Source: Bacteroides sp. (GTDB lineage Bacteria > Bacteroidota > Bacteroidia > Bacteroidales > Bacteroidaceae). Taken from it: a DNA stretch of 64,000 nucleotides. This document shows positions 1 to 64,000 of this stretch, one piece after another (the first letter of the stretch is position 1; each line of letters opens with the position of its first letter). The notes under the pieces were generated by a model. That model was not told the DNA's origin, made no database searches, and was given only the letters and a program-made list of their open reading frames with translations. Made by a program: the position numbers and the translations under genes. The stretch is taken from contig JAXFUC010000011.1 in the NCBI GenBank assembly GCA_034176395.1, positions 14,235 to 78,234 of the forward strand. Direction: 5' to 3'.

Positions 1-720
1 CTGCAACGGTAAACGGGGATGCGCCAATCGAATGAGATCAGTTTTCTGAGGAAGCAAACGAAAGACACAAGAGAGTTCAAGTGGAAGGCTCCCTAAAGGT
101 AAAGCCATAGCTAAATTAGAGAAGCGATTTTCTCCTCCTTCGCTCTCATGATAACGCTGCAAGGTAAAGGTGACACCGTCAGCAAAAGGATGAATGCGTA
201 GCAAACTCGAAAGTTCTCCTTTCAATCCGCGCAGAAACGAGAATTGGTAACTAAACCAATCATCGCCATTTAGCTGCTCGGTAATCTCAATGATAGCTCC
301 TCCCCGAGGCGAGTAACAAGTAATTGGATAGGCAAACCCGAGAGGCTGCACATTGGAAGATAGGAAAGCTGCCTGTTGCGTATCCTTTACAGCCATTCGC
401 TCGTTATAGAAGGGCTGCTGAAAGTACAGAGTAGTACTGTCGTGAACAACAATCCGCACCACACCTATGCTTTTAACAGGACGATTGAGCAGATCAAATC
501 CACGATTGATCTGAGCACGAATTTCAACTTCTCGATTAAAATAGCGCGAAGGAATTTCCAGAAACACACGTGCCTCTTTTTGGTATACAGGGAAAAGCCC
601 GTCTGTCGCAATGGCACCGGAGCAAAATTCTTCGAATGAGACGGTCTTCTGCTGCGCTTGCATGACATATGTAAAATAGAAGCAAAAGAAACATGCCGTT
701 ATCAGAAATTTCTTTAACAT
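1..720 (-). CDS. Partial secreted protein, probable second Zn-dependent metalloprotease paralog (DUF5117/DUF5118-like N-terminal region); runs off window edge
   Basis: Not in the ORF track. Hand translation from ATG at 720 gives 240 open codons to position 1: MLKKFLITACFFCFYFTYVMQAQQKTVSFEEF...GLFPVYQKEARVFLEIPSRYFNREV... It has a signal-peptide-like start, and GLFPVYQ..VFLEIP parallels GLFTAYQ..IYWEIP of the neighbouring protease. Starts 26 bp after that gene's stop. Confidence 0.75.
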   Translation of the reverse strand, partial: MLKKFLITACFFCFYFTYVMQAQQKTVSFEEFCSGAIATDGLFPVYQKEARVFLEIPSRYFNREVEIRAQINRGFDLLNRPVKSIGVVRIVVHDSTTLYFQQPFYNERMAVKDTQQAAFLSSNVQPLGFAYPITCYSPRGGAIIEITEQLNGDDWFSYQFSFLRGLKGELSSLLRIHPFADGVTFTLQRYHESEGGENRFSNLAMALPLGSLPLELSCVFRLLPQKTDLIRLAHPRLPLQ

Positions 721-746
721 ACGAGTATCGATTAAAAGAGATGGAA

Positions 747-3074
747 CTATAATTGAATGCGATTGGCTATTATCCGGGCAGAAGAACGTTCAATAGGATC
801 GGATGCTTGGAAACTTTGCTGCCAAGCAGCAGTCTTGATTTCTCGCAAGGTTCCGAAAACTTGGATCAACAATTCAGAAGAATGTATTCGATTCTCCGCA
901 TCCAAAAGTTGCATCAAACGATCAACATAACTAATCTGCATCTGCCGTTTGAGAAGGGGGGTAATATCTCCCCTCTCCCATTCCTCGAATAACCCCTTTT
1001 GGAGACCTTTTAATACCTCTCCAGTAGTCAAATAATAGCCTTTCTGATCTACACGAAGAATCGCACGTATTAACCCCTCTATAAGCTCTTTTCGGCAACG
1101 ATCATACTCTTGTTGTACATCTATCTCAAGTCTATTAGTAAGCTCCTTATCAAAAAGTTCTCCTGGAGGATTCAGCACATAGGAACGGATAAAATCTAAT
1201 ACTCTATGAGAATACTCCCTACTCTCATTGGATAACTCTTCTTCATTGGGAACACGCAGGGTTTTCCCTCCAAGATGTTCATACACGTGTTGAACCCATT
1301 GAAGATAATGCTGCAAGACTGATTGATAGCGTCCTTGCCACACTCGTAAAGAGATCCTATCAAGAGGGCTCCACTCGTCTATTCGCCTGCAAATGCTCTT
1401 GAGGTTTTCAATGCCTTGCGAATTCGCTTCCACATGGTCATTACTCAAATCTTCTGCTTGCGCATACACATTTCCACCACCAGCGAAGGCCAATAATTGA
1501 TTTCTCTGCTGTTCTTGCTCCCACAATCGTCGAGCTTTATTTCTTTCCTCCATAGTTTTTCCTGGAAAAAGACGATATGCCCATTCGATGGCATACCTAT
1601 CATAATGCCCAATCTGTATACGGCGATTTCTCAAAGAAACGGTATCTTGAGGGCGTAGCACATAATTGTAGCGTACGTAATCCATTATGGATGTGCCAAT
1701 ACTATTTTTAGTCAAAAACTCATTATCTCGCAATTGCTCAATGCTGTAATGACTACTGCCTAAAAAATTATGCTCCAATCCCAGCGTATGCCCTATTTCA
1801 TGAGATAGAACAAACTTAATCACTTCATGCTGAATCGAGTCGGGCAGCACCACATTCCAAGCTGCGGAATCACTTGCCGCACACTGTGCAAAGTACCATT
1901 TCTGCAACAGGTTCATCACACTACTAAATATCCCAACGTGACAAGCTATAATTTCTCCGGAATAAGGTTCGCACGGCGTCGGCCCATAAGCATTATTTTG
2001 CCCAGAAATTTTCCAAGAGATGAAAGGGAAAGACGTATCATGAATCTGAAAACTATCTCCATTCTCCGCGATAGGAGCCAAACAAGCATCAATGGCATCT
2101 TGGAATCCAGCCTGTTCAAAAGCCGAACGCCAATCACGCACAGCTTCAATCATAGCCTGTGTAAACTGAGGTGGTGTATTGCGATCAATGTAGAATACGA
2201 TAGGATTGATCGGTTTCACAAGCTCTCCACGTTCATATCGGGCCTTATCTTCAGGAGATATTTCAAGTCTCCAACGTTTTATGATTCCGACTTGACGAGG
2301 AGATTCATTCTGAGAATAATATGTTTTGGGAATGGAAAAATAGCTTCCAGATGTTGCCAGAATATGCTCCAACGCAGATGACGGTAGCAATCTTACGCAA
2401 ATACCAGTACGCCACAAACCTACATAGGACGGGGGTGTAGGTTTACCCGGAAGTCCGAAGGAGGAACTTCGATAGCAACGATCAATGTTGAACAAAATAC
2501 GATCCGGATAAGACTTCCAGGAGTAAATCGAATCAAAATCTTGTAATCTACTCCCAATTTCCAAATCGAAAGAAGCCATATCTAATGTAAACAAGGAGTG
2601 ATTCTTTAGGAATGATCCCACTTCAACTAAGGATCTATCAGACTGGCGAGAGATTATTGGAAGATTAGCGTATAGCTTCTGCCTTTCACTCTGCTGTAGA
2701 ATGCGGGCATAACAATTCGAAGAATCTTCTACAACCTCCTCGTGAGGAATACTCATGACTTGTAGTTTGTCCCCTTCCTTTCTTAGTTTAAAGAATAAGG
2801 GGCCTATGATATCACCTGCATAGCCAAACTTTTTCTCCATGTTTCGCATTGGGCGAGCCGGTGTTTCTAGGAGAGTGGTTGTCACAACAAAGGAACGTTC
2901 CAACATCGAATCAGGTATCTCCCAATAAATCTGTTCACCGCTTTGATAAGCGGTGAACAGACCTGAGGCAAGACTCCTATATGTTTTCCCTGGGGGAAAA
3001 TCATCCATATTACGAGCACTGCCTACTAAGTGGAGAGAGAGCAACGTAAGTAAACTCAAGAGTATCCTCAACAT
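747..3074 (-). CDS. Zinc-dependent metalloprotease (metzincin-like, DUF5117/DUF4953 type)
   Basis: HEIGHTLGLEH zinc motif plus SIMDY Met-turn; signal peptide. ATG at 3074 preferred over TTG at 3080. Confidence 0.85.
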   Translation of the reverse strand: MLRILLSLLTLLSLHLVGSARNMDDFPPGKTYRSLASGLFTAYQSGEQIYWEIPDSMLERSFVVTTTLLETPARPMRNMEKKFGYAGDIIGPLFFKLRKEGDKLQVMSIPHEEVVEDSSNCYARILQQSERQKLYANLPIISRQSDRSLVEVGSFLKNHSLFTLDMASFDLEIGSRLQDFDSIYSWKSYPDRILFNIDRCYRSSSFGLPGKPTPPSYVGLWRTGICVRLLPSSALEHILATSGSYFSIPKTYYSQNESPRQVGIIKRWRLEISPEDKARYERGELVKPINPIVFYIDRNTPPQFTQAMIEAVRDWRSAFEQAGFQDAIDACLAPIAENGDSFQIHDTSFPFISWKISGQNNAYGPTPCEPYSGEIIACHVGIFSSVMNLLQKWYFAQCAASDSAAWNVVLPDSIQHEVIKFVLSHEIGHTLGLEHNFLGSSHYSIEQLRDNEFLTKNSIGTSIMDYVRYNYVLRPQDTVSLRNRRIQIGHYDRYAIEWAYRLFPGKTMEERNKARRLWEQEQQRNQLLAFAGGGNVYAQAEDLSNDHVEANSQGIENLKSICRRIDEWSPLDRISLRVWQGRYQSVLQHYLQWVQHVYEHLGGKTLRVPNEEELSNESREYSHRVLDFIRSYVLNPPGELFDKELTNRLEIDVQQEYDRCRKELIEGLIRAILRVDQKGYYLTTGEVLKGLQKGLFEEWERGDITPLLKRQMQISYVDRLMQLLDAENRIHSSELLIQVFGTLREIKTAAWQQSFQASDPIERSSARIIANRIQL

Positions 3075-3080
3075 AGCCAA

Positions 3081-4700
3081 CTATTCATAATTGAAGGTGA
3101 TATCTACAATCTTTGCAAACGGATTAGCGGCATCCTTATAAACACATATACTATTCTCAGCCTTACTCACGTCACCGGATGGGGTCATTTGTAGTTCAAC
3201 CACATAATTACCGTTTTGTCCATTTACTCCCAATCCCAAAGACATACCGTATTCCTCTAGGTTCTCGGGATCCTTGAACTTGAGACAGGAAATCACAGCC
3301 GTTTTATCTTCGTACTCATAAACTTTGGTGACTTTCTTACGGTCCAAATCTATCCGATACACCCCATTTCCAGAGCTCATAAACAACAAGTTGGATACGT
3401 AAGCGAAAGAGGCTGCAAAACGAGCACTTGATAGATCTGTCTCTGAAGGAAGACCTATTTGATATTGTGCAAAACAGGCTGCTTCTCCCCTTATTTCACT
3501 GAATTGAAAAACTGTAAGATTCTTACCTGCTACGTCTGATGCAATCGCATAGAGATAATTTCCATAACTTCCACTCACTATATCTTTAATGTCCAAATTA
3601 GGATCTACTTGATTGGGGTCAAAAACATTGGCTTGCGTTCCACTGACTTCAATCTCCCTTAAAATAGTATGCTTGTCGGACCACGGAGAATTGTACACAC
3701 GTATCGGTTGAGAGGGTACAGACATGAAATCAAATAACTGCAAGCCTATCTTTTTCAAGAATCTCCGTTTTCCTTTGTCAAAAAAGATAGCAGAAGAATA
3801 ACCAGAACCGTAGGCCGATATGGCAATAGGCTCTTCCGAATCCGATGTTCGTATGGAGAAAGGTACGGAGAAACCATCCATAGCCGCAAACCACGTTTTC
3901 TTAGAAGTAATGTAAAAATCTCCATGTCGAGCCATTTTATAATAGGAAACCGAACGATCCGCCGCATCAAATAAAACTTTATCCGAGGCATAACGAGTTT
4001 CCAACGTGCTAGGAGTAAACAGAGATGCTCCTTGATCTGTTGCAATCATCAATGCAGGATTTGCAGTAAATTTCCTAAAGCCAAACATCTGAGCAGCCTG
4101 TTTATTGCCATATTCTCGACGAGCATATATACTCAACGGCTTACCTTGCAGAGGAAAATCCTCCTTTCTTTCCGATTGAAAGAGATCTGGAAAAATATAA
4201 TAACCACTCGGCTTACCTTCCACAGCTCCCAACAATCCTTTACCGTCTTTCTCTTGCAAAACAAACCAGCAAGGATTGAAAGGTTTAACGATGCTAATTT
4301 TTCCTGTTTTATACCACTTAGTACCATTAATACGATCATGAACTACAAGCAATACGCCCACATCTGTATCCTGCAATGGTTCAATAATCACCCTACATTC
4401 TTTTCCGGTAGCAAAGCTTTCATAGTCATCCATATTTATCGAGCCAACTTCTTTTCCCGATTTTAGGATTCTCCATTGGTACTCTAAATTGGCTTCTTTC
4501 TGCTCCAACGTTTGAGATATGACGGGAGTAACCACGACTTCCACAGCCTCTTCCTTAGGCATACGCACCTTCATCTCCGGTAAATCGACCTCCACTGTAT
4601 TGATGACTTGGTAATTGTAGTTCCCTTTATCATCGTAACATGCTTGGTGTAGCAAGCTTGTCATCATGAGACAAGCCATGCTTTTCAAAAATGTCCTCAT
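3081..4700 (-). CDS. PKD-like family surface lipoprotein
   Basis: Lipobox ...LHQA-C followed by YDDKGNYNY, typical of PKD-like lipoproteins in SusCD loci; start moved to MRTFLK (4700). Confidence 0.7.
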   Translation of the reverse strand: MRTFLKSMACLMMTSLLHQACYDDKGNYNYQVINTVEVDLPEMKVRMPKEEAVEVVVTPVISQTLEQKEANLEYQWRILKSGKEVGSINMDDYESFATGKECRVIIEPLQDTDVGVLLVVHDRINGTKWYKTGKISIVKPFNPCWFVLQEKDGKGLLGAVEGKPSGYYIFPDLFQSERKEDFPLQGKPLSIYARREYGNKQAAQMFGFRKFTANPALMIATDQGASLFTPSTLETRYASDKVLFDAADRSVSYYKMARHGDFYITSKKTWFAAMDGFSVPFSIRTSDSEEPIAISAYGSGYSSAIFFDKGKRRFLKKIGLQLFDFMSVPSQPIRVYNSPWSDKHTILREIEVSGTQANVFDPNQVDPNLDIKDIVSGSYGNYLYAIASDVAGKNLTVFQFSEIRGEAACFAQYQIGLPSETDLSSARFAASFAYVSNLLFMSSGNGVYRIDLDRKKVTKVYEYEDKTAVISCLKFKDPENLEEYGMSLGLGVNGQNGNYVVELQMTPSGDVSKAENSICVYKDAANPFAKIVDITFNYE

Positions 4701-4720
4701 ATGCAAAAAATACATGTGTT

Positions 4721-5395
4721 TTAGAATTGAATTTCATTCCCCTTATCATCAACGATCGGAGGGTTTCCACTTTCCTTATACTTTGTGTACGCTGCTACTA
4801 CCGTATCACAATCATCTGCTGTCATTTCTTTATAAGTACGTCCCATAACATCCATCATGAAGATATACTTGGCATCGCTGTAATCTCCCCAAGGCCATTC
4901 TTCCCAATCGGAAGGACGCAAATTCCAACTTACATGCACCACTAAGCGATGTTTTTCTATCAAGCCTTTGGCAAATTTATGGTTGGGATTCAACAAATCG
5001 AACTCAAGGAAACAACCATAAACCTTCTTATCTGCCTTCAGTTCCGGACGAATAATTTTATAGGGGAACTTCTGTACTACATCTGTCAAGTTGGTATAGG
5101 TGTACGCTTTCTCAAGGGAAATTTCCACCGGATTATCGTAATCTGTATTTTCAACAGTTTTGACACAGAAGGTTTTTGCCTCAGACAAATGTGTTCCTTG
5201 AATACGCACTTGAAAGCTATCAACCAAGAAAGGAGTTTTCTTCACGTAATCACTATCGACAAATTCAATAGCAGTGCGATAGGAATAAAAGTTGATGCGA
5301 GCCTCCTGATCATAAAGCTCTATCTCCTGTTCCTTACAACTCTGATAAAGCCCCCCCATCAACAAAACACCCAATATGTATATTAACTTCTTCAT
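4721..5395 (-). CDS. DUF4843-like lipoprotein
   Basis: Lipoprotein signal (YQS-C-KEQEI); C-terminal WGDYSDAKYIFM motif; sits directly after SusD. Confidence 0.7.
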   Translation of the reverse strand: MKKLIYILGVLLMGGLYQSCKEQEIELYDQEARINFYSYRTAIEFVDSDYVKKTPFLVDSFQVRIQGTHLSEAKTFCVKTVENTDYDNPVEISLEKAYTYTNLTDVVQKFPYKIIRPELKADKKVYGCFLEFDLLNPNHKFAKGLIEKHRLVVHVSWNLRPSDWEEWPWGDYSDAKYIFMMDVMGRTYKEMTADDCDTVVAAYTKYKESGNPPIVDDKGNEIQF

Positions 5396-5407
5396 AATCG
5401 AACTGTA

Positions 5408-6913
5408 TTAAAGGTTATTCCCGAAGATCTTCTCATTGTCGGGAATCGAAATCTGATACTCTTTGTCGGTCATTTCCTTCACACCACAACCGTAATAATA
5501 AGAGTAGTTGTGTGCCTTCAAATAATAGAATAATTGACCTTCAGCAAAGTATTCTTTTCTCACTTCTTTCATAATCTCATTTATACGCTTTGTTTGAGAA
5601 GGTGCTTCTTTGGACGATTGGTCTACATCGTCGTATTTTTCAGTTGAGATTGCATCTCCGTATGAAATACCTCTGGCAAAACGAACCGCATTGAGCGCCT
5701 CAACACTGGCTGTAGGATCTTTCTCACACTCTGCTACGATATAGTACATTTCCGGTAAACGGATAAGAGGGATTGTATTAAGTCCCGTTTCTGAAGAAAG
5801 TGGTTTCTGATTGTATTTGCGGCAGAAGAAATAAATATTGCTTCCTCTGCTTTGTTCAAACATCTCCGGATTCTTTCTCCAATCGGTACTTCCCAATCCA
5901 TCACGTTCGTAGAATTGGGTAAATCGCTCATTAGAAACCACAAAGCCTCTTTGGATATTCGTTTCCTCCATCTTCATGTTATTCTTGTCGAGCAAATCCC
6001 ACAGCTGATCGACAGACAAACCAAAAATTTGCTCCCCATAACGAATCGAGTTGTAATCGGCCAGGCTTTGAGCTGTGTACAACGTGAAGTTCTTATTGTC
6101 AATCACTTCTCTTGCATAAGTCACCGCTTTGGATTTACTCTGCTCATCGCCTTTATAACAATACACACGAGCTAACATAGCCTTCACAGCAATGAGATTC
6201 ATACGATATTCTCTGCTCGCTAAGAACGGATCCATCTCCGCATATTCTTCTCCGGAGTGATTGATAAAAAAGACCTGAGAATCGGATTTTGCCAATAGAG
6301 CCTCGGCTTCAAGAAGATCTTTCAAAATAAGAGACACCACTTCCTCTGCACTCAATATAGGTGTAGGAGTTTTGTCGAAGTTCGTCCGATAAGCAATCGC
6401 TTTCTCTTTAGGATTCTTTTGATATATGGGACCAAACAGTCTCAACAGGTCAAAATGTAGGAATGCTCTCAATCCCAAAGCTTCTCCCCTGAACAGCTCA
6501 TAATAACCTTTGGTTCGCAAGACATCTCGTCTTTTCTCGGTCTGTTCCAACAAGCTATTAATGTTTACAATAATGTTGTAGAGGTTATTATATATGGTAT
6601 TCTTCTTATCCTTCATCTTATTCTCATAATCAAATAAGATCTTTTGATTATGAAGTGTGGGATCATCCTCTACGCCGGGATAATTAGAATACAAACCGGC
6701 TAAACCGTCCACATAACCATAAGTCAGTTCTCCGGCATAGAGCCCAACTGTTCCCATCTTCAGATAGATTCCTGTCAACGCATCTTTGAAGCCGGCTTGC
6801 GATTCAAATAATTTATCTTTCGGGATAGAAGTTTTGGGATCTACGTTCAGCCAGTCATTACATGAAGAGAGCCCCAACAAAATAACTAATGCATATATAC
6901 ATATATTCTTCAT
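5408..6913 (-). CDS. RagB/SusD family lipoprotein
   Basis: SS-C-NDWLNVDP lipobox; GEALGLRAFLHFDLLRLFGP, IPLIRLPEMYYIVAE and EVRKEYFAEGQ SusD motifs. Confidence 0.92.
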   Translation of the reverse strand: MKNICIYALVILLGLSSCNDWLNVDPKTSIPKDKLFESQAGFKDALTGIYLKMGTVGLYAGELTYGYVDGLAGLYSNYPGVEDDPTLHNQKILFDYENKMKDKKNTIYNNLYNIIVNINSLLEQTEKRRDVLRTKGYYELFRGEALGLRAFLHFDLLRLFGPIYQKNPKEKAIAYRTNFDKTPTPILSAEEVVSLILKDLLEAEALLAKSDSQVFFINHSGEEYAEMDPFLASREYRMNLIAVKAMLARVYCYKGDEQSKSKAVTYAREVIDNKNFTLYTAQSLADYNSIRYGEQIFGLSVDQLWDLLDKNNMKMEETNIQRGFVVSNERFTQFYERDGLGSTDWRKNPEMFEQSRGSNIYFFCRKYNQKPLSSETGLNTIPLIRLPEMYYIVAECEKDPTASVEALNAVRFARGISYGDAISTEKYDDVDQSSKEAPSQTKRINEIMKEVRKEYFAEGQLFYYLKAHNYSYYYGCGVKEMTDKEYQISIPDNEKIFGNNL

Positions 6914-6926
6914 AGCATCTATTTAT

Positions 6927-9900
6927 TTAGAATCCTACATTCAAAGAGAAAGTAAATTGTCGAGCATAGGGATATGTCAATCCCCTTTCACGTTTAACGG
7001 TAGAGAGATAAAAGAAATCTTCCATATTAAACGCTACTTTGGCAGAACTCAAGCCCCAACGCTCGATAAGTTTACAGTTCTTTCGGTCCATGCGATAGTA
7101 AAGAGAACAAGAGCTACCTTGTAGGACATTCTCATCCATGATAAACCTCGAAGTAGCTTTCGTATTAGAGCCTGCATGATCCAGGCTCAGGAAACGAGAG
7201 TGGTCTCCGGGCTGCTTCCAGCGCAATTCCGTTACTCGACGATCTGCGTTTTGTTTCAAATCTGCATTCTCAACCTTATCCAATAACGTTTGATTATACA
7301 CCTGTCCACCAAATCGATACCTCACACTTATATCTGCTCCCCATCCCATGTAGGTGAATGAAGAGTTGATATATCCTTGCCAACGAGGCTCAGTATTGCC
7401 GATAGGCACCACGTCTGTGGGATCCCACTTGAGATGACTTGTCATTTCACCGTTCCGTTTGAGGAGTATTTCTTCGCCCGATGCAGGATCGATACCCAAG
7501 GAGCGGACCACCCAAATACGTGACAATGAATGACCTTCCTCATAGCGTGGCAGGGGAGTATTAGTTAAATTCCCCGCATTCAACTCATTAATGTGACGCA
7601 TCGCTTCAGAAATCTTCACCAACTTATCGCGGTTATGAGAACCGTTCAAACTAATAGTCCAATAAGATTGTTTACTTAGGTTACGATAAGGTATGGCCGA
7701 AAGAGTGACTTCCCAACCTCGGTTCTCTATTTCCCCTAAATTCTCCGGATATTGAGAGAACCCTATTGATGGAGCCAAGCTAACTTGAGTAACCATATTG
7801 TTAGTTACCTTACGGTAGCGCTCTATGCGAGCCGAAAGTCGTTGGTCAAATAAGCCTAATTCAAGGGCTAAATTCAGATTACGAGTAGATTGCCATCTCA
7901 AGTTTTCGTTGTGCATGCCTAGCAATTCTGCCCCCGTTGCATCCGAACCGTAATAGGGACGAAGCAAATTAGCATACGTATAATAGCTATGTGCTTGATA
8001 AGGATTGAAACCTTGAGAACCTACCGTACCAATCGTGCCTCTCAATACCAAGTCGGAAAGGAAAGAGACATTCTTGAAAACCTTTTCTTTCTTCAAATCC
8101 CAACGAAGCCCTGCCGACCAAAATGGAGCCCACCGATTGTTACGACCAAACACCGAAGAACCATCCAAACGAACATTAAAGTCTACCGAATACTTGTACT
8201 TGTAGGAGTATCCTCCAGCCAACACCCAGCCAACAGAGCGGCTTGTTTGTTCAAGCCCCGTGACTTTCTCACTGTATCTCTTTCCAAACAGAAGGTTATC
8301 CATATTGTCGTTAGGAAAGCCTATTACATAAGTCCCATATGTTTCACTCATGTCGCTCATGAGATTCATGCGAGCATTGGCCGTTAAATAATGATCGTGC
8401 AATTGCTTGTTCCAACTTGCGGTGAAGTCAACAGCCCATTTCACCGATTCGCTTTGACTACGGCGATAGTCTCCTTTCTTCTCCGGATTCACCTCTTTGT
8501 CAAATGCGGTGTGCTGTGCCGAACGGAAGATATCTCTATGCCCTACGCTCTTGGACAAAGAAAATGCTCCTTCCAAACGCAGGTCCTTGGTGGCATGATA
8601 CTCCACCTTGAACAGCTCACGCACAGTGAAGTTCTTGCCTTGATCCTTGCTTTTAAAGGTTGTATTGTACATGGGATTGGCATAACTTGTATAGGTCGTG
8701 CTTCCATGCAAAGCTCTAAAGTCATCTAATCTCTTATTGATTTCCCCATTCTCCCCATAAGGTCTTAGATAGGGATTCAGAGTGGTGTACTCACTGAATT
8801 GTCCCCACGGAGATTCGTCGGCCACCGAATTTTCGATGGTGATACTATTCTTCAGCAATAGGTTTTTTAGGCGGTACTGGAAGTCGAGCACGCCGGTTAG
8901 CACGTCGCGCTTACTTTGTTTCATCACACCGGGCGAAGAGTTATAGCCCACGTACATGCGGTAGCGAAGGGCTTCATCGCCACCTTCGAGGGTAAGTGTG
9001 TGGCGTTGTTGCAAGGCGGTTCGCAGCGGCTTCGACAACCAATACGTGTCGACGCCCGAGAGCACTTCTCGCAATTTGGATTCGTACAGCTCGGCCTTCT
9101 CGATGGTTTCGCCACCATAGGTATAAAGGCCCGAGAGTCGCTCGGCTTCTATCTTCTCTTTAGCATTCATCAGGTTGTAACCGGTCAGGTCGGGGGTTTC
9201 CACTCGCAACTCACCGCTGTATGTGGCCCAGAGTCGGCCGGGCTTGGGAGTTTTGCTTTCGATAACGATGACTCCGTTGGCTGCCCGTGATCCGTAGATG
9301 GCGGTTGCGGCGGCATCCTTCAACACTACGATGGACGATACGCGATCGGGGTCGAGGTCGGCCAATGTCTGCACACTGATCTCAAAGCCGTCCATGATGA
9401 GCAGGGGCTGATTGGCATAGGTTTCGTATTCGCCTTGCAGGCTCAGCAGGTCATCGCCTCCGCCTCCCAAGTCGAGATTGGCACCGCCTCGCATACGCAA
9501 ATCGGGGCGACTGTTGGGGTTGGAACCCATATTGATGTTGTCCACCAGGTTCAATCCCGGAGCCACTGCGGCCAGTGCCTTGGCTACGTTGGTGGTGCTG
9601 TATTTCTTAAGGTCTTCGCCCTTCACAGTGACAGCCGAGCCGGTGAAGCCTTCCTTCTTACGGTTGAACATACCGGTCACCACCACTTCGTCGAGAACCT
9701 TTGCATCGGGCTTCATGGATACGGCCAAGTCGGATGCAGCTTGCAGCTCCTGAGCTTGCATTCCCACAAAGGAGATGAGAATGATGCTGCCTTGAGGCAC
9801 GTTGGTGAAGGTGAACTGGCCTTCGTTGTTGGTAATGGTTCGCAGGTCGGTATTACCCACTTGAACCGTTGCTCCGATGATGGGAAAGCCATCTTCTTCC

Positions 9901-10259
9901 GAAATGACCCGACCGTTGACCGTGGCAATGGCTTTCTTCTCTCCCTGGCGAGTGACGTTGACAAAGCGCCCGTCCACGTTGTACTTCAACGGATGTTTGC
10001 CTATGATCGCTTTCATAGCTTCGTCGATGGAGGCATTTTTCACTTTGCCCGTTGCTTTGTAGGCATTGATTTCATCGTAAATAAAGAGCACTTTGTAAGA
10101 GCTCACCTTCTCCAGCCGCTTGAAAATGGCCGGCAAACTCTCATTCGCAAACTCCAAATCGATGCGTTTCTCCTTTCCTTGCTGGGCTTGCAGGGGCGGC
10201 ACAGCCAGTAGGAAAAACAGTAGGAGGGCAAGGATGCCCTGCATTCGCTTTGTTCTCAT
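6927..10259 (-). CDS. SusC/RagA TonB-dependent transporter with N-terminal STN signalling domain
   Basis: Signal peptide, STN-like domain, carboxypeptidase-regulatory-like domain, LKDAAATAIYGSRAANGVIVI plug motif, C-terminal Phe. Confidence 0.95.
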   Translation of the reverse strand: MRTKRMQGILALLLFFLLAVPPLQAQQGKEKRIDLEFANESLPAIFKRLEKVSSYKVLFIYDEINAYKATGKVKNASIDEAMKAIIGKHPLKYNVDGRFVNVTRQGEKKAIATVNGRVISEEDGFPIIGATVQVGNTDLRTITNNEGQFTFTNVPQGSIILISFVGMQAQELQAASDLAVSMKPDAKVLDEVVVTGMFNRKKEGFTGSAVTVKGEDLKKYSTTNVAKALAAVAPGLNLVDNINMGSNPNSRPDLRMRGGANLDLGGGGDDLLSLQGEYETYANQPLLIMDGFEISVQTLADLDPDRVSSIVVLKDAAATAIYGSRAANGVIVIESKTPKPGRLWATYSGELRVETPDLTGYNLMNAKEKIEAERLSGLYTYGGETIEKAELYESKLREVLSGVDTYWLSKPLRTALQQRHTLTLEGGDEALRYRMYVGYNSSPGVMKQSKRDVLTGVLDFQYRLKNLLLKNSITIENSVADESPWGQFSEYTTLNPYLRPYGENGEINKRLDDFRALHGSTTYTSYANPMYNTTFKSKDQGKNFTVRELFKVEYHATKDLRLEGAFSLSKSVGHRDIFRSAQHTAFDKEVNPEKKGDYRRSQSESVKWAVDFTASWNKQLHDHYLTANARMNLMSDMSETYGTYVIGFPNDNMDNLLFGKRYSEKVTGLEQTSRSVGWVLAGGYSYKYKYSVDFNVRLDGSSVFGRNNRWAPFWSAGLRWDLKKEKVFKNVSFLSDLVLRGTIGTVGSQGFNPYQAHSYYTYANLLRPYYGSDATGAELLGMHNENLRWQSTRNLNLALELGLFDQRLSARIERYRKVTNNMVTQVSLAPSIGFSQYPENLGEIENRGWEVTLSAIPYRNLSKQSYWTISLNGSHNRDKLVKISEAMRHINELNAGNLTNTPLPRYEEGHSLSRIWVVRSLGIDPASGEEILLKRNGEMTSHLKWDPTDVVPIGNTEPRWQGYINSSFTYMGWGADISVRYRFGGQVYNQTLLDKVENADLKQNADRRVTELRWKQPGDHSRFLSLDHAGSNTKATSRFIMDENVLQGSSCSLYYRMDRKNCKLIERWGLSSAKVAFNMEDFFYLSTVKRERGLTYPYARQFTFSLNVGF

Positions 10260-10303
10260 AATAAGTAAGACAGGTTAATTTTTGTTTCATTTCTTTTATT
10301 TTA

Positions 10304-10332
10304 TACGATTTTAAGAGCCGATTCGGTTACCC
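10304..10332 (-). promoter_or_regulatory. Putative ECF-sigma promoter for susC (GGGTAACC-N17-CGTA)
   Basis: Minus strand reads GGGTAACC gaatcggctcttaaaat CGTATAA, about 45 bp upstream of the susC ATG; near-identical motif upstream of fecR. Confidence 0.65.
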
Positions 10333-10508
10333 ATCGCTTGCTTTTTTCACAAGAAAATCGAAAGAATTATCTACAATCCACCCGGCGATCGCGCGATAAA
10401 CAACAGAGAAACAGATTATAACACCGACAATCAAGCAATCTAAAAAACATGCGACCGACAAACGGAGCATCGGCCGACCAAACGACGAATGCAAACACTC
10501 GACTCGGT

Positions 10509-10596
10509 GAGTGCCCACACTTTGCGTCCCAAGTGCCTACACTTTGCGACCTAAGTACCCACACTTTGAAACCTAAGTGCCCACACTTTGAAACTT
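10509..10596 (+). repeat. Tandem array of four 22-bp units (core AAGTGCCYACACTTTG)
   Basis: Units start at 10509, 10531, 10553, 10575: gagtgcccacactttgcgtccc / aagtgcctacactttgcgacct / aagtacccacactttgaaacct / aagtgcccacactttgaaactt. Confidence 0.92.
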
Positions 10597-10686
10597 GGAT
10601 ACAGACACCCGCCATGCACCCGTCCTCGTGCCCGGACAAGAATTGTAAATGCTTGGTATAGACAGCACAGTTTCAATAGAAACGAT

Positions 10687-10694
10687 TATCTTTG
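10687..10694 (+). promoter_or_regulatory. Bacteroidota housekeeping promoter -7 element (TATCTTTG)
   Basis: Matches TAnnTTTG, 35 bp upstream of ATG 10729. Confidence 0.6.
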
Positions 10695-10728
10695 CCCATT
10701 CCAAACGATAAATACTCAGTTATCACGT

Positions 10729-11865
10729 ATGTCTATCACCATTCATAAGGTCGTAACCAAGGATGAGCTGAAGAAATTCATCCGCTTCAATTACGAGTTC
10801 TATAAGGACAATCCCTATTCCGTTCCCGATCTCTATCCCGATATGCTCTACACGCTCGACCGCAATAGGAACGCAGCGTTCGAATTCTGCGAGGCCGACT
10901 ACTTCTTAGCCTATCGCGACGGCAAGATTGTAGGCCGGGTGGCAGCCATCATCAACCATCGAGCCAACGAGAAATGGAACACCAAGCACGTTCGCTTCGG
11001 GTGGATAGATTTCGTGGACGACCCCGAAGTATCGACAGCCCTTTTGCAGGCAGTCGAGAATTGGGGCCGCGAACGTGGCATGACCCACATCAACGGCCCA
11101 CTGGGCTTTACCGATTTCGACGCCGAGGGTATGCTCATCGAGGGCTTCGACCAGCTCAGCACGCTGGCCACCATCTACAATCACCCTTACTATCCTCTGC
11201 ACATGGAGCGACTGGGCTTTGAGAAAGACGCCGACTGGGTGGAGTATCAGATTTACATTCCCCAGAGCATCCCCGACAAACATCGACGCATTGCCGAACT
11301 GGTGCAGCAGAAGTACGGTTTGCAGATAAAAAAATACCGCTCGAACAAGAAAATTGCACGTGAATACGGACAGGCCATCTTCGAGCTACTCAACGAGTCT
11401 TACGGCGACTTATACGGCTTCTCGCCCTTGTCGCCACGGCAGATCGAGCACTACATGCGCATGTTCTTGCCCATTGTGGATCTGCGCATGGTGACGCTCA
11501 TCACCGATTCCGAAGGGCTGTTGGTGGGTGTCGGCATTTCGATGCCCTCACTGTCCGAAGCTTTGCAAAAGGCCAAAGGCAAATTGTTTCCCTTGGGCTG
11601 GTTTTATCTCTTCAAAGCCCTCTTCATGAAGCGCAGGGCCAAGATGCTCGATTTGTTGCTGGTGGCCGTGAAACCCGAATATCAAAACAAAGGTGTCAAC
11701 GCCTTGCTGTTTGCCGACCTCATTCCGGTTTATCAGCAATTGGGCTTCACTTATGCCGAAAGCAACCCCGAGTTGGAGCACAATGGCAAGGTGCAAGCCC
11801 AGTGGGACTACTTTGAAACCCGCCAACACAAAAGACGACGAGCCTACATCAAACCCATCGGCTGA
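10729..11865 (+). CDS. GNAT-like N-acetyltransferase (YghO-like)
   Basis: [13 protein letters not shown]...RFGW.DF, GPLGFTD.D.EGML, YNHPYY motifs. The longer ORF-track start (10588) runs through the repeat and lies upstream of the promoter. Confidence 0.75.
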
Positions 11866-11926
11866 ATACCGATCGAAGACCTCTCGCCCGCTATCACCCT
11901 TCTCTCATCAATCGGACATCGAACAT

Positions 11927-13795
11927 ATGGAACACCTCAATACGCCTATCCAAGAGTCGGTTGCCTACACCGACGACAACATTCGCCACCTCAGCGACAT
12001 GGAGCACGTGCGTACACGCCCGGGCATGTACATCGGTCGGCTGGGAGATGGAGCGCATGTCGAGGACGGCATCTACGTCCTACTCAAGGAAGTGATGGAC
12101 AACAGTATCGACGAGTTCAAGATGAATGCCGGCAAACGCATTGAGATTGTCGTCGAAGACCAGCTGCGCGCCAGCGTTCGCGACTACGGTCGAGGCATTC
12201 CTCAAGGCAAGCTCATCGAGGCCGTAAGTGTGCTCAACACCGGAGGTAAGTACGACAGCAAAGCATTCAAAAAAAGCGTGGGCCTCAACGGCGTGGGTGT
12301 CAAGGCCGTCAACGCTTTGAGCATACGATTCGAAGTGCGCAGTTATCGCGACGGCCAGGTGCGTACGGCCATCTTCTCCAAAGGGATTCTACAAAGCGAT
12401 GAAACCCGCCCCACGAACGAGGAGAACGGAACGTTCATCTTCTTCCAGCCCGACGATACGCTCTTTACCGGCTATCGTTTCCGAGAGGAGTTCATCGAAA
12501 CCATGTTGAGAAACTATACCTATCTCAACACCGGCCTTACCATATTATATAACGGGCAACGAATCCTATCGCGCAACGGCCTTGCCGATTTGCTGAACGA
12601 CAACATGACTTCCAACGGGCTGTACCCAACGATACACCTCAAAGGCGAAGACATCGAGATCGCTTTCACCCACACCGGACAATATGGCGAAGAATACTAC
12701 TCCTTTGTCAACGGGCAACACACCACCCAAGGCGGCACGCACCAAAGTGCATTCAAAGAACACATAGCACGCACCATCAAAGAATTCTTCAACAAAAACC
12801 AGGATTATACCGACATTCGCAACGGGCTGGTGGCAGCCATTGCCATCAATGTGGAAGAGCCGATATTCGAGAGTCAAACCAAGACCAAACTGGGCTCTAC
12901 CAACATTGCGGCCGGAGGCATCAGCGTGAACAAACACGTGGGCGACTTTGTGAAGCAAGAGGTAGACAACTACCTGCATAAGCATGGCGACGTGGCCGAG
13001 GTCATGCTACAAAAGATTCAAGAATCCGAGAAAGAACGGAAGGCCATTGCCGGCGTCACCAAGTTGGCTCGCGAGCGTGCCAAGAAAGCCAATCTGCACA
13101 ATCGCAAGCTAAGAGATTGCCGCGTACACCTCAACGACCCCAAGAGCAAGGAGCTGGCCGAAGAGTCGTGTATCTTCATCACCGAGGGCGACTCGGCCAG
13201 CGGTTCCATCACCAAGAGCAGAGATGTCAACACTCAGGCCGTGTTCAGCCTGCGGGGAAAACCACTGAATACGTTTGGATTGACCAAAAAGGTGGTATAC
13301 GAGAACGAAGAGTTCAACCTGCTGCAAGCGGCACTCAACATCGAAGAAGGTTTGGACGGACTGCGCTACAACAAAGTGATTGTGGCCACCGATGCCGATG
13401 TGGACGGTATGCACATCCGCCTGCTACTCATCACTTTCTTCTTGCAATTCTTCCCCGACCTTATCAAAAAAGGCCATGTGCACATCCTGCAAACTCCTCT
13501 TTTCCGGGTGCGCAACAAGCGAAAGACCATCTACTGCTACACCGAGGACGAACGCATCAACGCCATAGCAGAGTTGGGGCCCAACCCGGAAATAACGCGT
13601 TTCAAGGGTCTGGGCGAAATCTCCGCCGACGAATTCGGGCACTTCATAGGCAAAGATATGCGTCTTGAACAGGTGACCCTTCGCAAAACCGATGCGGTGA
13701 AAGACCTCTTGGAATTCTATATGGGGAAGAACACCTCGGAAAGACAAAACTTTATCATCGACAACTTAGTAATCGAAGAAGATTTAGCCTCATGA
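11927..13795 (+). CDS. parE: DNA topoisomerase IV subunit B
   Basis: [16 protein letters not shown] ATPase [35 protein letters not shown] and DADVDG; start at MEHLNT. Confidence 0.93.
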
Positions 13796-14247
13796 CACGC
13801 CGCGCCATATTCCCCGGAACATTCGACCCATTCACCGTAGGCCATGCCTCTATCGTCAACAGGAGCCTTGGGTTTATGGACGAACTCATCATCGGAATAG
13901 GAATCAACGAAAACAAAAACACCTATTTCCCTATCGAGAAACGCGAAGAGATGATACGCCGACTCTATGCCCATGAGCCACGAGTGAAGGTGGTGAGCTA
14001 CGACAACCTTACGGTAGATCTGGCCAAACAATGGGAAGCCCGCTTTATCATACGTGGCATTCGCACGGTGAAAGACTTTGAGTACGAAGAGACCATCGCC
14101 GACATCAATCGCAAGCTCGAGGGCATCGAGACCATACTCCTCTTCACCGAGCCCGAGCTTACCTGCGTCAGCTCTAGCGTGGTGCGCGAGCTACTGAGCT
14201 TCGGCAAAGACATCAGCCGTTTTCTACCCGAAGGCATGACCATCTGA
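13792..14247 (+). CDS. coaD: Pantetheine-phosphate adenylyltransferase
   Basis: [31 protein letters not shown] motifs; overlaps the parE stop by 4 bp. Confidence 0.96.
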
Positions 14248-14259
14248 TCCTCCCGACGC

Positions 14260-14790
14260 ATGAAGTCATCCGCTCACAATCACCCAACCCACGACACGTT
14301 CGATCAAACGTTTCAACAGTGGTATGAGCCGTTGGTCTACTTTGCCCACTACTTTACCAAGGACCTTGAAGTGGCCAAAGATTTGGTGAGCGATGCCTTC
14401 GAATACCTATGGGTCAACAACGAACGTCTCGACCCCACCACCGTCAAAGCCTATCTCTACTCCATCGTCAGGGCGCGGTGTATCGACCATCTGCGAAAGA
14501 AAGACATCCATGAACGCTACATCGACTTTGCCACCGAGCTAAGCCAACACTTGGCCGAACGGCAAGTGGACAGTGACGAGCCTCGCATTGCAGCCATTCG
14601 CCGAGCGATGCAAAAACTCACCCCCTACAATGCCCACATTCTGGAAGAATGCTATTTGAACAATAAGAAATATAAGGAAGTGGCCCAGCAACTCAATGTC
14701 AGCGTGGCAGCCATCCACAAAAATATCGTCAAAGCACTGCGCATTCTACGGCAAGAATTAACCGAGCAGGGTAACCAAAAGGCTACTTAG
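14260..14790 (+). CDS. ECF-type RNA polymerase sigma-70 factor (Bacteroidota SusC-associated type)
   Basis: Region 2 (AKDLVSDAF..LW, YLYSIVRARCIDHLR) and region 4 HTH (YKEVAQQLNVSVAAIHKNI); precedes fecR. Confidence 0.9.
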   Translation: MKSSAHNHPTHDTFDQTFQQWYEPLVYFAHYFTKDLEVAKDLVSDAFEYLWVNNERLDPTTVKAYLYSIVRARCIDHLRKKDIHERYIDFATELSQHLAERQVDSDEPRIAAIRRAMQKLTPYNAHILEECYLNNKKYKEVAQQLNVSVAAIHKNIVKALRILRQELTEQGNQKAT

Positions 14791-14796
14791 TTCGTA
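14769..14796 (+). promoter_or_regulatory. Putative ECF-sigma promoter for fecR (GGGTAACC-N16-CGTA)
   Basis: GGGTAACC aaaaggctacttagtt CGTATTAA overlaps the sigma gene 3' end, about 35 bp upstream of ATG 14832. Confidence 0.65.
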
Positions 14797-14831
14797 TTAA
14801 CTTATATGTTCCCTTGAAAAGAAACTCGGTA

Positions 14832-15998
14832 ATGAACGAAGAAATACTCTCCATCAGCCCTTCGGAGGAAAGAGCCATCGACCTCATGCAGGCGACGTCG
14901 GACATCGACCTCGAACAGTCGGAGCAGCTGCCACCCGATGCCGACAGTCTGGAGGCCTGTCTCGACATTGCCGAGATTCAACTCTTCCTTCAGCAACAAC
15001 GGCACCCCTTGCCGCTGAACACAGCCGAGGAACTGAGAAAGTTCCACCAAAAACAACAGAAAGCACCTGCTCGCACCACCTTGTATCGTTGGCTCATACC
15101 GGCCTTGACCGCGGCAGCTTCGTTGCTACTCCTTTGGCTCGTCCGCATCGACAAGCCGCAACCCATGCAACAACCCACGCCCATCGCCGTATTCCGTGCC
15201 GACACATCGGCCGCCAAGCATCCGCTACTCACCACTTTTGAGCAAGACACCGAACAGGGAATCACCTGCCCCACCTCCACCGACGCAGGCACCTACCTAC
15301 ACGATTCCAAGCTCGACTATCGCAACCTACAAGCCACCACGACCCTCTACGAAGGGAAAAACCGCATCCACCGGCTGAGCATACCACGCGGCGAAACCTT
15401 CAGCGTCCTCTTGTCCGACGGCACCGAGGTTTATCTCAACACTGACAGCCGCCTCACCTACCCCGCAGTTTTCAAAGGCAATCGCCGCATAGTGAAACTC
15501 GAGGGCGAAGCCTACTTCAACGTAGCCAAGGATGCTACACGCCCATTCATCGTCGAAACCGGTAACCTACAAGTGGAGGTCTTGGGCACCGAATTCGATA
15601 TATGTAACTACGGCAACCTGCCGGCACGCATCACTCTCTTGACCGGACAGGTGGCTGTGAAGGATGCCGACAACGCCGAGCTTACCTATATGAAACCGGG
15701 CGAAAGCCTACAAATAGACCAAGACGGTACACGTACCCTGACACAAATAGACCCCGAAGCCAATATCTATTGGCGCGAAGGCTACTTCTACTTTGACAAT
15801 GTCACGCTGGCCGAAATGATGCAAGAAATCGGACGTTGGTACAATATCGACGTGGATATAGCCAACGAGCAGCTCACCGCCCTACGCCTACATTTCTTCG
15901 CCAACCGTAAACAAGGCATCGAGCAAGTTATTACCCAGCTCAACCGTATGGAAAGCATCCATGCACGGCTGGAGAATGGCAAGCTCCTCATCCATTGA
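14832..15998 (+). CDS. FecR-family anti-sigma factor
   Basis: Single TM segment; LSIPRGETFSVLLSDGTEVYLN..S.L.YP, LEGEAYFNV and VLGTEF FecR motifs; DUF4974-like C-terminus. ATG 14832 preferred over TTG 14814. Confidence 0.9.
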   Translation: MNEEILSISPSEERAIDLMQATSDIDLEQSEQLPPDADSLEACLDIAEIQLFLQQQRHPLPLNTAEELRKFHQKQQKAPARTTLYRWLIPALTAAASLLLLWLVRIDKPQPMQQPTPIAVFRADTSAAKHPLLTTFEQDTEQGITCPTSTDAGTYLHDSKLDYRNLQATTTLYEGKNRIHRLSIPRGETFSVLLSDGTEVYLNTDSRLTYPAVFKGNRRIVKLEGEAYFNVAKDATRPFIVETGNLQVEVLGTEFDICNYGNLPARITLLTGQVAVKDADNAELTYMKPGESLQIDQDGTRTLTQIDPEANIYWREGYFYFDNVTLAEMMQEIGRWYNIDVDIANEQLTALRLHFFANRKQGIEQVITQLNRMESIHARLENGKLLIH

Positions 15999-16164
15999 CC
16001 GCGTGCCGGGCTTCTGCACTTTCCATTCCTACCCTCAGCAAGCCCCAAGCACCGCTCCCCACAAATAGGTAGCGAGCATGGAAATTCGTACCTACTTCTC
16101 GCTATTTTCGCCCCCTCATCCACAGAAAAAAAACGACCCACTACTTCGTAGTAAAGGAAACATG

Positions 16165-16172
16165 TACTTTTG
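16165..16172 (+). promoter_or_regulatory. Housekeeping promoter -7 element (TACTTTTG)
   Basis: TAnnTTTG match 44 bp upstream of the TonB receptor ATG. Confidence 0.6.
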
Positions 16173-16215
16173 TATCGCATTTTTAACACACACATATATC
16201 CCTTTCTATTGAACT

Positions 16216-18765
16216 ATGAAACAAATCGTGCTTGCCCTTTTCGCGGCTTTGCTTAGCATCGGTCTGCTGCATGCAGAAGAAAACAATTCCAAACCCAAAA
16301 CAGATGCCCACATCGTGGGACACGTCATTGACCAGGCCACCGGCGAACACATACCGGGTGTAAGCATTCTCATCAAAGGCACAACCATAGGCACTGTGAC
16401 CGACCAAACGGGTCACTACCGAATGATCAACTTGCCCGTAGGAACCAAAACGTTGGTGATGAAAGCCATCGGCTACAAGACTCAAGAGCGAACCGTAGAA
16501 GTGAAACGCGGTGTGACCTTGGAAATCAATTTCCATTTGGAGGAAGACATTGCAGCACTCGACGCAGTGGTCGTATCGGCCAACCGCACCGAAACCACCC
16601 GTCGCCTGGCTCCCACACTCGTAAACGTTATCGACACCAAGCTGTTTGCGGCTTCCAATGCCAACAACCTGGCACAAGGCGTAATCTTCCAACCCGGGGT
16701 GCGCGTGGAAAACAACTGTCAGAACTGTGGCTTCAACCAAGTGCGCATCAACGGAATGGACGGACGCTATACACAAATCCTCATCGACTCACGCCCCATC
16801 ATGAGTGCCTTGGCAGGCGTTTACGGGCTGGAACAGATACCCACCAACATGATCGAGCGTGTGGAAGTAGTACGCGGAGGAGGCTCGGCCCTCTTCGGCT
16901 CATCGGCCATTGCAGGGGTGTTGAACATCATCACCAAAGAGCCTACACAGAATTCGTTCATGGTCAACGAATCATTGGGCTTCACCGGCATGAAGAAACT
17001 CGATAACAATCTCTCTTTCAACGGCTCACTTGTCAGCGACGACCAACGCGCCGGTGCCATGTTCTTCGGACAAATGAGAAAGCGCGCCGCTTGGGACAAA
17101 GACGGAGATGGCTTCTCCGAACTGGGAGAGATCGACGCCCGATCGCTGGGAACACATTTGTATTTCCGCCCATCCGACTACAGTCGCATCACTGCCGAAG
17201 TACACGGAATACAGGAAGACAGAAGAGGTGGCGACCACGTAGACGAGGCTTGGCCCGAACACGTGGCTGCCGTGGCCGAGGCCACCAGACACTCGGTGTA
17301 CAGCGGCAATGTCAAATACGATCTGCGTTCGGCCGACACGAAACATCACTTCCAAGCCTACGCATCCTCACAACTTGTCAATCGTAAGAGCTACTACGGA
17401 GGTATAGGCGATTTGGAAGGACACGGAACATTGGGCAAGCCCATCGTTCCCTCCAAGTATGGCATCAACTACGGCGTCACCAAAGGACAAACCCATATGG
17501 GAGGCTTGCAATATTCTTACGATTTTGACCGCTTCCTCTTTATGCCCGCCCAAATCTTGGTGGGTGCAGAGTACACACACGATCGCCTGAACGACGTGAT
17601 GCCCATCCGTAGCTGGATAGTATCGAAAACCGGCGAAGCCATGTATCCCGAGCTGAAACAACGCATCAACAACTGGAGCCAGTTTGCCCAACTGGAGTGG
17701 AAGAATGCGCGCTGGAGCCTACTCATGGGTGTTCGTGTGGACGAGCATTCGGAAGTTAAGAAGGCCATCCTTAGCCCTCGTGCCACTTTGCGCTACAACC
17801 CCACTCAAGACATCAATTTGCGAGCCACCTATGCCAAAGGCTTCCGTGCACCCCAAGTCTTTGACGAAGACCTGCACGTGGGCGTAGTGGGAGGCGAAGC
17901 ACAAAAGGTCTTCAACGTATCCAACCTCAGACCCGAGGTAAGTCACGCCTTCAGCTTGAGCGCAGACCTCTATCGCCGTTTCGGAGAGGTTCAAACCAAC
18001 CTCTTGGTCGAAGGCTTCTATACACGCCTCACCGATGTGTTCACCCTTCAAGAGCTGGACAACCGGAACGATGGCATCAAACGCTACAACCGCACCAACG
18101 GAAGCGGCGCCAAAATCATGGGTGCCAATGTGGAAGGTAAGCTGGCTTTCCGCCGCATCCAACTGCAAGCCGGCCTCACACTGACCTCCAGCAAATTCGA
18201 CCAAGAAGAAGAATGGGGCGAACGCACCCTGCTCACTACCACCGATGGGCTGCCGGCCAAAGACGGTTCGAACTTCAAGAAAGATGCCGACGGAGTGTTT
18301 GAAACCGAGAAACAAAACAGCCGTGAGATGCTACGCACTCCCAACACCTACGGCTACTTCACCCTGGGCTGGAATCCCACCAATGCTTTGACTCTCGCAC
18401 TGACCGGCACTTATACCGGCACAATGAAAGTACACCACGAGATTGAGTGGGGCGTAGGTTCGGCCTTGACAGACATTCAAGCCATCGCCAACGGTACACG
18501 CACAGCGGGCGTAGTGGATGCAAGCAACAGCGCACCTCGCTGGGACGAGCTTGTCAACACCCCATCGTTCTTCGACTTGGGCGCCAAAGCCAGCTATGAC
18601 TTTGCCCTCACCTCGGCCACTCGCCTACAACTGTATGCCGGCATGAACAACCTCTTCAATTCGTTCCAAAAAGACTTCGATCGAGGTGCCAGCCGTGCCA
18701 GTGGCTACATCTACGGGCCTACTCAGCCCCGAAGTTTCTACATGGGTTGTAAATTTAGTTTCTAA
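16216..18765 (+). CDS. TonB-dependent receptor (non-SusC, CirA/FepA-like) with CxxC in the plug
   Basis: Signal peptide, carboxypeptidase-regulatory-like domain, RVENNCQNCGFNQVRING, IERVEVVRGGGSALFGSSAIAGVLNIITK, C-terminal Phe; no SusD follows. Confidence 0.92.
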   Translation: MKQIVLALFAALLSIGLLHAEENNSKPKTDAHIVGHVIDQATGEHIPGVSILIKGTTIGTVTDQTGHYRMINLPVGTKTLVMKAIGYKTQERTVEVKRGVTLEINFHLEEDIAALDAVVVSANRTETTRRLAPTLVNVIDTKLFAASNANNLAQGVIFQPGVRVENNCQNCGFNQVRINGMDGRYTQILIDSRPIMSALAGVYGLEQIPTNMIERVEVVRGGGSALFGSSAIAGVLNIITKEPTQNSFMVNESLGFTGMKKLDNNLSFNGSLVSDDQRAGAMFFGQMRKRAAWDKDGDGFSELGEIDARSLGTHLYFRPSDYSRITAEVHGIQEDRRGGDHVDEAWPEHVAAVAEATRHSVYSGNVKYDLRSADTKHHFQAYASSQLVNRKSYYGGIGDLEGHGTLGKPIVPSKYGINYGVTKGQTHMGGLQYSYDFDRFLFMPAQILVGAEYTHDRLNDVMPIRSWIVSKTGEAMYPELKQRINNWSQFAQLEWKNARWSLLMGVRVDEHSEVKKAILSPRATLRYNPTQDINLRATYAKGFRAPQVFDEDLHVGVVGGEAQKVFNVSNLRPEVSHAFSLSADLYRRFGEVQTNLLVEGFYTRLTDVFTLQELDNRNDGIKRYNRTNGSGAKIMGANVEGKLAFRRIQLQAGLTLTSSKFDQEEEWGERTLLTTTDGLPAKDGSNFKKDADGVFETEKQNSREMLRTPNTYGYFTLGWNPTNALTLALTGTYTGTMKVHHEIEWGVGSALTDIQAIANGTRTAGVVDASNSAPRWDELVNTPSFFDLGAKASYDFALTSATRLQLYAGMNNLFNSFQKDFDRGASRASGYIYGPTQPRSFYMGCKFSF

Positions 18766-18792
18766 TCACCATTTTTATTCTGTATTGTTCGC

Positions 18793-18830
18793 AAAAGGCT
18801 CGGCAATCGCCACGATTGTCGGGCCTTTTT
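18793..18830 (+). terminator. Rho-independent terminator after TonB receptor
   Basis: AAAAGGCTCGGCAATCG-cca-CGATTGTCGGGCCTTTTT stem (G-U pairs) with T-run. Confidence 0.8.
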
Positions 18831-19216
18831 CTTTGAACATAAAACGCTTGTTCGCACCCCTCTCTTCTTACGGCCTCCCCGCTCGAACAAGCAAGCATTG
18901 CGAGCGACAACACCTCGCGTACAATGGTCGCACACCCTTGGGAAAATCCTGAAGTAAAGGTTCCGACAACATCCATTGTGCTTGATTCAAGAGCGTTCAA
19001 GGCATGAACCGTACAGTTCAACATTCGGGATATACAACCCAAGTCACGAACGTTAAGAATCGCAGTACGATCGGTATTCGAGGCTCGATGCCCAGAGAAA
19101 AACAAGCCCACTTGCAACGATTTGCCACACGGCGTTCCGGCAGTATCCCTCGACATCTATGGTTCGAGGAGCTTGACTGTGCTCGTCTGCACCCAATCGT
19201 TCGAGAGTCGGTAAAC

Positions 19217-19256
19217 AAAAAGCGATGCCCCGACTTGCTCGTCGAGACATCGCTTT
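19217..19256 (-). terminator. Probable terminator after thioredoxin gene
   Basis: AAAGCGATG..CGAC-ttgctc-GTCG..CATCGCTTT hairpin, followed by a T-run on the minus strand. Confidence 0.6.
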
Positions 19257-19278
19257 CCTATGGGGATATAAGGGGAGC

Positions 19279-20379
19279 TTACAGGCCTCGCTCCAGCATC
19301 ATCAGCGGATAGGGCACACGGCTCAATTGCTCCACCGTCATCTCGGGCAAGAGGTTTCTCACGAAACGCACGGCCTTGCGACGAACTTCTTTGTCTTCGG
19401 TGGTGATGAGTGTTCCCAAATTGCTAATCAACATACCGCGTTGCTCGTTGTCCATAACCGGATACAGTTCTTCGCAAAGAGCCAAGAAAGCGGCTTGGTC
19501 GCCTTGCACATACGAGTCGTTGAGGCGGAACAGCAGGTTGTACCAACCGTCGGCGTTCAGTCCTTTTTCGCCAATCTCGGTCTTCAACGCTTCGTATGCC
19601 GCAGCATCGTAGGGCATTTGTCGCATCACGAACGCATACATACGTTTACGATACAAAGCACTCACCACCTCGGTCACTTCTTTGCGGTGTTCTTCGGGCA
19701 CTTGGGCCAAACGAGAAGAGATAAAGGCTGCGGCGGGAGTGGTGGTAGAACGAAGAAAGCGACGGTAAATAAACATATTGTCGGCAGCCATTCTTTCCAC
19801 CTCATTCAGCCCGGCGAAGTATTCGTCCACCACACTGTAAGCCTGCTTCACAGCCTCGTCGTGGCCGTTCTCACGTTCGGACAGCAAGAGTTCCACATAA
19901 GCCACAAGTAGTTGGGGCGTGCGCTCACCGCCTTGATAGCGTTGCTTCAGTCGCTCGGGCGAGGCATCGGGGTTGAGAAATCTTTCCAATTCGGCCAATA
20001 GATTCTCGGCTGTCCCCCCTCCCACTTTGGTGTAGACCACCTCGCGATTGGCATTCAGGATGAGAAATGTGGGATATGCATTTACTTTGTACAGCTCAGC
20101 CTGTTCTTTGCCTTCTTTCTCAGCGTTCAATTTAAGGCTGACGAAGTGCTTGTTCATATAGTCGCCCACCTGTGGCTGTGGGAACACCTTTTGCGCCATC
20201 ATGCGACATGGGCCGCACCAATCGGTGTAAAAGTCTACAAACACCAGCTTGCCCTCTTGGGCAGCGGCCGTGAATGCTTCATCGAATGTAAGGGAACGAA
20301 AGTTCGTTTGTCCCATCGCGGCAACCGCCAAACAAGAGAGTACGGCTGCAAAGAGTTGTTTCTTCAAATGTTTCATCAA
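19279..20379 (-). CDS. Exported thioredoxin-domain protein (WCGPC) with helical C-terminal region
   Basis: Signal peptide, LVFVDFYTDWCGPC, VNAYPTFL cis-Pro loop. Confidence 0.85.
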   Translation of the reverse strand: MMKHLKKQLFAAVLSCLAVAAMGQTNFRSLTFDEAFTAAAQEGKLVFVDFYTDWCGPCRMMAQKVFPQPQVGDYMNKHFVSLKLNAEKEGKEQAELYKVNAYPTFLILNANREVVYTKVGGGTAENLLAELERFLNPDASPERLKQRYQGGERTPQLLVAYVELLLSERENGHDEAVKQAYSVVDEYFAGLNEVERMAADNMFIYRRFLRSTTTPAAAFISSRLAQVPEEHRKEVTEVVSALYRKRMYAFVMRQMPYDAAAYEALKTEIGEKGLNADGWYNLLFRLNDSYVQGDQAAFLALCEELYPVMDNEQRGMLISNLGTLITTEDKEVRRKAVRFVRNLLPEMTVEQLSRVPYPLMMLERGL

Positions 20380-20452
20380 TCTTTCGGTTTTATTAGAGTT
20401 GGTATCTTGATTCGGTGAGGTTTTCTATTCGGCTCAGCGGAGTAGGAAGGTT

Positions 20453-21022
20453 TCAAGGTTCGACGGCTGCAATTCCCATTCGGTCGGCCAAATGCCACAG
20501 CACGATGCCTGCGGCCACCGATACGTTCAAGGAGTGCTTTGTGCCATATTGCGGTATCTCCAAACTTCCCACACAAGCATCGACCACCTGTTGCTGCACG
20601 CCTTTCACCTCGTTGCCCAGCACCACTGCGCAAGGCGTGTGCGGGGCGGGCGAAAACCTATTGAGCAGGGTGCTGTTGCGAGTTTGCTCCACCGCATAGA
20701 CGGCATAGCCCCGGGCAGCGAGCCGATGGACCACTTCCAAGGTCGACTCGGCATACTCCCACTTCACAGTATGTTCGGCTCCCAATGCCGTTTTGTGGAT
20801 CTCGGCTTGCGGAGGCGTGGCCGTGATGCCGCAAAGATAAAGACGTTCGATTCGGAAGGCATCGGCCGTACGAAACACCGAGCCTATGTTGTGCAGGCTA
20901 CGCACATTGTCGAGTACCACGACCAAGGGGAGTTTAGAACTCTGCTCGTAGGCCTCGGGCGAGATGCGATTCAGTTCTTCGATTTCAAGTTTCTGCTTAT
21001 CTGCAATCGGGGTGGCGGTCAT
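20453..21022 (-). CDS. TrmH/SpoU family RNA methyltransferase
   Basis: LDNVRSLHNIGSVFRTADAF, VLGNEVKGV, IPQYGTKHSLNVSVAAGI SPOUT motifs. Confidence 0.92.
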   Translation of the reverse strand: MTATPIADKQKLEIEELNRISPEAYEQSSKLPLVVVLDNVRSLHNIGSVFRTADAFRIERLYLCGITATPPQAEIHKTALGAEHTVKWEYAESTLEVVHRLAARGYAVYAVEQTRNSTLLNRFSPAPHTPCAVVLGNEVKGVQQQVVDACVGSLEIPQYGTKHSLNVSVAAGIVLWHLADRMGIAAVEP

Positions 21023-21073
21023 TTTGCGCTGTGCTTTGAACGGTTTATGGGTGAGGAGCAGTGACTTGGCTCA

Positions 21074-22663
21074 TCAATCCTTGACGGTTTCCACAATGGG
21101 GTCTTGATACTGTGCTTGCAAGCGTCTCAGTTCAGTCTTCAATTCTTGGGCAATGGCTTCGGTCTCCGGCTTTCCGTACAGGTTGTGCATCTCGCTCGGA
21201 TCGTTTTGGAGGTCGTAGAGTTCCCAGCAATCGATGTCGCCATAGAAGCGGATGAGTTTGTATCTATCGGTTCGAATGCCAAAATGTCGGCGCACAGCGT
21301 GCTCGCCCGGATACTCGTAGAAGTGATAATACAGTCCCTTGCGTTCCTCTCGCAATTGCTCGCCCTTGAGCAGTGGCAAGAGGGAGATGCCGTGCATATC
21401 GGCCGGGATGTCCACACCTGCCAAGTCGAGCATGGTGGGCCCGTAGTCGATGTTTTGCACCAAGTCGGCAATGTCGCCTTTGCGACCGCCCGGCAAACGC
21501 ATCAACAACGGTGTGCGGAAAGACTCTTCGTACATAAACCGCTTGTCAAACCAACCGTGTTCGCCCATATAGAAGCCCTGATCGGAAGTGTAGACAATCA
21601 GCGTATTCTCCATCAATCCTTTGGCTTCCAAGTAGTCCAAGAGTTGTCCCACATTGCGGTCGATGGAGTGGATAACCCGTAGATAGTCGCGCATATACTG
21701 CCGATACTTCCATTCGGCCAAGGCCTTTCCGCTCAGCTTGGCTGCTTTGAACCGGGCAATGATGGGATCGTAGTGTGCGTCCCATGCTGCTTTCTGTTCG
21801 GGATTGAGGGCGCTGTACATCCGTCGTCCGGCTGCTTCGAGTTCGGGGTTTGAATGAATCTGGTTCTCTTTATCGGCCATCTTGAGGTCGTAGACCAAGT
21901 CCATGTCGTGAATGATACTCATTTCCTGTCGTGCAGCCGCTTCCCTACCGTCATAGGTGTCGTAGAAATTGGCGGGAAGTGGGAACTCTGCGTCCTTGAA
22001 CAGCTCCAAATCTCGGAGGTCAGGCATCCATGTGCGATGCGGAGCTTTGTGATGCACGAAGAGACAGAAAGGCTTATCGGGATTGCGCAGGCTGTCGAGC
22101 CATTGCGTTGCCACCTCGGTCACAATGTTGGTGGCATATCCTTGACGCTGTATCTTCTCGCCGTTGCGAATGAAGTAAGGATTGTAGTATTCTCCTTGCC
22201 CTATAAGTATGTCCCAATAATCGAAGCCTGTGGGGTCTGAGTGCAGGTGCCACTTGCCTATCATGGCCGTTTGGTAGCCGGCGGCCTGCAAAAGTTTGGG
22301 GAAGGTTTGTTGACTTCCATCGAAGGTGGTGGAGTTGTTGGTGAACCCATTGGCATGGCTATGCTTGCCGGTGAGCATGCAGGCACGGCTGGGACCGCTG
22401 ATGGAGTTGGCCACAAAACTATTGGTGAAGCGCACTCCGTCTTTGGCAATGCGGTCGATATTGGGGGTCTCGATGAAGCGATTGTCGTATGCGCTGATGG
22501 TTTGATAGGAATGATCATCGCACATGATATAGACGATGTTCATGGGACGTGGAGTCGTTTCGGATGTGTTCGCTTTTTTATTACCACAAGCAGACAAGGT
22601 GGTGACTGCGGCAGCACCGGTCAGTGAGTAAAGAAAGGCGGAAGTCAATGTTTTCATCGTCAT
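21074..22663 (-). CDS. Lipoprotein Ser-type S1 sulfatase (resembles GlcNAc-6-sulfatases)
   Basis: CDDH metal ligands, SISGPSRACMLTG (SxPSR), GYQTAMIGKWHL, lipobox LSA-C; start at 22663 or 22657. Confidence 0.88.
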   Translation of the reverse strand: MTMKTLTSAFLYSLTGAAAVTTLSACGNKKANTSETTPRPMNIVYIMCDDHSYQTISAYDNRFIETPNIDRIAKDGVRFTNSFVANSISGPSRACMLTGKHSHANGFTNNSTTFDGSQQTFPKLLQAAGYQTAMIGKWHLHSDPTGFDYWDILIGQGEYYNPYFIRNGEKIQRQGYATNIVTEVATQWLDSLRNPDKPFCLFVHHKAPHRTWMPDLRDLELFKDAEFPLPANFYDTYDGREAAARQEMSIIHDMDLVYDLKMADKENQIHSNPELEAAGRRMYSALNPEQKAAWDAHYDPIIARFKAAKLSGKALAEWKYRQYMRDYLRVIHSIDRNVGQLLDYLEAKGLMENTLIVYTSDQGFYMGEHGWFDKRFMYEESFRTPLLMRLPGGRKGDIADLVQNIDYGPTMLDLAGVDIPADMHGISLLPLLKGEQLREERKGLYYHFYEYPGEHAVRRHFGIRTDRYKLIRFYGDIDCWELYDLQNDPSEMHNLYGKPETEAIAQELKTELRRLQAQYQDPIVETVKD

Positions 22664-22733
22664 ATAAGGATTTGAGGACACGTTCGGCAATCGTTCGGCA
22701 AGTATCCAAAGCCAGGAAGTCACGGACGGGCAG

Positions 22734-22741
22734 CAAAGTTA
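22734..22741 (-). promoter_or_regulatory. Housekeeping promoter -7 element (TAACTTTG)
   Basis: TAnnTTTG on minus strand about 70 bp upstream of the sulfatase start. Confidence 0.55.
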
Positions 22742-22852
22742 ATCGCTTTCGCTTACGAACAAAAAATTCTTCCCAAGTTTGTGAACTCGGAGGCTGTGTG
22801 CAAATCGCGACAGATTGGCCGTCACAAACCTATACGCTCACACCCAACTGGC

Positions 22853-22955
22853 CCTCTCCCCGCACTTGGCTCACAAACCACCCACACTTACCGAATAAAG
22901 TGCCTACACTTTGCCGGCAAAGTGTGGGCACTCACCGACTCAAGTGCAAACACAT
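22853..22955. repeat. 22-bp repeat family copy with central 36-bp palindrome
   Basis: AAGTGCCTACACTTTG-ccgg-CAAAGTGTGGGCACTC at 22898-22933, flanked by degenerate units at 22-bp period; 22917-22940 reverse complement matches 10502-10525 at 23/24. Confidence 0.85.
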
Positions 22956-23110
22956 TCCACATGGATATTCTTCACTTCAAATGCGCCATGCCTGCGCCTT
23001 GCAACTCGACCGAATATGATCGCCATCCATCGCACCGCCACAAGCATGAAGCGAGGTCAATGCCCGGGAGAAAAACATTTCCCTGCTCGGAAAGCAAGCC
23101 CAAGGCTCAA

Positions 23111-23145
23111 AAAAAGCAAGAACCTACACCGGGTTCTTGCTTTTT
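23111..23145. terminator. Perfect 14-bp inverted repeat with A/T tails (bidirectional terminator-like)
   Basis: AAAAAGCAAGAACC-tacaccg-GGTTCTTGCTTTTT. Confidence 0.65.
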
Positions 23146-23149
23146 AAGT

Positions 23150-23157
23150 TACCTTTG
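23150..23157 (+). promoter_or_regulatory. Housekeeping promoter -7 element (TACCTTTG)
   Basis: TAnnTTTG 35 bp upstream of ATG 23192. Confidence 0.6.
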
Positions 23158-23191
23158 CCTGTACAACATTTACCTAAAAGACCTTTTGCCT

Positions 23192-24565
23192 ATGTTTTCC
23201 AAAGAGACCTACGTGCAACGCCGGGCGTTGCTCAAACAGAAACTTGGGTCGGGCCTACTCCTTTTCCTGGGAAATGACGAGTGTGGGCTCAACTATGAAG
23301 ACAACACCTTTCGCTATCGTCAAGACTCTACTTTCTTGTATTACTTCGGCTTGTCGGCTGCCGGCCTATCGGCCATCATCGACATCGACGAAAATCGTGA
23401 AATCATCTTCGGCGACGAATTGTCGATGGACGCCATCGTGTGGATGGGCAATCAGCCCACCCTGCGGGAAAGAGCCGAGCAAGTGGGCATTGTCGAAGTG
23501 TCGCCCGCAGCCGAAGTAGTCAACTACCTGCGCGCAGCCACAGCACGTCGCCAAGCTATTCATTACCTCCCCCCTTATCGACCCGAGCACAAGCTCAAGC
23601 TGATGGACTGGCTGGGCACGCATCCATCGCGTCAAATCGGGTCCGTACCTTTCATCCGCGCCATCGTGGCACAACGCAGCTACAAGTCCGACGAAGAAAT
23701 CGTCGAAATAGAGCGCGCCTGCAACGTCACGGCCGACATGCACATCGCCGCCACAAAACTTTTGAGACCGGGTATGTACGAATATGAGGTGGTGGCCGAG
23801 ATGAACCGCGTGGCCCAAGCTGCCAACTGCGAGCTATCGTTTGCCACCATTGCTACCATCAACGGACAAACCTTGCACAATCACTACCACGGCAATTTGG
23901 TGAAACCCGGAGACTTATTCCTCATCGACGCAGGCGCCGAAGTGGAGTCGGGCTACGCAGGCGATATGTCTTCGACCATACCCGCCAACACCACCTACAC
24001 CACCCGTCAACGCGAGGTGTACACCATACAAAACCGAATGCATTTGGCCGCTGTCGAAGCTCTCAAACCGGGCATCCCCTATGTGGAGGTTTATGATTTG
24101 ACAGCTCGCATCCTGATAGAAGGCATGAAAGAGCTGGGGCTGATGAAGGGCGATGTTTCGGAAGCCGTTCGCGAAGGAGCTCACGCCTTGTTCTACCCCC
24201 ACGGGTTGGGCCATATGATGGGGTTGGACGTACACGATATGGAGAACCTCGGCGAGGTATGGGTGGGCTACGACGGCCAAGCCAAGAGTACACAGTTCGG
24301 CCGCAAATCGTTGCGCTTGGGACGCAAACTCGAGCCCGGTTTTGTACTCACCGTGGAACCCGGCGTTTACTTCATCCCGCAGCTCATCGACCGATGGGCC
24401 GGCGAGAAGCGTTTTGCCGACTTCATCAACTACGACAAGGTGATGACCTACAAAGACTTCGGCGGTATTCGTAACGAGGAAGATTATCTCATCACCCCCG
24501 ATGGAGCACGCCGACTGGGCAAGAAAATCCCCCTCACTCCCGAAGAGGTGGAAGCCTTGCGATAA
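23192..24565 (+). CDS. pepP: Xaa-Pro aminopeptidase (M24B)
   Basis: FRQDSTFLYYFG N-domain; LIDAG, YAGDMS, HGLGHMMGLDVHD, TVEPG and GGIRNEED metal ligands; start at MFSKET. Confidence 0.9.
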   Translation: MFSKETYVQRRALLKQKLGSGLLLFLGNDECGLNYEDNTFRYRQDSTFLYYFGLSAAGLSAIIDIDENREIIFGDELSMDAIVWMGNQPTLRERAEQVGIVEVSPAAEVVNYLRAATARRQAIHYLPPYRPEHKLKLMDWLGTHPSRQIGSVPFIRAIVAQRSYKSDEEIVEIERACNVTADMHIAATKLLRPGMYEYEVVAEMNRVAQAANCELSFATIATINGQTLHNHYHGNLVKPGDLFLIDAGAEVESGYAGDMSSTIPANTTYTTRQREVYTIQNRMHLAAVEALKPGIPYVEVYDLTARILIEGMKELGLMKGDVSEAVREGAHALFYPHGLGHMMGLDVHDMENLGEVWVGYDGQAKSTQFGRKSLRLGRKLEPGFVLTVEPGVYFIPQLIDRWAGEKRFADFINYDKVMTYKDFGGIRNEEDYLITPDGARRLGKKIPLTPEEVEALR

Positions 24566-24574
24566 ACGATCCAC

Positions 24575-24625
24575 ACATCAATGGTCGCACCTCTGTAAAA
24601 GACAAAGGGCGGCCATTGATGTTTC
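24575..24625 (+). terminator. Probable terminator after pepP
   Basis: ACATCAATGGTCGC...GCGGCCATTGATGT-TTC stem with long loop and short T-run. Confidence 0.55.
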
Positions 24626-24831
24626 AAAACGCCACAGCGTAGCCAAGAAGCGACGAACATTGCCCCTCTGTATCGCTTCGACAAGGCAACGAATCGCGTG
24701 GCTCACAAAAGGGACGACGCTCGGCTCACAGCCTCACTTCGGTAGCCGCAAACCTCCATTCACAAGAGATTAGAGAGATTTCGCCCCGAGAAAAAACTCT
24801 TGGGTTTCCGCGGTTTCCAACAAAAACTCCC

Positions 24832-24839
24832 TACTTTTG
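24832..24839 (+). promoter_or_regulatory. Housekeeping promoter -7 element (TACTTTTG)
   Basis: TAnnTTTG 32 bp upstream of the Crp-family gene. Confidence 0.6.
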
Positions 24840-24850
24840 TGCTCAACAAC

Positions 24851-24866
24851 ATTGTTTTAGAACAAC
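24851..24866. promoter_or_regulatory. Candidate Cur/Crp binding site (ATTGTT-TTAG-AACAAC)
   Basis: Core TGTT-nTAn-AACA matches the Bacteroides Cur (BT4338) consensus as I recall it (TATGTTnTAnAACATA); lies between promoter and ATG. Confidence 0.5.
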
Positions 24867-24870
24867 GATT

Positions 24871-25572
24871 ATGGGAGGAACGCAAGTCTCGAACACCGAA
24901 GTGGAGCAAACCTTGGGCGACATGCTGCAAGTGCTGAACGAAGAACAGCGAGTGGAGTTGTTGAAAAACTATGAAGTACAAACGTTCAAGAAGAACGAAT
25001 GCATCTACTGCGAAGGCGATCGCCCCCAATCCTTGATGTGCCTCATCCGTGGCAAGGTAAAGATATTCAAAGAAGGCGTGGGCGGACGCAACCAAATCAT
25101 CCGCATGATCAAACCCGGAGAGTACTTTGCCTATCGTGCCTACTTTGCCAACGAACACTTTGTGACTGCGGCCTCGGCCGTAGAACCCTCGTGCCTCTGC
25201 CTTGTTCCCATGACATTCATCAGCGAACTGGTAAAACAAAACAACTCCTTGGCCTTGTTCTTCATCAATCAGCTTTCCAAAGATTTGGGCATAGCCGATG
25301 AACGCACCGTGAGCCTCACCCAAAAACACATTCGCGGTCGTTTGGCCGAAGCGTTGTTATTCCTTAAAGAAAGCTATGGAGTGGAAGAAGACGGCTGCAC
25401 CCTGAGCATATATCTGGCACGCGAGGACTTGGCCAACCTATCCAATATGACCACAGCCAATGCCATTCGCACCCTCTCGCTCTTTGCCACCGAGAGACTC
25501 ATCACCATCGACGGACGCAAAATTCGCATCATCGACGAAGAACGCCTTAAAAGAGTCAGCAAGATAGGCTAA
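24871..25572 (+). CDS. Crp/Fnr family transcriptional regulator, likely Cur (BT4338/MalR) ortholog
   Basis: cNMP-binding fold ([25 protein letters not shown]), [12 protein letters not shown] helix, [13 protein letters not shown]-type HTH, C-terminal SKIG. Confidence 0.88.
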
Positions 25573-25606
25573 GTCCATTCAATCTCACCCCGTAAAACAT
25601 CCCCTC

Positions 25607-26341
25607 GTGAATCTCATCATAGACATCGGAAACACTGCGGCCAAGCTGGCCCTATTCGCCGAACAAGCATCCGAACCCGAGCGAGTAATCGTAACCTCCA
25701 ACCAAACATTGGAACTATTGGAAACAACCGTGGAGGAGTATGCCGACCGGCTGGAAGGAGGTATCGCGTCCACGGTGATCGACCTTCAGCCACAGATATA
25801 CGATCGTCTAAGAGCCCTCCCCTTCCCCTTACAGTGGCTCACACACGAAACCAAACTTCCTTTCAATAACCTATATCGAAGCCCGCAAACCCTCGGTACC
25901 GACCGTTTGGCAGCCGTGGCAGGTGCTTACTACGAACACCCCGGCCGCAACATCTTGATCATCGATGCGGGTACTTGCATCACCTATGATTTCATAGACA
26001 GCCAAGGCAACTATCACGGCGGCAACATCTCGCCGGGCATGCAGATGCGACTGCGTGCCATGCACTTACAAACCGGACGTTTGCCTTTGGTAGAAGCACA
26101 AGGAGAACGGCCTGCGCTGGGCGTGGACACAGAGACCGCCATCCGTAGCGGTGTGTGGCAAGGAATCGCTTATGAGATACAAGGCTATCTACAAACTTTG
26201 AGCAAGGAACACGACGACCTTTTGACTTTTTTAACGGGGGGGGATGTCATTTCCTTTGATGCAAGCATAAAAAATAGCATCTTTGCCGATGAAAATTTAG
26301 TATTGAAAGGCTTAAACAGACTCTTAACAAGCAGCCAATGA
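25607..26341 (+). CDS. coaX: Type III pantothenate kinase
   Basis: [36 protein letters not shown] motifs; GTG start. Confidence 0.93.
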
Positions 26342-27600
26342 AGAAATATAAGAATGTGGTGATCGTATGCCTACTTATGGCAGTCAGTTTGGGAGTTGAG
26401 GCACAAAACAACACAAACTCGCCTTACACACGATATGGCTATGGCCTCTTGGGCGACCAATCGCTTGCCGCCAACAAAGGCATGGCAGGTCTTGGGTATG
26501 CCATCCGCGAAAAAGGGCATATCAATCCACTCAACCCGGCTTCCTACACGGCAGTGGATTCACTGACTTTTCTCATCGAAGGAGGAGTGAGTCTGCAAAA
26601 TATATACATGGTACAAAACGGAGTGAAACTCAATGCTAAGAACTCATCGTTTGACTACGTGACCATGCAGTTTCGCCTTAGGAAAGGGTTGGGCATGAGC
26701 CTCGGTTTGTTGCCCTATTCCAACGCCGGCTACTCTTTCTCGGACACCCGTACCATGGAGAATGGCGAAGCCTATAGCCGCAGCTATACCGGCAACGGAG
26801 GTCTCCACCAAGTTTATGCCGGCCTGGGATTTGAAGTAGTCAAAGGTCTCTCTATCGGAGCGAACGTGTCCTATCTGTGGGGAGAGATCGATCGCACCCG
26901 CACCTTGGTCTATCCCGGCAGTTCGTCCAACACGAACTACAACCAGGTGTCCAACATTTCGATTCGCGATTATAAGTTTGATGTAGGCGTCCAATACGTA
27001 CTTTCGATGGGAGGCAAACACCAACTACTGACGGGTGTGACCTATACGCCTCAGCGTAAATTGAAGAATACACACACCCTAACCACCGAAGGAAGCACCT
27101 CTAATACAAAGAGTGAGAGCCTAACACTGGGACTGCCTGCCACCTATGGTGCGGGTATAGCCTACCAATACGGAAACCGCTGGACCGTAGGAGCCGATTA
27201 CCGGTTGGAGCAATGGAACAAAGTACCCTTTGCCTCCACAGACCCAAACACCGACTTTGCAGCAACTTTCGACTTGGCAGATAGCCACCGATTTGCCTTG
27301 GGAGCAACTTATCAGCCCAATGAATATGCACGTTCCATGTTCAAGCGCATGAAGTACCGCATGGGGGCTCACTACGCTCTTCCTTACTACAAGATAGGCG
27401 GCAAACGGGCCACACGCGAATACGGAGCCTCGGTCGGAATTAGCCTCCCCCTACCTCGTTCTCGTTCACTCGTCAGCCTCTCGGGCCAGTATGTTCGCAT
27501 TCAGGGTCAGGAAGCCGGCTTTTCCAATGAGAATATGTTTCGTTTAAGCATAGGGGTGACCTTCAACGAAATTTGGTTCTTCAAACGAAAGGTGAATTAA
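26338..27600 (+). CDS. Conserved outer-membrane beta-barrel protein (FadL/OmpP1-like)
   Basis: Signal peptide, N-terminal [10 protein letters not shown] and INPLNPASY motifs, alternating beta-strands, aromatic C-terminus (WFFKRKVN). Confidence 0.7.
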
Positions 27601-27677
27601 ACGAAACGTGGCAGCGAATCCTCGTTTAACGCATAGCATAAAAACACACAACAATAGTAACAAAAAACAGAAGTGAA

Positions 27678-29009
27678 ATGAAGATGAAAAAGCTTGTGAC
27701 TATTTTTCTCCTCTCGGCAGCTACTTCGATGACTGCCGTGGCGCAAGATTCCGGAAACAATTGCAACGCGAACAGCAGCATTTCTCACGAAGCAGTGCGC
27801 TCCGGAAACTTCAAAGACGCATACCAACCCTGGAAAGCCGTGTTGACTGAGTGTCCGACATTGCGTTTCTATACTTTTTCCGACGGTTACAAAATCTTGA
27901 AGGCATTCTTGGAAGGAATCAAGGACCGCAATTCGGAGGAATACAAAAAGTACTTCAATGAGTTGATGGAGACACACGACTTGCGCATGAAGTACACTCC
28001 GGAGTTCTTGGAAAAAGGTGTTCGTGTGTCATCGGTCGAAGAAGCCTTGGGCGTAAAAGCGGTGGACTACATTGTCTACGCACCCAATATGGATGTGAAT
28101 ACTGCCTACGGCTGGTTGTCACAATCGGTTAATGCAGTTAAATCGGAAGCCAACCCGGCTACCTTGTTTTACTTCCTGCACATGTCGCTGGAACGCCTGA
28201 AAAGCGATGCTACTCACAAAGAGCAATTTATCCAAGACTACTTGAGCGCATCGGACTATGTAAACCAAGCCATCGAAAACACTGAAAAAGAAAACCAAAA
28301 GAAAGCTCTTTCGGACATTCGCGATAACTTGGTAGCATTGTTTATCAATAGCGGAACTGCCGATTGCGAATCGCTGCAATCCATCTACGGTCCCAAAGTG
28401 GAAGAGAACAAAGAGGACTTGGCTTACTTGAAGAAAGTCATCGAAATCATGCGCGTGATGAAATGCACCGAGAGCGAAGCCTACCTGCAAGCCTCATACT
28501 ACTCTTATCGCATTGAACCGACAGCAGAAGCCGCTGCGGGTTGTGCATACATGTCTTTCAAGAAAGGAGACATTGATGCTGCCGTGAAATTCTTCGATGA
28601 GTCCATTGCATTGGAAGCAGACAACCAAAAGAAAGCAGAGAAGGCATATGCCACAGCAGTGGTGTTGGCCTCTGCCAAGCGTTACTCGCAAGCTCGTTCT
28701 TACTGTCAAAAGGCTTTGAGCTTTAACGACAACTACGGTGCTGCGCACATCTTGATTGCAAATCTATACGCCAGCAGCCCCAATTGGAGCGACGAACCTG
28801 CACTCAACAAATGCACCTACTTCGTGGTGATCGACCGCTTGCAGCGTGCCCGGTCGGTAGACCCCTCGGTAGCGGAGGAGGCCGGTCGACTCATTGGCCG
28901 TTACTCTGCCCACACGCCGCAAGCCAAAGATCTGTTCATGTTGGGCTACAAACAAGGCGACCGCATCACAATCGGAGGTTGGATAGGCGAGTCAACTACC
29001 ATCCGATAA
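27678..29009 (+). CDS. Secreted tetratricopeptide-repeat protein
   Basis: Signal peptide; helical Ala-rich TPR-like repeats in the C-terminal half. Confidence 0.7.
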   Translation: MKMKKLVTIFLLSAATSMTAVAQDSGNNCNANSSISHEAVRSGNFKDAYQPWKAVLTECPTLRFYTFSDGYKILKAFLEGIKDRNSEEYKKYFNELMETHDLRMKYTPEFLEKGVRVSSVEEALGVKAVDYIVYAPNMDVNTAYGWLSQSVNAVKSEANPATLFYFLHMSLERLKSDATHKEQFIQDYLSASDYVNQAIENTEKENQKKALSDIRDNLVALFINSGTADCESLQSIYGPKVEENKEDLAYLKKVIEIMRVMKCTESEAYLQASYYSYRIEPTAEAAAGCAYMSFKKGDIDAAVKFFDESIALEADNQKKAEKAYATAVVLASAKRYSQARSYCQKALSFNDNYGAAHILIANLYASSPNWSDEPALNKCTYFVVIDRLQRARSVDPSVAEEAGRLIGRYSAHTPQAKDLFMLGYKQGDRITIGGWIGESTTIR

Positions 29010-29021
29010 GCAAAAAGGTTC

Positions 29022-29690
29022 ATGGAGTTTCGCAAAAGAAGCCATCCATCTCACCCTTATGCGAGCATAACAATTGCCCTTACGGCAATTGTTATGCTTC
29101 TTTTGTTCCCAGCCTGCGGCGGAGGACGAAAGTTGGATGTGGGGGCAGCCATCGCCGAGAGAGACTCCCTACCGCTCCTTGCCACCAAAGGAGTATCGAC
29201 TCTGATTTCAGATTCGGGCATGATTCGCTACCGCATCGACACCGAAGAATGGCTCATCTTCGACCGCAAAGATCCCCCGCATTGGGCCTTTGAAAAGGGC
29301 GTCTACTTGGAACAGTTCGATACCTTATTCCACAAAGAAGCCAGTATTAAAGCCGATACGGCCTATTATTTCGAGCGTGACAAACTGTGGAAACTAAAGG
29401 GGCGGGTTAATATCAACAACCGAAAAGGCGAACAGTTCGACACAGAACTTCTCTTTTGGAATCAGTCTACCCGAAAGATTTATTCCGATCGATTCATACG
29501 GATTCAACAACCCGACCGTATCATTACCGGCTATGGATTCGACTCCAACGAACAAATGACCATCTATACCATCCACAACATCGAAGGAATCTTTTACGTA
29601 GACGAGCAGGCCGAGTCGGGAGCCACCGCTACCGATTCCCTAAACAACGCATCTATCGCCAAAGATTCTTTGACGCACACCAAACCATGA
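29022..29690 (+). CDS. lptC: LPS export ABC transporter periplasmic protein LptC
   Basis: N-terminal TM, LISDSG..RYRI, WAFEKGVYLEQFD, ADTAYY, TELLFWNQ, GYGFDSN motifs. Confidence 0.8.
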   Translation: MEFRKRSHPSHPYASITIALTAIVMLLLFPACGGGRKLDVGAAIAERDSLPLLATKGVSTLISDSGMIRYRIDTEEWLIFDRKDPPHWAFEKGVYLEQFDTLFHKEASIKADTAYYFERDKLWKLKGRVNINNRKGEQFDTELLFWNQSTRKIYSDRFIRIQQPDRIITGYGFDSNEQMTIYTIHNIEGIFYVDEQAESGATATDSLNNASIAKDSLTHTKP

Positions 29691-30943
29691 GCAATCATCT
29701 TCTACTCCTCATCACTATGCTTTTTTCTGCATTCTTTTCCGGATCGGAAATCGCATTCGTGTCCGTCGACAAGCTGAGGCTGGAAATGGAACGTAAGGAT
29801 GGTCTCACTTCACGGATGCTCAACATCTTCTTCCGAAACCCCAACAATTTCATCTCCACACTGTTGGTGGGCAACAACATTGCCTTGGTAGTATACGGAA
29901 TTCTCATGGCGCAAATCATCGGTGAAGGTTGGATCAATCATTATGTTGAGAACGACTTCCTGCGCATGCTCTGCCAAACGGTCATTTCCACACTCATCAT
30001 CCTTTTTACGGGCGAGTTTCTTCCCAAAGCACTGTTTAAGATAGGTCCCAATCGACTACTGAAAGTCTTTGCCTTCCCACTCACTCTTTGCTACATCCTG
30101 CTTTACCCCATTTCCCTGTTGGCTTCTCACCTCTCTTACTTCTTTCTTAGGCTGGCCGGAATGAAAGTCAGCAAAGAAAGCTCGGCCAATGTTTTCACCA
30201 AAGTCGATCTGGACTACTTCGTACAAACGGGCATCAACAACAGCTCGGACGAGAAGGAATTGGATACCGAAGTCAAGATATTCCAAAACGCACTGGACTT
30301 TTCCAACATCAAGATACGCGACTGCATCGTTCCACGCACCGAAGTAGTTGCCGTCGACATCACCGCTTCACTCGAAGAATTGAAAAACCGTTTCATTGAA
30401 TCGGGCATCTCGAAGATCATTATCTACAACGGGAACATCGACAACGTAGTGGGCTACATACACTCCTCCGAAATGTTTCGCACAGCCGACGAATGGATGG
30501 GGCACGTCAAGGAAATCCCCATCGTGCCCGAGACCATGGCGGCCAGCAAACTGATGCGGCTCTTCATGCAACAAAAGAAAACCGTGGCCGTGGTGGTCGA
30601 TGAGTTCGGTGGCACCTCGGGCATCGTGTCTTTGGAAGACTTGGTGGAAGAGATCTTCGGTGACATCGAGGACGAGCACGATAACACCACTTATGTCTGC
30701 AAGCAGGTGAGCGAGAGCGAGTATGTTCTGTCCGCACGATTGGAAATAGAAAAGGTCAATGAGTCATTTGGCCTGAATCTGCCTACTTCGGACGATTACC
30801 TCACCGTGAGCGGATTGATTTTGAATCATTACCAGAGCTTTCCCAAACTTCATGAGCACATCGAAATCGGTCGTTTTTCATTCAAGGTACTGAAGAAGAC
30901 TGCCACCAAAATCGAGCTTGTAAAACTCAAGGTGCTGGAATAG
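29687..30943 (+). CDS. HlyC/CorC family transporter (CNNM + 2 CBS + CorC domain)
   Basis: [59 protein letters not shown]; ATG overlaps the lptC stop. Confidence 0.9.
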
Positions 30944-30998
30944 CCGCACATACCCACCTTTTTTTGCATAGAATTTGGGGGTCGGAATTCATTTTTCG

Positions 30999-31006
30999 TA
31001 TCTTCG
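30999..31006 (+). promoter_or_regulatory. Possible -7 promoter variant (TATCTTCG)
   Basis: One mismatch to TAnnTTTG; in the intergenic gap before ppiD. Confidence 0.4.
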
Positions 31007-31077
31007 TGCCCTAAAATCCTTAAATTGGGAAGCAACTGTAAACCGAAGAACAATTAACAACATAAAATAAACTCAAA

Positions 31078-33216
31078 ATGGCAACCTTGCAAAAAATCAG
31101 GTCCAGAGGACCACTGCTCGTGATTGTAATCGGCTTGGCTTTGTTTGCTTTCATCGCGAGTGACGCGTGGAAAGTAGCGCAACCGCATCAAGTGCAAGAA
31201 GCGGGTATCGTAAACGGAGACAAACTTTCTGCACAAGACTACCAAAAAATGGTAGAGGAGTACACCGATGTAGTCAAAACGATGAGAGGAGTCAATTCCT
31301 TGACAGACGAACAAGCCGCTCAGGTCAGAGATGAAGTGTGGCAGTCGTATGTGAACAATCGCCTGATTGAAACAGAAGCCGAAAAGTTGGGACTTAAGGT
31401 ATCCGATGCAGAGATTCAAGACATCCTGCGTATGGGCACTCATCCGTTGCTTCTGCAAACTCCGTTTGTGAATCAACAGACCGGACGTTTTGACAAGGAC
31501 ATGCTCAATAAGTTCCTCGTGGACTATGCCGACTTATCGAAGAAAGGCGAAAGCGCTGCCTACGCAGAGCAGTACACCAGGCTCTATAACTTTTGGGCTT
31601 TCATTGAAAAGACTTTGCGCCAAAACCGTTTGGCCGAGAAATATCAATCGTTGATTTCCAAGGCGCTGATCTCAAACCCCGTGGAAGCTCAGCAATCGTT
31701 CGACGCTCGCAGCAAGCAGTACAATCTAGTACTGGCTACCATACCCTACGCACAAGTACCCGATTCTGCTGTCACCGTCAAAGAAGCCGATTTGAAAGAG
31801 CTCTATAACAAGCGTAAGGAGCAATTCAAGCAATATCGCGAAACCCGCGATGTGAAGTATATCGACGTTCAGGTAACAGCCAGCGCAGAGGATCGAGCCT
31901 CCATTCAGAAAGAAGTGGACGAAGCAGCAGCTCAACTGACTGCAACCACCGACGACTATGCAGCCGTTGTACGTGCAGCCGGTTCGGAATTGGCCTACGT
32001 AGATTTGCTCATTGGCCGGGAAGCTTTCCCTGCCGACGTGGCCACTCGCCTTGACTCGGTGGGTGTGGGTACGGTTCACAGCCCCTACTACAACGCAACC
32101 GACAATACGCTGAACACGTTCAAGGTGGTGAGCAAAGGCATGGGAGCCGACTCCATCCGCTTCCGCCAAATCCAAGTCGTTGCTGCCGATCCGGTACGCA
32201 CCAAGACTTTGGCCGACAGCATCTACAATGCACTGAAGGGAGGAGCCGACTTTGCCGAACTGGCACAACGCTACGGACAAACGGGTGAAGCCACTTGGCT
32301 CACCGCTGCTCAATACGAAGGTGCGCAGGTAGATGGCGACAATCTGCGATTCCTTTCTACGTTGAATCAGATGAGCGCAGGCGAACTCAAAGATCTGTCT
32401 TTGGGTCAAGGACAAATCATCCTTCAAGTGCAAGATCGCCGCGCCTTGAAAGAAAAGTATAAGGTGGCAGTTGTGAAGCGAGAAGTTGCATTCAGCAAAG
32501 AAACCTACAACCGCGCCTACAACGACTTCAGTCAATTCATCGCCGCCAACCCCACACTCGAGAAGCTCGAAGCCAATGCCGAAGAAGCCGGCTATAAGCT
32601 CTTGGAAAGAGAAGATCTTTACAGCTCGGAACACTACATCGGAGGCGTGAGAGGTACTAAGGAAGCATTGCGCTGGCTCTTTGAGGCCAAACCCGGCAAT
32701 GTATCGGGACTGTACGAATGCGGAGATAACGACCACCTCATGGTGGTAGCCCTCACCAAAGTCAACCCCGAAGGCTATCGCTCGTTGCAAGACGTGCAAG
32801 ATGTGCTCCGCGCCGAGCTCATCAAGGACAAGAAGGCCGAGAAGATCATGAATGATATAAAGGCAGCCAACGTCACCACCCTCGAAGCTTGTGCAGCAAT
32901 GAACGGTGCTATGACCGACTCGCTCAAGCTGGTTAGCTTCTCGGCTCCGGCCTACGTAGCAGCTCTGCGTAGCAGCGAACCGTTGGTAGGTGCTTATGCC
33001 TCGGTGGCCGCTGTGGACAAAGTGAGTGCCCCCATCAAAGGCATTGCGGGCGTACTGTTGCTGAAGAAATACAGCGAAGAGCCCCAAACCGAAACCATGG
33101 ATGCGAAGAACGAAGAGAACATGCTTGCAGCCATGCACGCACGTTTGGCCTCTCGCCTCATCAACGATCTGTATTTGAAAGCTAAAGTAGAAGACAAACG
33201 TTATTTGTTCTTCTAA
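31078..33216 (+). CDS. ppiD: PpiD/SurA-N-domain periplasmic chaperone / peptidyl-prolyl isomerase
   Basis: MATLQKIRS..LLVIVIGLALFAF N-terminal anchor, SurA-N helices, parvulin-like ADSIYNALKGGADFAELAQRY. Confidence 0.82.
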   Translation: MATLQKIRSRGPLLVIVIGLALFAFIASDAWKVAQPHQVQEAGIVNGDKLSAQDYQKMVEEYTDVVKTMRGVNSLTDEQAAQVRDEVWQSYVNNRLIETEAEKLGLKVSDAEIQDILRMGTHPLLLQTPFVNQQTGRFDKDMLNKFLVDYADLSKKGESAAYAEQYTRLYNFWAFIEKTLRQNRLAEKYQSLISKALISNPVEAQQSFDARSKQYNLVLATIPYAQVPDSAVTVKEADLKELYNKRKEQFKQYRETRDVKYIDVQVTASAEDRASIQKEVDEAAAQLTATTDDYAAVVRAAGSELAYVDLLIGREAFPADVATRLDSVGVGTVHSPYYNATDNTLNTFKVVSKGMGADSIRFRQIQVVAADPVRTKTLADSIYNALKGGADFAELAQRYGQTGEATWLTAAQYEGAQVDGDNLRFLSTLNQMSAGELKDLSLGQGQIILQVQDRRALKEKYKVAVVKREVAFSKETYNRAYNDFSQFIAANPTLEKLEANAEEAGYKLLEREDLYSSEHYIGGVRGTKEALRWLFEAKPGNVSGLYECGDNDHLMVVALTKVNPEGYRSLQDVQDVLRAELIKDKKAEKIMNDIKAANVTTLEACAAMNGAMTDSLKLVSFSAPAYVAALRSSEPLVGAYASVAAVDKVSAPIKGIAGVLLLKKYSEEPQTETMDAKNEENMLAAMHARLASRLINDLYLKAKVEDKRYLFF

Positions 33217-33250
33217 ACCTCGCTTGCGAGATACATACATAGACCATGCC

Positions 33251-33302
33251 GCCGGCACGAATCCGCGACTCCAAGTCGGGCTTCGTGCCGGCAGTCTTTT
33301 TA
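33251..33302 (+). terminator. Rho-independent terminator after ppiD
   Basis: GCCGGCACGAA...TTCGTGCCGGC 11-bp stem followed by agtcttttt. Confidence 0.8.
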
Positions 33303-33564
33303 ACGCCTATTGATTAAAAGCTCCGCCCTTTGCCTGCAAACTGCCCCTATGTACCGGCGCAAAGGCAAATGCCTTTCTTGACACCTATCCACACGGTGCT
33401 ACTGTCGCCCTTTCGGAGACAAGCGTGGAAGTCAATACCTTGCTCGACGTCCTCTCGCACAACGCTACAAACGACCAACCACATACAGAAGCGGGGGTGA
33501 ATACCTATGAAAGTATTCACCCCCACCTTATATCCGACATATGGGTTTGCAAAATCTTCGACGG

Positions 33565-34866
33565 CTATTCGCTGCTACCGGGTATTTCGCGCTCGGTGTC
33601 TTGCTTGAGGATGATGCGCAGCGAACGGTCGTAGGTGAAATAGTTCCACACCCAATTGAGCAAGACCACCAGCTTATTGCGCACCGATAGAATGGACCGT
33701 AGATGCACCACCAGCCACAAGACCCAAGCCGTGAATCCTCCCCATTTCATTCGGCCGATTTCGGCCACTGCCCGATTGCGCCCAATGGTGGCCATCGACC
33801 CCAAGTCCTTGTACATAAACCCTTTCATGGCTTGTGCGGCTTGCAAGCGTTTTAAATTCTCGGCCAAAAGTTTGGCTTGCTGCAAGGCCACTTGCGCCAT
33901 TTGCGGATGCCCCTGCGGATAGTTTGCATCGGTGGTCATAATGCATTGATCGCCCAATGCAAACACATCTTCATAACCTTCCACTCGGTTATAGGCATCC
34001 ACCACAATGCGTCGACCACGCCCCAACGAGGCTTCGGTCAGTCCGCTCGTCTCGTTGGCCACAATACCGCTCACCCAGATGACACTGCGTGTAGCCAGTC
34101 GACGTCCGCCTCGCAAGCTCAGCTGTCGGCCATCGTAGTCGTCCACAAACGTATCGGTGCACACCTCCACGCCCAACTCTTGTAGCCCACGCAAGGCTTT
34201 GGCCGAGCTTTGCTCGCTCATGGCAGCCAAGATGCGAGGCGAGGCATCGAGCAGAGTGATGCGCATCAGATCCGTACCGAGGTCGGGATAGTCTTTGGGC
34301 ACCACATATCGCTTCATCTCGGCCAATGCCCCGGCAATTTCCACGCCCGTGGGTCCTCCACCCACAACGACAATGTTGAGCAATTCCTGCCGTTCTTCTT
34401 CGGAGGCACAAACCGCTTGTTCCAACCTTTGCAGCAGCACATTGCGCAGGCGAACGCTTTCGTTCAGCGTCTTCATGGGCAAAGCATGGGCGGCTATGCG
34501 CTCATTGCCAAAGAAATTGGTGGTGGCACCGCATGCCAACACCAAGAAGTCATAGTCGATGGCACCTATGTCCGTTTGCACCCGTTTGTGGGCAACATCA
34601 ATTCGCTCCAACGTGGCCAAGCGGAAGTAGAAGTTGCCTTTGCGGTGAAAAGCCGAACGAAAGGGAAATGCGATGGTACTTGGCTCCAGCCCCGACGAAG
34701 CCACTTGGTAGATCAGCGGTGGGAATTGGTGATAATTATTCCTATCGAGAAGCACCACCTGGAACAACCGACTGTCGAGCGATTGTGCCAGCTTAAGGCC
34801 GGCAAAGCCACCCCCTACGATGAGTACACGGGGCAGACCGGTGGAAGGAAGATGAGACGAAGGCAT
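33565..34866 (-). CDS. ndh: Type II NADH:quinone oxidoreductase
   Basis: GGGFAG and VVGGGPTGVEIAG dinucleotide motifs, HQFPPLIYQVA, FALGD, AQVALQQA, KDLGSMATIGR. Confidence 0.92.
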   Translation of the reverse strand: MPSSHLPSTGLPRVLIVGGGFAGLKLAQSLDSRLFQVVLLDRNNYHQFPPLIYQVASSGLEPSTIAFPFRSAFHRKGNFYFRLATLERIDVAHKRVQTDIGAIDYDFLVLACGATTNFFGNERIAAHALPMKTLNESVRLRNVLLQRLEQAVCASEEERQELLNIVVVGGGPTGVEIAGALAEMKRYVVPKDYPDLGTDLMRITLLDASPRILAAMSEQSSAKALRGLQELGVEVCTDTFVDDYDGRQLSLRGGRRLATRSVIWVSGIVANETSGLTEASLGRGRRIVVDAYNRVEGYEDVFALGDQCIMTTDANYPQGHPQMAQVALQQAKLLAENLKRLQAAQAMKGFMYKDLGSMATIGRNRAVAEIGRMKWGGFTAWVLWLVVHLRSILSVRNKLVVLLNWVWNYFTYDRSLRIILKQDTEREIPGSSE

Positions 34867-34916
34867 TGTTTATGAAGTATTTGTAGTTAGTAGTCGTCAA
34901 AACGAGCGAACCTTAT

Positions 34917-35285
34917 TCAGCCCACCCACAACACAGCGGCCAAGGCCAACAAAGCCGGCACGCCTTGCTTGAGCAAGATGGTCGGCGATGAGTGATATGC
35001 CCCGTAGGCAGCAGCCACCGCTATGCAAGTTAAGAAAAACACACGAATGGAGAACGCCCATTGAGGATCGTCGATGAAGAATGTCCAAATCAGCCCGGCA
35101 GCCAAAAAGCCGTTGTACAGCCCTTGATTGGCTGCCAGCCCACGTGTGGGAGCAAACAGTTCATCGGGCAATGAGCCTTTGAATACACGCCGTCCCACGG
35201 ACTCCCACGCAAACATTTCGATGTAAAGAATGTAGAGATGCTCCAAGGCCACAACGGCCGTAAGAATCGAAGCTAAAAGTTCCAT
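34917..35285 (-). CDS. DUF1304 family small membrane protein
   Basis: VALEHLYILYIEMF.W and LAANQGLYNGFLAAGL motifs; start at MELLAS (or 35291). Confidence 0.85.
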   Translation of the reverse strand: MELLASILTAVVALEHLYILYIEMFAWESVGRRVFKGSLPDELFAPTRGLAANQGLYNGFLAAGLIWTFFIDDPQWAFSIRVFFLTCIAVAAAYGAYHSSPTILLKQGVPALLALAAVLWVG

Positions 35286-35355
35286 AACCATATACCTATG
35301 AAAGACCACTGGATAAACCGAATGCCTACGATCGAAAATCCAAGGCTTCGTTCCA

Positions 35356-35363
35356 CAAAGGTA
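35356..35363 (-). promoter_or_regulatory. Housekeeping promoter -7 element (TACCTTTG)
   Basis: TAnnTTTG on minus strand about 70 bp upstream of DUF1304. Confidence 0.55.
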
Positions 35364-35421
35364 GGAGAAATCTACCGAGATTTGACCAATGGCAGGGTTA
35401 AAGATTCTTGTTTGGTCCATC

Positions 35422-35503
35422 CAATGTACAAACACTTAGTCCACAAAGTGTAGGCACTTAAGTCGCAAAGTGTGGGCACTTCGTTTGCAAAGTGCAGGTA
35501 CTC
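35422..35503 (-). repeat. Tandem array of four 22-bp units, reverse orientation
   Basis: Units at 35422, 35444, 35466, 35488: caatgtacaaacactt / caaagtgtaggcactt / caaagtgtgggcactt / caaagtgcaggtactc. Confidence 0.9.
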
Positions 35504-35714
35504 GGAAAACAACGAACGTAGGGGCCGTTTGTCTGCCATCCAAGGACTTCGTCCACCCCAACCAAACCATCGCCTCTCAACATCTCGCTCCTTCCCATTC
35601 AGCAGTCGCACTGTGCCGGGCAACGGGCTTCACCTCCCCCACCCAACGAAGATGAGCACCGAGGAAGCACTAAAGTTTCCCCATCCACTTGCCCCTATAT
35701 CTGCGTAAAAACCT

Positions 35715-35722
35715 TATTTTTG
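35715..35722 (+). promoter_or_regulatory. Housekeeping promoter -7 element (TATTTTTG)
   Basis: TAnnTTTG 27 bp upstream of the rlmN ATG. Confidence 0.55.
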
Positions 35723-35748
35723 CGGAGATAAAACGGCAAACAGACAAA

Positions 35749-36801
35749 ATGACAGACAAAGAACCCCTCCTGGGAAAGACGTTGATAGAGCTGCAAGCAG
35801 TGGCCAAACACTTGGGAATGCCTGCCTTTGCCGGCAAGCAAATGGCCCAATGGCTATACGAGAAGAAAGCCGCTTCCATCGACGAAATGAGCAACCTCTC
35901 GCTCAAGCACCGCGAACTGCTCAAGCAATCCTACGAGGTAGGGTTGACACCGCCCATAGAGGCTTCGCATTCCATCGACGGCACCATCAAATACCTCTAC
36001 CCCATAGGTAGCCACACGGTGGAGGCCGTCTACATTCCCGAAGACGAGCGAGCCACGCTTTGCGTCTCCTCGCAAGTGGGGTGCAAGATGGGGTGTAAGT
36101 TCTGCATGACGGGCCGACAAGGATTCTCGGCTCAGCTCACTGCCCATCAAATTCTGAATCAAATACAAGCTTTGCCCGAACGAGACCGACTGACCAACCT
36201 CGTGTTCATGGGCATGGGCGAGCCGCTGGACAACCTGGACGAAGTGCTCAAGGTATTGGAGATCCTGACCTCGGCCTACGGATACGGTTGGAGTCCCAAA
36301 CGCATCACCGTGTCGACCATCGGTCTGCGCAAGGGGCTACGACGCTTCATCGAGGAGAGCGACTGCCATTTGGCGGTGAGTTTGCACAGCCCCATCCCCG
36401 CCCAGCGCGCCGACCTCATGCCCGGTGAAAAGGCATTCTCCATCACCGAGGTGGTGGATCTGCTGCGCAACTACGACTTCAGCAAACAACGTCGCCTTTC
36501 GTTCGAGTACATCGTCTTCAAAGGTGTCAACGATTCGCCCGTCTATGCCAAGGAGCTACTCAGGTTACTTCGTGGGTTGGACTGCCGCATCAACCTCATT
36601 CGCTTTCATGCCATTCCCGACTCGCCGCTCCAAGGTGCCGAGATGGACACCATCGTTGCCCTACGCGACTACCTCACCTCGCACGGATTGTTCACCACCA
36701 TCCGGGCTTCGCGTGGCGAAGACATCTTCGCAGCCTGCGGTATGCTTGCCACCGTCAAAAAGAAAGCAGGCGAACAATCTGAAATGACCTCACCCGAATA
36801 A
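35749..36801 (+). CDS. rlmN: 23S rRNA A2503 / tRNA A37 C2-methyltransferase
   Basis: Radical SAM CVSSQVGCKMGCKFC, MGMGEP, SLHS and C-terminal AACG; start MTDKEP. Confidence 0.95.
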   Translation: MTDKEPLLGKTLIELQAVAKHLGMPAFAGKQMAQWLYEKKAASIDEMSNLSLKHRELLKQSYEVGLTPPIEASHSIDGTIKYLYPIGSHTVEAVYIPEDERATLCVSSQVGCKMGCKFCMTGRQGFSAQLTAHQILNQIQALPERDRLTNLVFMGMGEPLDNLDEVLKVLEILTSAYGYGWSPKRITVSTIGLRKGLRRFIEESDCHLAVSLHSPIPAQRADLMPGEKAFSITEVVDLLRNYDFSKQRRLSFEYIVFKGVNDSPVYAKELLRLLRGLDCRINLIRFHAIPDSPLQGAEMDTIVALRDYLTSHGLFTTIRASRGEDIFAACGMLATVKKKAGEQSEMTSPE

Positions 36802-36821
36802 TAACCCTCATCCCCACAGTC

Positions 36822-37847
36822 ATGAAAAGAATTTCCTTTTTTTTCGCACTGATATACACAGCCTTCGTTTGCATTTCATGCGTAGGCACCAACCCACGCT
36901 CCAGCGGTCGGCCTTTCGAGCTGCTGGTGGTCATTGAACCTCAACTCTGGGATGTTCCGGCAGGGCAAGCCATTCAGGCGGCATTGGACATGGATGTACC
37001 GGGCCTGCCGCAGTCGGAACCCTCGTTCAGAGTGATGCACGCCGCCCCACAGCACTTCGACTCCACACTCAAGCTCATACGAAACGTCATCGTGGTGGAG
37101 GTGAGCGACAAATTCACCAAGGGATCTTTCAAATCCACCAAAGACCTCTACGCCAACTCACAGGTGATACTCACCATCCAAGCTCCCGATGCAGAGAGTC
37201 TCGAAGCCTTTGTCAACGAAAATAGGGCGGCCATCGTGTCCTACTTCACCCGCATCGAGATGAACCGTCAGATCCAAACCTTGGAGAAATCGCATAGTGC
37301 ACGCATCGACCAATTGGCCGATAGTCTTTTCGGCAGTCACATTTGGATACCGGCCGAACTGCAATCCTACAAAGTGGGGCAGGACTTCCTATGGGCATCG
37401 ACCAACGCCGCCAGCGGCGACCGCAACGTGGTGATCTATTCCTATCCCTATACCGACAAGGACACCTTCACCAAGGACTTCTTCGTTCGCAAACGCGACT
37501 CGGTGATGCAAGTAAACATTCCCGGGTATAAAGAAGGAGTATATATGGGCACCGACTCGCTGCTGACCACCACCAAAGCCATCAGCGTTCAGAAGGAATA
37601 TGCCTTTGAGGCACGCGGTTTGTGGCGCATGGTGGGCGATTTCATGGGAGGCCCCTACGTGTCGCACACCCGCCTGGACAAGACCAAGAACCGCATCATC
37701 ACGGCCGAAGTCTTTGTGTACTCGCCCGACAAGATGAAACGCAACCTCATTCGCCTCATGGAGGCATCGCTCTACACCCTCAGACTTCCCGGCGACTCGA
37801 CGGCCACTGCCATTCCCTTGGACATGGTCAACGAGCGCACACAATAA
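36822..37847 (+). CDS. DUF4837 family lipoprotein
   Basis: Lipobox CIS-C; SSGRPFELLVV, PGLPQSEP.F, RGLWRM..DFMGGPYVSH motifs. Confidence 0.8.
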   Translation: MKRISFFFALIYTAFVCISCVGTNPRSSGRPFELLVVIEPQLWDVPAGQAIQAALDMDVPGLPQSEPSFRVMHAAPQHFDSTLKLIRNVIVVEVSDKFTKGSFKSTKDLYANSQVILTIQAPDAESLEAFVNENRAAIVSYFTRIEMNRQIQTLEKSHSARIDQLADSLFGSHIWIPAELQSYKVGQDFLWASTNAASGDRNVVIYSYPYTDKDTFTKDFFVRKRDSVMQVNIPGYKEGVYMGTDSLLTTTKAISVQKEYAFEARGLWRMVGDFMGGPYVSHTRLDKTKNRIITAEVFVYSPDKMKRNLIRLMEASLYTLRLPGDSTATAIPLDMVNERTQ

Positions 37848-37879
37848 ACATTCATCCCTCGTACATAAGACATATTCTC

Positions 37880-38971
37880 ATGGAAGAACAAAAGATAAGG
37901 GTGGGCATCACCCAAGGCGACGTCAACGGAGTGGGCTACGAAGTCATCTTGAAAGCCTTTGCCGACGCCACGATGTTCGAACTCTGCACCCCCATTGTAT
38001 ATGGCTCGCCCAAGGTGGCAGCCTATCACCGCAAAGCGTTGGATTTGAATACCAACTTCAGCATCGTAAACTCAGCCTCCGAAGCACTGCCCGGACGGAT
38101 GAGCGTGGTCAATTGCACCGACGATGAAGTCAAGGTAGAATTTGCCCAACCTTCCGTGGAATCGGGCAAAGCAGCCTTGGGCGCACTCGAGCAGGCCGTG
38201 CGCGAATATCGCGAAGGCCTTATCGACGTGCTGGTAACCGCTCCCATCAACAAGCATATCATCCGCGAGGCCGGTTTCAACTTCTCGGGACATACCGAGT
38301 ACATCGAAGAACGCCTGGGGCAGGGCAACAAAAGCCTCATGATTCTCATGAAGGACGAACTGCGCATAGCCTTGGTTACCACCCACCTACCCCTGGGCGA
38401 AGTGTCGGCTGCCATTACGAAAGAACTGATTCAGGAGAAGATACTCATCTTCCACCAAACCCTTAAACAAGACTTTGGCATCGGTGCCCCACGCATCGCC
38501 GTATTGGCACTCAATCCCCATGCCGGCGATAACGGTGTGCTGGGGCGCGAGGAGCAAGAAATCATCATCCCCGCCATCCAAGAGCTGGAGGCCAAGAAAG
38601 TGTGGTGCTACGGCCCGTATCCGGCCGACGGTTTCATGGGCACAGCCGGCTACCGACACTTCGACGGCGTGCTGGCCATGTATCACGACCAAGGTTTGGC
38701 TCCGTTCAAAGTCATCGCCATGGACGAAGGTGTCAATTACACCGCAGGCTTGCCGGTGGTGAGAACCTCGCCCGCACACGGCACGGCCTACGACATCGCC
38801 GGCAAAGGTGTGGCCGCCGAAGACTCGTTCCGCCAAGCCGTCTATGCCGCCATCGACATCTATCGCAACCGGAAACGCTTGAAGCAGGCACAAAACAACC
38901 CGCTACGCAGACAGTATTACGAAAAACGAGACGACAGCGACAAGCTCAAGCTCGATTCGGTCGACGAATAA
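37880..38971 (+). CDS. pdxA: 4-hydroxythreonine-4-phosphate dehydrogenase
   Basis: GITQGDVNGVGYE, VTAPINK, GHTEY, LNPHAGD, AMYHDQGL, RTSPAHGTAYDIAGK. Confidence 0.95.
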   Translation: MEEQKIRVGITQGDVNGVGYEVILKAFADATMFELCTPIVYGSPKVAAYHRKALDLNTNFSIVNSASEALPGRMSVVNCTDDEVKVEFAQPSVESGKAALGALEQAVREYREGLIDVLVTAPINKHIIREAGFNFSGHTEYIEERLGQGNKSLMILMKDELRIALVTTHLPLGEVSAAITKELIQEKILIFHQTLKQDFGIGAPRIAVLALNPHAGDNGVLGREEQEIIIPAIQELEAKKVWCYGPYPADGFMGTAGYRHFDGVLAMYHDQGLAPFKVIAMDEGVNYTAGLPVVRTSPAHGTAYDIAGKGVAAEDSFRQAVYAAIDIYRNRKRLKQAQNNPLRRQYYEKRDDSDKLKLDSVDE

Positions 38972-39007
38972 TCGCCACGCCCACTTCTCACCCTCACGAA
39001 CCACAGC

Positions 39008-40252
39008 ATGACGAAAGCAGAAATACAACAGGTAAAACTACGCTTCGGAATCATTGGCAACACCGAAGCATTGAGCCGCGCCATCGACGTGGCCATTCAG
39101 GTGGCACCCACCGATCTGTCCGTACTCATCACCGGAGAGAGTGGTGTGGGCAAGGAAAGTTTTCCCCAAATCATCCACCAGTACAGCCGCCGAAAGCACG
39201 GACAGTACATCGCTGTGAACTGCGGAGCTATCCCCGAAGGCACAATCGACTCGGAGCTGTTCGGTCACGAAAAAGGGGCATTCACCGGAGCCATCGGAGA
39301 ACGCAAAGGATACTTTGGCGAAGCGGACGGTGGCACCATATTCCTCGATGAGGTGGGCGAACTTCCACTGCCCACACAAGCCCGACTGCTGCGGGTACTT
39401 GAGAACGGCGAATACATCAAGGTGGGGTCGTCCAAGGTGCAAAAGACCGATGTTCGCATCGTAGCAGCCACCAATGTCAACCTGGCTCAAGCCATCAGCG
39501 AAGGGAAGTTCAGGGAAGACCTGTTCTATCGCCTCAACACCATCCCCATACAAGTACCTCCCCTGCGCGAGCGGGGCGAAGATTCGCTGCTCTTGTTTCG
39601 TAAGTTTGCCGCCGACTTTGCAGAGAAATACCGCATGCCGGCCATTCAGCTGACCGACGAAGCCAAGCAATTGATACTCTCGTATCCCTGGCCCGGCAAC
39701 GTGAGGCAGTTGAAAAACATTGCCGAGCAAATATCCATCATCGAGACCAATCGGGAGATTACCGCCTCCATGCTCGAATCCTATCTGCCTCGACAAGCCT
39801 CGCAACGCCTCCCCGTCTTTTTAGGTGGCTCGCCCGGTGAAGGCAGAAAGGGTTTTGAGAGCGAACGAGAGATTCTCTACTCCGTGCTTTTCGATATGCG
39901 ACAAGAGGTGGCCGAACTCAAAAAGATGGTGCACAACCTGATGGCCGAGCGAGGCAGTTCCATCGTCGGCACCCACGCTGCGCCCGTACAGCACACCACA
40001 GAACACACCATTGCCACGTTGATACCGGCCGTTGCAACCGCTCCTTCGCTACGTATAGCGGAGAAGGACGATACCGATATTCAGGACACTGAGGAGTATG
40101 TCGAAGAACCCCTTTCCCTGGACGAAGCCGAGAAAGAACTCATTCGCAAAGCCCTGGCCAAGCACCATGGAAAGCGCAAGTACGCAGCACGCGACCTCAA
40201 CATATCCGAACGCACATTGTACCGCAAAATCAAAGAATATGGACTGGAGTAA
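39008..40252 (+). CDS. Sigma-54-interacting AAA+ regulator with Fis HTH, no receiver domain
   Basis: GESGVGKE Walker A, SELFGHEKGAFTGA, FLDEVGEL, FREDLFYRLN, WPGNVRQL, C-terminal HTH. Confidence 0.92.
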   Translation: MTKAEIQQVKLRFGIIGNTEALSRAIDVAIQVAPTDLSVLITGESGVGKESFPQIIHQYSRRKHGQYIAVNCGAIPEGTIDSELFGHEKGAFTGAIGERKGYFGEADGGTIFLDEVGELPLPTQARLLRVLENGEYIKVGSSKVQKTDVRIVAATNVNLAQAISEGKFREDLFYRLNTIPIQVPPLRERGEDSLLLFRKFAADFAEKYRMPAIQLTDEAKQLILSYPWPGNVRQLKNIAEQISIIETNREITASMLESYLPRQASQRLPVFLGGSPGEGRKGFESEREILYSVLFDMRQEVAELKKMVHNLMAERGSSIVGTHAAPVQHTTEHTIATLIPAVATAPSLRIAEKDDTDIQDTEEYVEEPLSLDEAEKELIRKALAKHHGKRKYAARDLNISERTLYRKIKEYGLE

Positions 40253-40769
40253 GAACCTATACCTACGCATCTTCGCACCGGTGATACTCATCGGAGTGCT
40301 GGGAGCTTGCAGCATCTCCTACAAATTCAACGGGTCGTCCATCAACTACGACCGGGTGAAAAGCATCTCCATTGCCGACTTCCCCATTAAGTCCGAATAC
40401 GTATATGCCCCCTTGGGAACACGTTTCAACGAGGAGCTGAAAGACATATTCGTGCGCCAAACACGCCTGCAACTCCTGCGCCCCAGCCAAGAAGCCGACC
40501 TGCGCATCGAAGGGGAGATTGTGGGTTACAACCAGTACAACCAAGCCGTTTCGGCCGATGGCTACTCAGCCGAGACGAAACTCACCATCACCATCAACGT
40601 GAGGTTCGTAAACAACACCAATCACAAAGAAGATTTCGAGCGACAGTTCACTGCCTTCCGCACCTATGACTCCAGACAATTGCTAACCGCCGTACAAGAC
40701 GGACTCATTGCCGAGATGACGCAAGAAATCACCGAACAGATATTCAACGCCACCGTCGCCAATTGGTGA
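40239..40769 (+). CDS. lptE: LptE family lipoprotein
   Basis: Lipobox LGA-C-SISYKFNG, ADLRIEGEIVGY, RFVNN..EDFE..F motifs; start MDWSKN. Confidence 0.8.
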   Translation: MDWSKNLYLRIFAPVILIGVLGACSISYKFNGSSINYDRVKSISIADFPIKSEYVYAPLGTRFNEELKDIFVRQTRLQLLRPSQEADLRIEGEIVGYNQYNQAVSADGYSAETKLTITINVRFVNNTNHKEDFERQFTAFRTYDSRQLLTAVQDGLIAEMTQEITEQIFNATVANW

Positions 40770-40796
40770 CACGGCCTTTCCATTGACCGACCGCAC

Positions 40797-41537
40797 ATGA
40801 ACCCCTCACAGCTACAACAGTGGATTCGTCGCCCCGAATTGCTCGATCGCAACAGCCTCTACGAACTGCGCAATCTCTTGGCACGCTATCCCTACTTTCA
40901 AACGCTGCGACTGCTCTATCTCAAAAATCTCTATCTGCTGCACGATAGCAGCTTCGGGAGCGAGCTGAGAAAATCGGTCATCTATGTACCCGACCGCAGG
41001 CGTCTCTTCTACCTCATCGAAGGCGAGCACCGTCTCACTCCACCTATCGATTCCGAGCAGAGCGAGGCCCCCACGGATGTGCCCCAAGAAGGGGTGGATC
41101 GCACACTGGCCCTCATCGAAGCCTTCCTGGCGCAAAGCGACGAAGCGATCCAAGAAGACGAACTTCCGCTCACCGATTACATCACCGACTACACGGCCTA
41201 TCTGCTACGAGAGTCCGATGAGCCTTCATCGGGTCTACCTTTGCCTCAACTGCGTCGACAAGACCTCATAGACAATTTCATCGAACAAGAATCACCCACC
41301 CGATCGATGGATACGCCCACCGAGCACAGCACGGATGAAACGACTGCCACGAGCGAAGTGGAAGAAGACTTTTATTTCACAGAAACCTTGGCAAAAATCT
41401 ACATCAAGCAACAGAAGTACGAAAAGGCACTGGAAATTATTAAGAGGTTAAGTTTGAAAACTCCAAGAAAAAACGCTTACTTTGCAGACCAAATTCGTTT
41501 CTTGGAGAAACTGATTATTAACGCTAACTCAAAATAA
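40797..41537 (+). CDS. Conserved TPR-containing protein
   Basis: LARYPYFQTLRLL N-terminus; FTETLAKIYIKQQKYEKA...YFADQIRFL TPR C-terminus. Confidence 0.75.
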   Translation: MNPSQLQQWIRRPELLDRNSLYELRNLLARYPYFQTLRLLYLKNLYLLHDSSFGSELRKSVIYVPDRRRLFYLIEGEHRLTPPIDSEQSEAPTDVPQEGVDRTLALIEAFLAQSDEAIQEDELPLTDYITDYTAYLLRESDEPSSGLPLPQLRRQDLIDNFIEQESPTRSMDTPTEHSTDETTATSEVEEDFYFTETLAKIYIKQQKYEKALEIIKRLSLKTPRKNAYFADQIRFLEKLIINANSK

Positions 41538-41546
41538 ATAGAAGAG

Positions 41547-41936
41547 ATGTATTTAGTACTCATTATCCTGATGGTTGTTACAGCCCTGCTGATGTGCTTC
41601 ATCGTCCTGATTCAGAACTCTAAGGGTGGTGGATTGGCATCGGGTTTCTCGTCTTCCAACGCCATTATGGGCGTGCGGAAAACAACCGATTTTCTGGAAA
41701 AAGCCACATGGACTTTGGCTGCTGCAATGGTGGTACTCAGCGTATTGGCCGCCTATGCACTCCCCTCTGCCTCCACAGAGAACGCTTTGATTGAACAAGC
41801 GCGCAAAGAGCAGCAAACCAATCCCTACAACCTTCCGGCAGGAACCAACGCACCTGCTGCCACTGCTCCCACCTCGGACGCCATCCCCACACAAGATGCA
41901 CCGGCCGAAGGCACTCCTGCTCCCACAGCAGAATAA
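41547..41936 (+). CDS. secG: Preprotein translocase subunit SecG
   Basis: IVLIQNSKGGGLASGFSS...GVRKTTDFLEKATW. Confidence 0.95.
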   Translation: MYLVLIILMVVTALLMCFIVLIQNSKGGGLASGFSSSNAIMGVRKTTDFLEKATWTLAAAMVVLSVLAAYALPSASTENALIEQARKEQQTNPYNLPAGTNAPAATAPTSDAIPTQDAPAEGTPAPTAE

Positions 41937-41994
41937 AGCATTCCATTGTCAAGCAGGCGAGACGACCGAATCGTTCACCTACCGACAACCCCAT

Positions 41995-42047
41995 AAAGAA
42001 GCGAGGCAGCCCATCTCCGACAAGAAGAGAAGCTGCCTCGCTTCTTT
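41995..42047 (+). terminator. Terminator-like hairpin after secG
   Basis: 16-bp perfect inverted repeat AAAGAAGCGAGGCAGC / GCTGCCTCGCTTCTTT. Confidence 0.7.
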
Positions 42048-42097
42048 GCTTGGTGCAAGCTCACAACGACTTTTGTATCACTAAAACCTAATAACGT

Positions 42098-43498
42098 ATG
42101 AACACCACGAAAGGAATCAAACAAACCTTGCGAGACTCGGCCTTGGCTCGCTGGACAGCACTCGTACTCGTAGCATCCAGCATGTTCTTTGCCTATATGT
42201 TTGTCGATGTACTCTCGCCCCTACAAACCATGTTGGCCACCCAGCACAACTGGGATGCAGACACTTACGGAACATTTGCCAGCTCGGAGTACTTCTTGAA
42301 TGTCTTTGTCTTCTTCCTCATCTTCGCGGGCATCATCCTCGACAAGATGGGCATTCGCTTCACAGCCATCCTCTCGGGCGTGGTCATGGTAGTGGGTGGA
42401 GCCATCAAGCTCTATGCCATCAGCCCCCTATTTGTCTCCGGCAACGGTTTGTACGACTGGCTCAACTCATTCTGGACCTCCTTCCCCGCCAATGCCAAAT
42501 TGGCCTCATTGGGCTTTGCCATCTTTGGATGTGGCGTAGAGATGGCCGGCATCACCGTGTCAAAAGCCATCGTCAAATGGTTCACCGGCAAGGAATTGGC
42601 ACTGGCCATGGGATTGGAGATGGCCATCGCACGCCTGGGCGTGTTTGCCGTATTCCGTCTCTCACCCCAAGTAGCCAACTGGGGTAGCCCCGATGTGGTT
42701 CGTCCGGTGGCCGTGGTATGTGCCTTGCTCTGCATCGGCCTACTTTCGTTCATCGTCTATTCGTTGATGGACAAGAAGCTGGATGCCCAGTTGGGCGAAG
42801 CTACCGAAGGCGAAGCCGAAGAGCCGTTCAAGCTCAGCGACTTGGGAATCCTCTTCACCAGCCGTACGTTCTTGGTTGTGGCGCTGCTGTGCGTGCTCTA
42901 CTATTCGGCCATCTTCCCCTTCCAAAAGTTTGCCACCGGCATGCTCGAAAATCGCTTGGGCATGGACACCACCGAGGCATCCAACCTCTTTTCGTGGTTT
43001 CCCATCGGAGCCATGGCATTGACTCCGTTGCTGGGCGGCTTCCTCGACCGGGTTGGTAAAGGTGCCACCATGCTGATGCTGGGTGCCTTGCTCATGTCGG
43101 GCTGTCACCTCATCTTTGCCCTTTATCCCCTCGACGGTGGGGCAACATCGCGGCTCGTGGCCTATGCAGCCATCATACTGCTGGGCGTTTCGTTCTCGCT
43201 CGTCCCGGCTGCCTTGTGGCCGTCCGTACCCAAACTGGTGGAAAATCGGTACCTAGGTTCGGCCTACTCGGTCATCTTCTGGATTCAAAACATAGGTCTA
43301 TGGGCTTTCCCCATGATCATCGGTAAGGCACTTGTATGGGCCAATCCCGGCGTGGAAGCAGGTGGAACATACGATTACACCGCACCCATGCTGATTTTTG
43401 CCTCACTGGGTGTCATCGCCTTCCTGTTGGGCATGTATCTCAAGACCGAAGATCGCCGCAAAGGCTACGGACTGGAACTTCCGAATATCAAAGAATAA
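42098..43498 (+). CDS. Major facilitator superfamily transporter
   Basis: About 12 hydrophobic segments; GIILDKMGIR and GGFLDRVGK motif A repeats. Confidence 0.9.
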   Translation: MNTTKGIKQTLRDSALARWTALVLVASSMFFAYMFVDVLSPLQTMLATQHNWDADTYGTFASSEYFLNVFVFFLIFAGIILDKMGIRFTAILSGVVMVVGGAIKLYAISPLFVSGNGLYDWLNSFWTSFPANAKLASLGFAIFGCGVEMAGITVSKAIVKWFTGKELALAMGLEMAIARLGVFAVFRLSPQVANWGSPDVVRPVAVVCALLCIGLLSFIVYSLMDKKLDAQLGEATEGEAEEPFKLSDLGILFTSRTFLVVALLCVLYYSAIFPFQKFATGMLENRLGMDTTEASNLFSWFPIGAMALTPLLGGFLDRVGKGATMLMLGALLMSGCHLIFALYPLDGGATSRLVAYAAIILLGVSFSLVPAALWPSVPKLVENRYLGSAYSVIFWIQNIGLWAFPMIIGKALVWANPGVEAGGTYDYTAPMLIFASLGVIAFLLGMYLKTEDRRKGYGLELPNIKE

Positions 43499-43537
43499 GC
43501 ATATAAAGCCAAGACGTCGGCTCAAGCATACATACGA

Positions 43538-43575
43538 AATCGCCACCTTTCATCGAGTTATGAAAGGTGGCGATT
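43538..43575. terminator. Perfect 16-bp inverted repeat after MFS gene
   Basis: AATCGCCACCTTTCAT-cgagtt-ATGAAAGGTGGCGATT; lacks a clear T-run. Confidence 0.55.
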
Positions 43576-43681
43576 CTGCATTGATAAACAACCGGTTGTC
43601 CAAGGATAGAGCCCTCACACTTCGCCCTCATGCACCGCATCTCTTGCTTCCCACTTGCCAACAGCCTATACTTAGCCAACG

Positions 43682-43761
43682 AAGTGCCTACATTTTGCGA
43701 CCAAAGTGCAGGCACTTAAGGTGCAAACCATAGGCACTTGATCGGGAAAGTGTTCGTGCTT
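43682..43761. repeat. 22-bp repeat family copy with 36-bp palindrome and two further reverse units
   Basis: AAGTGCCTACATTTTG-cgac-CAAAGTGCAGGCACTT (43682-43717); further units at 43724 and 43746. Confidence 0.85.
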
Positions 43762-43772
43762 TGAGCACACAG

Positions 43773-43840
43773 AAAAAACGCAGACCGAATGGGAAACATC
43801 CTCATGTTTACTCAAGACAAGGGATTCCATTCGGTCTGCG
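43773..43840 (-). terminator. Terminator for DUF3127 gene
   Basis: CGCAGACCGAATGG...CCATTCGGTCTGCG 14-bp stem followed by TTTTTT on the minus strand. Confidence 0.7.
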
Positions 43841-43874
43841 CCGGTATCTATAATGCAAAACGACTGCTACCCTC

Positions 43875-44249
43875 TTAGAAAGGCAGGTCGTCGGTGGCGT
43901 CACCGACCGTGAAACCGGGTACGGGCGATGCGGCCGGAGGAGGCACATCGGCTCCACCCATAGCCTGCGGCATAGCCGAGCCACGTTCCACTTTCCAAGC
44001 ACGTATGCTATTGAACCAACGGTCTTGCCATTGACGAGCGTCGATGTCGAAAGATACGGTCAAGACCTCGCCCATCTGAATGTTAAACTGTTCGATTTTG
44101 TCGGCCCCAAATACATCGAAGCACATCTTGCGTGGATACTGATCGTTGCTTTCGATGACATATTCTTGGGCTTTCCATTCGTTGCCACTGGCTTTGGACA
44201 CTCCGCTGCGCATGGGCAGGATGGCAATCACTTTTCCTGTAAATTCCAT
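43875..44249 (-). CDS. DUF3127 family protein (SSB-like)
   Basis: MEFTGKVIA, WKAQEYV, QYPRKMCFDVFG, FDIDARQW..RWFN..AWK; acidic DDLPF tail. Confidence 0.88.
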   Translation of the reverse strand: MEFTGKVIAILPMRSGVSKASGNEWKAQEYVIESNDQYPRKMCFDVFGADKIEQFNIQMGEVLTVSFDIDARQWQDRWFNSIRAWKVERGSAMPQAMGGADVPPPAASPVPGFTVGDATDDLPF

Positions 44250-44400
44250 TGTCGTAAACTTTTGTAGATTATGCTGCGAAGGTACATTTTTTGTAAGAGA
44301 AAAACATCCTTGCCCACGGCTTTCTTTGCGAAGTCACGGCTTCGAGGATATTCTTCTCGGGCACACTCACCTTGATTTCCTCTCGCCATCGACCAACAAA

Positions 44401-44434
44401 ACACCCCTTTTCAATCGCGATTGAAAAGGGGTGT
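44401..44434 (-). terminator. Terminator after glnA (perfect 34-bp palindrome)
   Basis: ACACCCCTTTTCAATCG|CGATTGAAAAGGGGTGT, then TTTG on the minus strand. Confidence 0.75.
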
Positions 44435-44466
44435 ATAAGCTATTTAGAGCCGCAAGCGACTTATCT

Positions 44467-46656
44467 TTACTTGGTAAAAAGCAATTCGCGGTACTTGGGC
44501 AAAGGCCAAATTTCATCGTCGATCTCCATCTCCAGATGGTCGATATGGTCGCGAATCAGCTCCAAATAGGGGCGCACTCGGTCTTCGTAAGCAAAGGCTT
44601 TGTCTTTGTGCGAACCCAGATGATTGGCCACCTTGCGTTCTTCTATCATATCGTGTACCAGTGTTTTGATAGCTGTTACCCGACGTGAGATGTTGCGCAC
44701 CAAGTCCTTTCGATCGGCACTCATGGATTCGTATTCCTCGGGGGAGAAAATCTCCTTCATGCGACAGAGGTTCTCGAGCAAACGATTTTGATATTCCACG
44801 GCAATAGGCACAATGTGATTGATGGCCAAATCGCCCAATACGCGGCTTTCGATTTGCACCTTCATCGTATACTTCTCCAGCTCCACTTCCAACCGGCTGT
44901 TCAGCTCCGTTTCATTGAACACGCCCTCGCCTATCAAGACCGATCGAGACTGTTCGTCCACGTAGTGCAACAAAGCTTGAGGCACATGGTTAATGTTGGT
45001 CAGCCCACGACGAGCCGCCTCTTCTTTCCATTCCTCGGAGTAGCCATCGCCCTCGAAACGGATGGGTTCGGAAGCAAGGATGGTTTCTTTCAGAATGCGG
45101 AATATGGCCTCATCCTTGCCCACACCTTCGGCCATCAAACGTTCCACCTGCCGGCGGAAATCGTTGAGTTGGGCCGCCATGGCCGCATTGACCGCAATCA
45201 TGGCCGCAGCACAGTTGGACGACGAACCGCCGGCACGAAACTCAAAACGATTACCGGTAAAGGCAAAGGGAGAAGTGCGGTTGCGATCGGTTGTGTCGAG
45301 CAATATCTCGGGAATACGCCCAATGCCCAGCTTGAGTGTAGTCTTTTCCTCGGGTGTCATCTTATCATCGCCCACCTGGCGCACAATTTCATCGAGCGTG
45401 GCCGAGAGTTGACGACCCAGGAAGCAAGAAAGGATGGAAGGAGGAGCTTCGTTTGCCCCCAGGCGATAGCTGTTGCTTGCGCTGGATATGGAGGCTCGCA
45501 ACAGGTTCTGATTCTTGTAGACCATCATCAGCGCATTGACCAAGAACGTGAGGAAAAGCATATTCCCCTTGGGATTCTTGCCCGGTGCAAACAAATTGAT
45601 GCCGGTATCGGTGCACAGCGACCAATTGTTGTGTTTGCCCGATCCATTGACACCGCTATAAGGTTTCTCGTGCAGCAATACGTTGAAATGATGCTTACGA
45701 GCGATGCGCTTCATAAGATCCATCACCAATTGGTTATGGTCGTTGGCCAAATTGCAGTTCTCAAAGATCGGAGCTAACTCAAATTGGTTGGGGGCCACCT
45801 CGTTGTGGCGCGTCTTTGCCGGAATGCCCAACTTATGACACTCAATCTCCAGCTCCTTCATAAAGGCCGTCACACGGGGAGGTATGGAACCGAAGTAATG
45901 GTCTTCCAACTGTTGGTCTTTGGCCGAAGCGTGCCCCATCAGCGTGCGTCCCGTCAAAGCCAAATCGGGGCGGGCGTTGTAGAGCGAAGAGTCCACCAAA
46001 AAGTATTCCTGCTCCCAGCCCAAGTTGGCATACACCCGGGTCACATTCTTATCGAAGAGCTGACACAACTCGGTAGCCGCCTTATCCACCGCAGCCAAAG
46101 CCTTCAACAAAGGCGTCTTATAGTCGAGTGCCTCGCCCGTATAGGAAATAAAGATGGTGGGGATACACAAGGTAGAATCTACCACAAAAGCAGGCGAAGA
46201 AACATCCCATGCAGTGTAACCACGTGCTTCAAACGTATTGCGGATGCCACCATTGGGAAATGAAGACGCATCGGGCTCTTGTTGAACAAGCAATGAACCG
46301 GAGAAACGCTCGATCACTCCGCCATCGTCTCCCATCTCGATAAAGCCATCGTGCTTCTCGGCCGTTCCGTCGGTCAGTGGTTGAAACCAGTGTGTGTAAT
46401 GGGTTACATTGAGCGATTTAGCCCAACTCTTCATACCATTGGCAATCAAATCGGCTTGTTCCCGACTAATAGGTATTCCCCGCTCTATGGCATCCACCAC
46501 TGCTTTGTAGGCCTCCCGAGGAAGATACTCTTGCATCTTTTTGCGGTCGAACACATGACTGCCATAGTAGTCGGACAGTTTCTCTGAAGGGGGAGTTACC
46601 ACCAACGGTTGCCGATTGGCCAGCTCTTGGAGAGCAAAAAATCTCATCTTGGACAT
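44467..46656 (-). CDS. glnA: Glutamine synthetase type III
   Basis: HYTHWFQPLT..TAEKHD, EPDASSFPNGG, HNEVAPNQFE, HEKPY.GVNGSGKHNNW, DRNRTSPFAFTGNRFEFR; start MSKMRF. Confidence 0.95.
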   Translation of the reverse strand: MSKMRFFALQELANRQPLVVTPPSEKLSDYYGSHVFDRKKMQEYLPREAYKAVVDAIERGIPISREQADLIANGMKSWAKSLNVTHYTHWFQPLTDGTAEKHDGFIEMGDDGGVIERFSGSLLVQQEPDASSFPNGGIRNTFEARGYTAWDVSSPAFVVDSTLCIPTIFISYTGEALDYKTPLLKALAAVDKAATELCQLFDKNVTRVYANLGWEQEYFLVDSSLYNARPDLALTGRTLMGHASAKDQQLEDHYFGSIPPRVTAFMKELEIECHKLGIPAKTRHNEVAPNQFELAPIFENCNLANDHNQLVMDLMKRIARKHHFNVLLHEKPYSGVNGSGKHNNWSLCTDTGINLFAPGKNPKGNMLFLTFLVNALMMVYKNQNLLRASISSASNSYRLGANEAPPSILSCFLGRQLSATLDEIVRQVGDDKMTPEEKTTLKLGIGRIPEILLDTTDRNRTSPFAFTGNRFEFRAGGSSSNCAAAMIAVNAAMAAQLNDFRRQVERLMAEGVGKDEAIFRILKETILASEPIRFEGDGYSEEWKEEAARRGLTNINHVPQALLHYVDEQSRSVLIGEGVFNETELNSRLEVELEKYTMKVQIESRVLGDLAINHIVPIAVEYQNRLLENLCRMKEIFSPEEYESMSADRKDLVRNISRRVTAIKTLVHDMIEERKVANHLGSHKDKAFAYEDRVRPYLELIRDHIDHLEMEIDDEIWPLPKYRELLFTK

Positions 46657-46686
46657 CTTGAGTTGTATTATTAGGGTTTTTCGGAG

Positions 46687-46694
46687 CAAATGTA
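46687..46694 (-). promoter_or_regulatory. Housekeeping promoter -7 element (TACATTTG)
   Basis: TAnnTTTG on minus strand 31 bp upstream of the glnA start. Confidence 0.6.
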
Positions 46695-46719
46695 CACTTT
46701 CACCCGGATTAACCCCAAC

Positions 46720-46756
46720 AAAAATAGGGTCTATCTCAAAAATAGACCCTATTTTT
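46720..46756 (-). terminator. Terminator of the SusCD-M16 operon (15-bp perfect inverted repeat)
   Basis: AAAAATAGGGTCTAT-ctcaaaa-ATAGACCCTATTTTT, about 125 bp past the M16 stop. Confidence 0.7.
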
Positions 46757-46879
46757 CATTACACCCCCTCTATGTTCCAGGGGTCATCTCTAAAATATCA
46801 TTCAAAAACTGAGCACAGACTCCATTTATTCGTCTGTCCGTAAATCTACATTTCAGTGGTCAACCTCGCATCCAAAACC

Positions 46880-49720
46880 TCACTTCTCCCAAGAACGCAG
46901 ATGTGGAGGTAAGGACTTGACGATAATTTGTCGCTCCTTGGCTTGCGAAAGAATTCTCTTGACTATTTGACTCATTTCCTCAATCGTAAGTGTGGCAAAA
47001 GGAGATTCTTCTTTTGCTGTTCCTACTTTGGGAGGAATTTGACCTGTTGTCGAATAGATGTTGATAACCCCCAACCAAAAAAGTTCCTCGGGCATCTCGG
47101 ACTCAAAATCCTCCTCGGGCTGCACGGCCAAGGGCACTTGGATGGCCTTGAATTCATCAACGCTCATCTCACCCTCGCTCACCTGCCGAACGATGCGTTC
47201 GGCCAGCTTCTTCATCTGCTCAGCACGCAATCGGTCGGTGGTAAAGTGCACAGATAGATTGGCCACGGGACGCAGCTGGGTTTCGTAATCAGCTCTAACA
47301 CCCACGCTATACGTCGCTTGCTCGCGTTCACGCAGCTCACTGAACAAGCGCTGTTCCAATACCCCCTTAAAGAGAGTCCAAGCTGCTTGCTCACGTTCGT
47401 TAAGTTCTACATCCGAAACGTACGAAAGCTCTACCTCTCCTACATCGCCCGGCAAATCCACTTCAAAAGTTTTCTCCAAACGTGAGTCGGAACGAGAGAA
47501 ATCCAATGCCTGTGGATTGGGAGGCAGTACCTTAAGCTCAGGATGGGTGGGGAGTGAAGCTATATAACGACAAACCAATCGCTTAGCCTCCTCTCTGGGA
47601 ATGTTTCCCACAAGACAGAAGGTGTAACGATCGGCATTTGCCAAATGAGCCTTAAAGAGCCGTTCAACGTCTGCCAACTTGATGCTGCGGTAGAAAGCCT
47701 CGTTCTTCTCGGGATTGTGCTCGCTATAAGGATAGAGGAGACGTTGTATGGAATCTTGCACAGCTTCCATTCCTTGAGGGTTGTGTGTCACGGCTGCCAA
47801 GGCGTTTCGTTCGATGTACTTCGCAAGAGTTTCCGCCGAGAAATTGTGGTTGGCCAACACCAAGTGCAGATAGGCGAAGAAATCTTCAGCCTCCTCTTGG
47901 GTAGTATTACCGCCCACCCCATCGCTTAACTCCTCTGCCGAGATGCTAAGTTCAAAGTCCTTGTTCTGCAACCATTGATGCAACTGATTGCGCGAGTAGC
48001 GGTGAACCCCACTCTGCATAATCAAACTGCGCATAGCTGTGTAGGCCGGAATGTCGCAAGACTTTACGGCCGAACGCCCCCCGGGAGCCGAACCCGCAAA
48101 ATAGCAACGACGTGCCTCGGGAAGATACTTGTAGTATAGTTTTGCTCCATTACTCAGCGTCCACTCTTCTATCTCCAATTCGGGAATGTCTTGTGATTTA
48201 AGTATCTGTCCTAAAGGAATCTCATGATCAACAAGCGTAGTGATGGGCTCATAATGCATCGGTTCCATTCTCGTGGTCTTGCCCTTTTGCAAAGCATGCA
48301 GAAAGGACTGTTCACTCAGATTCATCTCCTCTCCATTACGCGAGTAGGTGACAAAGGCAAGATTCTTGTCTCCACCGAGTGACTTCATCCAAGTATTCAG
48401 GTCTTCCACCTCTAATTCTACCAAGGTTTCCAAAGTCTCATGAAGTTGAACTCTAAAAGGAACGATATCTTCCCCGTAAAGAAAGTTCAACTTGAAGGCA
48501 TCGAAGTAATTATCGGGAGTGCCAAGCAATTTTGCCTCCAAAACAGATTTAATATCTTGATACATACTGCGCTTGCACTCCTCGAATTCTATTTCCGTGA
48601 ATCCCTCACGCACGATTGTTTCTCGCAAAGCAAGTACCTGCAAAAGGGCAGATTCGGCCTGCCCGGCATAGGGCACTACATCCCAAGCAAATTGGCGATA
48701 ACCGCGCACCAAATCCGAAAGGCTCACGGTAGCCGCAACGAACAGCTCTTGGTTATCATTGCGCAATTGTGCAAAGCGACGAGGAGCAAGGCGATTGAAA
48801 AAGCGTGTACAAATCATGTTTCGCAACACTGCCGATTTATCGCTCGGATTCACAACCGGGAAGCGTTGGTAGATACCAAACGAAGCACTCTTATTTTCCG
48901 CATCAACGAAGCGAATATAGAGAGGTGTTTCGTTATCGGCAATCAGACGTAGAGGTTTGTCGTCGGCCGTTGTTCCCGCTTTGAGCTTACCGAGTGTGGC
49001 ACGAAGCTTCTCTTCGTATTGCACGGGATCCACATCCCCGATGATGGCTACAAATTGCATATGAGGACGATACCAACTCTTGTAGAAGGCCTGCACCTCG
49101 CGTGCTGTAAAGCCCTTGATACTCTCTTCACTACCGATTACATTGCGGTGTGCGTAAACGCTATTGTTGTATATCACCGGAGCAATACTCTCGCTCAGAC
49201 GATGGTTCACATCATTGCGCTGCCGCCACTCTTCAACAACAATACCTTGCTCTTTACGTACGTCTTTCTCTGTTATTGCAATGCCATGACACCAATCATG
49301 GAGCAACCCGAGCATACGCGCATTCACTTCTTCGTCGTGCACCGGCACTCCATGAACAGCATAGTAGGTTTCATCCTTGCCCGTAAAAGCCTCGAAATCA
49401 TGTAGCCCCTTGCTTCGTAGGTATGCCATCACTCCCTCGGGGAAGTGGCGAGTCGTGTTGAAAGCCAAATGCTCCAAAAGGTGTGCAATACCTTGCTGGT
49501 GATCTTGCTCAAGAACAGCTCCTACGTTTTGATAGACGTAATAGCTCACTTGATCGGGCATACCTTTATCGTGCAGAATGTAATAACTCAATCCATTGGA
49601 GAGTTTCCCTTGCCTAAGTCTTTCGGCCAACTCGCTCTTAGTCTGTGCCTGCACAGATACACAGCTTAGGATAAGCAACATCCATAAGCTGTATTTTTTT
49701 AAGTATCTCCACATAATCAT
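46880..49720 (-). CDS. M16 family zinc protease (insulinase/PqqL-like)
   Basis: Signal peptide, GKLSNGLSYYI, inverted zinc motif HLLEH, IVVEEWR, second half WTLSNGAK and YSVG. Confidence 0.92.
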   Translation of the reverse strand: MIMWRYLKKYSLWMLLILSCVSVQAQTKSELAERLRQGKLSNGLSYYILHDKGMPDQVSYYVYQNVGAVLEQDHQQGIAHLLEHLAFNTTRHFPEGVMAYLRSKGLHDFEAFTGKDETYYAVHGVPVHDEEVNARMLGLLHDWCHGIAITEKDVRKEQGIVVEEWRQRNDVNHRLSESIAPVIYNNSVYAHRNVIGSEESIKGFTAREVQAFYKSWYRPHMQFVAIIGDVDPVQYEEKLRATLGKLKAGTTADDKPLRLIADNETPLYIRFVDAENKSASFGIYQRFPVVNPSDKSAVLRNMICTRFFNRLAPRRFAQLRNDNQELFVAATVSLSDLVRGYRQFAWDVVPYAGQAESALLQVLALRETIVREGFTEIEFEECKRSMYQDIKSVLEAKLLGTPDNYFDAFKLNFLYGEDIVPFRVQLHETLETLVELEVEDLNTWMKSLGGDKNLAFVTYSRNGEEMNLSEQSFLHALQKGKTTRMEPMHYEPITTLVDHEIPLGQILKSQDIPELEIEEWTLSNGAKLYYKYLPEARRCYFAGSAPGGRSAVKSCDIPAYTAMRSLIMQSGVHRYSRNQLHQWLQNKDFELSISAEELSDGVGGNTTQEEAEDFFAYLHLVLANHNFSAETLAKYIERNALAAVTHNPQGMEAVQDSIQRLLYPYSEHNPEKNEAFYRSIKLADVERLFKAHLANADRYTFCLVGNIPREEAKRLVCRYIASLPTHPELKVLPPNPQALDFSRSDSRLEKTFEVDLPGDVGEVELSYVSDVELNEREQAAWTLFKGVLEQRLFSELREREQATYSVGVRADYETQLRPVANLSVHFTTDRLRAEQMKKLAERIVRQVSEGEMSVDEFKAIQVPLAVQPEEDFESEMPEELFWLGVINIYSTTGQIPPKVGTAKEESPFATLTIEEMSQIVKRILSQAKERQIIVKSLPPHLRSWEK

Positions 49721-51030
49721 TTCTCCAACAATTCGAGTTCTGCAAGCTTCTTATGTACCACAGCCTGCACCATGGATTGGGCTGTTTGCAGTTTCTCCAT
49801 TTGTAACGACTCGATGTTCGCCTGATTATAAAGAGCACGTGCTCTGGTAAAGTCTTTCATTGCTCGGTAGGAGTCGCCCATCATCACGAGGAGATTGATG
49901 CGATTGATAAGCACTTCTTCTCCTTGTAACGCGCGTTCTATCCACACAATCGCCTGTTTATGCTGCTCTGCCTTTAACTTATCGCCCATGGCATAGTATA
50001 AATCTTGTGCAGCCTTTCCATAATCGGCCGGGGTGGCACTCTCACCAATCAATCCAAAGTACTTATTGAGCGACTCGATATAGCTACCGGCATCTTTATT
50101 CTTATACAGTTCGAAAAGGGCATCGAAATACATCTTGGAACGCTCATAGGGAACTACGCCCGGAGGCACTACCATGGAATAGGCAGCTTTGTACTCTCCG
50201 TTTATCTTATCAAGGTATTTGCTGTATTCGGCATCCCCCTCGCGTATAAGTTTCTCTATCTGCTCGTCGTTACTCTCTACAATGTAATAGGCTGCTGCTT
50301 GACCAACTGCTTTAATCCACTCATCGAGGTTTTGGTTGATAAACTCCATCATTTCCAAACGATGCGCTTCGTCTTCTCCACCAAGACTGTTGATAATTCG
50401 ATAGTCGGTCTTATTGATAAGGGCAGGCCCTTTCTTGGCTGAGATGTACGAATGGTAGAGTTTGCGCACACGCACCACCCATTTTTCCGCATCCATTCCT
50501 TCTTGGGCAGCCAAGAAGTTGGGAGCTTTCGCAAGCAGTTCTTGTTGTATCTTCAGATCGGCAGGATCATTACGGTGTCTCTTATACAGTTCCTCGAAAC
50601 TTATGGCATCTCCCTTGGCAATACGAGCTGCTTCCAGCAGTTCCACAGCGTTCAACGCTCCCGAATGAATCGACAAGGGTTTACCCTCCTTATTCACAAA
50701 AGCGAGGGTGGGGAAAGCCTCCACTTTGAACAACTCTACGGCCGTCTTATTCTCGGACTTCTCAGCATCAAGTTTCACCGAAATAAAATGCTCATTGAAA
50801 TAAACGCCCACGGAATCAACTGTAAACACTTCATTGCTCATGCGCTTACAAGGACCGCACCACACTGCATAGAAGTCGATGAACAACAATTTGTTCTGCT
50901 TTTGAGCGGCTGACAAGGCCTGTTCGTATGTTCCTTCAAAAAAATGAATACCGCTCTTTTGCTCCTGAGCCGACAGTCCCGATAGGTAAACAAGGGTCAG
51001 GAGGGGCATTATTATGTATCTCTTTATCAT
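49717..51030 (-). CDS. Exported thioredoxin-domain protein (WCGPC) with TPR-like helical C-terminus
   Basis: LLFIDFYAVWCGPCK, VEAFPTL; signal peptide from MIKRYII (ORF track starts at 51066); stop overlaps the M16 start. Confidence 0.85.
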   Translation of the reverse strand: MIKRYIIMPLLTLVYLSGLSAQEQKSGIHFFEGTYEQALSAAQKQNKLLFIDFYAVWCGPCKRMSNEVFTVDSVGVYFNEHFISVKLDAEKSENKTAVELFKVEAFPTLAFVNKEGKPLSIHSGALNAVELLEAARIAKGDAISFEELYKRHRNDPADLKIQQELLAKAPNFLAAQEGMDAEKWVVRVRKLYHSYISAKKGPALINKTDYRIINSLGGEDEAHRLEMMEFINQNLDEWIKAVGQAAAYYIVESNDEQIEKLIREGDAEYSKYLDKINGEYKAAYSMVVPPGVVPYERSKMYFDALFELYKNKDAGSYIESLNKYFGLIGESATPADYGKAAQDLYYAMGDKLKAEQHKQAIVWIERALQGEEVLINRINLLVMMGDSYRAMKDFTRARALYNQANIESLQMEKLQTAQSMVQAVVHKKLAELELLEK

Positions 51031-51174
51031 AATCTTGTTTTCTTTATTGATTTCTTCGTTTTTCATCTCTGGGCTTGGAATGGGGAAAAGTAATCCACCG
51101 TTTTAGTCCTCGGTATCTTCTTCTCCATCGCCACTCTCGGAGGTTTCATCATCCAACTCCTCGTAAGAAATTAC

Positions 51175-51654
51175 TTACTGCAAATGAGCCGGTAACTCAT
51201 CACCGACAGTGAAAGTGATAATATCCTTAGCCACAGCTTCATGCCCCTCGTTATAGATCCTCAATGTCAAGGTATAGCATCCATTAGGCAAGACCTTAAC
51301 GGCCTCTTGTGTCAGCAAAAGCATACTTCCTTGCAAAAAGATCTTGCCGAGCTTCACTTGTTCCAGAAACTTGGCTTGATCTCCTCCCTGCTCCACACGC
51401 ACACTAACAAATTCGTAGTTAATCGGTGCCGTACCGGCCACTCCTTGTATTTGAGACGATACCCATGGAGAATTATTGAGAGCACGATCGCTCGTGGGAT
51501 CCAAATGACGAGCCACATAAACCGTGTCGGGGGCATATGTTGCCGTGTCAATGCGCAAGTAGCCAACTTTCATGCGTTCGCACGAAGCGAACAAGAGCAT
51601 CGAGCAGAGCACAAGAAGCCCTACCGATCCATATACATTCTTTCGTTTCATCAT
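51175..51654 (-). CDS. Uncharacterised small lipoprotein of SusCD locus
   Basis: Lipobox FAS-C-ERMKVGYL, APDT, PWVSSQIQGVAGTAPINY; predicted beta-rich. Confidence 0.7.
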   Translation of the reverse strand: MMKRKNVYGSVGLLVLCSMLLFASCERMKVGYLRIDTATYAPDTVYVARHLDPTSDRALNNSPWVSSQIQGVAGTAPINYEFVSVRVEQGGDQAKFLEQVKLGKIFLQGSMLLLTQEAVKVLPNGCYTLTLRIYNEGHEAVAKDIITFTVGDELPAHLQ

Positions 51655-51656
51655 AA

Positions 51657-52280
51657 TTAAAAGTCGTTTAGGGTAAAACTATAATCCAATGAGTGTACCA
51701 CGCCTGTCAGCGTTGTAATATTACTGGAAGCCACCACTGTTCGCTTTTGGGTAGCTTCCGAAACCAAATAAATCTGCTCGGGACCGGCCTCGGGAATCTC
51801 GTTGAAAGTTCCTTTGAAGGTGTACACCCATAATTCCTTGCCCGAAGCCATCTTCAGAAGTTCGCCACCCGTACCGATTATTTGCTCTGTATCCACCGAG
51901 GGTCGACCGGCCTTGAAGTCTATCAGAAACTTGCGCTCACCGAGGAGACAGTCTAATAACATTGTTCGACAAACATCTTTCGGAATATCCGTCACCTTCT
52001 CAAGATCATTTTCCAGGAGGTAACGACGTATGCTGTGATTCGTTGGGCCAAAGAAGGTGAAATTTGTTCCTCGACCTCCATCGAAGTAATCTTGCATTTC
52101 GGCGTGTGTAATCATCTCCATCAGCAAACTCCAATTATAGGAGTCTGTTGCGAAGTACCCCCACATCGTTGTATTGTGGTTCCCATTGGCCTCGCCCGTA
52201 TCTATGAGGTTATACTTGGTACAACCTTGCGTAACCGCCAAAATCACGCAGGCAACAAGTAGCAAAAATGTCTTCTTCAT
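51657..52280 (-). CDS. Fasciclin-like lipoprotein
   Basis: Lipobox QG-C-TKYNLIDTG; TFFGPTNHSI (H1-like) and SNITTLTGVVHSLD (H2-like) fasciclin boxes. Confidence 0.65.
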   Translation of the reverse strand: MKKTFLLLVACVILAVTQGCTKYNLIDTGEANGNHNTTMWGYFATDSYNWSLLMEMITHAEMQDYFDGGRGTNFTFFGPTNHSIRRYLLENDLEKVTDIPKDVCRTMLLDCLLGERKFLIDFKAGRPSVDTEQIIGTGGELLKMASGKELWVYTFKGTFNEIPEAGPEQIYLVSEATQKRTVVASSNITTLTGVVHSLDYSFTLNDF

Positions 52281-52298
52281 AACGTAGTGTTCTCTTGA

Positions 52299-53846
52299 TT
52301 AGTTAATATACTGAGCCCAATAGATTTTTTGTCTAATCACAGGATTGATCAAGATTCCGTCTTTGTAACGAGCCTCCTGGGGAACAGGAAGCACCAAAGC
52401 CCCATTGAGCACATCTTGATGAGTGAGTGTTTTGAATTTTCCTTCCAAGTCCGTGCGGAAGTAATTGTTACGAATGATGTCGAAGAATCGTGCGTCGTTC
52501 TCGCAAATGAATTCTTTCTCACGTTCGCGGAATATAGCCCGTTGCAAACCATCACTGTCTTTCTTTGCGTTGGGATATTCCGTGGCTTGGGCACGACGAC
52601 GAATTACATTCAGGTCATTCTGTGCTCGCATTTCCTCTCCAAGTTTCGCAGCACATTCGGCACGCAACAGATAAATATCCGCTAAACGCCAATACACATA
52701 ATCGGTATCCAAACTCCGTAGGCGTTTTCCGGAAGTTTCCGTTTGGTCTACGTCATAAATGGCATTACGAAACTTATAGGCCAGAGCATAAGTCTTAGTC
52801 CCACTGCTGTGTTCGGTGTTTGCTTCGTAAAAGAATGCTTGCTTACGAAGATCGGTTTCTTCATACATCTCGTCAATAGTGGATTTATACAGCCGTAGAA
52901 TCGTTTTTGACTCAATATCGCCAAGCAAAGCTGTCTCGTCTACGGGATAAGAAAGAAATTCTGAAGCTACAAAGTTGGGAGTTTGAGCATAGATGGAACG
53001 TCCCACATCGTAAATGAGCGAGAATACAACCTCGGGATGCGAGGTACTCGCTTTATTGAAGGCTCCCGTACAAAGCTCCTCCGGATTCTCTGCCAACTGA
53101 TAGTGACCCACCTGCTGATCAATCAACATCGTTGCGTATTCAACCGATTTACGATAAGCTTCCCGAGCATCGCCTGCAAATTTATACAATTCTATTACAC
53201 TGCCTTTCCATGCATACAAATGAGCCAAAAGAGCTGCACTCGAACCTTTCGAAGCATATTGCCGGTTCGTGATTGCTGCTCCATTTACGTCTTTCAGCTT
53301 ATCGTAAGTAGGCAATAGCTCCAATGCTTTCGAAGCATGGGCTATGGCGTGGTCAAGAACTGCGAGTTGGCTGGAAACATCGTACACCTTGATGGTTTTT
53401 GAGTCTTCCAAAATAGGCACCTCTCCGTAACGCTGTACCAAACACAAATAGGCCAACCCAAGAGCAAAGTGAGCCTGACCGGCGTGCGTATTATAACGTT
53501 CTTCATTCAGATTCTTGGTTCGAGAGATGTTGTCCAACAAGAGATGCGATTCGAAGATGGCTTTATACAGTCCACTCCAATCTTGAACACCGTTTACATA
53601 CTGAGGATTCCATCGGCGTACTTCCTGCCCCGACTGCAACTCATCAGCCAACACGCCGACCGAACGAAAAGCCAAATTATCGGCCACAGACGATAGAAGA
53701 TAGAATTGTATGGCAGAGGTTGTAGTATTCAACTCACGCTCGGTATCGAAAGAATTCGAATAAGTCAAACCATTCTCGGGCTGCAAATCAAGATTACAAG
53801 AACCAAGTAGTAAAAGCCCGGCAAAAAATATAAATATCTTTTTCAT
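52299..53846 (-). CDS. RagB/SusD family lipoprotein
   Basis: GS-C-NLDLQPE lipobox, YWRLADIYLLRAECAAKLG, LNVIRRRA, IFREREKEF. Confidence 0.92.
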   Translation of the reverse strand: MKKIFIFFAGLLLLGSCNLDLQPENGLTYSNSFDTERELNTTTSAIQFYLLSSVADNLAFRSVGVLADELQSGQEVRRWNPQYVNGVQDWSGLYKAIFESHLLLDNISRTKNLNEERYNTHAGQAHFALGLAYLCLVQRYGEVPILEDSKTIKVYDVSSQLAVLDHAIAHASKALELLPTYDKLKDVNGAAITNRQYASKGSSAALLAHLYAWKGSVIELYKFAGDAREAYRKSVEYATMLIDQQVGHYQLAENPEELCTGAFNKASTSHPEVVFSLIYDVGRSIYAQTPNFVASEFLSYPVDETALLGDIESKTILRLYKSTIDEMYEETDLRKQAFFYEANTEHSSGTKTYALAYKFRNAIYDVDQTETSGKRLRSLDTDYVYWRLADIYLLRAECAAKLGEEMRAQNDLNVIRRRAQATEYPNAKKDSDGLQRAIFREREKEFICENDARFFDIIRNNYFRTDLEGKFKTLTHQDVLNGALVLPVPQEARYKDGILINPVIRQKIYWAQYIN

Positions 53847-53852
53847 GTTCGT

Positions 53853-56800
53853 TTAGAATTTGAAGTTTAATCCCACCGTCACTTTACGATTGAGGGGGTA
53901 TTGCTTACCATCATCGACTCCGCTTTCAAGAGATACGATTTCGGGATCCAAACCGGAGTAATTGCTCAACAAGAAGAGGTTCTCGGCAGAGAGGTAGATA
54001 TTTACTCCTTTCAGTTTGAATCTGTTGAGAAAATTCTCAGGCACCTTATAACTAAGTGTCAGCATTTTGAGACGCAAGAAATTTACATTCTCAATGTTAG
54101 AATCAATGTTTCCGTCAAATTGTCCAATATAATCGCTATCTGCATAAGCCAACGATGGGTAGTCCGCATTGTCCCCAGGCTTCTCCCAGAAAGAATAACC
54201 TCGATAGTCATTCTTTATCGTTCCGAAACCTTTATCGAAATTGAAAGCAGAGTTCTTCACCATATTCATCATCTTACGCCCTAACGTGTAGCTGAAGTGC
54301 AAAGACAAACTAAAGTTTCTCCAATCAAGGTATGTACTGATGCCTCCGTATGCAAGTGGCAACGTCGTGCCGGCATAGTAGCGGTCTTTATCGTCGATGA
54401 CACCATCGGAATTTTGATCCTTAATCTTCCGACCGCCTACACCGAGCTGGGCAGTTTCCGTTCCAAAGGCCAAAGGACGACGAACTCCTGATTTATTGTA
54501 GTAGTAAGGAATATCTTCCTCACGCTGAACAATCCCTTCATCTTGATAAGTGTAAATGCCATAGATGGGACGTCCCAATACCAAATGCTTAACATCTTCA
54601 CCGGCATACGACTTGCGGAAGAGATTGCGATTGTGCGAAGCATTAAATCCCAGCGACCACTTCCAATCTCCCTTGTTCAAGATATCCGCCATCACCTCGA
54701 GCTCAATACCTTCATTGGAGATTGCCGAAGAGTTACTCCATGCCTTGTCTGCGATAAAGAAGTTACCCGGTAACGGTATCTCCATCAACAGAGCGTGTGA
54801 GTACTTATAGTAGTAGTCCAACTTGAAGCGCAAACGACTGTCCAGGAGATGTAAATCCAGACCAAGGTCATACTGATCACTCTTCTCCCACGTAAGTTTG
54901 TTGTTGGCCATAAACTCGGGCATCAGTGCCAGCGTACCCATAAAAGTGTTGGCTGCTGCCATTACTCCGAGCGCAAGGTATGCATCGGGGAATTTCTGTC
55001 CCGAACGTCCCCAAGAAGCCCGAAGTTTACCAAAGTTGAGCCACCACAAGTTTTTCATAAACTTCTCTTGCGAGAAAGCCCAACCTAACCCCATGGAAGG
55101 GAATAGCCCCCACCGAACGGCACTACCGAATACCGACGAACCATCGGCACGAATGGAGAACTCGGCCAAATAACGTTGCTTATAGTTGTAGGCCACACGT
55201 CCCAAATAGCTCTGCATAGCTTGTTCTTCTTTGTTATTGCTAAACTTCTGAAGAGCTATGTAGTTGTTATTGGCCTCATCGAGAAGTAAGGGATCTCCCC
55301 AGTCCTTTGCATAGGTGATATAATCTGTCGGGCCATTGCGTGCCTCACCGCCAAGTGTTCGCAAGAGATCCCTGTTGTAGGTGATGCCTGTCATAAAGTC
55401 CAGCACATGGCTATCTCTAATGCGCAATTCGTAATTGAGCAGGTTCTCAAATTGCAGCATCGTCATGCCAATGTGCGATTCATCGACCAACGAGCGCTTG
55501 TCATAGGCCAAGTAACTCGGCGTAAAGCGGTAGCTACGTGTGCTGTAGTGGTCAAGAGCTGCCGTAGAGCTGAAACGCAGCCCTTTCAAGATCTCATAAT
55601 TGAAACCTGCATTCAAGCGTATATTATAATTGCTGTTCTCCCGCTTAATGTCCAATAGCTTCTTACTTGCTTCCCGTTCAGCGATGGAACCCTTACCCGG
55701 TAGTAAGGTAGACGACGAAGTGGGGTCGAGCGTAAGTCCCTGTATTTTACCCATATCCTCGCCGGCATTCTTGTCCGTGTAAAAAAGGTTCGTGCGGAGG
55801 AAGGCGGTCAGACGTGGAGTCAAGTTGAGGTCGAGATTGCTGAGAAGACTAAAACGCTTAAAGCTCGAACTAAGCATGATACCCGTTTCATCGTAAAAGC
55901 CGGCATTGATCATATACTTGATATTCTCTTTACCCCCCGAAACCATGGCATCTGCTTTCGTCACACGTCCCACACGAAAAGCGTACTTCCACCAATTCGT
56001 TCTATTGTTATAAAAAGTATTCAACGAGTCTTGCACCATGCCCGGGAGTCGCTCTTCTTCGGACAGACGCAACCCATTGCGCCAAAGGTAGTCATAGGCT
56101 CCTTCGTAATTACCCCAACCCCACGAATCTCTATGGCTTTTGGGCATCACCACACGATTTGTCATTGCATCGTAATGTCCCAAGCGTTGCATCTTTGCCA
56201 AAAGCAGCGCAAAGTCGCGTTCGCCTTTACCCATGATCTGCACCGGCGTTTCAGGAAGCCACGAATAACTTTGTGAAACATTGACGCTAAACTCCGACTT
56301 ACCTGTTTTACCCTTCTTAGTCGTTATCAAGATAACTCCGTTTCCTGCACGCGATCCATAGAGCGAGGCAGAAGCTGCATCCTTGAGAACTTCCACCGAT
56401 TCTATGCTCGAGGGGTCTAAGCCGGCCAGCGTATTGATACCTCCCGTCTGCTCCGATGTTGTTGAAACCACCGGCACACCGTCTATCACAAACAAAGGCG
56501 ATCCGTCTATTTTAGCATTAGCCCCTCCGATGGAACTTAATCCACGTATGGTTATTTGCGAGCCACCTCCACCGGGCGTTCCCGACACGTTTGTCACCTC
56601 TACTCCTGCCATATGTCCTTGCAGCAGGTTCTCAATGCTTGCGCTGGGTGTATGCTGCAGCTTATCTGCCTTGACCGATGAAATAGATCCCACCAATTCT
56701 CTCACATTACGCTTACCATAGGCCACCACCACAACCTCTCCAAGATTTTGTGCCGTGGATTCCAACACAATTTTAAGGGGCTCGCCCACTTTATACGGAA

Positions 56801-57326
56801 TCACCCGTGTAGTGTAACCTATGCAACTCACTTGAATGTCTCCGCCGGTGGCATTGGTCACAAAACTGAACGTTCCATCATCCTTGGCAATCGCTCCCGA
56901 GGTCGTACCTTTGATAGCAATCGTAGCAAATGGAATAGCCTCTCCTTTGGAGTCAATAACCACCCCTTCGATGGTTTCTTGTCCTTGAGTGGCCGAGGCA
57001 GCAGAAGTAGAAACTTTAAAAACTTTAATGGCCCTACCTTCCACTGTATAAGTGAAAGGCGTATTCTTGAGCAATTGTTGCACCGCTTCGACAGCACTCA
57101 CTCTGTCGAGCGAAGCCGTGAGCGTCGTTTCATAACGCTTCACCTCGTCGGTATAGGTTACAAGAAACTTGCCTTGCTTAGCGATCATATCAAGCACAGA
57201 TGCCAAAGATTTATCCTTGAACGACAAGGATATGACAATCTCATCCTTGTTGCTTTGAGCATACAATCCTGACGACTGCAAGGCACTAAGCGCTAAGGCA
57301 ATTAAAGCTAAATAGAAATACCTCAT
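53853..57326 (-). CDS. SusC/RagA TonB-dependent transporter with STN domain
   Basis: Signal peptide, STN-like domain, VLKDAASASLYGSRAGNGVILITTKKG, QYPLNRKVTVGLNFKF. Confidence 0.95.
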   Translation of the reverse strand: MRYFYLALIALALSALQSSGLYAQSNKDEIVISLSFKDKSLASVLDMIAKQGKFLVTYTDEVKRYETTLTASLDRVSAVEAVQQLLKNTPFTYTVEGRAIKVFKVSTSAASATQGQETIEGVVIDSKGEAIPFATIAIKGTTSGAIAKDDGTFSFVTNATGGDIQVSCIGYTTRVIPYKVGEPLKIVLESTAQNLGEVVVVAYGKRNVRELVGSISSVKADKLQHTPSASIENLLQGHMAGVEVTNVSGTPGGGGSQITIRGLSSIGGANAKIDGSPLFVIDGVPVVSTTSEQTGGINTLAGLDPSSIESVEVLKDAASASLYGSRAGNGVILITTKKGKTGKSEFSVNVSQSYSWLPETPVQIMGKGERDFALLLAKMQRLGHYDAMTNRVVMPKSHRDSWGWGNYEGAYDYLWRNGLRLSEEERLPGMVQDSLNTFYNNRTNWWKYAFRVGRVTKADAMVSGGKENIKYMINAGFYDETGIMLSSSFKRFSLLSNLDLNLTPRLTAFLRTNLFYTDKNAGEDMGKIQGLTLDPTSSSTLLPGKGSIAEREASKKLLDIKRENSNYNIRLNAGFNYEILKGLRFSSTAALDHYSTRSYRFTPSYLAYDKRSLVDESHIGMTMLQFENLLNYELRIRDSHVLDFMTGITYNRDLLRTLGGEARNGPTDYITYAKDWGDPLLLDEANNNYIALQKFSNNKEEQAMQSYLGRVAYNYKQRYLAEFSIRADGSSVFGSAVRWGLFPSMGLGWAFSQEKFMKNLWWLNFGKLRASWGRSGQKFPDAYLALGVMAAANTFMGTLALMPEFMANNKLTWEKSDQYDLGLDLHLLDSRLRFKLDYYYKYSHALLMEIPLPGNFFIADKAWSNSSAISNEGIELEVMADILNKGDWKWSLGFNASHNRNLFRKSYAGEDVKHLVLGRPIYGIYTYQDEGIVQREEDIPYYYNKSGVRRPLAFGTETAQLGVGGRKIKDQNSDGVIDDKDRYYAGTTLPLAYGGISTYLDWRNFSLSLHFSYTLGRKMMNMVKNSAFNFDKGFGTIKNDYRGYSFWEKPGDNADYPSLAYADSDYIGQFDGNIDSNIENVNFLRLKMLTLSYKVPENFLNRFKLKGVNIYLSAENLFLLSNYSGLDPEIVSLESGVDDGKQYPLNRKVTVGLNFKF

Positions 57327-57353
57327 AGATTCTTCATTTTTAATAGTTCGAGC

Positions 57354-57380
57354 GACGAATGTACTAAAAAACCTTTACCC
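57354..57380 (-). promoter_or_regulatory. Possible ECF-type promoter (GGGTAA-N17-CGTC)
   Basis: Minus strand GGGTAAAGGTTTTTTAGTACATTCGTC, 28 bp upstream of the susC ATG; overlaps a TACATTCG housekeeping-like variant. Confidence 0.4.
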
Positions 57381-57655
57381 ACCCACCGAAGCGACATTTT
57401 TTTTGTAAAAAGAAGTATCCGAAACATAAAACCACAAGATCATACAACCGCATCTCATAGGTTTCGTCCACGAAGTTCTCATATCCGGTACGGCTACAAA
57501 GCATATTTCTTACAACCCTGTCGGCCTTCTATTCTCCTAAAGCCCCATAACAACATGGCGTAAGCTCCATCAAATGAAGTCGAAACCACCGGCTTCTGCC
57601 TCTTTCGATCGTCTATCTTTTCGGAAAAAATCCTATGCAGGACGTCCAATAACAG

Positions 57656-57685
57656 TCAAGGGCTACCTTAATGGGTGGCCCTTGA
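57656..57685 (-). terminator. Hairpin after SusD, possible terminator
   Basis: TCAAGGGCTACC / GGTGGCCCTTGA with one mismatch; weak T-run. Confidence 0.45.
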
Positions 57686-57760
57686 TTGTATCTCATCTCT
57701 TCTTGCAAGAAAGATGAGGTTTATCCAAAGAATTCGTCTAAACGACTCCCGTTTTCCCGA

Positions 57761-59197
57761 TTATCGGGTAACGTTCTGCTTCAAGGTTCCGTTACCGGGG
57801 TTACTCATTGCCTCATTGGGGAAAGGCATAATCCACAAATGGGAGTTGGGGTTCAATTTATAAATCGTCCCGTTGACCGTCTTGGTAAGGGTACGAGCAT
57901 ACTCCGGAGTTTTATTCAAACGGCGGTAGTCGCAAAACACCACAGAACTTTGAATATACTCATTGGCCTTGTCGTTTATAATCTTCTCAACAGCTTCTTG
58001 GGTCGTCGAAGCAGTCCAGTCGGTGTAGTATTCCGGAAGAATACGCGTCTTACGGACCCGATTGACCAACTCCATGGCAGCCTCCAGATTAGCTGCTCCA
58101 CCTTGACGAGCCAAACATTCGGCCTTGATATAATACATCTCGGGGCTTCTCATTCCTCCTTTATTGGGTTCAAGACCATAAATACCGGCCTGATACTCAA
58201 TACCAGAAGCCGACACACGCCGCTTCCAGTGGGTCAACAGCCGTGTATCACCGGCCTCGAAGCGAGTAGCCCGCTCAGGAGGAAGGGCATATGATACATT
58301 ATTATTGCCTCGATACATATTCATCGAGCCGAAGTGGAAGAAATAATTCTCGGGATTGTTGCGTTCGGGGTTTCCATTCACTCCGACAGCATAATTCGAA
58401 GAACTCTCGTAGCGCGCACGATCGGCTTCGTAGAAAGCCACCCAATTGAACAACTGATCGTTTATCTCCAACGCCTTATTGGCATACACCAAGGCTTGAT
58501 CGTAATTGTTCATCGAGAGATGCGTGCGTGCCAACAATCCGTAAGCTGTCACCACGGTGGGATGGAACAGGCTTTCTCCCTCCTGCGGAAGGTGCGGAAC
58601 GGCGGCCTCCAAGTCGGACAAGATAAGCCGATAGACCTCCTCCAGCGTACCTTGGGGAGAGGGAGACGTTACCGAGGAAGAAGTCACCAAAGGAACAGCA
58701 AGCAGATGCTTGGTCGATTCCGTGTACTGATCGGCATAATAATTGACCAAATAATAATAGACCCATGCCCTAAGCACACGCCCTTGAGCCGTCAACATTT
58801 GACGTTTTTCCTCCGTGGCATCGGCTGCCGTGGGTGCCCCGTCGATGATTAAATTGGCATAAAACAACGCTTCGTAGGCATTGTAATATGCGTTTTTGTC
58901 CGTCGAGTTGATTTGTGTACGATCGACCTCTTCATTCCAAAAGTAATGAGCATTGGCCAGTTGATTGGAATTAAGTTGATTGGGCGTGTAGAATAAGTCA
59001 CCGACCAGGCAAAACATCTGATCCATCTCGAGGTAGTGCTTCTCGGTCGTCCTGATAAAAGCATTATAATCCTCCCAGGTCGTAGGGGTTTTCTGCCCTT
59101 TGGGGATTTCGTTCAAATAGTCATTGCATCCACACAGCACGATTGAAGAAGTCAGCAATGCGCTCCACGCCAGGACTTTTATTTTATCTATATTCAT
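57761..59197 (-). CDS. RagB/SusD family lipoprotein
   Basis: LCG-C-NDYLNEIP lipobox, AQGRVLRAWVYYYLVNYY, AYGLLARTHL, GMRSPEMYYIKAE; start MNIDKI. Confidence 0.92.
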   Translation of the reverse strand: MNIDKIKVLAWSALLTSSIVLCGCNDYLNEIPKGQKTPTTWEDYNAFIRTTEKHYLEMDQMFCLVGDLFYTPNQLNSNQLANAHYFWNEEVDRTQINSTDKNAYYNAYEALFYANLIIDGAPTAADATEEKRQMLTAQGRVLRAWVYYYLVNYYADQYTESTKHLLAVPLVTSSSVTSPSPQGTLEEVYRLILSDLEAAVPHLPQEGESLFHPTVVTAYGLLARTHLSMNNYDQALVYANKALEINDQLFNWVAFYEADRARYESSSNYAVGVNGNPERNNPENYFFHFGSMNMYRGNNNVSYALPPERATRFEAGDTRLLTHWKRRVSASGIEYQAGIYGLEPNKGGMRSPEMYYIKAECLARQGGAANLEAAMELVNRVRKTRILPEYYTDWTASTTQEAVEKIINDKANEYIQSSVVFCDYRRLNKTPEYARTLTKTVNGTIYKLNPNSHLWIMPFPNEAMSNPGNGTLKQNVTR

Positions 59198-59216
59198 ACG
59201 AATACATATTTGAAGA

Positions 59217-62200
59217 TTAAAAATTAAGATGAATACTTCCCACAAAGTTCGGGTTCTGCTTTCCGCCAAGTGCATACGAGGCTCTGCCGTCAAAGGCTAT
59301 CACGGCCAGATTTTCCACGATAAACTGCAACTTAGCATCTCTCAAAAACAACTTTTTGGTCAAAGTCTTGGGAAGATAATAGGCCAAGGACAAATTATTC
59401 ACCCGCAGATGAGAGGCATTGTACACAAACAGATCGGAAGCTCCATATAACTCGGAACGGTGTGTATTGTATTCTTGTCGGTTGTCGCTGAACAACAAAC
59501 GAGGAACTTGGGTTCTATTCTCGTCTCCGGCTTGCTGCCAACGCTTCAAGATGTCCTTATGCGTACTTACCACACGCCCGCTACCCATATTGATGGCAGG
59601 CACAAACGTATCACGCAATTTATGCCCGGCCAGCAATAGAAGTTGCAGCGAGAACTCCACGTCTTTGTAGCGCAACACATTGGTCAACGTACCGCTATGT
59701 GGAGGCACGCTCGTACCGCAATAAACAATTGCCTTGGAGTCTCTCACCGGCTGAGATGTCACATTGCCCTCGGCATCATATACCTGCGGTTCGCCCGTAG
59801 GACTCAATCCGGCCCATCGGTAAGCATAGATTCCATGCAACGGGTTTCCTTCCGTAGGAAAGCTGGTGGGATAACTCAAACGACTATTGTACTGAACGGC
59901 ATCAATGTGAATCTTCTTCACACGGTTGTAATTGAATGCATACAAACCGGTGGCATCCCAACGGAAGTCTTTGCTCTTCAATAAAGTTGCGTGCAAGGTC
60001 AGTTCCACTCCCCTATTCAGCATCTCACCGTTATTGGTTGTCAGCATGGAATATCCGAACCCCTGCGTGGGACTGCTATTTATGTAGGCTAGCAAATCGG
60101 TACTATACTTGTTGTAGTAATCAATGCTCCCATATAGCCTACCACGCAAGAACGAGAAGTCTACACCGAGATTGAACGTGGTGGTCTTTTCCCAACGGAT
60201 ATCTTTATTGGGAGGAGCGGTCACCGCACCAAAAAGGCCCGAAGAAAGGATGGCCGGATAGTAAGAAGCCACCAAATAGGGAGCAGTGTTGCGCCCTATA
60301 TTTCCTCCTATACCATAGGACATTCTGAGTTGCAAACGGTCCATAGCTTTCCAACGAAAGAAGGGTTCTTTATCCACATTCCAACTTCCACCCATCGACC
60401 AAACAGGCTTGTTTTGATACTTCGAGCTCGTTCCCCAAAGATTGGAACGGTCCCAACGGATGCTACCGGAAAGCGTATACTTGTCCAACAAAGAATAAGA
60501 AGCATTAGAGTAGAATGAAACGAAGCGATTGAGCAACTCACGCTGTGAGGTGTTGCTGCTGTACGAGAATTGTGCAGCTCCCAACAAGCCGGAGAAATAG
60601 GCCAATGAGGCCGCATTATAGGCCGGCCAATTGAGTAAGTCCGAATCATATCCGTAGCGCGTATTGTCTTGGTACTCCAATTTTGACTCACGCACCTCCT
60701 GTCCCAAAATCCAAGCCAAGCTGTGGGCTGTACCCAAATCTTTGGTGAGCGACAACTGATGACGCAGGTTATAGGAGCGGTTGCGTGTATCGGTAGTGGC
60801 CAGAACATCGCCCTCCGGCAAATTGTAAAACACCTTATCATTGACCAATGATGTGAAATTATTCAATGTAGACACCACATCATAGGCTTCTCGTTCGCGC
60901 AGCATCGAGGTCTTTCCTTCTCCGGTTTCATACTGAAACATAACGTGATACTTAGCCCATGGAGTCAAATCGAAGTTCAATCGTCCCGATGCTCTTGTTT
61001 CCAAGCTCTGCGTTTTGGATAGCTGACGACGAAGTTCATCCAACGGTGTCAGCACCTCTTCTCTCAATCCATAACGAGCAATCAACTCCCTGCGACTTGC
61101 ATCAATCTGCGATGGTGCAGCCACCGATGCTCCGGATTCATCGAACAACTCATCGTAGGGCAAGAATGAAAACCCGGGAGAGAAGACATCGAAGCTCTGA
61201 CCTTGCTCTTTGCCGTATTTGAGATAAACGTTCACATCTGCCTGCAACCAATCGGTAAGCTTCAAACTATTGGATAGATTAACACCCAGTTTCTTGTCGT
61301 TGCGAAAGATGTCCTCGTATTGATTGTCCCAATAGGTTGTCGAAAGAGCAAAGCTATTGCGATCCGTTCGATTGGCCAAGCGTATATTGTATTGGCGATA
61401 GATGGGGTTGCGCTTGGCACGTTCAACAGCCTGGTCGTAGTAACGATATCCCTTCGCGGCCAGTTCGTTCAATAACTTTTCTCCCTCTTCCATACCGATC
61501 TTTTGCGTGTACATATTCAGCAAAATGTCTATCCCCTTGGAAGGATAAGCACCGGTGGTTCGCAAGTCATCCGCAACAACCGATGCTCCGGCCACTCCGC
61601 TTTGTAACTGTTCGCTCTGAGCGGCCCACGCACGTTGCAGCCCCACCACATCGGCAGCATCCGTGCGATTGGCCACATAGTACGAGTAGGGTTGAAAGGC
61701 ATAAGAAGTGGACAAACTGATTTCGGTTTTACCCAAGGCGGCCTTCTTGGTCGTGATAACAATGACCCCATTGGCTGCTCGTGCCCCATAGATGGAAGCC
61801 GCTGCCGCGTCCTTTAACACAGTGACACTCTCAATGTCCTCGGGATTGAGTTCGGGAAACCGGTCGGTTGTTTGCCCCATTCGGTCAATACCTGTATTCT
61901 CTACCGGAAAGCCGTCGATGACCACCAGCGGATTGGCCACCGCACTCATAGTGGTGACACCTCGAATCTTACCATCGACATAGCCGGCCACCTGCCCTTC
62001 GAGTATGGAACCGAGGTTCTCCATGCGCCGTGTTTCAAACTTCTCCGCTTTCACCTGAGTAAACGCACCCGTGGAACGTTCCTTCGAAAGTGTTTGATAA
62101 CCCGTAACCATCACCTCATCGAGTTGTTCGCTATTGGCTTGCAGCACAACGCGTAATTCACGTTCCTGCGTTGCAACGACCTCTGTTGTCTTCATTCCTA

Positions 62201-62507
62201 CATAGGAGAATTGCAAGATCGCCCCTTTGGGTACGTTTAAGGAGAATTTACCGTCTACATCGGTAATAGTACCGCCTGCCACGCCTTTTTCGCGCACGGT
62301 AACCCCGATGAGAGGTAGGTCATCGGCATCGACCACCACACCCTTCACCATCAGGCGCACTTGCTCTCCTTCTCGGGAATGAGTGGTCATTTCGGGAGCG
62401 GATGCAAACAACGGAACACCCGACAACGAGCCTGCCATCAGGCAAGCCACACCCACGGCCAAGTTCCATTTCTTTTTTAAACGAGATTCAAACACTTCCA
62501 TCTTCAT
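59217..62507 (-). CDS. SusC/RagA TonB-dependent transporter lacking an STN domain
   Basis: Signal peptide then directly the carboxypeptidase-regulatory-like domain (VKGVVVD), LKDAAAASIYGARAANGVIVITTKK, C-terminal Phe. Confidence 0.95.
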   Translation of the reverse strand: MKMEVFESRLKKKWNLAVGVACLMAGSLSGVPLFASAPEMTTHSREGEQVRLMVKGVVVDADDLPLIGVTVREKGVAGGTITDVDGKFSLNVPKGAILQFSYVGMKTTEVVATQERELRVVLQANSEQLDEVMVTGYQTLSKERSTGAFTQVKAEKFETRRMENLGSILEGQVAGYVDGKIRGVTTMSAVANPLVVIDGFPVENTGIDRMGQTTDRFPELNPEDIESVTVLKDAAAASIYGARAANGVIVITTKKAALGKTEISLSTSYAFQPYSYYVANRTDAADVVGLQRAWAAQSEQLQSGVAGASVVADDLRTTGAYPSKGIDILLNMYTQKIGMEEGEKLLNELAAKGYRYYDQAVERAKRNPIYRQYNIRLANRTDRNSFALSTTYWDNQYEDIFRNDKKLGVNLSNSLKLTDWLQADVNVYLKYGKEQGQSFDVFSPGFSFLPYDELFDESGASVAAPSQIDASRRELIARYGLREEVLTPLDELRRQLSKTQSLETRASGRLNFDLTPWAKYHVMFQYETGEGKTSMLREREAYDVVSTLNNFTSLVNDKVFYNLPEGDVLATTDTRNRSYNLRHQLSLTKDLGTAHSLAWILGQEVRESKLEYQDNTRYGYDSDLLNWPAYNAASLAYFSGLLGAAQFSYSSNTSQRELLNRFVSFYSNASYSLLDKYTLSGSIRWDRSNLWGTSSKYQNKPVWSMGGSWNVDKEPFFRWKAMDRLQLRMSYGIGGNIGRNTAPYLVASYYPAILSSGLFGAVTAPPNKDIRWEKTTTFNLGVDFSFLRGRLYGSIDYYNKYSTDLLAYINSSPTQGFGYSMLTTNNGEMLNRGVELTLHATLLKSKDFRWDATGLYAFNYNRVKKIHIDAVQYNSRLSYPTSFPTEGNPLHGIYAYRWAGLSPTGEPQVYDAEGNVTSQPVRDSKAIVYCGTSVPPHSGTLTNVLRYKDVEFSLQLLLLAGHKLRDTFVPAINMGSGRVVSTHKDILKRWQQAGDENRTQVPRLLFSDNRQEYNTHRSELYGASDLFVYNASHLRVNNLSLAYYLPKTLTKKLFLRDAKLQFIVENLAVIAFDGRASYALGGKQNPNFVGSIHLNF

Positions 62508-62541
62508 GTTTTTTGGTTTATAATAATGATTTCAGTCATTT

Positions 62542-63876
62542 TCATTCCGAAAGCAAAGCTTCCAGCCTCTGCCGAGTTTCGGGCATGGACGGACGTGACA
62601 TGTCGGCCGAAAGAATTCTCCCCTCTCTGTCCAATAGGATGAACCGAGGAATGCCCGTCACCTTATAAGCGTTCAAGAAGTCATTACCGGGCGAGAAGTG
62701 CAGTTGCACGCCCTTCAAATCGCCTCGCCTCACGCGCTTCAACCAGGCTTCACGATTGGCATCGCACGAGATGCTGACGAAATATATATCCTCCTTGCCC
62801 AAATCCTCTTCTAAACGGGCTAAATGGGGAATTTCCTTCACACAAGGTCCACACCACGTGGCCCAAAGGTCGATATAGACAAACTTTCCGCGAAAAGCCG
62901 AAAGAGTGACCGTACGTCCTTCGACATCGGTGCACACGAAGTCGGGCGAAGGTGCACCCACCGCCAATTGCCGAAAGCCGGCAAGCAGCGCCTCCACTTC
63001 TTCCTTCCACGCTTCGTGCTTCACGTAGCGACTGAAAAGGGACTCATAGGGATTGAACTCAGACGCTTGTCCACGATTCAAAAAACCGATTTGCGTCCGG
63101 TAAACCAAGAATTCGGCTAAAACATCGGCCGGTTTTTCTTGCTCCAAAAAAGCCTCCAAGCGTTCGGCTCCTTTCAAAGTGGGAAACAAATGCCGAGCCT
63201 TGCAACCGAAAGCTTCGTAGGCCAACGTGCGGTATTCTTCCATGTCCAAGCAATCTATCCCATCATTCATCAATGCATCCAGCAATGCCCAAAAACGCGC
63301 CGAGGGTCGATAGCTTTCGTCTCCGGTGATGCGCCTATGATAGGTCGGAAAGTCGGGCAGCGTTCGATAGGTATAATACTGCATACGCCGACGTTCCATT
63401 TCTTTGAATGCTTCGGGCAAGACGGCCGCATCGAGACACACGGCGTTTGCACGCAGTAAGGAGTCGGTTTTCTGTATAAAGGCTTCTTCCTCGAGCGATG
63501 CGTCGTTTATCTCGGTCGACCGATAGGGCTGTGCATTCAAATAGCTGTTCACCTCCTCGGCAGTACCTTTCGCCTTCAAGAAGCGAGCCGGCGTGCTCGC
63601 ACCGTCTATGTCCACCGTCAGATGGGCCGACGCAGGCAACCATAAGGTGTAGGTGGCGTAGTTATAGTTCACCTGTACATACACCGGGACTGTATTATCA
63701 ATTTGCCACAATGCCACTCCGGACGAATCGAGTGGAAGCGACACCGGCTTACCGCTCGGTTCATAGCATTTAACCGTTTCCTGATTTCCTCCCTTTACCT
63801 GAATACGTACCACCGAAGCGTGGATGGAGAGAGTTGCCGATAGGCACACCGCACAAATAAAACACAATATTCTCAT
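62542..63876 (-). CDS. TlpA/ResA-like thiol-disulfide oxidoreductase with long N-terminal domain
   Basis: GAPSPDF...[35 protein letters not shown]; signal peptide from MRILCF. Confidence 0.9.
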
Positions 63877-63895
63877 AAAAAATACAATATGGGCG

Positions 63896-63903
63896 CAAAG
63901 ATA
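63896..63903 (-). promoter_or_regulatory. Housekeeping promoter -7 element (TATCTTTG)
   Basis: TAnnTTTG on minus strand 20 bp upstream of the tlpA-like ATG. Confidence 0.6.
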
Positions 63904-63910
63904 TAGCAAT

Positions 63911-63925
63911 TTGCATATTATGCAA
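63911..63925. promoter_or_regulatory. Perfect 7-1-7 palindrome, candidate operator (TTGCATA-T-TATGCAA)
   Basis: Perfect inverted repeat just upstream of the -7 box of the tlpA-susC-susD promoter. Confidence 0.55.
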
Positions 63926-64000
63926 CAGAAAATAAAAGCAGTATGACAATCCAATACAAACAATCCCGCTCCAACTGTCACTACTTTCAACAAAATCCTC

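Follow-up and report, generated by a model that had tools for sequence, protein, structure and literature searches.

The susC gene, its neighbours and its internal GC step

The window, that is, the whole 64,000-nt stretch of Bacteroides sp. DNA that was analysed, carries on its minus strand a susC gene of 1110 codons (6927-10259). Its product scores above the cut-offs of the SusC family models (TIGR04056, 584.8 bits against 368; TIGR04057 signature, 51.8 against 46.2). Adjoining it on the same strand is susD (5408-6913), which encodes the lid lipoprotein (SusD-like_3 and SusD_RagB by Pfam), followed by genes for a DUF4843 lipoprotein (4721-5395), a PKD-like lipoprotein (PF16407; 3081-4715), a Met-zincin (DUF5118/DUF5117/DUF4953; 747-3080) and the N-terminal part of a second zincin-like protein (DUF5118/DUF5117; 1-720), the full gene of which spans C11:12918-14954 in contig coordinates. 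The intergenic region upstream of susC, on the promoter side, occupies 10260-10587, and a 22-bp tandem repeat is found upstream of the gene at 10488-10597. Beyond three housekeeping genes lie, on the plus strand, an ECF sigma factor gene (14260-14790) and a FecR-type anti-sigma factor gene (14814-15998), both assigned by Pfam/NCBIfam matches and both of backbone composition (GC3 0.63-0.66).

The N-terminal signalling domain of SusC was recognized by a FecR_C-like Pfam match at residues 35-100 and by homologues annotated as PF07660 STN, and the structure model gives a confident beta-alpha-beta fold at residues 33-104. CarbopepD_reg_2 (114-194) and Plug (206-330) follow, N-terminal to a large beta-barrel whose long series of strands starts in the model at residue 343. 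The plug was poorly modelled (pLDDT <50, residues 186-333) and the barrel strand order alone was used from the model; the closest solved structures are the SusC homologue 8aa4 and RagA (6sli).

GC3 falls from 0.67 over codons 1-481 of susC to 0.45 over the remainder, the change-point at about codon 481 having a log-likelihood ratio of 25.6, where 2000 permutations reached at most 11.0. This was the strongest change-point among the 235 genome ORFs of at least 600 aa (runner-up, 18.8). The initial annotation had noticed the step from hand GC counts of 60-bp lines, and on recount seven of seven were exact; the GC3 profile is likewise abrupt rather than smooth, and in all 21 other SusC-like genes of the genome the first 480 codons differ from the rest by at most 0.06. 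Against a genome mean GC3 of 0.595 (sd 0.075) the 5' half stands at about the 85th percentile, whereas the 3' half and the operon behind it (GC3 0.38-0.45; susD, 0.43) stand at about the 1st to 5th. The low-GC tract measures 10 kb at ~40% GC in a genome of 50.7% GC, and runs leftwards from about window position 8870, past the window start, to C11:12787, 1447 bases before it.

Intrinsic constraint from codon usage, expression level or the amino-acid composition of the barrel could in principle make the 3' part AT-rich, and GC1 also falls slightly after codon 460. Both halves lie on one mRNA, however, the step is peculiar to this one of the genome's SusC genes, and orthologues from other high-GC hosts keep a high GC3 through both halves (Segatella baroniae, 0.88/0.86; Prevotella, 0.70/0.71), by which an intrinsic AT constraint is refuted; we consider this explanation very improbable.

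Two-ended cassette replacement in two species

All strains compared are metagenome assemblies, and the window genome is itself a 154-contig MAG. The conspecific assembly L028 is 99-100% identical to the window through codon 507 of susC and then carries a different barrel remainder (81% aa identity). Its SusD is 65% identical to that of the window and its lipoproteins about 50% (DUF4843 protein, 50% aa; PKD-like protein, 49% aa), and the Met-zincins are absent. The two sequences are ~99% identical at the nucleotide level over window 8739-20245 and 98.5% identical left of C11:12787; between these borders the window form (allele A) and the L028 form (allele B) are 55-89% identical and measure 10.3 kb and 5.9 kb, respectively. 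The left border, at C11:~12787, is ~15 nt beyond the stop codon of a convergent nitroreductase gene, and identity of A and B resumes just beyond that stop.

Within susC the comparison resolves five segments, all on the minus strand. Codons 1-462 (8871-10259), delimited by Pfam domains, GC3, modelled strands and identity to L028 and to a second conspecific assembly, L035, comprise the signal peptide, the STN-like N-terminal extension, DUF4480/CarboxypepD_reg, the plug, strands 1-4 and the start of strand 5. This 5' module has a GC3 of 0.65-0.68 and shows conservation across the species, its nucleotide identity being 99.4% to L028 and 98.6% to L035. Codons 463-507 (8739-8870), which complete strand 5 and make up the conserved first half of loop L3, form a 132-nt run of identity with L028; this segment carries …SITIENSVADESPWGQFSEYTTLNPYLRPYGENGEI, a motif conserved across all lineages, has the same sequence in alleles A and B, is already AT-richer (GC3 0.53) and is likely to be the crossover zone. 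The first A/B difference falls in the hypervariable part of extracellular loop L3 (codons 508-541; 8637-8738; from the alignment, with the loop taken from the model). This segment matches allele B at 37-57% of nucleotides, differs from it by a 9-bp indel, and varies more than any other stretch in each of the pairwise comparisons. Over strands 6-7 (codons 541-576; 8530-8636) A and B are again identical for 107 nt, a patch that is a sign of mosaic gene conversion. The 3' allelic part, with strands 8-22 and their loops (codons 577-1110; 6927-8529), has a GC3 of 0.43-0.47 and is 64-93% identical to allele B in nucleotides and 81% in amino acids. The break had initially been placed at about codon 470, at the start of the barrel. 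A recombination border does lie inside susC there (the ESPWGQFSEY motif is at residue 482), but according to the structure model it is in extracellular loop L3, five strands into the barrel, and not at the plug/barrel boundary.

The same swap was found in a second, diverged species, between assemblies L034 and L077. Here susC is 96-100% identical to codon ~518, the first difference is at codon 519 and identity then drops to 63-93%; the left border is within ~55 nt of the nitroreductase stop, the nitroreductase is 99% identical (aa) and the flank 98.7% (nt), and the zincins are present in just one of the two forms. Among all pairs of ~35 orthologues, window-L028 and L034-L077 were the only discordant ones. 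Related strains that join the same 5' half to different 3' halves, which the initial annotation had proposed to look for, thus exist, and its division of the locus agrees with both comparisons: the barrel remainder, SusD and the accessory genes are exchanged together in each pair, while the promoter side, the STN-like domain and the plug are retained. The upstream intergenic region, 94-100% identical to L028 in nucleotides, goes with the retained 5' module.

A join of two organisms at a shared stretch within susC during assembly would leave a similar junction, and both the 154-contig source and the position of the junction inside a conserved motif leave room for such an artefact. The low-GC tract, however, returns at its far end to the same syntenic host flank, and the same full-length protein and gene order recur in at least eight independent assemblies from different runs, one of them on a 142-kb scaffold; an artefact is hardly credible.

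A constant 5' end with alternative 3' ends is also the outcome of the SusC/SusD shufflons of Bacteroides fragilis and B. thetaiotaomicron, in which a single expressed susC 5' end can acquire different 3' parts and partner genes. Those systems are reversible and site-specific, work within one genome and use inverted repeats and a tyrosine recombinase, and the window has none of these features. Neither the junction nor the 5' half has a second copy in the genome by blastn, the junction has only short chance inverted repeats, no recombinase is annotated among the neighbouring genes, and the alternative cassette sits in other strains rather than in the same genome. Phase variation by an invertase is accordingly most improbable. 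Conversion between paralogues of the same genome was considered separately and rejected, blastn having returned no close copy of either susC half.

Allele A is the common allele, present with both junctions in at least eight independent assemblies or samples as seven haplotypes with ~1% diversity; allele B was sampled in two strains or contigs, and the B-like form of the second species in one contig. The susC, susD and accessory genes are inherited together, the allele-A loci (window, L035 and L078-L084) being alike and L028 having its own set. Backbone identity is 98.0% between the window (A) and L028 (B) and 96.8% between the window and L035 (both A), and 236 backbone sites group the window and L028 against L035, compared with 94 and 126 for the other groupings. 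As judged from these sequences, allele type appears not to follow the backbone.

The tree of the susC N-part follows species with 100% support. In the C-part tree the window groups with L034 (97%); the closest to L028 is L077 (85% aa identity). SusD of the window is 73% identical to the type-A copy of the sister species. A species-wise grouping of the C-parts was disfavoured but unrejected by AU tests (p = 0.14 and 0.06), so that sharing of the two alleles across species is suggested only, and in the DUF4843 and PKD_2 proteins the B and B-like forms are not each other's closest relatives. Within species the C-part has a dN of 0.116 with saturated dS, against a dN of 0-0.001 and a dS of 0.02-0.10 for the N-part; between species the N-part has a dN of 0.11 and a dS of 1.5-1.7.

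The ECF sigma/FecR pair, orthologous to pairs that adjoin susC in relatives, is presumed to be the regulatory partner of the SusC N-terminal domain. The pair that immediately precedes susC in L034 shares 71% (sigma) and 50% (anti-sigma) aa identity with that of the window; for the susC-adjacent pairs of Bacteroides the corresponding values are 60-62% and 43-45%. Between the two species the SusC N-terminal domain (56% aa identity) and FecR (50%) diverge at a similar rate, which fits co-adaptation of the retained module.

Composition and origin of the low-GC tract

The GC step had first been read as a fusion of a host-like 5' half with a lower-GC barrel and downstream operon. Recent horizontal import, in which the barrel-SusD-accessory segment of a low-GC donor recombined into the resident susC, would account for a sharp GC3 step and a 10-kb tract of ~40% GC in a 50.7% GC genome. 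The PUL family, moreover, occurs mainly in Bacteroides of 38-44% GC with flat profiles, and cassette replacement does happen in the window species. Similarity searches nevertheless returned no such donor: outside the two species, large-database searches gave no match above 82% identity to either susC half, with nothing among 5.8 billion proteins exceeding that value for the C-part, and no match above 71% to the allele B SusD. In a search of 61 genomes of relatives, orthologues of the susC halves were found at 62-75% identity in four Bacteroides genomes, and a scan of named genomes reached at most 80%, that match being the record of L034 itself.

Separate searches and trees of the two halves also disagree with a fusion at a deep level. 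The best hits of the two halves coincide, and the sequences from high-GC hosts form one clade at the same position in the N-part and C-part trees (support 100% and 99%), on stems of 0.10 and 0.11. Nor does the event appear recent in the window lineage, since allele A is common, with ~1% diversity over its seven haplotypes, and a species whose flanking proteins are only 50-71% identical has the same layout with the same borders. The nitroreductase anchor was not seen beside the PUL in low-GC Bacteroides within the ~1.6 kb visible, and gene annotation places no mobile-element genes within the cassette.

The low GC itself is no sign of foreignness here, as it matches the mutational equilibrium of the species. 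Rare SNPs in the cassette number 52 GC→AT and 49 AT→GC, against 131 GC→AT and 51 AT→GC in the backbone; with balanced changes in the one and a GC→AT bias in the other, the cassette is at the species' mutational equilibrium (GC3 ~0.40) and is not ameliorating, there being no excess of AT→GC. On this evidence recent import is quite unlikely; the cassette is an old, strain-variable set of surface genes and not a fresh foreign import. A classical horizontally acquired genomic island was rejected as a description of the tract, which has the atypical composition of one, but neither mobility genes, border repeats nor a donor above 82%, and which has SNPs balanced at 52:49.

Alternatively, a single ancient chimera could have formed by import in the ancestor of both high-GC species and then descended vertically, with A and B arising later within each species. 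The borders alike in both species, the single clade of high-GC-host C-parts and the species-wise grouping left unrejected by the AU tests agree with this, and an equilibrium GC3 of ~0.40 would let a low-GC relic persist. The N-part and C-part stems are equal and share their position, however, so that no separate origin of the halves is visible, and A and B diverge within species as deeply as sequences do between species, beside a near-identical 5' half, which requires recombination or very old alleles in any event. A single chimera must also explain why the GC-raising force spared this tract alone, and we regard it as unlikely.

We tentatively consider, as a possibility of which we remain doubtful, that the AT-rich cassette represents the species' mutational equilibrium and that a fixation bias which keeps the backbone at GC3 ~0.67 fails there. 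The backbone would be held up by biased gene conversion, or by weak selection dependent on recombination and on a large effective population size, and this bias would be lost in a long-lived, multi-allelic, recombination-poor tract. The tract might then have kept, or relaxed to, the composition typical of low-GC Bacteroides (which we take to be the ancestral state) while the remaining genome rose. If so, an intragenic GC step would be a population-genetic footprint of balanced polymorphism and a natural within-gene experiment on the drivers of bacterial GC content. Sharp low-GC tracts are usually taken as recent horizontal transfer; here the rare variants place such a tract at the mutational equilibrium of its host, with the remaining genome kept above it. 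Should the situation be more widespread, regions that escape a GC-raising force may account for some 'foreign islands' of moderately GC-rich bacteria.

A proposed allelic surface cassette and its known counterparts

We propose, with a probability of about 0.7, that the GC step is the fixed border of a multi-allelic SusCD surface cassette resembling ragAB and exchanged by homologous recombination. On the 5' side would be a species-conserved module (promoter region, STN-like domain, DUF4480, plug, strands 1-5 and the base of loop 3), constrained by the need to fit the TonB, anti-sigma and sigma proteins of the resident strain. Co-adapted surface parts would make up the 3' side, namely the barrel remainder and its outer loops, the lid protein SusD, the two lipoproteins (DUF4843 and PKD-like) and an optional pair of Met-zincins, and this side would exist as deeply diverged alleles such as A in the window and B in L028. 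Whole cassettes would be traded between strains by homologous recombination anchored in the susC 5' half and in the flank just beyond the convergent nitroreductase gene, with some conversion between alleles leaving mosaic patches.

The proposal takes in the replacement bounded at both ends, a junction zone common to two species, an allele type apparently at odds with the backbone and the compositional equilibrium. By itself it gives no reason for the lasting AT-richness. Diversifying or frequency-dependent selection on the surface parts, exerted by phage, bacteriocins, host immunity or substrate range, probably maintains the alleles, and module compatibility together with the end of nucleotide homology may fix the border in loop 3. 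The exchange had initially been read as one of specificity; because what is swapped are alleles of a single PUL family, an altered specificity is not supported by the comparison.

On this model, SusCD uptake loci outside Porphyromonas can be of two parts, a species-fixed inner module for signalling and energy coupling and an exchangeable outer module of barrel loops, lid and surface lipoproteins or proteases, with a joint that sits in a surface loop and recurs in both species. This would bear on how gut Bacteroidales diversify their surface with regulation intact, and would be relevant for strain-level variation in metagenomes and for the engineering of chimeric SusC transporters.

Allelic mosaics of surface parts, with conserved flanks as recombination anchors, are found in the neisserial transferrin-binding and porin genes and in capsule and O-antigen loci. 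Those belong to other protein families and taxa, whereas in the window it is a 22-strand TonB-dependent barrel that contains the border, at the position of a GC3 step.

The ragA/ragB types rag-1 to rag-4 of Porphyromonas gingivalis and P. gulae are, like the window genes, SusC/SusD-family pairs for the uptake of protein or peptides (predicted for the window). Both have lower G+C than their own genome, reportedly so for the rag alleles, on which Hall et al. published in 2005. In both, deeply diverged and co-inherited types occupy one chromosomal site, and the transporter 5' end is near-identical in all types while the lipoprotein is divergent throughout (PMC11817032, PMC5266723). Four ragAB allele types share the first 450 nt of ragA without a difference (PMC11817032), so that the conserved part of ragA covers the first 150 codons, before the plug, whereas that of the window gene covers ~507-518 codons and includes the plug and five barrel strands. 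RagAB types do not follow strain phylogeny and are common to two sister species (PMC11817032, PMC5266723); for the window, sharing across species is suggested only. Unlike RagAB, the window cassette holds 4-6 genes, including Met-zincins without a counterpart in one allele, and its SusC has an STN-like signalling domain and an ECF sigma/anti-sigma pair. The host, unlike P. gingivalis, is a commensal-type Bacteroides MAG, and the types are known here from sequence alone.

Exchange of PULs between conserved core 'nodes' by homologous recombination has been described in Bacteroides ovatus/xylanisolvens (Pudlo et al. 2022, PMC8845570). There, as in the window, variable PUL content lies exactly between conserved flanks without mobile-element genes, and was explained by homologous recombination of the flanks after chromosomal transfer. 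The anchors in that study are whole core genes outside the PUL, whereas one anchor in the window is inside susC, and the exchanged units there are often unrelated PULs, whereas in the window they are alleles of one PUL family.

A compositional border within susC

The transporter gene susC (window 6927-10259, minus strand, 1110 aa) was assigned to SusC/RagA by curated family models, with an STN-like N-terminal domain, DUF4480 and a plug; the closest solved structures were those of one SusC homologue and of RagA. The gene order in Bacteroides relatives is ECF sigma, FecR, susC, susD, DUF4843, PKD_2, zincin, zincin. In the window, three housekeeping genes lie between susC and the ECF sigma/FecR pair (14260-15998), which is orthologous to the pairs adjoining susC in relatives. 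Met-zincins are present in the susC operon, and no carbohydrate-active enzymes were found among its annotated genes, a content that fits uptake of proteins or peptides. A 22-bp tandem repeat (10488-10597, at least 4 units, consensus approximately AGTGCCCACACTTTGCGWCCYA) occupies the intergenic space between susC and a divergent GNAT-like gene.

The initial annotation had reported a GC step inside susC from seven hand counts of 60-bp lines; every count was exact on recounting, and the step was confirmed by GC3 profile and change-point test. GC3 was 0.67 over codons 1-481 versus 0.45 over the remaining codons, with a change-point statistic of 25.6 against a permutation maximum of 11.0 (n=2000). 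In the source genome (2.19 Mb, 154 contigs, GC 50.7%; GC3 mean 0.595, sd 0.075) this was the strongest intragenic GC3 step among 235 ORFs of at least 600 aa, and a comparable step was absent from 21 of 21 other SusC-like genes. The low-GC tract runs on past susC through susD, DUF4843, PKD-like and two zincin-like genes (GC3 0.38-0.43), ending 1447 bases before the window start, ~15 nt past a convergent nitroreductase gene's stop codon. The step is a real feature, and the locus resembles known ragAB-type systems.

Several other long ORFs of this genome, on contigs C97 (38570-41192, 44877-46821, 62382-64911) and C141 (13588-15622) in the coordinates of the ORF scan, have strong GC3 change-points in the opposite direction, from a low 5' part to higher values afterwards (e.g. 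0.47 to 0.71), and are candidates for further compositional borders. By its classification the genome (96% complete) shares a genus with Bacteroides of 6 Mb, of which B. sp. KFT8 and the B. xylanisolvens group have a local GC of ~38-39% at the susC locus; given that assignment, it would represent a high-GC lineage with a small genome within its genus.

Exchange of the cassette in two species

Each susC half was queried separately in a protein search of 5.8 billion sequences. Protein P0003 was 100% identical to the window SusC over residues 1-465 and only 82% over residues 485-1110. Its contig, L028, comes from a conspecific strain and is syntenic with the window's contig (C11), so the initial annotation's suggestion of looking for the same 5' half on different 3' halves in related strains was borne out. 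Nucleotide identity was ~99% from window 8739 through the locus end and 98.5% left of C11:12787, and 55-89% between these points, the exchanged region measuring 10.3 kb in the window versus 5.9 kb in L028. The L028 cassette (allele B; the window's is allele A) carries its own susD (65% aa identity), DUF4843 (50%) and PKD_2 (49%) and no zincins. The susC alignment is a mosaic: identical up to codon 507, 37-57% nt with a 9-bp indel over codons 508-541, identical again over codons 541-576 (107 nt), and 64-93% nt from codon 577 onward. Short dips to 74-89% nt between otherwise 98-99% identical strains were also seen at window 15600-16200, 17400-17550 and 18600-19200, in the FecR 3' end and a neighbouring TonB-dependent receptor gene, and are probably further recombination tracts in surface/envelope genes.

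An assembly artefact was rejected: the window-type protein, gene order and both junctions were present in contigs of at least 8 independent runs. One allele-A contig is a 142-kb scaffold, and allele B is represented by two full-length contigs. A shufflon was excluded, the genome having neither a second junction or 5'-half copy nor meaningful inverted repeats at the junction.

A second, diverged species is represented by L034, a 'Bacteroides sp.' MAG, whose compositional layout is the same as the window's despite far-diverged flanks (nitroreductase 61% aa, sigma 71%, FecR 50%). Its flanks and susC 5' part have GC3 0.64-0.73, dropping to 0.28-0.33 directly after codon ~508; the genes beyond susC, up to and including the second zincin, have 0.35-0.39, and next comes the nitroreductase. 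A conspecific contig, L077 (nitroreductase 99% aa, flank 98.7% nt), is 96-100% identical to L034 in susC to codon ~518, then 63-93%, and carries a four-gene cassette without zincins. The first allelic difference falls at codon 508 in the window's species and codon 519 in the second, which indicates a reused junction zone, both directly following the conserved motif SITIENSVADESPWGxFSEYTxLNPYLRPYGENGEI. Among all pairs of ~35 orthologues, strong 5'-over-3' discordance was confined to window/L028 and L034/L077. In a structure model of SusC (barrel predicted well, plug poorly), residues 482-537 form a long loop joining strands 5 and 6, predicted by strand parity to be extracellular loop 3. The B-like cassette of L077 (307-7505) is intermediate in GC3 (susC 3' part ~0.59, susD 0.53, DUF4843 0.50, PKD_2 0.51) versus 0.35-0.46 in the three other cassettes; cassettes therefore vary in their distance from backbone composition.

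Both susC halves had the same best-match genomes (Bacteroides sp. KFT8 and relatives, 71-72% and 75%), and the high-GC-host clade took the same position in both trees (N-part support 100%, stem 0.10; C-part 99%, 0.11). The deep histories of the halves agree, a congruence the initial annotation had held to count against a chimera; incongruence was found inside this clade only. There the N-part follows species; in the C-part the window pairs with L034 at 97% support, with L077 (85% aa) nearest to L028. C-part dN within species was 0.116 with dS saturated; N-part dN was 0.11 (dS 1.5-1.7) between species and ~0 (dS 0.02-0.10) within. AU tests on the C-parts disfavoured species-wise grouping yet fell short of rejecting it (p = 0.14, 0.06), so that these sequences suggest, rather than prove, two alleles common to both species.

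Allele A is established in the window's species (seven haplotypes, diversity ~1%, versus ~2% in the backbone). The backbone of the window (A) is closest to that of L028 (B), so allele type does not seem to track the backbone. No nitroreductase anchor was seen beside the utilisation locus in low-GC Bacteroides within the ~1.6 kb visible downstream, and no close cassette donor was found in the databases searched. These two results and the established allele make it unlikely that the window's lineage imported the cassette recently.

Composition of the cassette

An intrinsically AT-rich barrel was rejected as the source of the step, since orthologues from other high-GC hosts have uniformly high GC3 (e.g. 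Segatella baroniae, 0.88/0.86). The orthologue in Prevotella conceptionensis (L073) has a reverse step, from 0.56 (aligned codons 113-462) to 0.75 (577-1110), and may hold another intragenic border in this SusC family.

SNPs were polarised as singletons among the seven allele-A haplotypes, with the minority state taken as derived; counts are modest, coming from only seven consensus haplotypes of metagenome assemblies. GC→AT to AT→GC changes numbered 52:49 at all sites and 31:30 at third positions in the cassette (GC3 0.40), versus 131:51 and 56:18 in the backbone (GC3 0.67). Removal of clustered SNPs left 46:44 in the cassette and 116:42 in the backbone (Fisher p = 5e-4). For the susC 5' half by itself the ratio was 14:4. 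The per-site bias was ~1.5 in cassette and backbone alike, implying a mutational equilibrium GC3 of ~0.40. From the balanced cassette SNPs and this shared bias, the cassette is at the species' own mutational equilibrium, with no amelioration under way, and some fixation bias, either gene conversion or selection, keeps the backbone above it, the cassette being exempt. The cassette's composition may have been kept from an ancestral Bacteroides state, may have relaxed to its present value or may be the relic of a donor. Of the chimera proposed in the initial annotation, the swap and its location stand; its recency and the reading of low GC as a foreign signature do not.

Proposed mechanism and related systems

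Whole cassettes would pass between strains via homologous recombination anchored in the conserved susC 5' half and in the flank past the nitroreductase gene, with occasional inter-allele conversion producing the mosaic patches in susC. The border would lie at the end of nucleotide homology, just ahead of the first hypervariable surface loop, and would also be where a species-matched inner module, taking in the N-terminal domain, meets co-adapted surface parts; between species, the SusC N-terminal domain is 56% and FecR 50% identical. Surface-directed diversifying selection would keep the alleles.

Among known systems, the nearest precedent is found in P. gingivalis and P. gulae, whose ragAB alleles fall into four types that are nearly identical over the first 450 nt of ragA and divergent along the whole of ragB (PMC11817032); the types are mosaic without relation to strain phylogeny (PMC5266723). 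Pudlo et al. described replacement, by homologous recombination, of Bacteroides utilisation loci lying between conserved core 'nodes' (PMC8845570). Unlike in these cases, the border here lies far into the susC barrel, the cassette is multi-gene with optional proteases, the transporter is of the signalling type, and one border is seen in two species.

An opposite kind of chimera occurs in the same SusC family in P0123 (L032:8001-11252), P0124 and P0125, which are only 18-42% identical to the window SusC over residues 1-340 (N-terminal domain, DUF4480 and plug) and 76-81% over residues 341-1110. Their C-parts are identical or nearly so to ordinary Bacteroides copies, and they are N-terminal module swaps near the plug/barrel border.

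Follow-up and report, generated by a model that had tools for sequence, protein, structure and literature searches.

The window, which here means the whole 64,000-nucleotide stretch of Bacteroides DNA that was analysed, appears to carry a trans-envelope signalling system of the Bacteroides type (ECF sigma factor, FecR-like anti-sigma factor and transducing SusC) set over a peptidase-containing SusCD locus, with its genes split by rearrangement. Judged from the sequence, we give this reading a probability of about 85%. The system is of a known and ordinary kind, and it is the gene order that is unusual. The predicted signalling and locus genes are as follows:

14260-14790, plus strand: ECF sigma factor of 176 aa (Pfam, TIGRFAM, promoter-box scan)
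14832-15998, plus strand: FecR-type anti-sigma factor of 388 aa, with periplasmic FecR and FecR_C domains
6927-10259, minus strand: SusC/RagA-type TonB-dependent transducer with signal peptide, STN-like domain, NTE domain, plug and barrel (TIGR04056, Pfam)
9948-10163, minus strand: STN-like (FecR_C-like) signalling domain of SusC, residues 33-104 (Pfam, AlphaFold2 model, domain identity)
5408-6913, minus strand: SusD-like lipoprotein (Pfam SusD-like_3, SusD_RagB)
4721-5395, minus strand: DUF4843-like protein (33.9 bits, just under the Pfam cut-off of 34.5)
3081-4715, minus strand: PKD_2-family protein (Pfam)
747-3080, minus strand: Met-zincin peptidase-like protein (Pfam; DUF4953 with DUF5117 and DUF5118), with a same-position orthologue in the related genomes G002 (52%) and G151 (62%)
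1-720, minus strand: 5' part of a second Met-zincin paralogue (DUF5118, PF17162), the last locus gene in the window, crossing the window start

The sigma product shares similarity with Pfam Sigma70_r2 (47 bits) and Sigma70_r4_2 (41.6 bits) and with TIGR02937 (83.6 bits against a cut-off of 42.9), which places it among the ECF (group 4) sigma factors. Its score against TIGR02985 (Bacteroides expansion family 1) was 117.1 bits and did not reach the cut-off of 126.4, but this is still its best-scoring family. The FecR protein has the domains of FecR-type anti-sigma factors (PF04773, 64.6 bits; PF16344, 53.2 bits) and a single hydrophobic segment at approximately residues 86-106. No paralogue in the same genome is more than about 37% identical to it. 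Since FecR shares just 43-50% identity with its orthologues, its partner specificity could have drifted.

The susC product matches TIGR04056 (584.8 bits, cut-off 368.25) and TIGR04057 (51.8 bits, cut-off 46.2), which together with the adjoining SusD identifies it as a SusC/RagA protein. The SusC/RagA core (TIGR04056) starts at residue 113 and is preceded by a 112-residue N-terminal extension. A sequence-only reading of this DNA had attributed an STN domain to this SusC; the Pfam STN model itself stays below threshold (17.1 bits, cut-off 28.4), and the attribution is supported by a match of residues 35-100 to Pfam FecR_C (PF16344, 34.8 bits against a cut-off of 24.4) and by a PupA-like modelled fold. 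The AlphaFold2 model of the N-terminal domain (mean pLDDT 82) superposes on the PupA periplasmic signalling domain 2a02 with a TM-score of 0.75 (target-normalised) and an rmsd of 2.1 A, and also matches NTE domains of SusC proteins. This domain shares ~62% identity with its counterpart in orthologous loci and at most 30% with the N-termini of paralogous SusC proteins of the same genome. By domain match and predicted fold, the window SusC qualifies as a putative signal-transducing TonB-dependent transducer.

Comparison with 250 same-genus genomes identified 19 with orthologous regulator loci. In 18 of these 19, sigma, fecR and susC follow each other in that order on one strand, and in 14 of the 18 the SusC after fecR is the orthologue of the window SusC. 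The whole peptidase locus follows susC in G002 and G017, the two genomes fetched full-length, and a second Mzincin-like match also follows in both. Within this colinear block, amino acid identities to the window proteins are 60-61% (sigma), 43-45% (FecR), 73.5% (SusC), 60% (SusD), 49-51% (DUF4843), 47-49% (PKD_2) and 51-53% (Met-zincin). The window sigma, FecR and STN-containing SusC are the reciprocal best matches of a single contiguous sigma-fecR-susC module in G002, which, together with the colinear relatives, bears out the earlier proposal that the module is split by three housekeeping genes. These genes and the elements around them are:

10729-11865, plus strand: GNAT-family acetyltransferase of 378 aa (Pfam)
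11927-13795, plus strand: type IIA topoisomerase B subunit (parE/gyrB-like) of 622 aa (Pfam, TIGRFAM), overlapping coaD by 4 nt
13792-14247, plus strand: coaD, pantetheine-phosphate adenylyltransferase (TIGR01510, 167 bits against a cut-off of 103)
10687-10694, plus strand: TATCTTTG, a Bacteroidetes housekeeping -7 box before GNAT, candidate promoter of a GNAT-parE-coaD-sigma transcript
10510-10590, no strand: 22-bp tandem array (3.7 copies) of a genome-dispersed repeat, between the susC and GNAT promoters

In the window, susC lies on the opposite strand with GNAT-parE-coaD between it and sigma, and the signalling genes are not together in one locus. The same gene order is found in eight independent assemblies (98.7-100% identical), and it is therefore not a misassembly. 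In the closest relative, G151 (sigma 71% and SusC 80% identical), susC and sigma-fecR are divergent yet adjacent, both promoter motifs described below are there, and TATCTTTG stands before sigma. GNAT-parE-coaD is located elsewhere in G151 and in all eight other relatives examined, and GNAT has its own box in the three relatives checked (TATCTTTGCC in G151, TATCTTTG in G002 and G017). This G151 intermediate and the conserved promoter that GNAT carries with it indicate that susC and sigma were already divergent when the housekeeping block came to separate them, and that the sigma/FecR pair, which the sequence-only reading had called displaced, did not itself move. The likely history thus runs from colinear sigma, fecR and susC, through the divergent and adjacent arrangement of G151, to the insertion of GNAT-parE-coaD in this species. 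The 22-bp repeat array sits in the interval holding the left breakpoint, and no copy of the repeat was found downstream of fecR. The GNAT-to-fecR segment is flanked exactly by a perfect inverted repeat of 11 nt, TTCAATAGAAA, with copies at 10672-10682 and 16203-16213. Inversion between its copies was considered as the mechanism and rejected, because chance alone would give about four such pairs in 6.1 kb, and because the divergence seen in G151 predates the housekeeping genes, which came with the GNAT promoter.

The sigma gene starts at 14260, 12 bp after the end of coaD at 14247 as had been read from the sequence. A consensus scan of the plus strand between 13277 and 14260 revealed no TAnnTTTG box, a scan which an atypical promoter inside coaD would escape, and no terminator-like site was found between coaD and sigma (the E. 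coli-type promoter scan is uninformative for Bacteroidetes, and its terminator part alone was used). The sigma genes of G151 and G002 each have a TAnnTTTG box of their own. Read-through of the window sigma gene from the housekeeping operon is therefore a plausible arrangement. We lean towards the broader view that a nutrient-sensing ECF sigma factor lost its own promoter and was captured by an essential-gene operon (parE-coaD), with its basal 'priming' level following housekeeping transcription, and that three genomes preserve the colinear, divergent and split steps of this process.

The regulatory link between the separated genes is suggested by two copies of a bipartite motif:

14769-14797, plus strand: predicted ECF promoter before fecR, GGGTAACCaaaaggctacttagttCGTAT, with GGGTAACC (-35), a 16-nt spacer and CGTAT (-10)
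10303-10332, minus strand: predicted ECF promoter before susC, GGGTAACCgaatcggctcttaaaatCGTAT, with GGGTAACC (-35), a 17-nt spacer and CGTAT (-10)

ECF promoters typically carry AAC in the -35 box and CGT in the -10 box. Both motifs were found where the sequence-only reading had located them. The first lies 35 nt upstream of the fecR ATG, with its -35 box within the last sigma codons and its -10 box just past the sigma stop, and the second precedes the susC ATG by 44 nt. The spacers of the two have GGCT and TTA in common. The 13-base motif GGGTAACC-N16/17-CGTAT occurs twice in the whole genome of 2,192,758 bases, both times in the window, whereas GGGTAACC without the second box occurs 19 times; none of 100 shuffles of the window matched the extended motif. 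The laxer form GGTAAC-N16-20-CGTA, with 11 occurrences genome-wide, is at background level, and therefore the extended motif alone is informative. In a genome-wide ranking by a weight matrix trained on ten sites, all from other genomes, the two window sites take the top two places, at 25.2 and 21.1 bits. The next four matches (18.7-19.9 bits) are inside coding sequence (three) or overlap a start codon (one), and for this reason none was accepted as a credible further regulon member. A search of Rfam revealed no known RNA family between 9800 and 16400.

In all 19 orthologous loci, GGTAAC[C/T]-N16/17-CGTA is present twice, once before fecR at the 3' end of sigma and once before susC. When the promoter regions are aligned, invariant columns cluster in both boxes, and the surrounding non-coding DNA has diverged. 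This conservation gives in silico support to the earlier suggestion that the protease SusCD locus, about 4 kb distant, is under the control of the sigma factor. Distant loci (L019, L100-L102 and one on the genome's own contig C99) have their own box variants at the same two places. A generic gapped-motif score, used in 34 loci to compare the 3' end of sigma with the region upstream of susC, could not tell signal from background in AT-rich DNA (scores of 10-11 of 13 were common), and therefore no claim is made from it for distant loci.

Alternatively, sigma and FecR could be an orphan remnant receiving no signal from the distant SusC, with the locus constitutive, silent or otherwise regulated. 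We consider this improbable. The separation of the genes, the absence of a promoter belonging to sigma and the greater divergence of FecR (43-50%) than of SusC (73-80%) from the orthologues would agree with it, but the divergence of FecR is equal towards all 19 orthologues, colinear ones included, and therefore reflects fast evolution of the family rather than decay after the split. Moreover, the sigma, FecR and SusC proteins are all intact, the STN-like domain is kept with a confident predicted fold, and both boxes are exact though the non-coding DNA otherwise differs from that of relatives.

It is even less probable that the two motifs are sites of another DNA-binding protein or remnants of a duplicated segment. 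The shared GGCT and TTA could hint at common descent, but across the 19 loci the fecR-site and susC-site spacers are not conserved between each other. The ECF-type AAC and CGT signatures, the spacer of 16-17 nt and the position of the boxes 35-44 nt before start codons are those of promoters, and loci of different sigma lineages have different boxes at the same two places. A promoter before the anti-sigma gene also fits the observation in B. thetaiotaomicron that anti-sigma genes, and not sigma genes, are induced (PMC2709373).

Downstream of fecR, the following features were identified:

16067-16113, plus strand: terminator-like hairpin 3' of fecR, 10-bp stem followed by UUUUCG (z-score -2.4)
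16165-16172, plus strand: TACTTTTG, a -7 box before the neighbouring receptor gene (box scan)
16216-18765, plus strand: generic, haem/siderophore-receptor-like TonB-dependent receptor without an STN domain (Pfam, TIGRFAM)

The signal peptide of this receptor leads directly into CarbopepD_reg_2 at residue 33 and an STN-like domain is lacking, in agreement with what had been noted before, and the matrix of foreign sites gave no match above 14 bits upstream of its gene. The receptor is probably outside the signalling module. The least probable of the alternatives, that FecR re-paired with this receptor and that transcription reading through from the fecR promoter brought the receptor gene into the regulon, draws on its position (same strand, 217 bp past fecR, in every assembly of the species reaching that far), but is opposed by its lack of an STN-like domain for FecR contact, the hairpin behind fecR, the TACTTTTG box and missing ECF motif upstream of the receptor gene, and its absence from the orthologous loci examined beyond fecR.

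In the preferred reading of a split but working module, the sigma gene would have lost its own housekeeping promoter, and basal sigma factor would be made as the fourth product of a GNAT-parE-coaD-sigma transcript from the GNAT promoter. The FecR-like anti-sigma factor would keep it at the inner membrane, as shown for homologues, while the periplasmic C-terminal domain of FecR would touch the STN-like domain of the SusC encoded 4.5 kb away on the other strand, a pairing suggested by orthology. Substrate transport would then free the sigma factor to direct RNA polymerase to what, from motif conservation, appear to be the sole two GGGTAACC-N16/17-CGTAT promoters of the genome. The susC promoter would drive the susC, susD, DUF4843, PKD and metallopeptidase genes, and the fecR promoter would drive fecR itself, providing feedback on the anti-sigma factor. 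Such wiring could survive separation because it needs just two short promoters and protein-protein specificity, not adjacency.

The polysaccharide utilization (PUL) systems of B. thetaiotaomicron (Martens et al. 2009, PMC2709373), in which the SusC N-terminal domain binds solely the C-terminal domain of its cognate anti-sigma factor, have the same three components with the same domain architectures and, as predicted for the window, ECF-type promoters before the anti-sigma gene and the transporter operon and a sigma gene on housekeeping transcription, together with the colinear order of sigma, anti-sigma and susC shared by the relatives of the window. In contrast to these systems, the window susC is divergent from sigma-fecR with three housekeeping genes between, the sigma gene lacks a housekeeping promoter box of its own and is apparently joined to the parE-coaD operon, and the cargo genes are predicted to encode metallopeptidases, neither a glycoside hydrolase nor a lyase having been seen. 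The transducing SusC of the B. thetaiotaomicron locus BT1032-53, BT1042, likewise does not adjoin BT1052/53, yet lies within the same locus. The E. coli FecI/FecR/FecA and Pseudomonas Pup/Fpv systems likewise combine a transducer carrying an N-terminal signalling domain (that of PupA being the one on which the modelled SusC domain superposes) with a FecR-type anti-sigma factor and an ECF sigma factor. However, the window transducer is a 22-strand transporter of the SusC/RagA type that has an additional NTE domain and a SusD partner, its substrate is probably a peptide or glycoprotein and not an iron chelate, and its sigma factor falls in the Bacteroidetes FecI-like clade. SigW-1 (BT1817), which controls part of PUL59 in B. 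thetaiotaomicron (PMC12596196), is also an ECF sigma factor encoded away from the SusCD genes under its control, but it comes from a different ECF group and did not arise as a cognate regulator that was displaced, whereas the window sigma/FecR and SusC were, by orthology, once one module.

A comparative study from 2013 found that predicting promoters under ECF control in Bacteroides was challenging and dependent on mapped start sites (PMC3878776). For one lineage of locus-associated Bacteroides ECF sigma factors, the present comparison provides a promoter consensus with comparative support, (G)GGTAACC-N16/17-CGTA(T/A). Annotation by the nearest TonB-dependent receptor would mis-assign the window sigma and anti-sigma factors to the STN-less neighbour. 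Since the biology is that of the known trans-envelope signalling paradigm, the gain is incremental; the three genomes form a natural three-step series for asking how much genomic separation a cell-surface signalling module tolerates. If the capture of sigma by the housekeeping operon is true, trans-envelope modules can uncouple physically while two promoters of ~30 bp and their protein contacts persist.

The window very probably carries a Bacteroides ECF-sigma/anti-sigma/SusC trans-envelope signalling system, whose minus-strand genes from SusC to the second Met-zincin paralogue form one tight operon.

Genes of the signalling system and its surroundings in the window
1-720, minus strand, second Met-zincin paralogue (start portion)
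747-3080, minus strand, Met-zincin DUF4953
3081-4715, minus strand, PKD_2
4721-5395, minus strand, DUF4843
5408-6913, minus strand, SusD
6927-10259, minus strand, SusC (1110 aa)
10729-11865, plus strand, GNAT
11927-13795, plus strand, type IIA topoisomerase B subunit (parE/gyrB-like)
13792-14247, plus strand, coaD
14260-14790, plus strand, ECF sigma factor
14832-15998, plus strand, FecR-type anti-sigma factor
16216-18765, plus strand, TonB-dependent receptor

The 5' third of susC has a G+C content of 0.51-0.57, as in the remaining region; at 8600-8800 inside this gene it falls to 0.38-0.46 and stays low through the remainder of susC and all of the downstream operon (1-8600).

The host genome encodes about nine FecR genes, and its paralogous systems mostly have sigma, fecR and STN-susC in order on a single strand. 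Elimination alone therefore cannot pair the separated halves, whereas orthology can. The best relatives of the window regulators, in the same-genus genomes G002 and G017 (sigma 60-61%, FecR 43-45% identity), are followed directly by orthologues of SusC (73.5%), SusD (60%), DUF4843, PKD_2 and Met-zincin. When the G002 proteins were searched back, the window genes were the best match of sigma, of FecR, of SusC and of the STN region taken by itself. Among 250 same-genus genomes, 19 besides the window's own contain an orthologous FecR (E of 1e-85 or better), and sigma, fecR and susC are colinear in 18 of these 19 loci. The sequence-only reading had proposed the split of one module, and the contiguous orthologues, reciprocal best matches and colinearity bear it out, indicating that the two separated halves are one module. 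One orthologous fecR (G053:C1:1019645-1020814) has a single in-frame TAG, with both promoter motifs intact.

The closest relative for the module is G151 (sigma 71%, FecR 49%, SusC 80%; fetched loci ~49-53% G+C), where the susC operon and sigma-fecR are divergent yet adjacent, ~740 bp apart, with both motifs and a housekeeping -7 box, TATCTTTG, ~40 nt upstream of sigma. There GNAT-parE-coaD lies on a separate contig; the trio is kept in all eight other relatives examined, and in none of the eight does an orthologous sigma follow it. GNAT has its own upstream box in G151 (TATCTTTGCC), in G002 and G017 (TATCTTTG), and also in the window. These arrangements indicate that in the window species the trio, with its promoter, came to separate the susC promoter from the start codon of sigma and removed sigma's own promoter. 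Misassembly is ruled out by eight independent assemblies (98.7-100% identity) with identical order and motifs.

A 22-bp tandem unit at 10510-10590, AGTGCCCACACTTTGCGACCTA, is a member of a dispersed family, whose core GTGCCCACACTTTG has ~375 copies on 86 contigs (up to two mismatches); the examples inspected form short arrays with a 22-bp period or lie in non-coding DNA. The GNAT-to-fecR segment is bracketed exactly by a perfect inverted repeat of 11 nt (TTCAATAGAAA / TTTCTATTGAA, 10672-10682 and 16203-16213), probably by chance, as ~4 pairs of this kind would be expected in 6.1 kb.

Both predicted ECF promoters were found in the window where the earlier reading had placed them, at 14769-14797 (plus strand) and 10303-10332 (minus strand), 35 nt from the fecR ATG and 44 nt from that of susC. 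The lax form GGTAAC-N16-20-CGTA is near background (11 copies genome-wide), whereas the extended form GGGTAACC-N15-18-CGTAT matches only these two sites in the 2.19-Mb genome; it is thus the extended boxes, together with where they lie, that make the two sites significant. A weight matrix made from 10 sites, all in foreign genomes, ranked the two sites first and second and gave no further credible target genome-wide.

GGTAAC[C/T]-N16/17-CGTA is present twice in 19/19 orthologous loci, once before fecR, overlapping the last sigma codons, and once before susC. Invariant columns of the promoter-region alignments are concentrated in the two boxes, and many of the 19 genomes have fetched loci of 37-42% G+C versus ~51% in the window species. 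The motif is conserved along with the module. More distant loci show variants of the two boxes in the same two places, such as GTACCC/CGTGT in locus L019, and GGGGGTGACC, present both at the 3' end of sigma and before susC, in a paralogous sigma-fecR-susC system of the host genome (contig C99, 10300-11700). Sigma-specific promoters would be expected to show such locus-specific boxes at fixed positions. A TTAAC element ~12-25 nt before the susC ATG (window 10270-10285, minus strand), separate from the -35 and -10 boxes, is invariant in 9/9 aligned orthologous leaders.

The SusC/RagA core of the window SusC is preceded by a 112-residue extension. Residues 35-100 match Pfam FecR_C above threshold, Pfam STN being below threshold. 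In an AlphaFold2 model covering residues 1-205 (mean pLDDT 82), one of the two domains superposes on the periplasmic signalling domain of PupA (2a02) and the other on NTE domains from BT3090 and BT1762. The STN-type domain ascribed to this SusC is thus supported by FecR_C and the PupA-like model, Pfam STN itself being sub-threshold. The receptor adjoining fecR has no STN-like first domain, as had been noticed. It probably has no part in the module, given this lack, a terminator-like hairpin 3' of fecR (16067-16113), its own TACTTTTG box and its absence from those orthologous loci that were examined beyond fecR.

SusC identity to G002/G017 is 52-62% in STN and NTE and 70-84% in plug and barrel, with the step at about residue 200, a different point from the G+C step. 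The host genome has a second STN-bearing SusC (C118:9033-12428; 38% identity to the one in the window), whose 19-kb contig gave no match to sigma or FecR; this may be another separated module. In four same-genus genomes, the same sigma/FecR/promoter and STN-NTE head (51-61% identical to the window) were found (loci L017, L018, L138-L140 and L142 compared with L109, L128 and similar loci; L017 and L018 look identical in locus to two of the four). Where loci were compared full length (two cases), the plug and barrel behind this head differ (26-45% identity), and so does the SusD, which suggests that regulatory heads are exchanged between transporters at the NTE/plug boundary.

The sigma gene does start 12 bp after coaD. 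No TAnnTTTG occurs on the plus strand from 13277 to 14260, and with one mismatch allowed TAGATCTG is the sole candidate in the last 460 nt before sigma; no terminator-like site was found after coaD. Read-through from the housekeeping operon would therefore be the simplest source of basal sigma, and would agree with the model of Martens et al. 2009, in which housekeeping transcription does the priming. In B. thetaiotaomicron, housekeeping promoters express the sigma genes, whereas induction is seen for the anti-sigma and locus genes (PMC2709373); the window agrees in having a predicted ECF promoter before the anti-sigma gene and not the sigma gene. Non-adjacency inside one locus was already known (BT1042 versus BT1052/53), and SigW-1 is a reported case of an ECF sigma that acts on a SusCD locus from a distance (PMC12596196). 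What is new here is that essential housekeeping genes interrupt the module, that sigma has lost the promoter of its own, and that a promoter consensus can be stated explicitly for the lineage.

Follow-up and report, generated by a model that had tools for sequence, protein, structure and literature searches.

Dispersed 22-bp-phased palindromic arrays in a Bacteroides genome, a putative orphan member of a proposed class of protein-binding sites

Four intergenic sites in the 64,000-nucleotide stretch of Bacteroides sp. DNA analysed here (the window) carry clusters of a short repeat with a period of 22 bp, which raises the question of what kind of element they represent and how they came to be there. 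The interspersed palindromic repeats of Proteobacteria (REPs and BIMEs, with the RAYT transposase) are well studied, and the Bacteroidales are a dominant order of the gut. In the literature we found no paper describing palindromes arrayed with a 22-bp phase in this order, and no family of Rfam matched the repeat. Such arrays are also of practical concern: they add to the number of spurious ORF calls, and one may wrongly take them for operators or promoters.

The repeat unit and the four arrays of the window

The original prediction of a 22-bp-period repeat at four loci was borne out. When the window was searched with the 16-nt core, allowing up to 3 mismatches, 12 matches were obtained where 0.80 were expected, a number reached in 0 of 100 shuffles, and Tandem Repeats Finder reported a period of 22 at 10510-10590 and 35444-35502. 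The unit is better described as a 14-bp dyad, AAGTG-N4-CACTT, followed by an 8-nt linker, and all four loci are made of such units in phase. The 4-nt centre of the dyad is usually Y-N-N-R. Unit centres lie 22 bp apart in either orientation, which is about two turns of the DNA helix, with unit starts 22 bp apart on the same strand, 20 bp in +/- pairs and 24 bp in -/+ pairs. Since the arrays continue into degenerate in-phase units, their extents are as follows:

Array 1, 10487..10596, plus strand: degenerate unit at 10487 (3 mismatches), then head-to-tail units at 10509, 10531, 10553 and 10575
Array 2, 22854..22955, mixed orientation: degenerate units at 22854 and 22876, good units at 22898, 22920 and 22942, all in one 22-bp register
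Array 3, 35424..35503, minus strand, head-to-tail: units at 35424 (2 mismatches), 35446 and 35468 (both exact) and 35490 (2 mismatches)
Array 4, 43660..43761, mixed orientation: units at 43660 (3 mismatches), 43682 (1), 43704 (0), 43726 (3) and 43748 (2)

Array 1, whose four good units have the centres CCCA, CCTA, CCCA and CCCA in that order, separates a plus-strand gene from the divergent SusC-like receptor gene at 6927-10259 on the minus strand. Array 2 was found between a sulfatase gene (minus) and an M24 aminopeptidase gene (plus), again divergent; its centres are CCTA at 22898, TGGG at 22920 (in the opposite orientation) and CAAA at 22942, and as single-stranded DNA it can form a long hairpin (z = -5.7). 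The core of array 3 reads on the minus strand, between the divergent DUF1304 and rlmN genes. Array 4 is placed between convergent MFS and DUF3127 genes and also between the terminator hairpins of both (43539-43576 and 43780-43839). The context first described, three divergent gaps and one convergent gap, is therefore correct for arrays 1-3 and array 4 respectively, and the 23/24 match reported between loci 1 and 2 is real, although it pairs 10502-10525 with the reverse complement of 22918-22941, a shift of 1 nt from the position originally given.

A genome-wide family in strict phase

A genome-wide core search, proposed with the original prediction, revealed about 172 arrays of at least three units in the 2.19-Mb assembly (G000, the genome under study), with about 830 units in total. 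A typical array has 3-6 units (range 3-11), and among the 177 arrays with at least two units the most frequent size was 4-5. The genome holds 333 exact and 270 one-mismatch AAGTG-N4-CACTT sites, compared with 3 and 90 for the reversed control. Neighbouring sites are separated by 22 bp (n=316) or 44 bp (n=30), and only 2 of 350 distances were off phase. A self-match scan that used no motif gave a single peak, at period 22, and 141 loci, 135 of them with the AAGTG-N4-CACTT core. Exact units make up only 40%, and exact solitary units are essentially missing from the genome. With at most one mismatch the core gave 259 matches, the reversed pattern 0, and two-unit matches were seen in 0 of 40 relatives, in agreement with the proposal of a lineage-restricted, dispersed, non-coding family.

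According to the crude gene calls made within this analysis, 157 of the 172 arrays are intergenic, occupying 46 divergent, 82 tandem and 21 convergent gaps, and AAGTG-N4-CACTT arrays are held by 149 of the 595 intergenic gaps of at least 150 bp, or about a quarter of the longer gaps. Array orientation relative to the genes was without bias (37 vs 29), no fixed distance to gene starts was found, and in tandem gaps the arrays lie closer to the upstream stop (median 120 bp) than to the downstream start (218 bp). The adjoining genes have unrelated housekeeping functions. One array has replaced 66 bp within murC with the length unchanged, so that coding DNA was replaced in place.

Conservation, growth and array ends

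The half-site positions of the next unit were 85-92% conserved and linker positions 18, 19 and 22 were near random, figures that are partly ascertained because the arrays were found through their half-sites. Changes in the half-sites were one-sided in 716 cases and compensatory in 15. As single-stranded DNA, head-to-tail arrays show only weak folding (z = -1.6 to -3.0), and the arms are only 5 bp long. As the half-sites are conserved, the changes uncompensated and the folding weak, it is the sequence and not a fold that appears to be recognised, and a phased array for a putative DNA-binding protein, one of the readings originally offered, gives the best fit to this pattern of half-sites and linkers. 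A double dyad of 11-bp half-units was rejected, as the linkers were less self-complementary than shuffled ones and the apparent symmetry of the logo came from mixed orientations.

The best linker sharing between two arrays was 31 of 36 positions, against 28-30 in the shuffled null; no two arrays share linkers beyond that null, and there are no recent copies between loci. Within an array, linkers agree at 4.4 of 8 positions (3.2 of 8 otherwise), and near-identical adjacent units were seen, for example on C125 and C110. The arrays grow through in-place duplication of units. At their ends the logo decays gradually, over 2-3 units, and an all-against-all comparison of 200-bp flanks gave no common segment. 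With flanks that are unique and ends that fade, the arrays have neither terminal inverted repeats nor a leader or tail, which does not agree with the suggestion of a MITE-like element. Neither a fixed array architecture nor terminal inverted units could be recognised, the patterns being heterogeneous. The assembly was also searched for a linked RAYT or IS, as had been advised, and contained neither a Y1 (RAYT) transposase nor a multi-copy gene or IS.

Related arrays in other genomes

In sister genomes this core is absent, but 22-bp arrays with other palindromic cores are present, among them those of G011 and G015. In these two genomes all six DUF6078 genes examined had a 22/23-bp array within 300 bp, and two of the adjacent cores recur elsewhere in G011. 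DUF6078 (PF19555), a small protein on which no paper was found, is carried by 21 of 24 same-genus relatives and is absent from G000, a 96%-complete assembly, as well as from G044 and G047, other Bacteroidaceae with an AAGTG-type core. A DUF6078 profile of our own gave a best E-value of 0.22 in G000 (positive controls 1e-24 and 4e-15), and PF19555 itself gave only a sub-threshold hit there, with 17.4 bits against a cut-off of 27. With DUF6078 missing, G000 does not show the pairing of array and gene by which the class is defined in relatives. The two kinds of array are alike in having a 22-bp period, a palindromic core of 13-16 bp with a short linker, 3-6 units and intergenic dispersal. They differ in that the DUF6078-linked arrays use several cores at a few loci each and include a home array next to the gene and with its core, whereas in G000 a single core is spread over about 170 loci and the gene is missing.

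A variant particular to G044, AAAAGTGCCGGCACTTTT plus 4 nt, has the period and density seen in G000. G000, G044 and G047 are three independent genomes that keep high-copy AAGTG-type arrays without DUF6078. The raw odds ratio of 3.8 for shared array positions between G000 and G044 vanished on gap-length control (10 observed vs 9.4 expected). In the search for a partner gene, all 17 orthologues with same-side arrays in both genomes were housekeeping genes, and none of the Cys-rich small ORFs beside arrays was consistent. DNA identity with the compared relatives is only about 70%, and the only other contig found for strain comparison was identical in sequence. The AAGTG-N4-CACTT core also occurs in genomes of Verrucomicrobia, Kiritimatiellia and Lentisphaerae without DUF6078. 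Arrays were not found in viral contigs or in plasmid and phage collections, and JGI metagenome contigs held no copy of the CCYA-centred core of G000 but did hold AAAGTGCRYGCACTTT arrays from another organism.

Proposed explanation

The four loci are copies of one genome-wide non-coding family, which we consider somewhat more probably than not to be an orphan, highly amplified member of a two-turn-phased class of putative protein-binding sites in Bacteroidales. A sequence-specific dimeric protein would bind one face of double-stranded DNA and contact both 5-bp half-sites there, and the arrays would be lattices of such putative sites, not hairpin REP elements, MITEs or promoter operators. The family may be an orphan of the DUF6078-type class, in which case the partner gene could have disappeared following a burst of spread, or a different protein could be the partner. 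New arrays might arise through copying or conversion, without a signature at the target site. Should the partner be gone, the conservation may date from a past burst and not reflect a current constraint.

Dyad sites that recur in helical phase and whose centre is not contacted are familiar from the 14-bp operators of lambdoid phages, the parC/sopC centromeres and the 22-bp TnsB sites of Tn7 ends. In such operator and partition arrays adjacent dimers share one face of the DNA, and the arrays are confined to one or two loci next to the gene that encodes the binding protein. The arrays of G000 share the dyad-symmetric sites in helical phase but occupy about 170 chromosomal loci with no linked gene; with that number of loci and no plasmid, phage or viral match, plasmid iterons and partition sites, which lie next to a rep or par gene of a replicon, were rejected, and the iteron-like array of the original prediction is not upheld.

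A more far-reaching proposal, which we regard as speculative and on balance unlikely, is that the arrays form a chromosome-wide lattice of loading sites for a putative dimeric DNA-binding protein, a spacing of about 9-10 kb being kept up by target-immunity-like interference when new arrays form or by selection for domain boundaries. Their role would then be that of structural barriers to supercoiling or transcription, not of switches for particular genes, with DUF6078 proteins as readers in sister genomes and another protein here, and new arrays could be written over existing DNA as in murC.

Alternative explanations

Relic DNA, that is, a past burst of a DUF6078-type repeat whose partner gene was lost and whose arrays are now neutral and decaying, would be consistent with the absence of a gene that most relatives carry, the low share of exact units, the fading array ends and the missing recent inter-locus copies. 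Neutral decay would be expected to disturb the phase far more than was seen, near-identical adjacent units indicate recent duplication, and three genomes have kept such arrays independently without DUF6078, so that we think this improbable. Little probability is likewise given to the view that the arrays are operators of a global transcription factor and the family a very large regulon of adjoining promoters. Arrays do occur in divergent promoter gaps, palindromic 14-bp sites at two-turn spacing resemble cooperative operator sets, and in Bacteroides the repeats used by HTCS regulators lie about 21 bp from one another (PMC3878776). Against this, 21 arrays sit between convergent genes, array 4 even between two terminators, and orientation, distance to gene starts, the position within tandem gaps and the unrelated functions of the neighbours all speak against promoter control. 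MraZ boxes were considered, as the half-site resembles an AAAGTG-type sequence, but mraZ has its true operator upstream in the form of a different repeat, GTGGRG with a 10-bp period, which lies 200 bp from the array.

REP/BIME-like elements, in which units or unit junctions form single-stranded hairpins recognised and copied by a RAYT (Y1 HUH) transposase and clustered as in BIMEs, resemble the family in several respects. The REPs of Proteobacteria are short palindromes at hundreds of extragenic sites in either orientation, species-specific and occasionally intragenic, and RAYT genes have been lost from some genomes that keep their REPs (PMC3733652). The family of G000 is similarly of high copy number, largely extragenic, absent from the 40 relatives and composed of palindromic units in both orientations per cluster, and TAGG-centred units create a GTAG immediately before GCACTT. 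REPs have a conserved GTAG or CGTC tag at one unit end; in the G000 units GTAG arises only with a CCTA/TAGG centre, in 229 of 832 units and on one strand, other centres giving GTGG, GTTT and so on. REPs are imperfect palindromes of 20-40 nt with a stable, maintained stem, a feature that the 5-bp arms, the weak folding and the mostly one-sided changes of the G000 units do not reproduce; nor do BIMEs have a counterpart to the exact 22-bp register, with its conserved half-sites and free linkers. A REP with its tyrosine transposase, as had been suggested, receives no support from PF01797, which had 0 matches in G000, G044 and G047 and did match the control genomes. RAYT genes are typically flanked by REPs, and the Y1 genes of the PVC genomes G041-G043 are without flanking AAGTG-N4-CACTT sites. 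We hold this reading to be quite improbable.

Less probable still is a MITE like BrickBuilt, a minisatellite within a non-autonomous transposon moved in trans by an IS transposase. BrickBuilt of Porphyromonas gingivalis, also of the Bacteroidota, consists of spacer-less tandem 23-bp units of varying number, is always intergenic, and has a leader and tail with IS5-type terminal inverted repeats in 19 copies (PMC4596501). The G000 arrays are similar in their spacer-less 22-bp units, varying unit number and mostly intergenic sites, but they lack such ends and any IS, share no linkers and number about 170.

The two-turn register, the species-specific cores and the overwriting within an essential gene, murC, point to a mechanism of birth and maintenance for which the described repeat families compared here do not account. 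G000 is an extreme case, in which a single core occupies about a quarter of the longer gaps and the gene found beside such arrays in relatives is missing. It thus provides a natural test of whether a dedicated reader is needed and whether the arrays are selfish DNA or serve the chromosome.

Some further candidates were set aside. CRISPRs have repeats of 24-48 bp, unique spacers of similar length and cas genes, whereas here a 14-bp dyad is joined by 8-nt linkers which resemble one another inside each array. Bacteroides has a Crp-like motif, but its sequence differs, reading TATGTT-N-TA-N-AACATA. Sigma-54 promoters were rejected in view of an array orientation unrelated to gene direction; the sequence GGCAC-N7-GC does span the unit junctions.

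Results

The repeat unit and the four loci in the window

Arrays with a 22-bp period had been described at four loci in the window, and the sequence at all four was found to be as claimed; the 23/24 match between locus 1 and locus 2 holds once it is shifted by 1 nt. Allowing up to three mismatches, the window contains 12 matches to the 16-nt core; the expectation from dinucleotide-preserving shuffles (n = 100) was 0.80, and none of them reached 12. Loci 1 and 3 were also picked up by Tandem Repeats Finder, with period 22. A 14-bp dyad, AAGTG-N4-CACTT, with an 8-nt linker after it describes the unit best. Start distances between core matches were 22 bp on the same strand, 20 bp for +/- pairs and 24 bp for -/+ pairs, so that dyad centres always lie 22 bp apart in either orientation. 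The arrays (degenerate in-phase units included) and the hairpins either side of array 4 are listed below.

Repeat arrays and associated hairpins in the window
10487-10596: array 1
22854-22955: array 2
35424-35503: array 3
43539-43576: strong terminator-like hairpin
43660-43761: array 4
43780-43839: strong terminator-like hairpin

Adjoining genes code for a SusC-like receptor, a sulfatase, an M24 peptidase, DUF1304, RlmN, an MFS transporter and DUF3127, and SusC/SusD-type loci are present in the window. Array 4 is bracketed by the terminator hairpins of the convergent MFS and DUF3127 genes.

Genome-wide extent and spacing

The repeat family is real. Across the Bacteroides sp. assembly (2.19 Mb, 154 contigs, 50.7% G+C) the 16-nt core gave 103 exact matches and 259 with at most one mismatch, and the reversed control gave 0, bearing out the predicted dispersed family; a motif of the half-sites only gave 333 exact and 270 one-mismatch sites versus 3 and 90 in the control. 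Neighbouring sites were 22 bp apart in 316 cases, 44 bp in 30 and 66 or 88 bp in two, with only two off-phase distances (67 and 87 bp). Chaining the sites yielded 177 arrays of at least two units, about 830 units in total, with three units in 25 arrays, four in 87, five in 45, six in 13, and seven and eleven in one each; exact single units are practically missing from the genome. Unit centres are mostly Y-N-N-R (CCTA/TAGG, CCCA/TGGG, CAAA/TTTG, CCTG/CAGG). Scanning for self-matches at periods 12-45, with no motif given, produced a single peak at 22 (141 loci, with another 18 loci at 44), and 135 of these 141 loci bear the AAGTG-N4-CACTT core.

Arrays fill 149 of the 595 gaps of at least 150 bp and sum to 16.4 kb. 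On contig C11, positions 14,235-78,234 of which make up the window, they lie at 0.5, 10.0, 24.7, 37.1, 49.7 and 57.9 kb, and the intervening distances (9.5, 14.7, 12.4, 12.5 and 8.2 kb) look even. About 75 distances between neighbours on the same contig, counted by hand, had a median of about 9 kb and, one split array aside, only one was below 4 kb, with usable gaps occurring every ~3.7 kb and one quarter of them occupied; this suggests that arrays may be over-dispersed along contigs.

Arrays inside genes

A few arrays fall in long, well-scoring ORFs. In murC (C42:4754-4811) three in-phase AAGTG-N4-CACTT units, two of them exact, are read in frame. Compared with 14 orthologues (SBF912 and 13 relatives) the segment has no insertion or deletion, and each of its residues pairs with one of a variable stretch. 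The array thus replaced existing coding DNA in place, which a simple insertion model does not account for. Synonymous positions of a conserved Y-T-Y in murC also fit the repeat unit. Array-like stretches of three to four units, some degenerate, were also seen in long frames at C33:16692, C149:25701, C97:7378, C56:45124, C116:27568 and C41:2648, among them those of an alpha-2-macroglobulin-like protein, RecN, an S8 peptidase and PriA.

Distribution of the core

No two-unit match was found in 40 relatives, whose genes are only ~70% identical to those of the genome under study at the DNA level. Across GTDB, with one genome per species, the exact two-unit pattern was found in 22 stretches. Some of these represent just one tandem repeat in an unrelated genome, probably due to chance or unrelated repeats; the others belong to families spread genome-wide in a handful of small MAGs from gut or rumen.

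Two-unit matches (at most two mismatches; control 0) in MAGs with genome-wide families
Bacteroidaceae SBF912: 90
Second Bacteroidaceae MAG: 14
Two Kiritimatiellia: 23 and 9
Verrucomicrobia bin: 5

SBF912, with proteins ~57% identical to those of our genome, has in the 770 kb sampled 77-87 arrays of the unit AAAAGTGCCGGCACTTTT plus 4 nt, exactly 22 bp. Array positions were not shared between the two genomes beyond expectation (10 versus 9.4 expected, gap length controlled), and at four syntenic gaps the longer gap was in whichever genome has the array. In a Verrucomicrobia-type organism (L130-L160, from metagenome Ga0265298, and L001, L004 and L012) three-unit AAAGTGCRYGCACTTT arrays were observed, often at contig ends and with one flank conserved in several contigs (GACCGGGAGTCGCTGGCGGATTCTG); there the arrays may belong to some larger repeated element.

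Discussion

We lean, by a modest margin of confidence, towards the arrays being a putative lattice of protein-binding sites, extended by duplication of its units. Given one unit, the half-sites of the next are 85-92% conserved, and the linker is close to random at positions 18, 19 and 22. Such a pattern would be expected of a dimeric protein that reads two 5-bp half-sites and makes no contact with the centre between them, and with a 22-bp register each dimer would lie on the same face of the helix as the one before. As for growth, linkers of adjacent units within an array are alike at 4.4 of 8 positions versus 3.2 of 8 for random pairs, and some arrays contain runs of near-identical units (more than 11 on C125), indicating that arrays grow in situ, by tandem duplication of units. 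Whole arrays show no trace of having been copied recently to new sites: linkers and centres at different loci agree at best at 31 of 36 positions versus 28-30 in a shuffled null. The chief rival readings are that the arrays are relics, now decaying, of an earlier burst, that they are REP-like and have lost their transposase, or that they make up a global regulon. Array ends do decay, trailing off through two to three in-phase, degenerate units with no defined terminus.

A REP-like origin has to contend with the absence of any match to PF01797, the family of REP-associated transposases, both here and in two further Bacteroidaceae genomes that share the core (G044, which is SBF912, and G047), which argues against REP/BIME-RAYT; in the PVC genomes Y1 genes are present and the motif does not flank them. 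The assembly also lacks any multi-copy gene, which speaks against an IS element too. Nor does the sequence favour folding: in 3,720 half-site position pairs one-sided changes number 716 and compensatory ones only 15, and head-to-tail arrays, taken as single strands, exceed shuffles in folding by just a small margin (z = -1.6 to -3.0). Self-complementary centres are rare, long hairpins are formed solely by arrays with inverted units, and Rfam gave no match to the arrays. By crude gene calls made within the analysis, 157 of 172 arrays are intergenic. The occupied gaps (46 divergent, 82 tandem, 21 convergent) are roughly proportional to the space available, array orientation is unrelated to gene direction (37 versus 29), neighbouring genes are functionally unrelated, and array 4 sits between terminators, all of which counts against a promoter regulon. 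In tandem gaps, arrays lie closer to the upstream stop (median 120 bp) than to the downstream start (median 218 bp).

Other known families fit no better. BrickBuilt elements of Porphyromonas gingivalis have a leader and a tail that carry IS5-like terminal inverted repeats (PMC4596501), all missing at the arrays; the proposed MITE was not supported, since flanks are unshared (200 bp on either side had nothing in common between loci), ends decay and terminal inverted repeats are lacking. Plasmid, phage and viral collections gave no match to the repeat. The Bacteroides Crp-like motif differs in sequence, and HTCS operators differ in being two direct repeats ~21 bp apart at specific PUL promoters. 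The canonical MraZ operator is a separate GTGGRG repeat:

C78:23350-23440 (L178 400-490): MraZ operator upstream of mraZ, 10-bp period; GGTGGAAGAT, TGTGGGGAAA, TGTGGAGAAA

An AAGTG array lies 200 bp further upstream and is distinct from it.

The arrays are the local form, and an extreme one, of a class of palindrome arrays phased at two helical turns, a class that we found in no paper. By periodicity scan, period-22 loci with other palindromic cores number 16 in 400 kb of relative G011 and three in 150 kb of relative G015. These relatives carry four and two DUF6078 (PF19555) genes, respectively; each of the six lies less than 300 bp from a tandem palindromic array of 22/23-bp period, which in five cases is downstream of the gene.

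DUF6078 genes with arrays
G011: L122, L124, L126, L127
G015: L123, L125

DUF6078 occurs in 21 of 24 relatives of the same genus and in 0 of 16 other families in the order, and we found no paper mentioning it. A search detected none in our genome, G044, G047 or the PVC genomes, and a profile built from the G011 proteins gave a best E-value of 0.22 in our genome (positive controls 1e-24 and 4e-15). The sole Pfam trace there, a sub-threshold 17.4 bits against a cut-off of 27, falls in an ORF at C1:1-900 that overlaps a longer ORF on the opposite strand, has no array nearby and lies at a low-G+C contig start; it is probably spurious, or C1 may be foreign to the bin. Both G015 copies of DUF6078 have an in-frame stop. 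Two of the 'home' cores, TAAACTG-N-CAGTTTA and GGGAACGACCGTTACC, were found again at distant loci in G011.

Follow-up and report, generated by a model that had tools for sequence, protein, structure and literature searches.

A conserved SusCD, thioredoxin and M16 peptidase gene cassette of Bacteroides sp. and its possible role in the import, reduction and cleavage of polypeptides

What is taken up by a SusC/SusD transporter that is encoded together with two small lipoproteins, a thioredoxin and an M16 peptidase? The question is raised by a six-gene locus on the minus strand of the window, i.e., the whole stretch of 64,000 nucleotides of Bacteroides sp. DNA that was analysed. The initial annotation had described six contiguous minus-strand genes; all six open reading frames, from SusC to M16 (46880-57326), were confirmed at the coordinates below, and the family assignments hold. 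The cassette and its associated features are as follows:

57355-57380, minus strand: candidate ECF-sigma-type promoter GGGTAA-N16-TCGT, 28 nt upstream of the SusC ATG
53853-57326, minus strand: SusC, 1157 aa
52299-53846, minus strand: SusD, 515 aa
51657-52280, minus strand: FAS1-fold lipoprotein, 207 aa
51175-51654, minus strand: Ig-like lipoprotein, 159 aa
51031-51174, minus strand: lipoprotein/thioredoxin spacer, 144 nt to the consensus start and 108 nt to the start of the open reading frame
49717-51066 as an open reading frame, 49717-51030 from the consensus start, minus strand: thioredoxin protein, 437 aa from the consensus start
46880-49720, minus strand: M16 peptidase, 946 aa
46720-46756, minus strand: intrinsic terminator with a 17-bp perfect stem, a 3-nt loop and a U tract

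From SusC to the Ig-like lipoprotein, the genes are separated by 6, 18 and 2 nt, and the thioredoxin and M16 genes overlap by 4 nt. The overlap had been given correctly before, and the reported gaps of 2-18 bp fit these three spacers but not the one between the Ig-like lipoprotein and the thioredoxin gene, whose 108 nt had gone unmentioned. The homologues of the thioredoxin protein begin at MIKRY (position 51030), and the frame in the window is open back to 51066. The first 72 nt of this spacer, in the read-through frame, formerly coded for the tail of the lipoprotein: the 97%-identical relative P0241, of 183 aa, has Ser at the TAA of the window and extends by a 24-aa acidic tail, the frame of which is still open in the window. 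Judged from this comparison, the Ig-like lipoprotein of the window is cut off by the TAA stop. The equivalent spacer in orthologues is mostly 2-70 nt. No terminator-like site was found in 51031-51174 by a simple terminator scan, nor was a TAnnTTTG box on the cassette strand or an Rfam match. As the only long spacer of the cassette contains neither a terminator nor a promoter consensus, and a strong terminator follows M16, the six genes are probably co-transcribed.

The same six genes, in the same order and of the same sizes, occur in Prevotella multiformis, a P. melaninogenica-type contig, Hallella bergensis, Porphyromonas cangingivalis, Odoribacter, Butyricimonas and several MAGs, and their flanks are unrelated at every locus. 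The conservation of the neighbourhood, which had been suggested as a check, was thus borne out: order and sizes are repeated in at least 12 loci of other genera, far beyond chance. This repetition supports the reading of the six genes as one conserved, operon-like functional unit. The cassette is present in only five of the 400 other Bacteroidales genomes sampled and in none of the 400 genomes sampled across the phylum. In three Porphyromonas-type loci, M16 has been relocated upstream of SusC and yet is still attached, and the thioredoxin and M16 genes lie 0-53 nt apart in six orthologous loci. M16 is missing in Butyricimonas L015, G209, G355 and G251; in G355 the helical domain of the thioredoxin protein is kept and the thioredoxin domain is gone. 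Since some relatives are devoid of M16 or of the thioredoxin domain, both appear to be add-ons to a deeper four-gene core. Paralogous loci of Butyricimonas and Odoribacter consist only of sigma/FecR, SusC, SusD, FAS1 and Ig-like genes, and these loci, together with the relatives lacking M16, suggest that the core works without reduction or proteolysis.

The SusC protein scores 744 bits against TIGR04056 (cut-off 368), also carries the TIGR04057 signature and has a Plug domain of 80 bits, whereas its STN match of 21 bits lies under the cut-off of 28.4. It is built of a signal peptide (..LYA|QS), an STN-like region (about aa 25-110), a CarboxypepD_reg-like domain (118-200), the plug (208-331) and the barrel, and over its first 109 aa it matches the N-terminal ends of FecR-linked SusC proteins elsewhere in this genome, which has nine FecR genes. 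Among solved structures, glycan SusCs come closest (8aa4, 1.6e-84), followed by RagA (2.7e-66) and BT2264 (2e-30); the glycan matches include the dextran utilisome (8aa4/9sje) and the levan transporter 5t3r. By sequence similarity, glycan SusCs are at least as near to this SusC as the peptide importer RagA is. SusD, the lid of SusC, matches SusD_RagB (81 bits) and SusD-like_3 (50 bits), has the lipobox LGSC, and the motif C-x-L-D-L-x-P-E-N after its lipid-modified Cys is kept in most orthologues.

An ECF sigma and a FecR gene lie immediately upstream of the Butyricimonas orthologues, and no linked sigma/anti-sigma pair was found at the cassette in this genome or at the Prevotella and Porphyromonas loci. 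The SusC of the window has a signalling domain although no regulator is linked to it in this genome. The core GGGTAA-N16-TCGT also precedes the other STN-SusC gene of the window (10305-10332) and a FecR gene (14769-14795). With a pattern that was drawn up by eye on two of its three sites, the window contains three matches where 0.45 would be expected, a count attained by none of 100 shuffles, so the candidate promoter is a lead only; the frequency of the motif in the whole genome is at chance level, and only the three window sites directly precede ECF-system genes. No TAnnTTTG box was present on the SusC strand throughout 57327-57760.

The 207-aa lipoprotein (lipobox TQGC) had been called a fasciclin. 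Its Pfam Fasciclin score of 17.2 is below the cut-off of 22, but several homologues pass that cut-off and are called fasciclin by NCBI, and the identity was confirmed at the level of the fold: the AlphaFold2 model (pLDDT 91) was matched by Foldseek to the FAS1 domains of TGFBIp, periostin and fasciclin I (E ~1e-6, probability 1.00). The 159-aa lipoprotein (lipobox FASC) is an Ig-like beta-sandwich with no sequence match in Pfam, NCBIfam or the PDB. In fold, its model (pLDDT 93) resembles cadherin/Ig domains and the SusE-like BT4661 only weakly (E >= 0.015), and its family is small, with 276 representative clusters among 1.84 billion. Together with SusD, the cassette encodes three lipoproteins with lipobox cysteines. 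SusC, the thioredoxin protein and M16 carry Bacteroidota A|Q-type signal-peptidase-I sites in all orthologues. The locations predicted from these signals support capture on the outside and processing in the periplasm.

The thioredoxin protein (signal peptide ..LSA|QEQ) matches Thioredoxin with 49 bits and Thioredoxin_2/_7 with about 50 bits. Its motif is WCGPC, and W-C-x-P-C is invariant in 20 of 20 homologues. The C-terminal domain of about 300 aa is helical and TPR-like; the TPR match is weak in the protein of the window, and TPR_12/TPR_8 were found in 13 of the 20 homologues. The best solved relative is the 'putative disulphide-isomerase' of B. thetaiotaomicron (2kuc, 1.8e-34), followed by PDI and the C-terminal domain of DsbD, and the best 60 PDB matches of the profile all fall inside the thioredoxin part (positions 12-143). 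The CGPC motif, the one feature that bears on this point, suggests a protein which reduces rather than isomerises. The genome has one DsbD_TM protein, and at one orthologous locus the gene directly after M16 encodes a protein with a DsbD_N domain.

The M16 protein (signal peptide ..VQA|QT) is a four-domain pitrilysin-type zinc peptidase, with 56 bits for Peptidase_M16 and 104 bits over two stretches for M16_C. Its active site comprises HLLEH at residue 80 and EEW at 163-165; HxxEH is intact in 13 of 13 aligned sequences and the downstream EE in 12 of 13. No T9SS C-terminal domain was matched. Full-length alignments were obtained with 9ldy (3.7e-81), E. coli PqqL (6ofs, 1.2e-44) and Pectobacterium FusC (6b03, 1.6e-43), which supports placing the protein, by sequence, in one class with PqqL and FusC, the periplasmic proteases that are associated with transporters. 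It is nearer to other Bacteroidota M16s, namely 9ldy and a separate, stand-alone paralogue of the same genome (25% identity, E 3e-80), than to PqqL/FusC, so its association with a transporter is probably independent and convergent, not inherited. The strong terminator reported after M16 is real, with its 17-bp stem and U tract: the minimum free energy over 91 nt is -32.1 kcal/mol (z = -3.66), 0 of 200 shuffles were as stable, and the hairpin is present in the centroid structure. The simple terminator scan missed this hairpin.

Our preferred reading, in which belief and doubt are about evenly balanced, is that the cassette is a non-glycan SusCD uptake system which imports, reduces and cuts disulfide-bonded polypeptides. 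Import, reduction and cleavage are the best reading because M16 aligns with PqqL and FusC, and both it and the thioredoxin protein carry signal-peptidase-I signals. The SusC barrel, the SusD lid and the FAS1-fold and Ig-like lipoproteins would form an outer-membrane complex that captures a small disulfide-bonded polypeptide or protein for TonB-powered import. In the periplasm, the WCGPC thioredoxin, presumably recharged via the single DsbD/CcdA-type membrane reductase of the genome, would reduce the disulfides of the cargo, and the TPR-like helical domain may hold the cargo or dock to the transporter. The M16 clamshell, of a class into which only unfolded chains or small proteins fit, would then cut the reduced cargo into peptides to be taken up by general transporters. 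An ECF sigma/FecR pair encoded away from the cassette probably governs its expression, acting via the STN domain of SusC. What stands of the pathway originally proposed is the one conserved unit and the fitting predicted locations; it had been called complete, which does not hold, since there is no inner-membrane transporter and, in this genome, no linked regulator.

The same genes could also serve an ordinary glycan or glycopeptide locus with its enzymes elsewhere, the thioredoxin and M16 genes being chance housekeeping neighbours downstream. The similarity of SusC to glycan SusCs fits such a locus, as do the SusD matches, which include NanU, the weak resemblance of the Ig-like lipoprotein to a SusE-like glycan binder, the occurrence of the four-gene core without any peptidase, and one divergent variant near a putative hexosaminidase/sialate-lyase-type cluster (functions judged from translations only). 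However, in at least 12 loci of several genera, with differing flanks and even after rearrangement, thioredoxin and M16 have stayed with the core, which is not expected of housekeeping neighbours, and the genome has its separate M16 paralogue. Moreover, no CAZyme was found by a family profile search of the six proteins, as had been claimed, or in any flank of the orthologous loci with called genes listed, and we regard the glycan reading as improbable. The initial annotation had also linked the cassette to nitrogen scavenging through glnA, and a module functionally coupled to this gene is very improbable. A type III glutamine synthetase gene does lie 190-225 nt downstream on the same strand in this genome, and a glnA homologue lies 7.7 kb downstream in the divergent variant G355, but glnA is adjacent to the cassette in no orthologous locus and is absent within 10 kb in 13 of 13 loci of one set and four of five of another. 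The 17-bp terminator separates M16 from glnA, which has its own promoter-like TAcaTTTG box 32 nt before the likely ATG at 46655, and a same-genus genome with an 88%-identical GlnA has an entirely different neighbourhood and no cassette. The coupling is largely refuted by this comparative context.

Two further readings keep the import of a polypeptide and differ in its purpose. One, which we consider unlikely, is piracy of a metal or cofactor as in the Fus system: the cargo would be a small metalloprotein or a protein that carries a cofactor, e.g., a ferredoxin or a rubredoxin-like iron-sulfur protein, taken in for its iron or cofactor and not as a source of amino acids. The thioredoxin would open the fold or detach clusters ligated by cysteines, and M16 would set the cofactor free. 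Among characterised M16s linked to transporters, FusC and PqqL are the nearest; both are part of systems regulated by iron, and imported ferredoxin is cleaved by FusC (PMC6793856). The cassette family also has STN/ECF-sigma signalling, the classic architecture of iron uptake (FecIRA), but such control is common for non-iron SusC systems of Bacteroides too. The hosts are animal-associated anaerobes, yet the cassette has no inner-membrane metal or cofactor transporter, TonB paralogue, recognisable iron-regulator site or iron-related flanks, and a paper on the transcriptomes of Prevotella intermedia, P. gingivalis and B. thetaiotaomicron under iron limitation mentions no such locus and uses neither M16 nor fasciclin as a term. 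Uptake and destruction of cysteine-rich antimicrobial peptides or bacteriocins (defensin-like or competitor toxins), by reduction followed by M16 cleavage, has a slim chance. Rhizobial M16 peptidases are reported to degrade host cysteine-rich peptides (PMC8175422), and the SusCD pair ButCD is the entry gate for a disulfide-containing protein toxin in Bacteroides (PMC11467351). The spread of the cassette, patchy among Bacteroidales and absent from same-genus relatives, resembles that of accessory genes. However, actively importing a toxin would be an odd defence, sensing through STN followed by induction suits the acquisition of nutrients better, and the cassette contains no immunity-type or efflux gene.

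Among known systems without CAZymes, RagAB of P. gingivalis (peptide import), BT2261-2264 of B. thetaiotaomicron and ButCD of B. fragilis share with the cassette a SusC/SusD pair and an expected polypeptide cargo. The SusCD of BT2261-2264 reportedly contained a bound peptide, and this locus likewise has two small accessory lipoproteins; no BT2261 or BT2262 chain was matched by the FAS1-fold and Ig-like lipoproteins in sequence or fold, and SusC is not an orthologue of RagA or BT2264, its glycan match being the stronger. None of the three systems has a dedicated periplasmic pair of reductase and M16, unlike the cassette. ButCD imports a protein toxin; a ZnMc metalloprotease is encoded at its locus, but neither a thioredoxin nor an M16 (PMC11467351). 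The FecIRA-type ECF-sigma/anti-sigma SusC systems of Bacteroides share the STN-like N-terminus of SusC and the ECF-like promoter motif; sigma and FecR genes lie directly upstream in the Butyricimonas orthologues and paralogues, whereas the cassette of this genome has no linked pair.

Like the 'chaperedoxins' CnoX/YbbN, the thioredoxin-TPR protein begins with a thioredoxin fold and continues into a helical domain of TPR type, and this likeness suggests a reduce-and-hold function. It differs from them in being exported, in its canonical WCGPC and in its weak C-terminal TPR matches.

FusC and PqqL are proteins of the periplasm whose genes neighbour those of TonB-dependent transporters, and protease-associated import systems were reported for Proteobacteria, with SusC named only as a distant outgroup (PMC6793856). 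Fus of Pectobacterium (FusA/FusB/FusC/FusD) and YddB/PqqL of E. coli share with the cassette a TonB-dependent transporter, a four-domain periplasmic M16 clamshell of about 930 aa and the logic of polypeptide import followed by periplasmic cleavage. The transporter of the cassette differs: its barrel is of the SusC/RagA type, not the FusA/YddB type, and is joined by a SusD lid and two extra lipoproteins. The cassette also lacks a FusB-like TonB and a FusD/YddA ABC transporter, and adds the thioredoxin-TPR protein. By analogy, it would work like FusA/FusC and YddB/PqqL, on a SusCD basis and with a reductase. The six-gene cassette, of which no published description was found in the literature, combines known elements: a SusCD transporter, the logic of protease-associated import and an added reductase.

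The cassette at 46880–57326 consists of six minus-strand genes, the products of which were assigned to families with Pfam and NCBIfam. No long competing frames occur beside the following ORFs:

53853–57326, minus strand: SusC/RagA transporter (TIGR04056 743.6 bits, cut-off 368; Plug; CarboxypepD_reg-like; sub-threshold N-terminal STN)
52299–53846, minus strand: SusD/RagB protein (SusD_RagB 81.4 bits, SusD-like_3 49.6 bits)
51657–52280, minus strand: 207-aa lipoprotein (fasciclin match below threshold)
51175–51654, minus strand: 159-aa lipoprotein (no family match)
49717–51066, minus strand: thioredoxin-fold protein (WCGPC; weak C-terminal TPR matches)
46880–49720, minus strand: M16 peptidase, 946 aa (Peptidase_M16 56 bits, M16_C 104 bits)

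The six genes, the strong terminator and the absence of CAZymes described in the initial annotation were all borne out: the ORFs were found and their families matched, the terminator at 46720–46756 (minus strand) is a 17-bp perfect hairpin followed by a U tract (z = −3.66), and Pfam and NCBIfam show no carbohydrate-active domain in the six proteins. Glycoside hydrolase, lyase and esterase domains are absent both from the cassette and from the genes called in orthologous loci, and the cassette is not a polysaccharide utilisation locus in the functional sense, in which CAZymes are encoded together with susC and susD. The short gaps that had also been reported stand for the spacers of 6, 18 and 2 nt and for the 4-nt overlap at the end, but an additional spacer of 108 nt, or 144 nt when counted to the consensus thioredoxin start, had gone unmentioned. 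This spacer, between the small lipoprotein and thioredoxin genes, contains neither a terminator-like site nor, on the coding strand, a TAnnTTTG box, and an Rfam scan gave no match in it or anywhere else in 44000–58000. It is shorter in orthologues, mostly 2–70 nt in other genera. Taken together, this makes a single transcript for all six genes likely. The upstream tlpA-susC-susD operon was considered as part of one conserved unit with the cassette and rejected, as it neighbours no orthologous locus and is separated by a 434-nt spacer.

Part of the long spacer, 72 of its 108–144 nt, is former coding sequence. In P0241, a 183-aa relative that is 97% identical to the small lipoprotein, a Ser stands at the position of the window's TAA and is followed by a 24-residue acidic tail, and the 24 codons of this tail are still in frame and open past the TAA (region 51103–51177, minus strand). 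By this comparison, the TAA is either a recent nonsense mutation or a polymorphism among strains. The loss of the tail is probably harmless, since most orthologues of the small lipoprotein do not have it.

The suggestion that the position of the cassette upstream of glnA points to nitrogen scavenging was not upheld. The ORF of the type III glutamine synthetase was listed from a TTG at 46689, while its homologues align from residue 11–12, and the gene is probably shorter, with an ATG at 46655. A Bacteroidota-type TACATTTG box lies at 46687–46694 (minus strand), directly after the cassette terminator and 32 nt upstream of this likely start. Apart from one divergent variant, in which an unrelated gene cluster intervenes and the distance is 7.7 kb, no orthologous locus has glnA within 10 kb. 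Moreover, a genome of the same genus with an 88% identical GlnA has no cassette and a different neighbourhood. As glnA is separated by the terminator, has a promoter-like box of its own and is adjacent to the cassette in no orthologous locus, and the same-genus genome is cassette-free, the extension of the interpretation to glnA is rejected. An empty-site comparison with that same-genus genome (G252) was also attempted and discarded: there is no synteny around glnA at the DNA or protein level, and the insertion site is undefinable.

The recurrence of the cassette was analysed with a thioredoxin-TPR profile search and exact-protein look-ups. Besides the window, it is present in Prevotella multiformis, a P. 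melaninogenica-type contig, Hallella bergensis and Porphyromonas cangingivalis, in uncultured Porphyromonas, Prevotella, Odoribacter and Butyricimonas, and in one MAG labelled Flavobacteriaceae. The neighbourhood search proposed in the initial annotation thus gave a positive answer: across several genera the gene order is identical, with protein sizes of about 1160, 515, 210, 155, 437 and 946 aa, and the flanks are different each time. The orthologues share 34–62% identity with the window's proteins, to a similar degree for all six, as is expected of a unit inherited together. The M16 gene of three Porphyromonas-type loci has shifted to a position just upstream of SusC, where it is still attached. 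The distribution is sparse. Using the small-lipoprotein profile, the cassette was detected in 5 of 400 further Bacteroidales genomes sampled, in one of them as a pseudogene, and was absent from two genomes of the same genus and one of the same family; a phylum-wide sample of 400 genomes contained none. Its G + C content of 46.7% corresponds to the 10th percentile of its own genome (50.7%) and is unremarkable.

The transporter belongs to the SusC subfamily, with TIGR04056 above its curated cut-off, TIGR04057 at 59.7 bits (cut-off 46.2) and Plug at 80.5 bits. SusD carries both of its domains above the cut-off and an LGSC lipobox, and its gene follows susC after 6 nt. The match to RagA (2.7e-66) is weaker than those to glycan SusCs (1.6e-84), and RagB is not among the SusD matches; the pair is not orthologous to RagA/RagB. 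Many SusC/SusD pairs of Bacteroidota are encoded in loci without carbohydrate enzymes, and the cargo they transport is largely unknown.

The designation of the 207-aa lipoprotein as fasciclin holds at the level of the fold but not at that of the Pfam score, which for PF02469 reached 17.2 bits against a gathering cut-off of 22. Several homologues carry PF02469 in precomputed annotation, and at NCBI the homologues are named fasciclin. The AlphaFold2 model (pLDDT 91, 42-sequence alignment) retrieved in the PDB with Foldseek a top 22 (E <= 0.001) made up almost entirely of FAS1-domain proteins with a probability of 1.00, among them TGFBIp, periostin, fasciclin I and stabilin-2; TM values per target domain were as high as 0.79. 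The model of the 159-aa lipoprotein (pLDDT 93) shows one Ig-like beta sandwich, for which all structural neighbours are weak: domains of the cadherin and Ig types, and one from BT4661, a SusE-like protein. Its family is small, comprising 276 representative clusters among 1.84 billion proteins, and includes single and tandem forms.

Lipobox cysteines occur in SusD and the two small proteins, both in the window and across 12 orthologous loci. In the same set of loci, the signal-peptidase-I sites of SusC, of the thioredoxin protein and of M16 end in A|Q, as is usual in Bacteroidota. With these signals, and with no T9SS sorting domain detected in a family search, the thioredoxin protein and M16 are most likely soluble periplasmic proteins.

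The thioredoxin-fold protein probably starts at 51030, because its homologues (434–444 aa) begin at the internal MIKRY. Its thioredoxin domain scored 49 bits for PF00085 (cut-off 23.5), and W57, C58, P60 and C61 of the W-C-x-P-C motif, as well as the cis-Pro P107-T108, are invariant in 20 of 20 homologues. The canonical reducing motif WCGPC, its neighbouring Asp, Trp and Lys residues and a cis-Pro-Thr are features typical of thioredoxins such as TrxA. Given the CGPC motif, the signal peptide and the presence of DsbD genes (one gene of a DsbD_TM-type membrane reductase in the genome itself), the protein could be a periplasmic reductase recharged by DsbD/CcdA. In the Flavobacteriaceae-labelled MAG, the M16 gene is directly followed by a gene for a 151-aa protein with a DsbD_N domain (L005:14249–14704), possibly a dedicated electron donor for the thioredoxin. 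The C-terminal 300 residues gave weak TPR matches in 13 of the 20 homologues, and as this helical domain can occur without the thioredoxin domain, a binding or docking role is suggested.

Thioredoxin-fold proteins seem to recur at the ends of SusCD loci in this genome, e.g., in the tlpA-susC-susD operon at 57761–63993. On another contig (C99:3061–12222), a locus encodes an ECF sigma factor, FecR, an STN-SusC of 1195 aa, a SusD of 522 aa, a 300-aa lipoprotein and a 370-aa exported protein, the N-terminal thioredoxin domain of which is 39% identical to that of the cassette.

The M16 peptidase has HLLEH at residue 80 and EEW at 163–165; PF00675 scored 56 bits and PF05193, split over two stretches, 104 bits. 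HxxEH is present in 13 of 13 aligned sequences, including the paralogue from the same genome, and EE in 12 of them. It aligns over its whole length with PqqL of E. coli (6ofs, query 33–926) and FusC of Pectobacterium (6b03, query 15–859), both periplasmic M16 proteases of import systems, with E of about 1e-44. It is nearer to other Bacteroidota M16 proteins (9ldy, its best PDB match, and the unlinked paralogue) than to PqqL and FusC, so its pairing with a transporter probably arose independently. The paralogue (C146:13406–16243), an exported 945-aa M16 with 25% identity to that of the cassette, lies by itself, with an unrelated sigma-FecR-SusC locus about 6 kb away, and is probably the housekeeping periplasmic enzyme.

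With regard to regulation, the N-terminus of SusC matched the Pfam STN domain at 21.1 bits, under the cut-off of 28.4, and its first 109 residues match the N-termini of FecR-linked SusCs on three other contigs of the same genome (C99, C135 and C143). Two Butyricimonas orthologous loci have an ECF sigma factor and a FecR-type anti-sigma factor directly upstream. Together, these matches assign the transporter family to the putative trans-envelope-signalling kind. No ECF sigma or FecR gene lies beside the cassette in the window or in the Prevotella and Porphyromonas loci; nine FecR genes are present elsewhere in the genome. The 434-nt spacer upstream of SusC contains no TAnnTTTG box on the cassette strand; in several Prevotella-type loci TAnnTTTG-like boxes were read by eye upstream of SusC. 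A GGGTAA-N16-TCGT motif lies at 57355–57380 (minus strand), 28 nt before the SusC ATG, and further copies of GGGTAA-N16-18-TCGT precede another STN-SusC (10305–10332, minus strand) and a FecR gene at 14814 (14769–14795, plus strand). All three lie 28–45 nt before genes of ECF systems (two STN-SusC, one FecR), and none of 100 shuffles reached three matches in the window, with a pattern derived from two of the three sites and therefore to be read as a lead. Genome-wide the motif occurs at chance level, and just the three copies in the window precede ECF-system genes. Because the same motif stands before all three, the sigma factor at 14260–14790, or one of similar specificity, may also drive the cassette. 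The pattern was rejected as a conserved promoter, as the upstream regions of orthologous SusC genes do not share it.

The comparison with more distant relatives separates a transport core from its additions. Genome G209 encodes SusC-SusD-FAS1-Ig-thioredoxin (WCVYC) followed by a 419-aa lipoprotein in place of M16; G355 has the helical domain without the thioredoxin domain, and then two lipoproteins; G251 has neither the thioredoxin protein nor M16, and carries a disrupted gene for the small lipoprotein. M16 is also missing from one Butyricimonas locus, and paralogous loci of Butyricimonas and Odoribacter contain only the ECF sigma, FecR, STN-SusC, SusD, FAS1 and Ig lipoprotein genes. Such core copies, with no enzymes, occur several times per genome (L098, L099, L101 and L102 in G797 and G796), which suggests that the four-gene core is a diversified, PUL-like transporter family. 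These paralogous loci were also considered as a clue to the class of cargo and set aside, since the enzyme-free copies do not discriminate between glycan and peptide. In the M16-less variants L094:9125–11254 and L095:76–1335, the place of M16 is held by a lipoprotein of about 415 aa with no family match, and one M16-less variant also encodes a second lipoprotein there, of 286 aa, that weakly matches F5/8 type C.

As relatives and paralogous loci are without one or both, the thioredoxin domain and M16 are additions in one subfamily, that of the window. An intrinsic role of reduction and proteolysis in transport becomes less certain for this reason. The tight retention of both in the window's subfamily argues that they act on imported material. 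The core interpretation of import, reduction and cleavage is plausible. An outer-membrane complex of four proteins (SusC, SusD, FAS1 and Ig-like) would capture a disulfide-bonded polypeptide for TonB-driven import, the thioredoxin-TPR protein would reduce and hold it, and M16 would then cleave the reduced chain. We consider this the best-supported reading and give it roughly even chances; the purpose may be the supply of amino acids, of iron or of a cofactor, or detoxification. A more far-reaching version, which we put forward tentatively and think somewhat doubtful, is that the cassette is an independently evolved import machine of host-associated Bacteroidales, in which a SusCD 'pedal-bin' with FAS1/Ig lipoproteins would take up whole small disulfide-stabilised proteins, the thioredoxin-TPR protein would act as an 'unfoldase by reduction', a PqqL/FusC-class M16 would cut, and an ECF sigma factor would switch the system on via STN. 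If true, it would be the first import pathway with an obligatory reductase between outer-membrane translocation and proteolysis.

The cassette is a compact, conserved example of a CAZyme-free SusCD system, the extra genes of which point to disulfide reduction followed by chamber-protease cleavage. Confirmation of this would add the SusCD family to the known routes of outer-membrane protein import, and periplasmic thioredoxins would gain a role in nutrient processing. Its cultured oral and gut carriers include Prevotella multiformis, P. melaninogenica-type strains, Hallella bergensis DSM 17361, Porphyromonas cangingivalis and Butyricimonas, which brings knock-outs, ligand pull-downs and cryo-EM within reach.

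No published description of a SusC/SusD, thioredoxin and M16 cassette was found in the literature searched, and an iron-limitation transcriptome paper (PMC10434189) contains no M16 or fasciclin terms. In protease-associated import, a TonB-dependent transporter imports a protein (ferredoxin in the case of Fus), which an M16 then cleaves; the defining paper reports such systems for Proteobacteria only, with SusC as a distant, highly divergent outgroup (PMC6793856). The ferredoxin system is the closest mechanistic counterpart of the cassette. Like Fus and YddB/PqqL, the cassette has a four-domain exported M16 of the PqqL/FusC type with a signal peptide. Unlike them, its transporter is of the SusC/RagA subfamily with a SusD lid and not of the FusA/YddB type, and the cassette, its flanks and the orthologous loci encode no TonB homologue (FusB) or ABC transporter (FusD/YddA). 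The cassette is a conserved and, it appears, undescribed variant that joins two known kinds of system, the non-glycan SusCD importers and protease-associated import.
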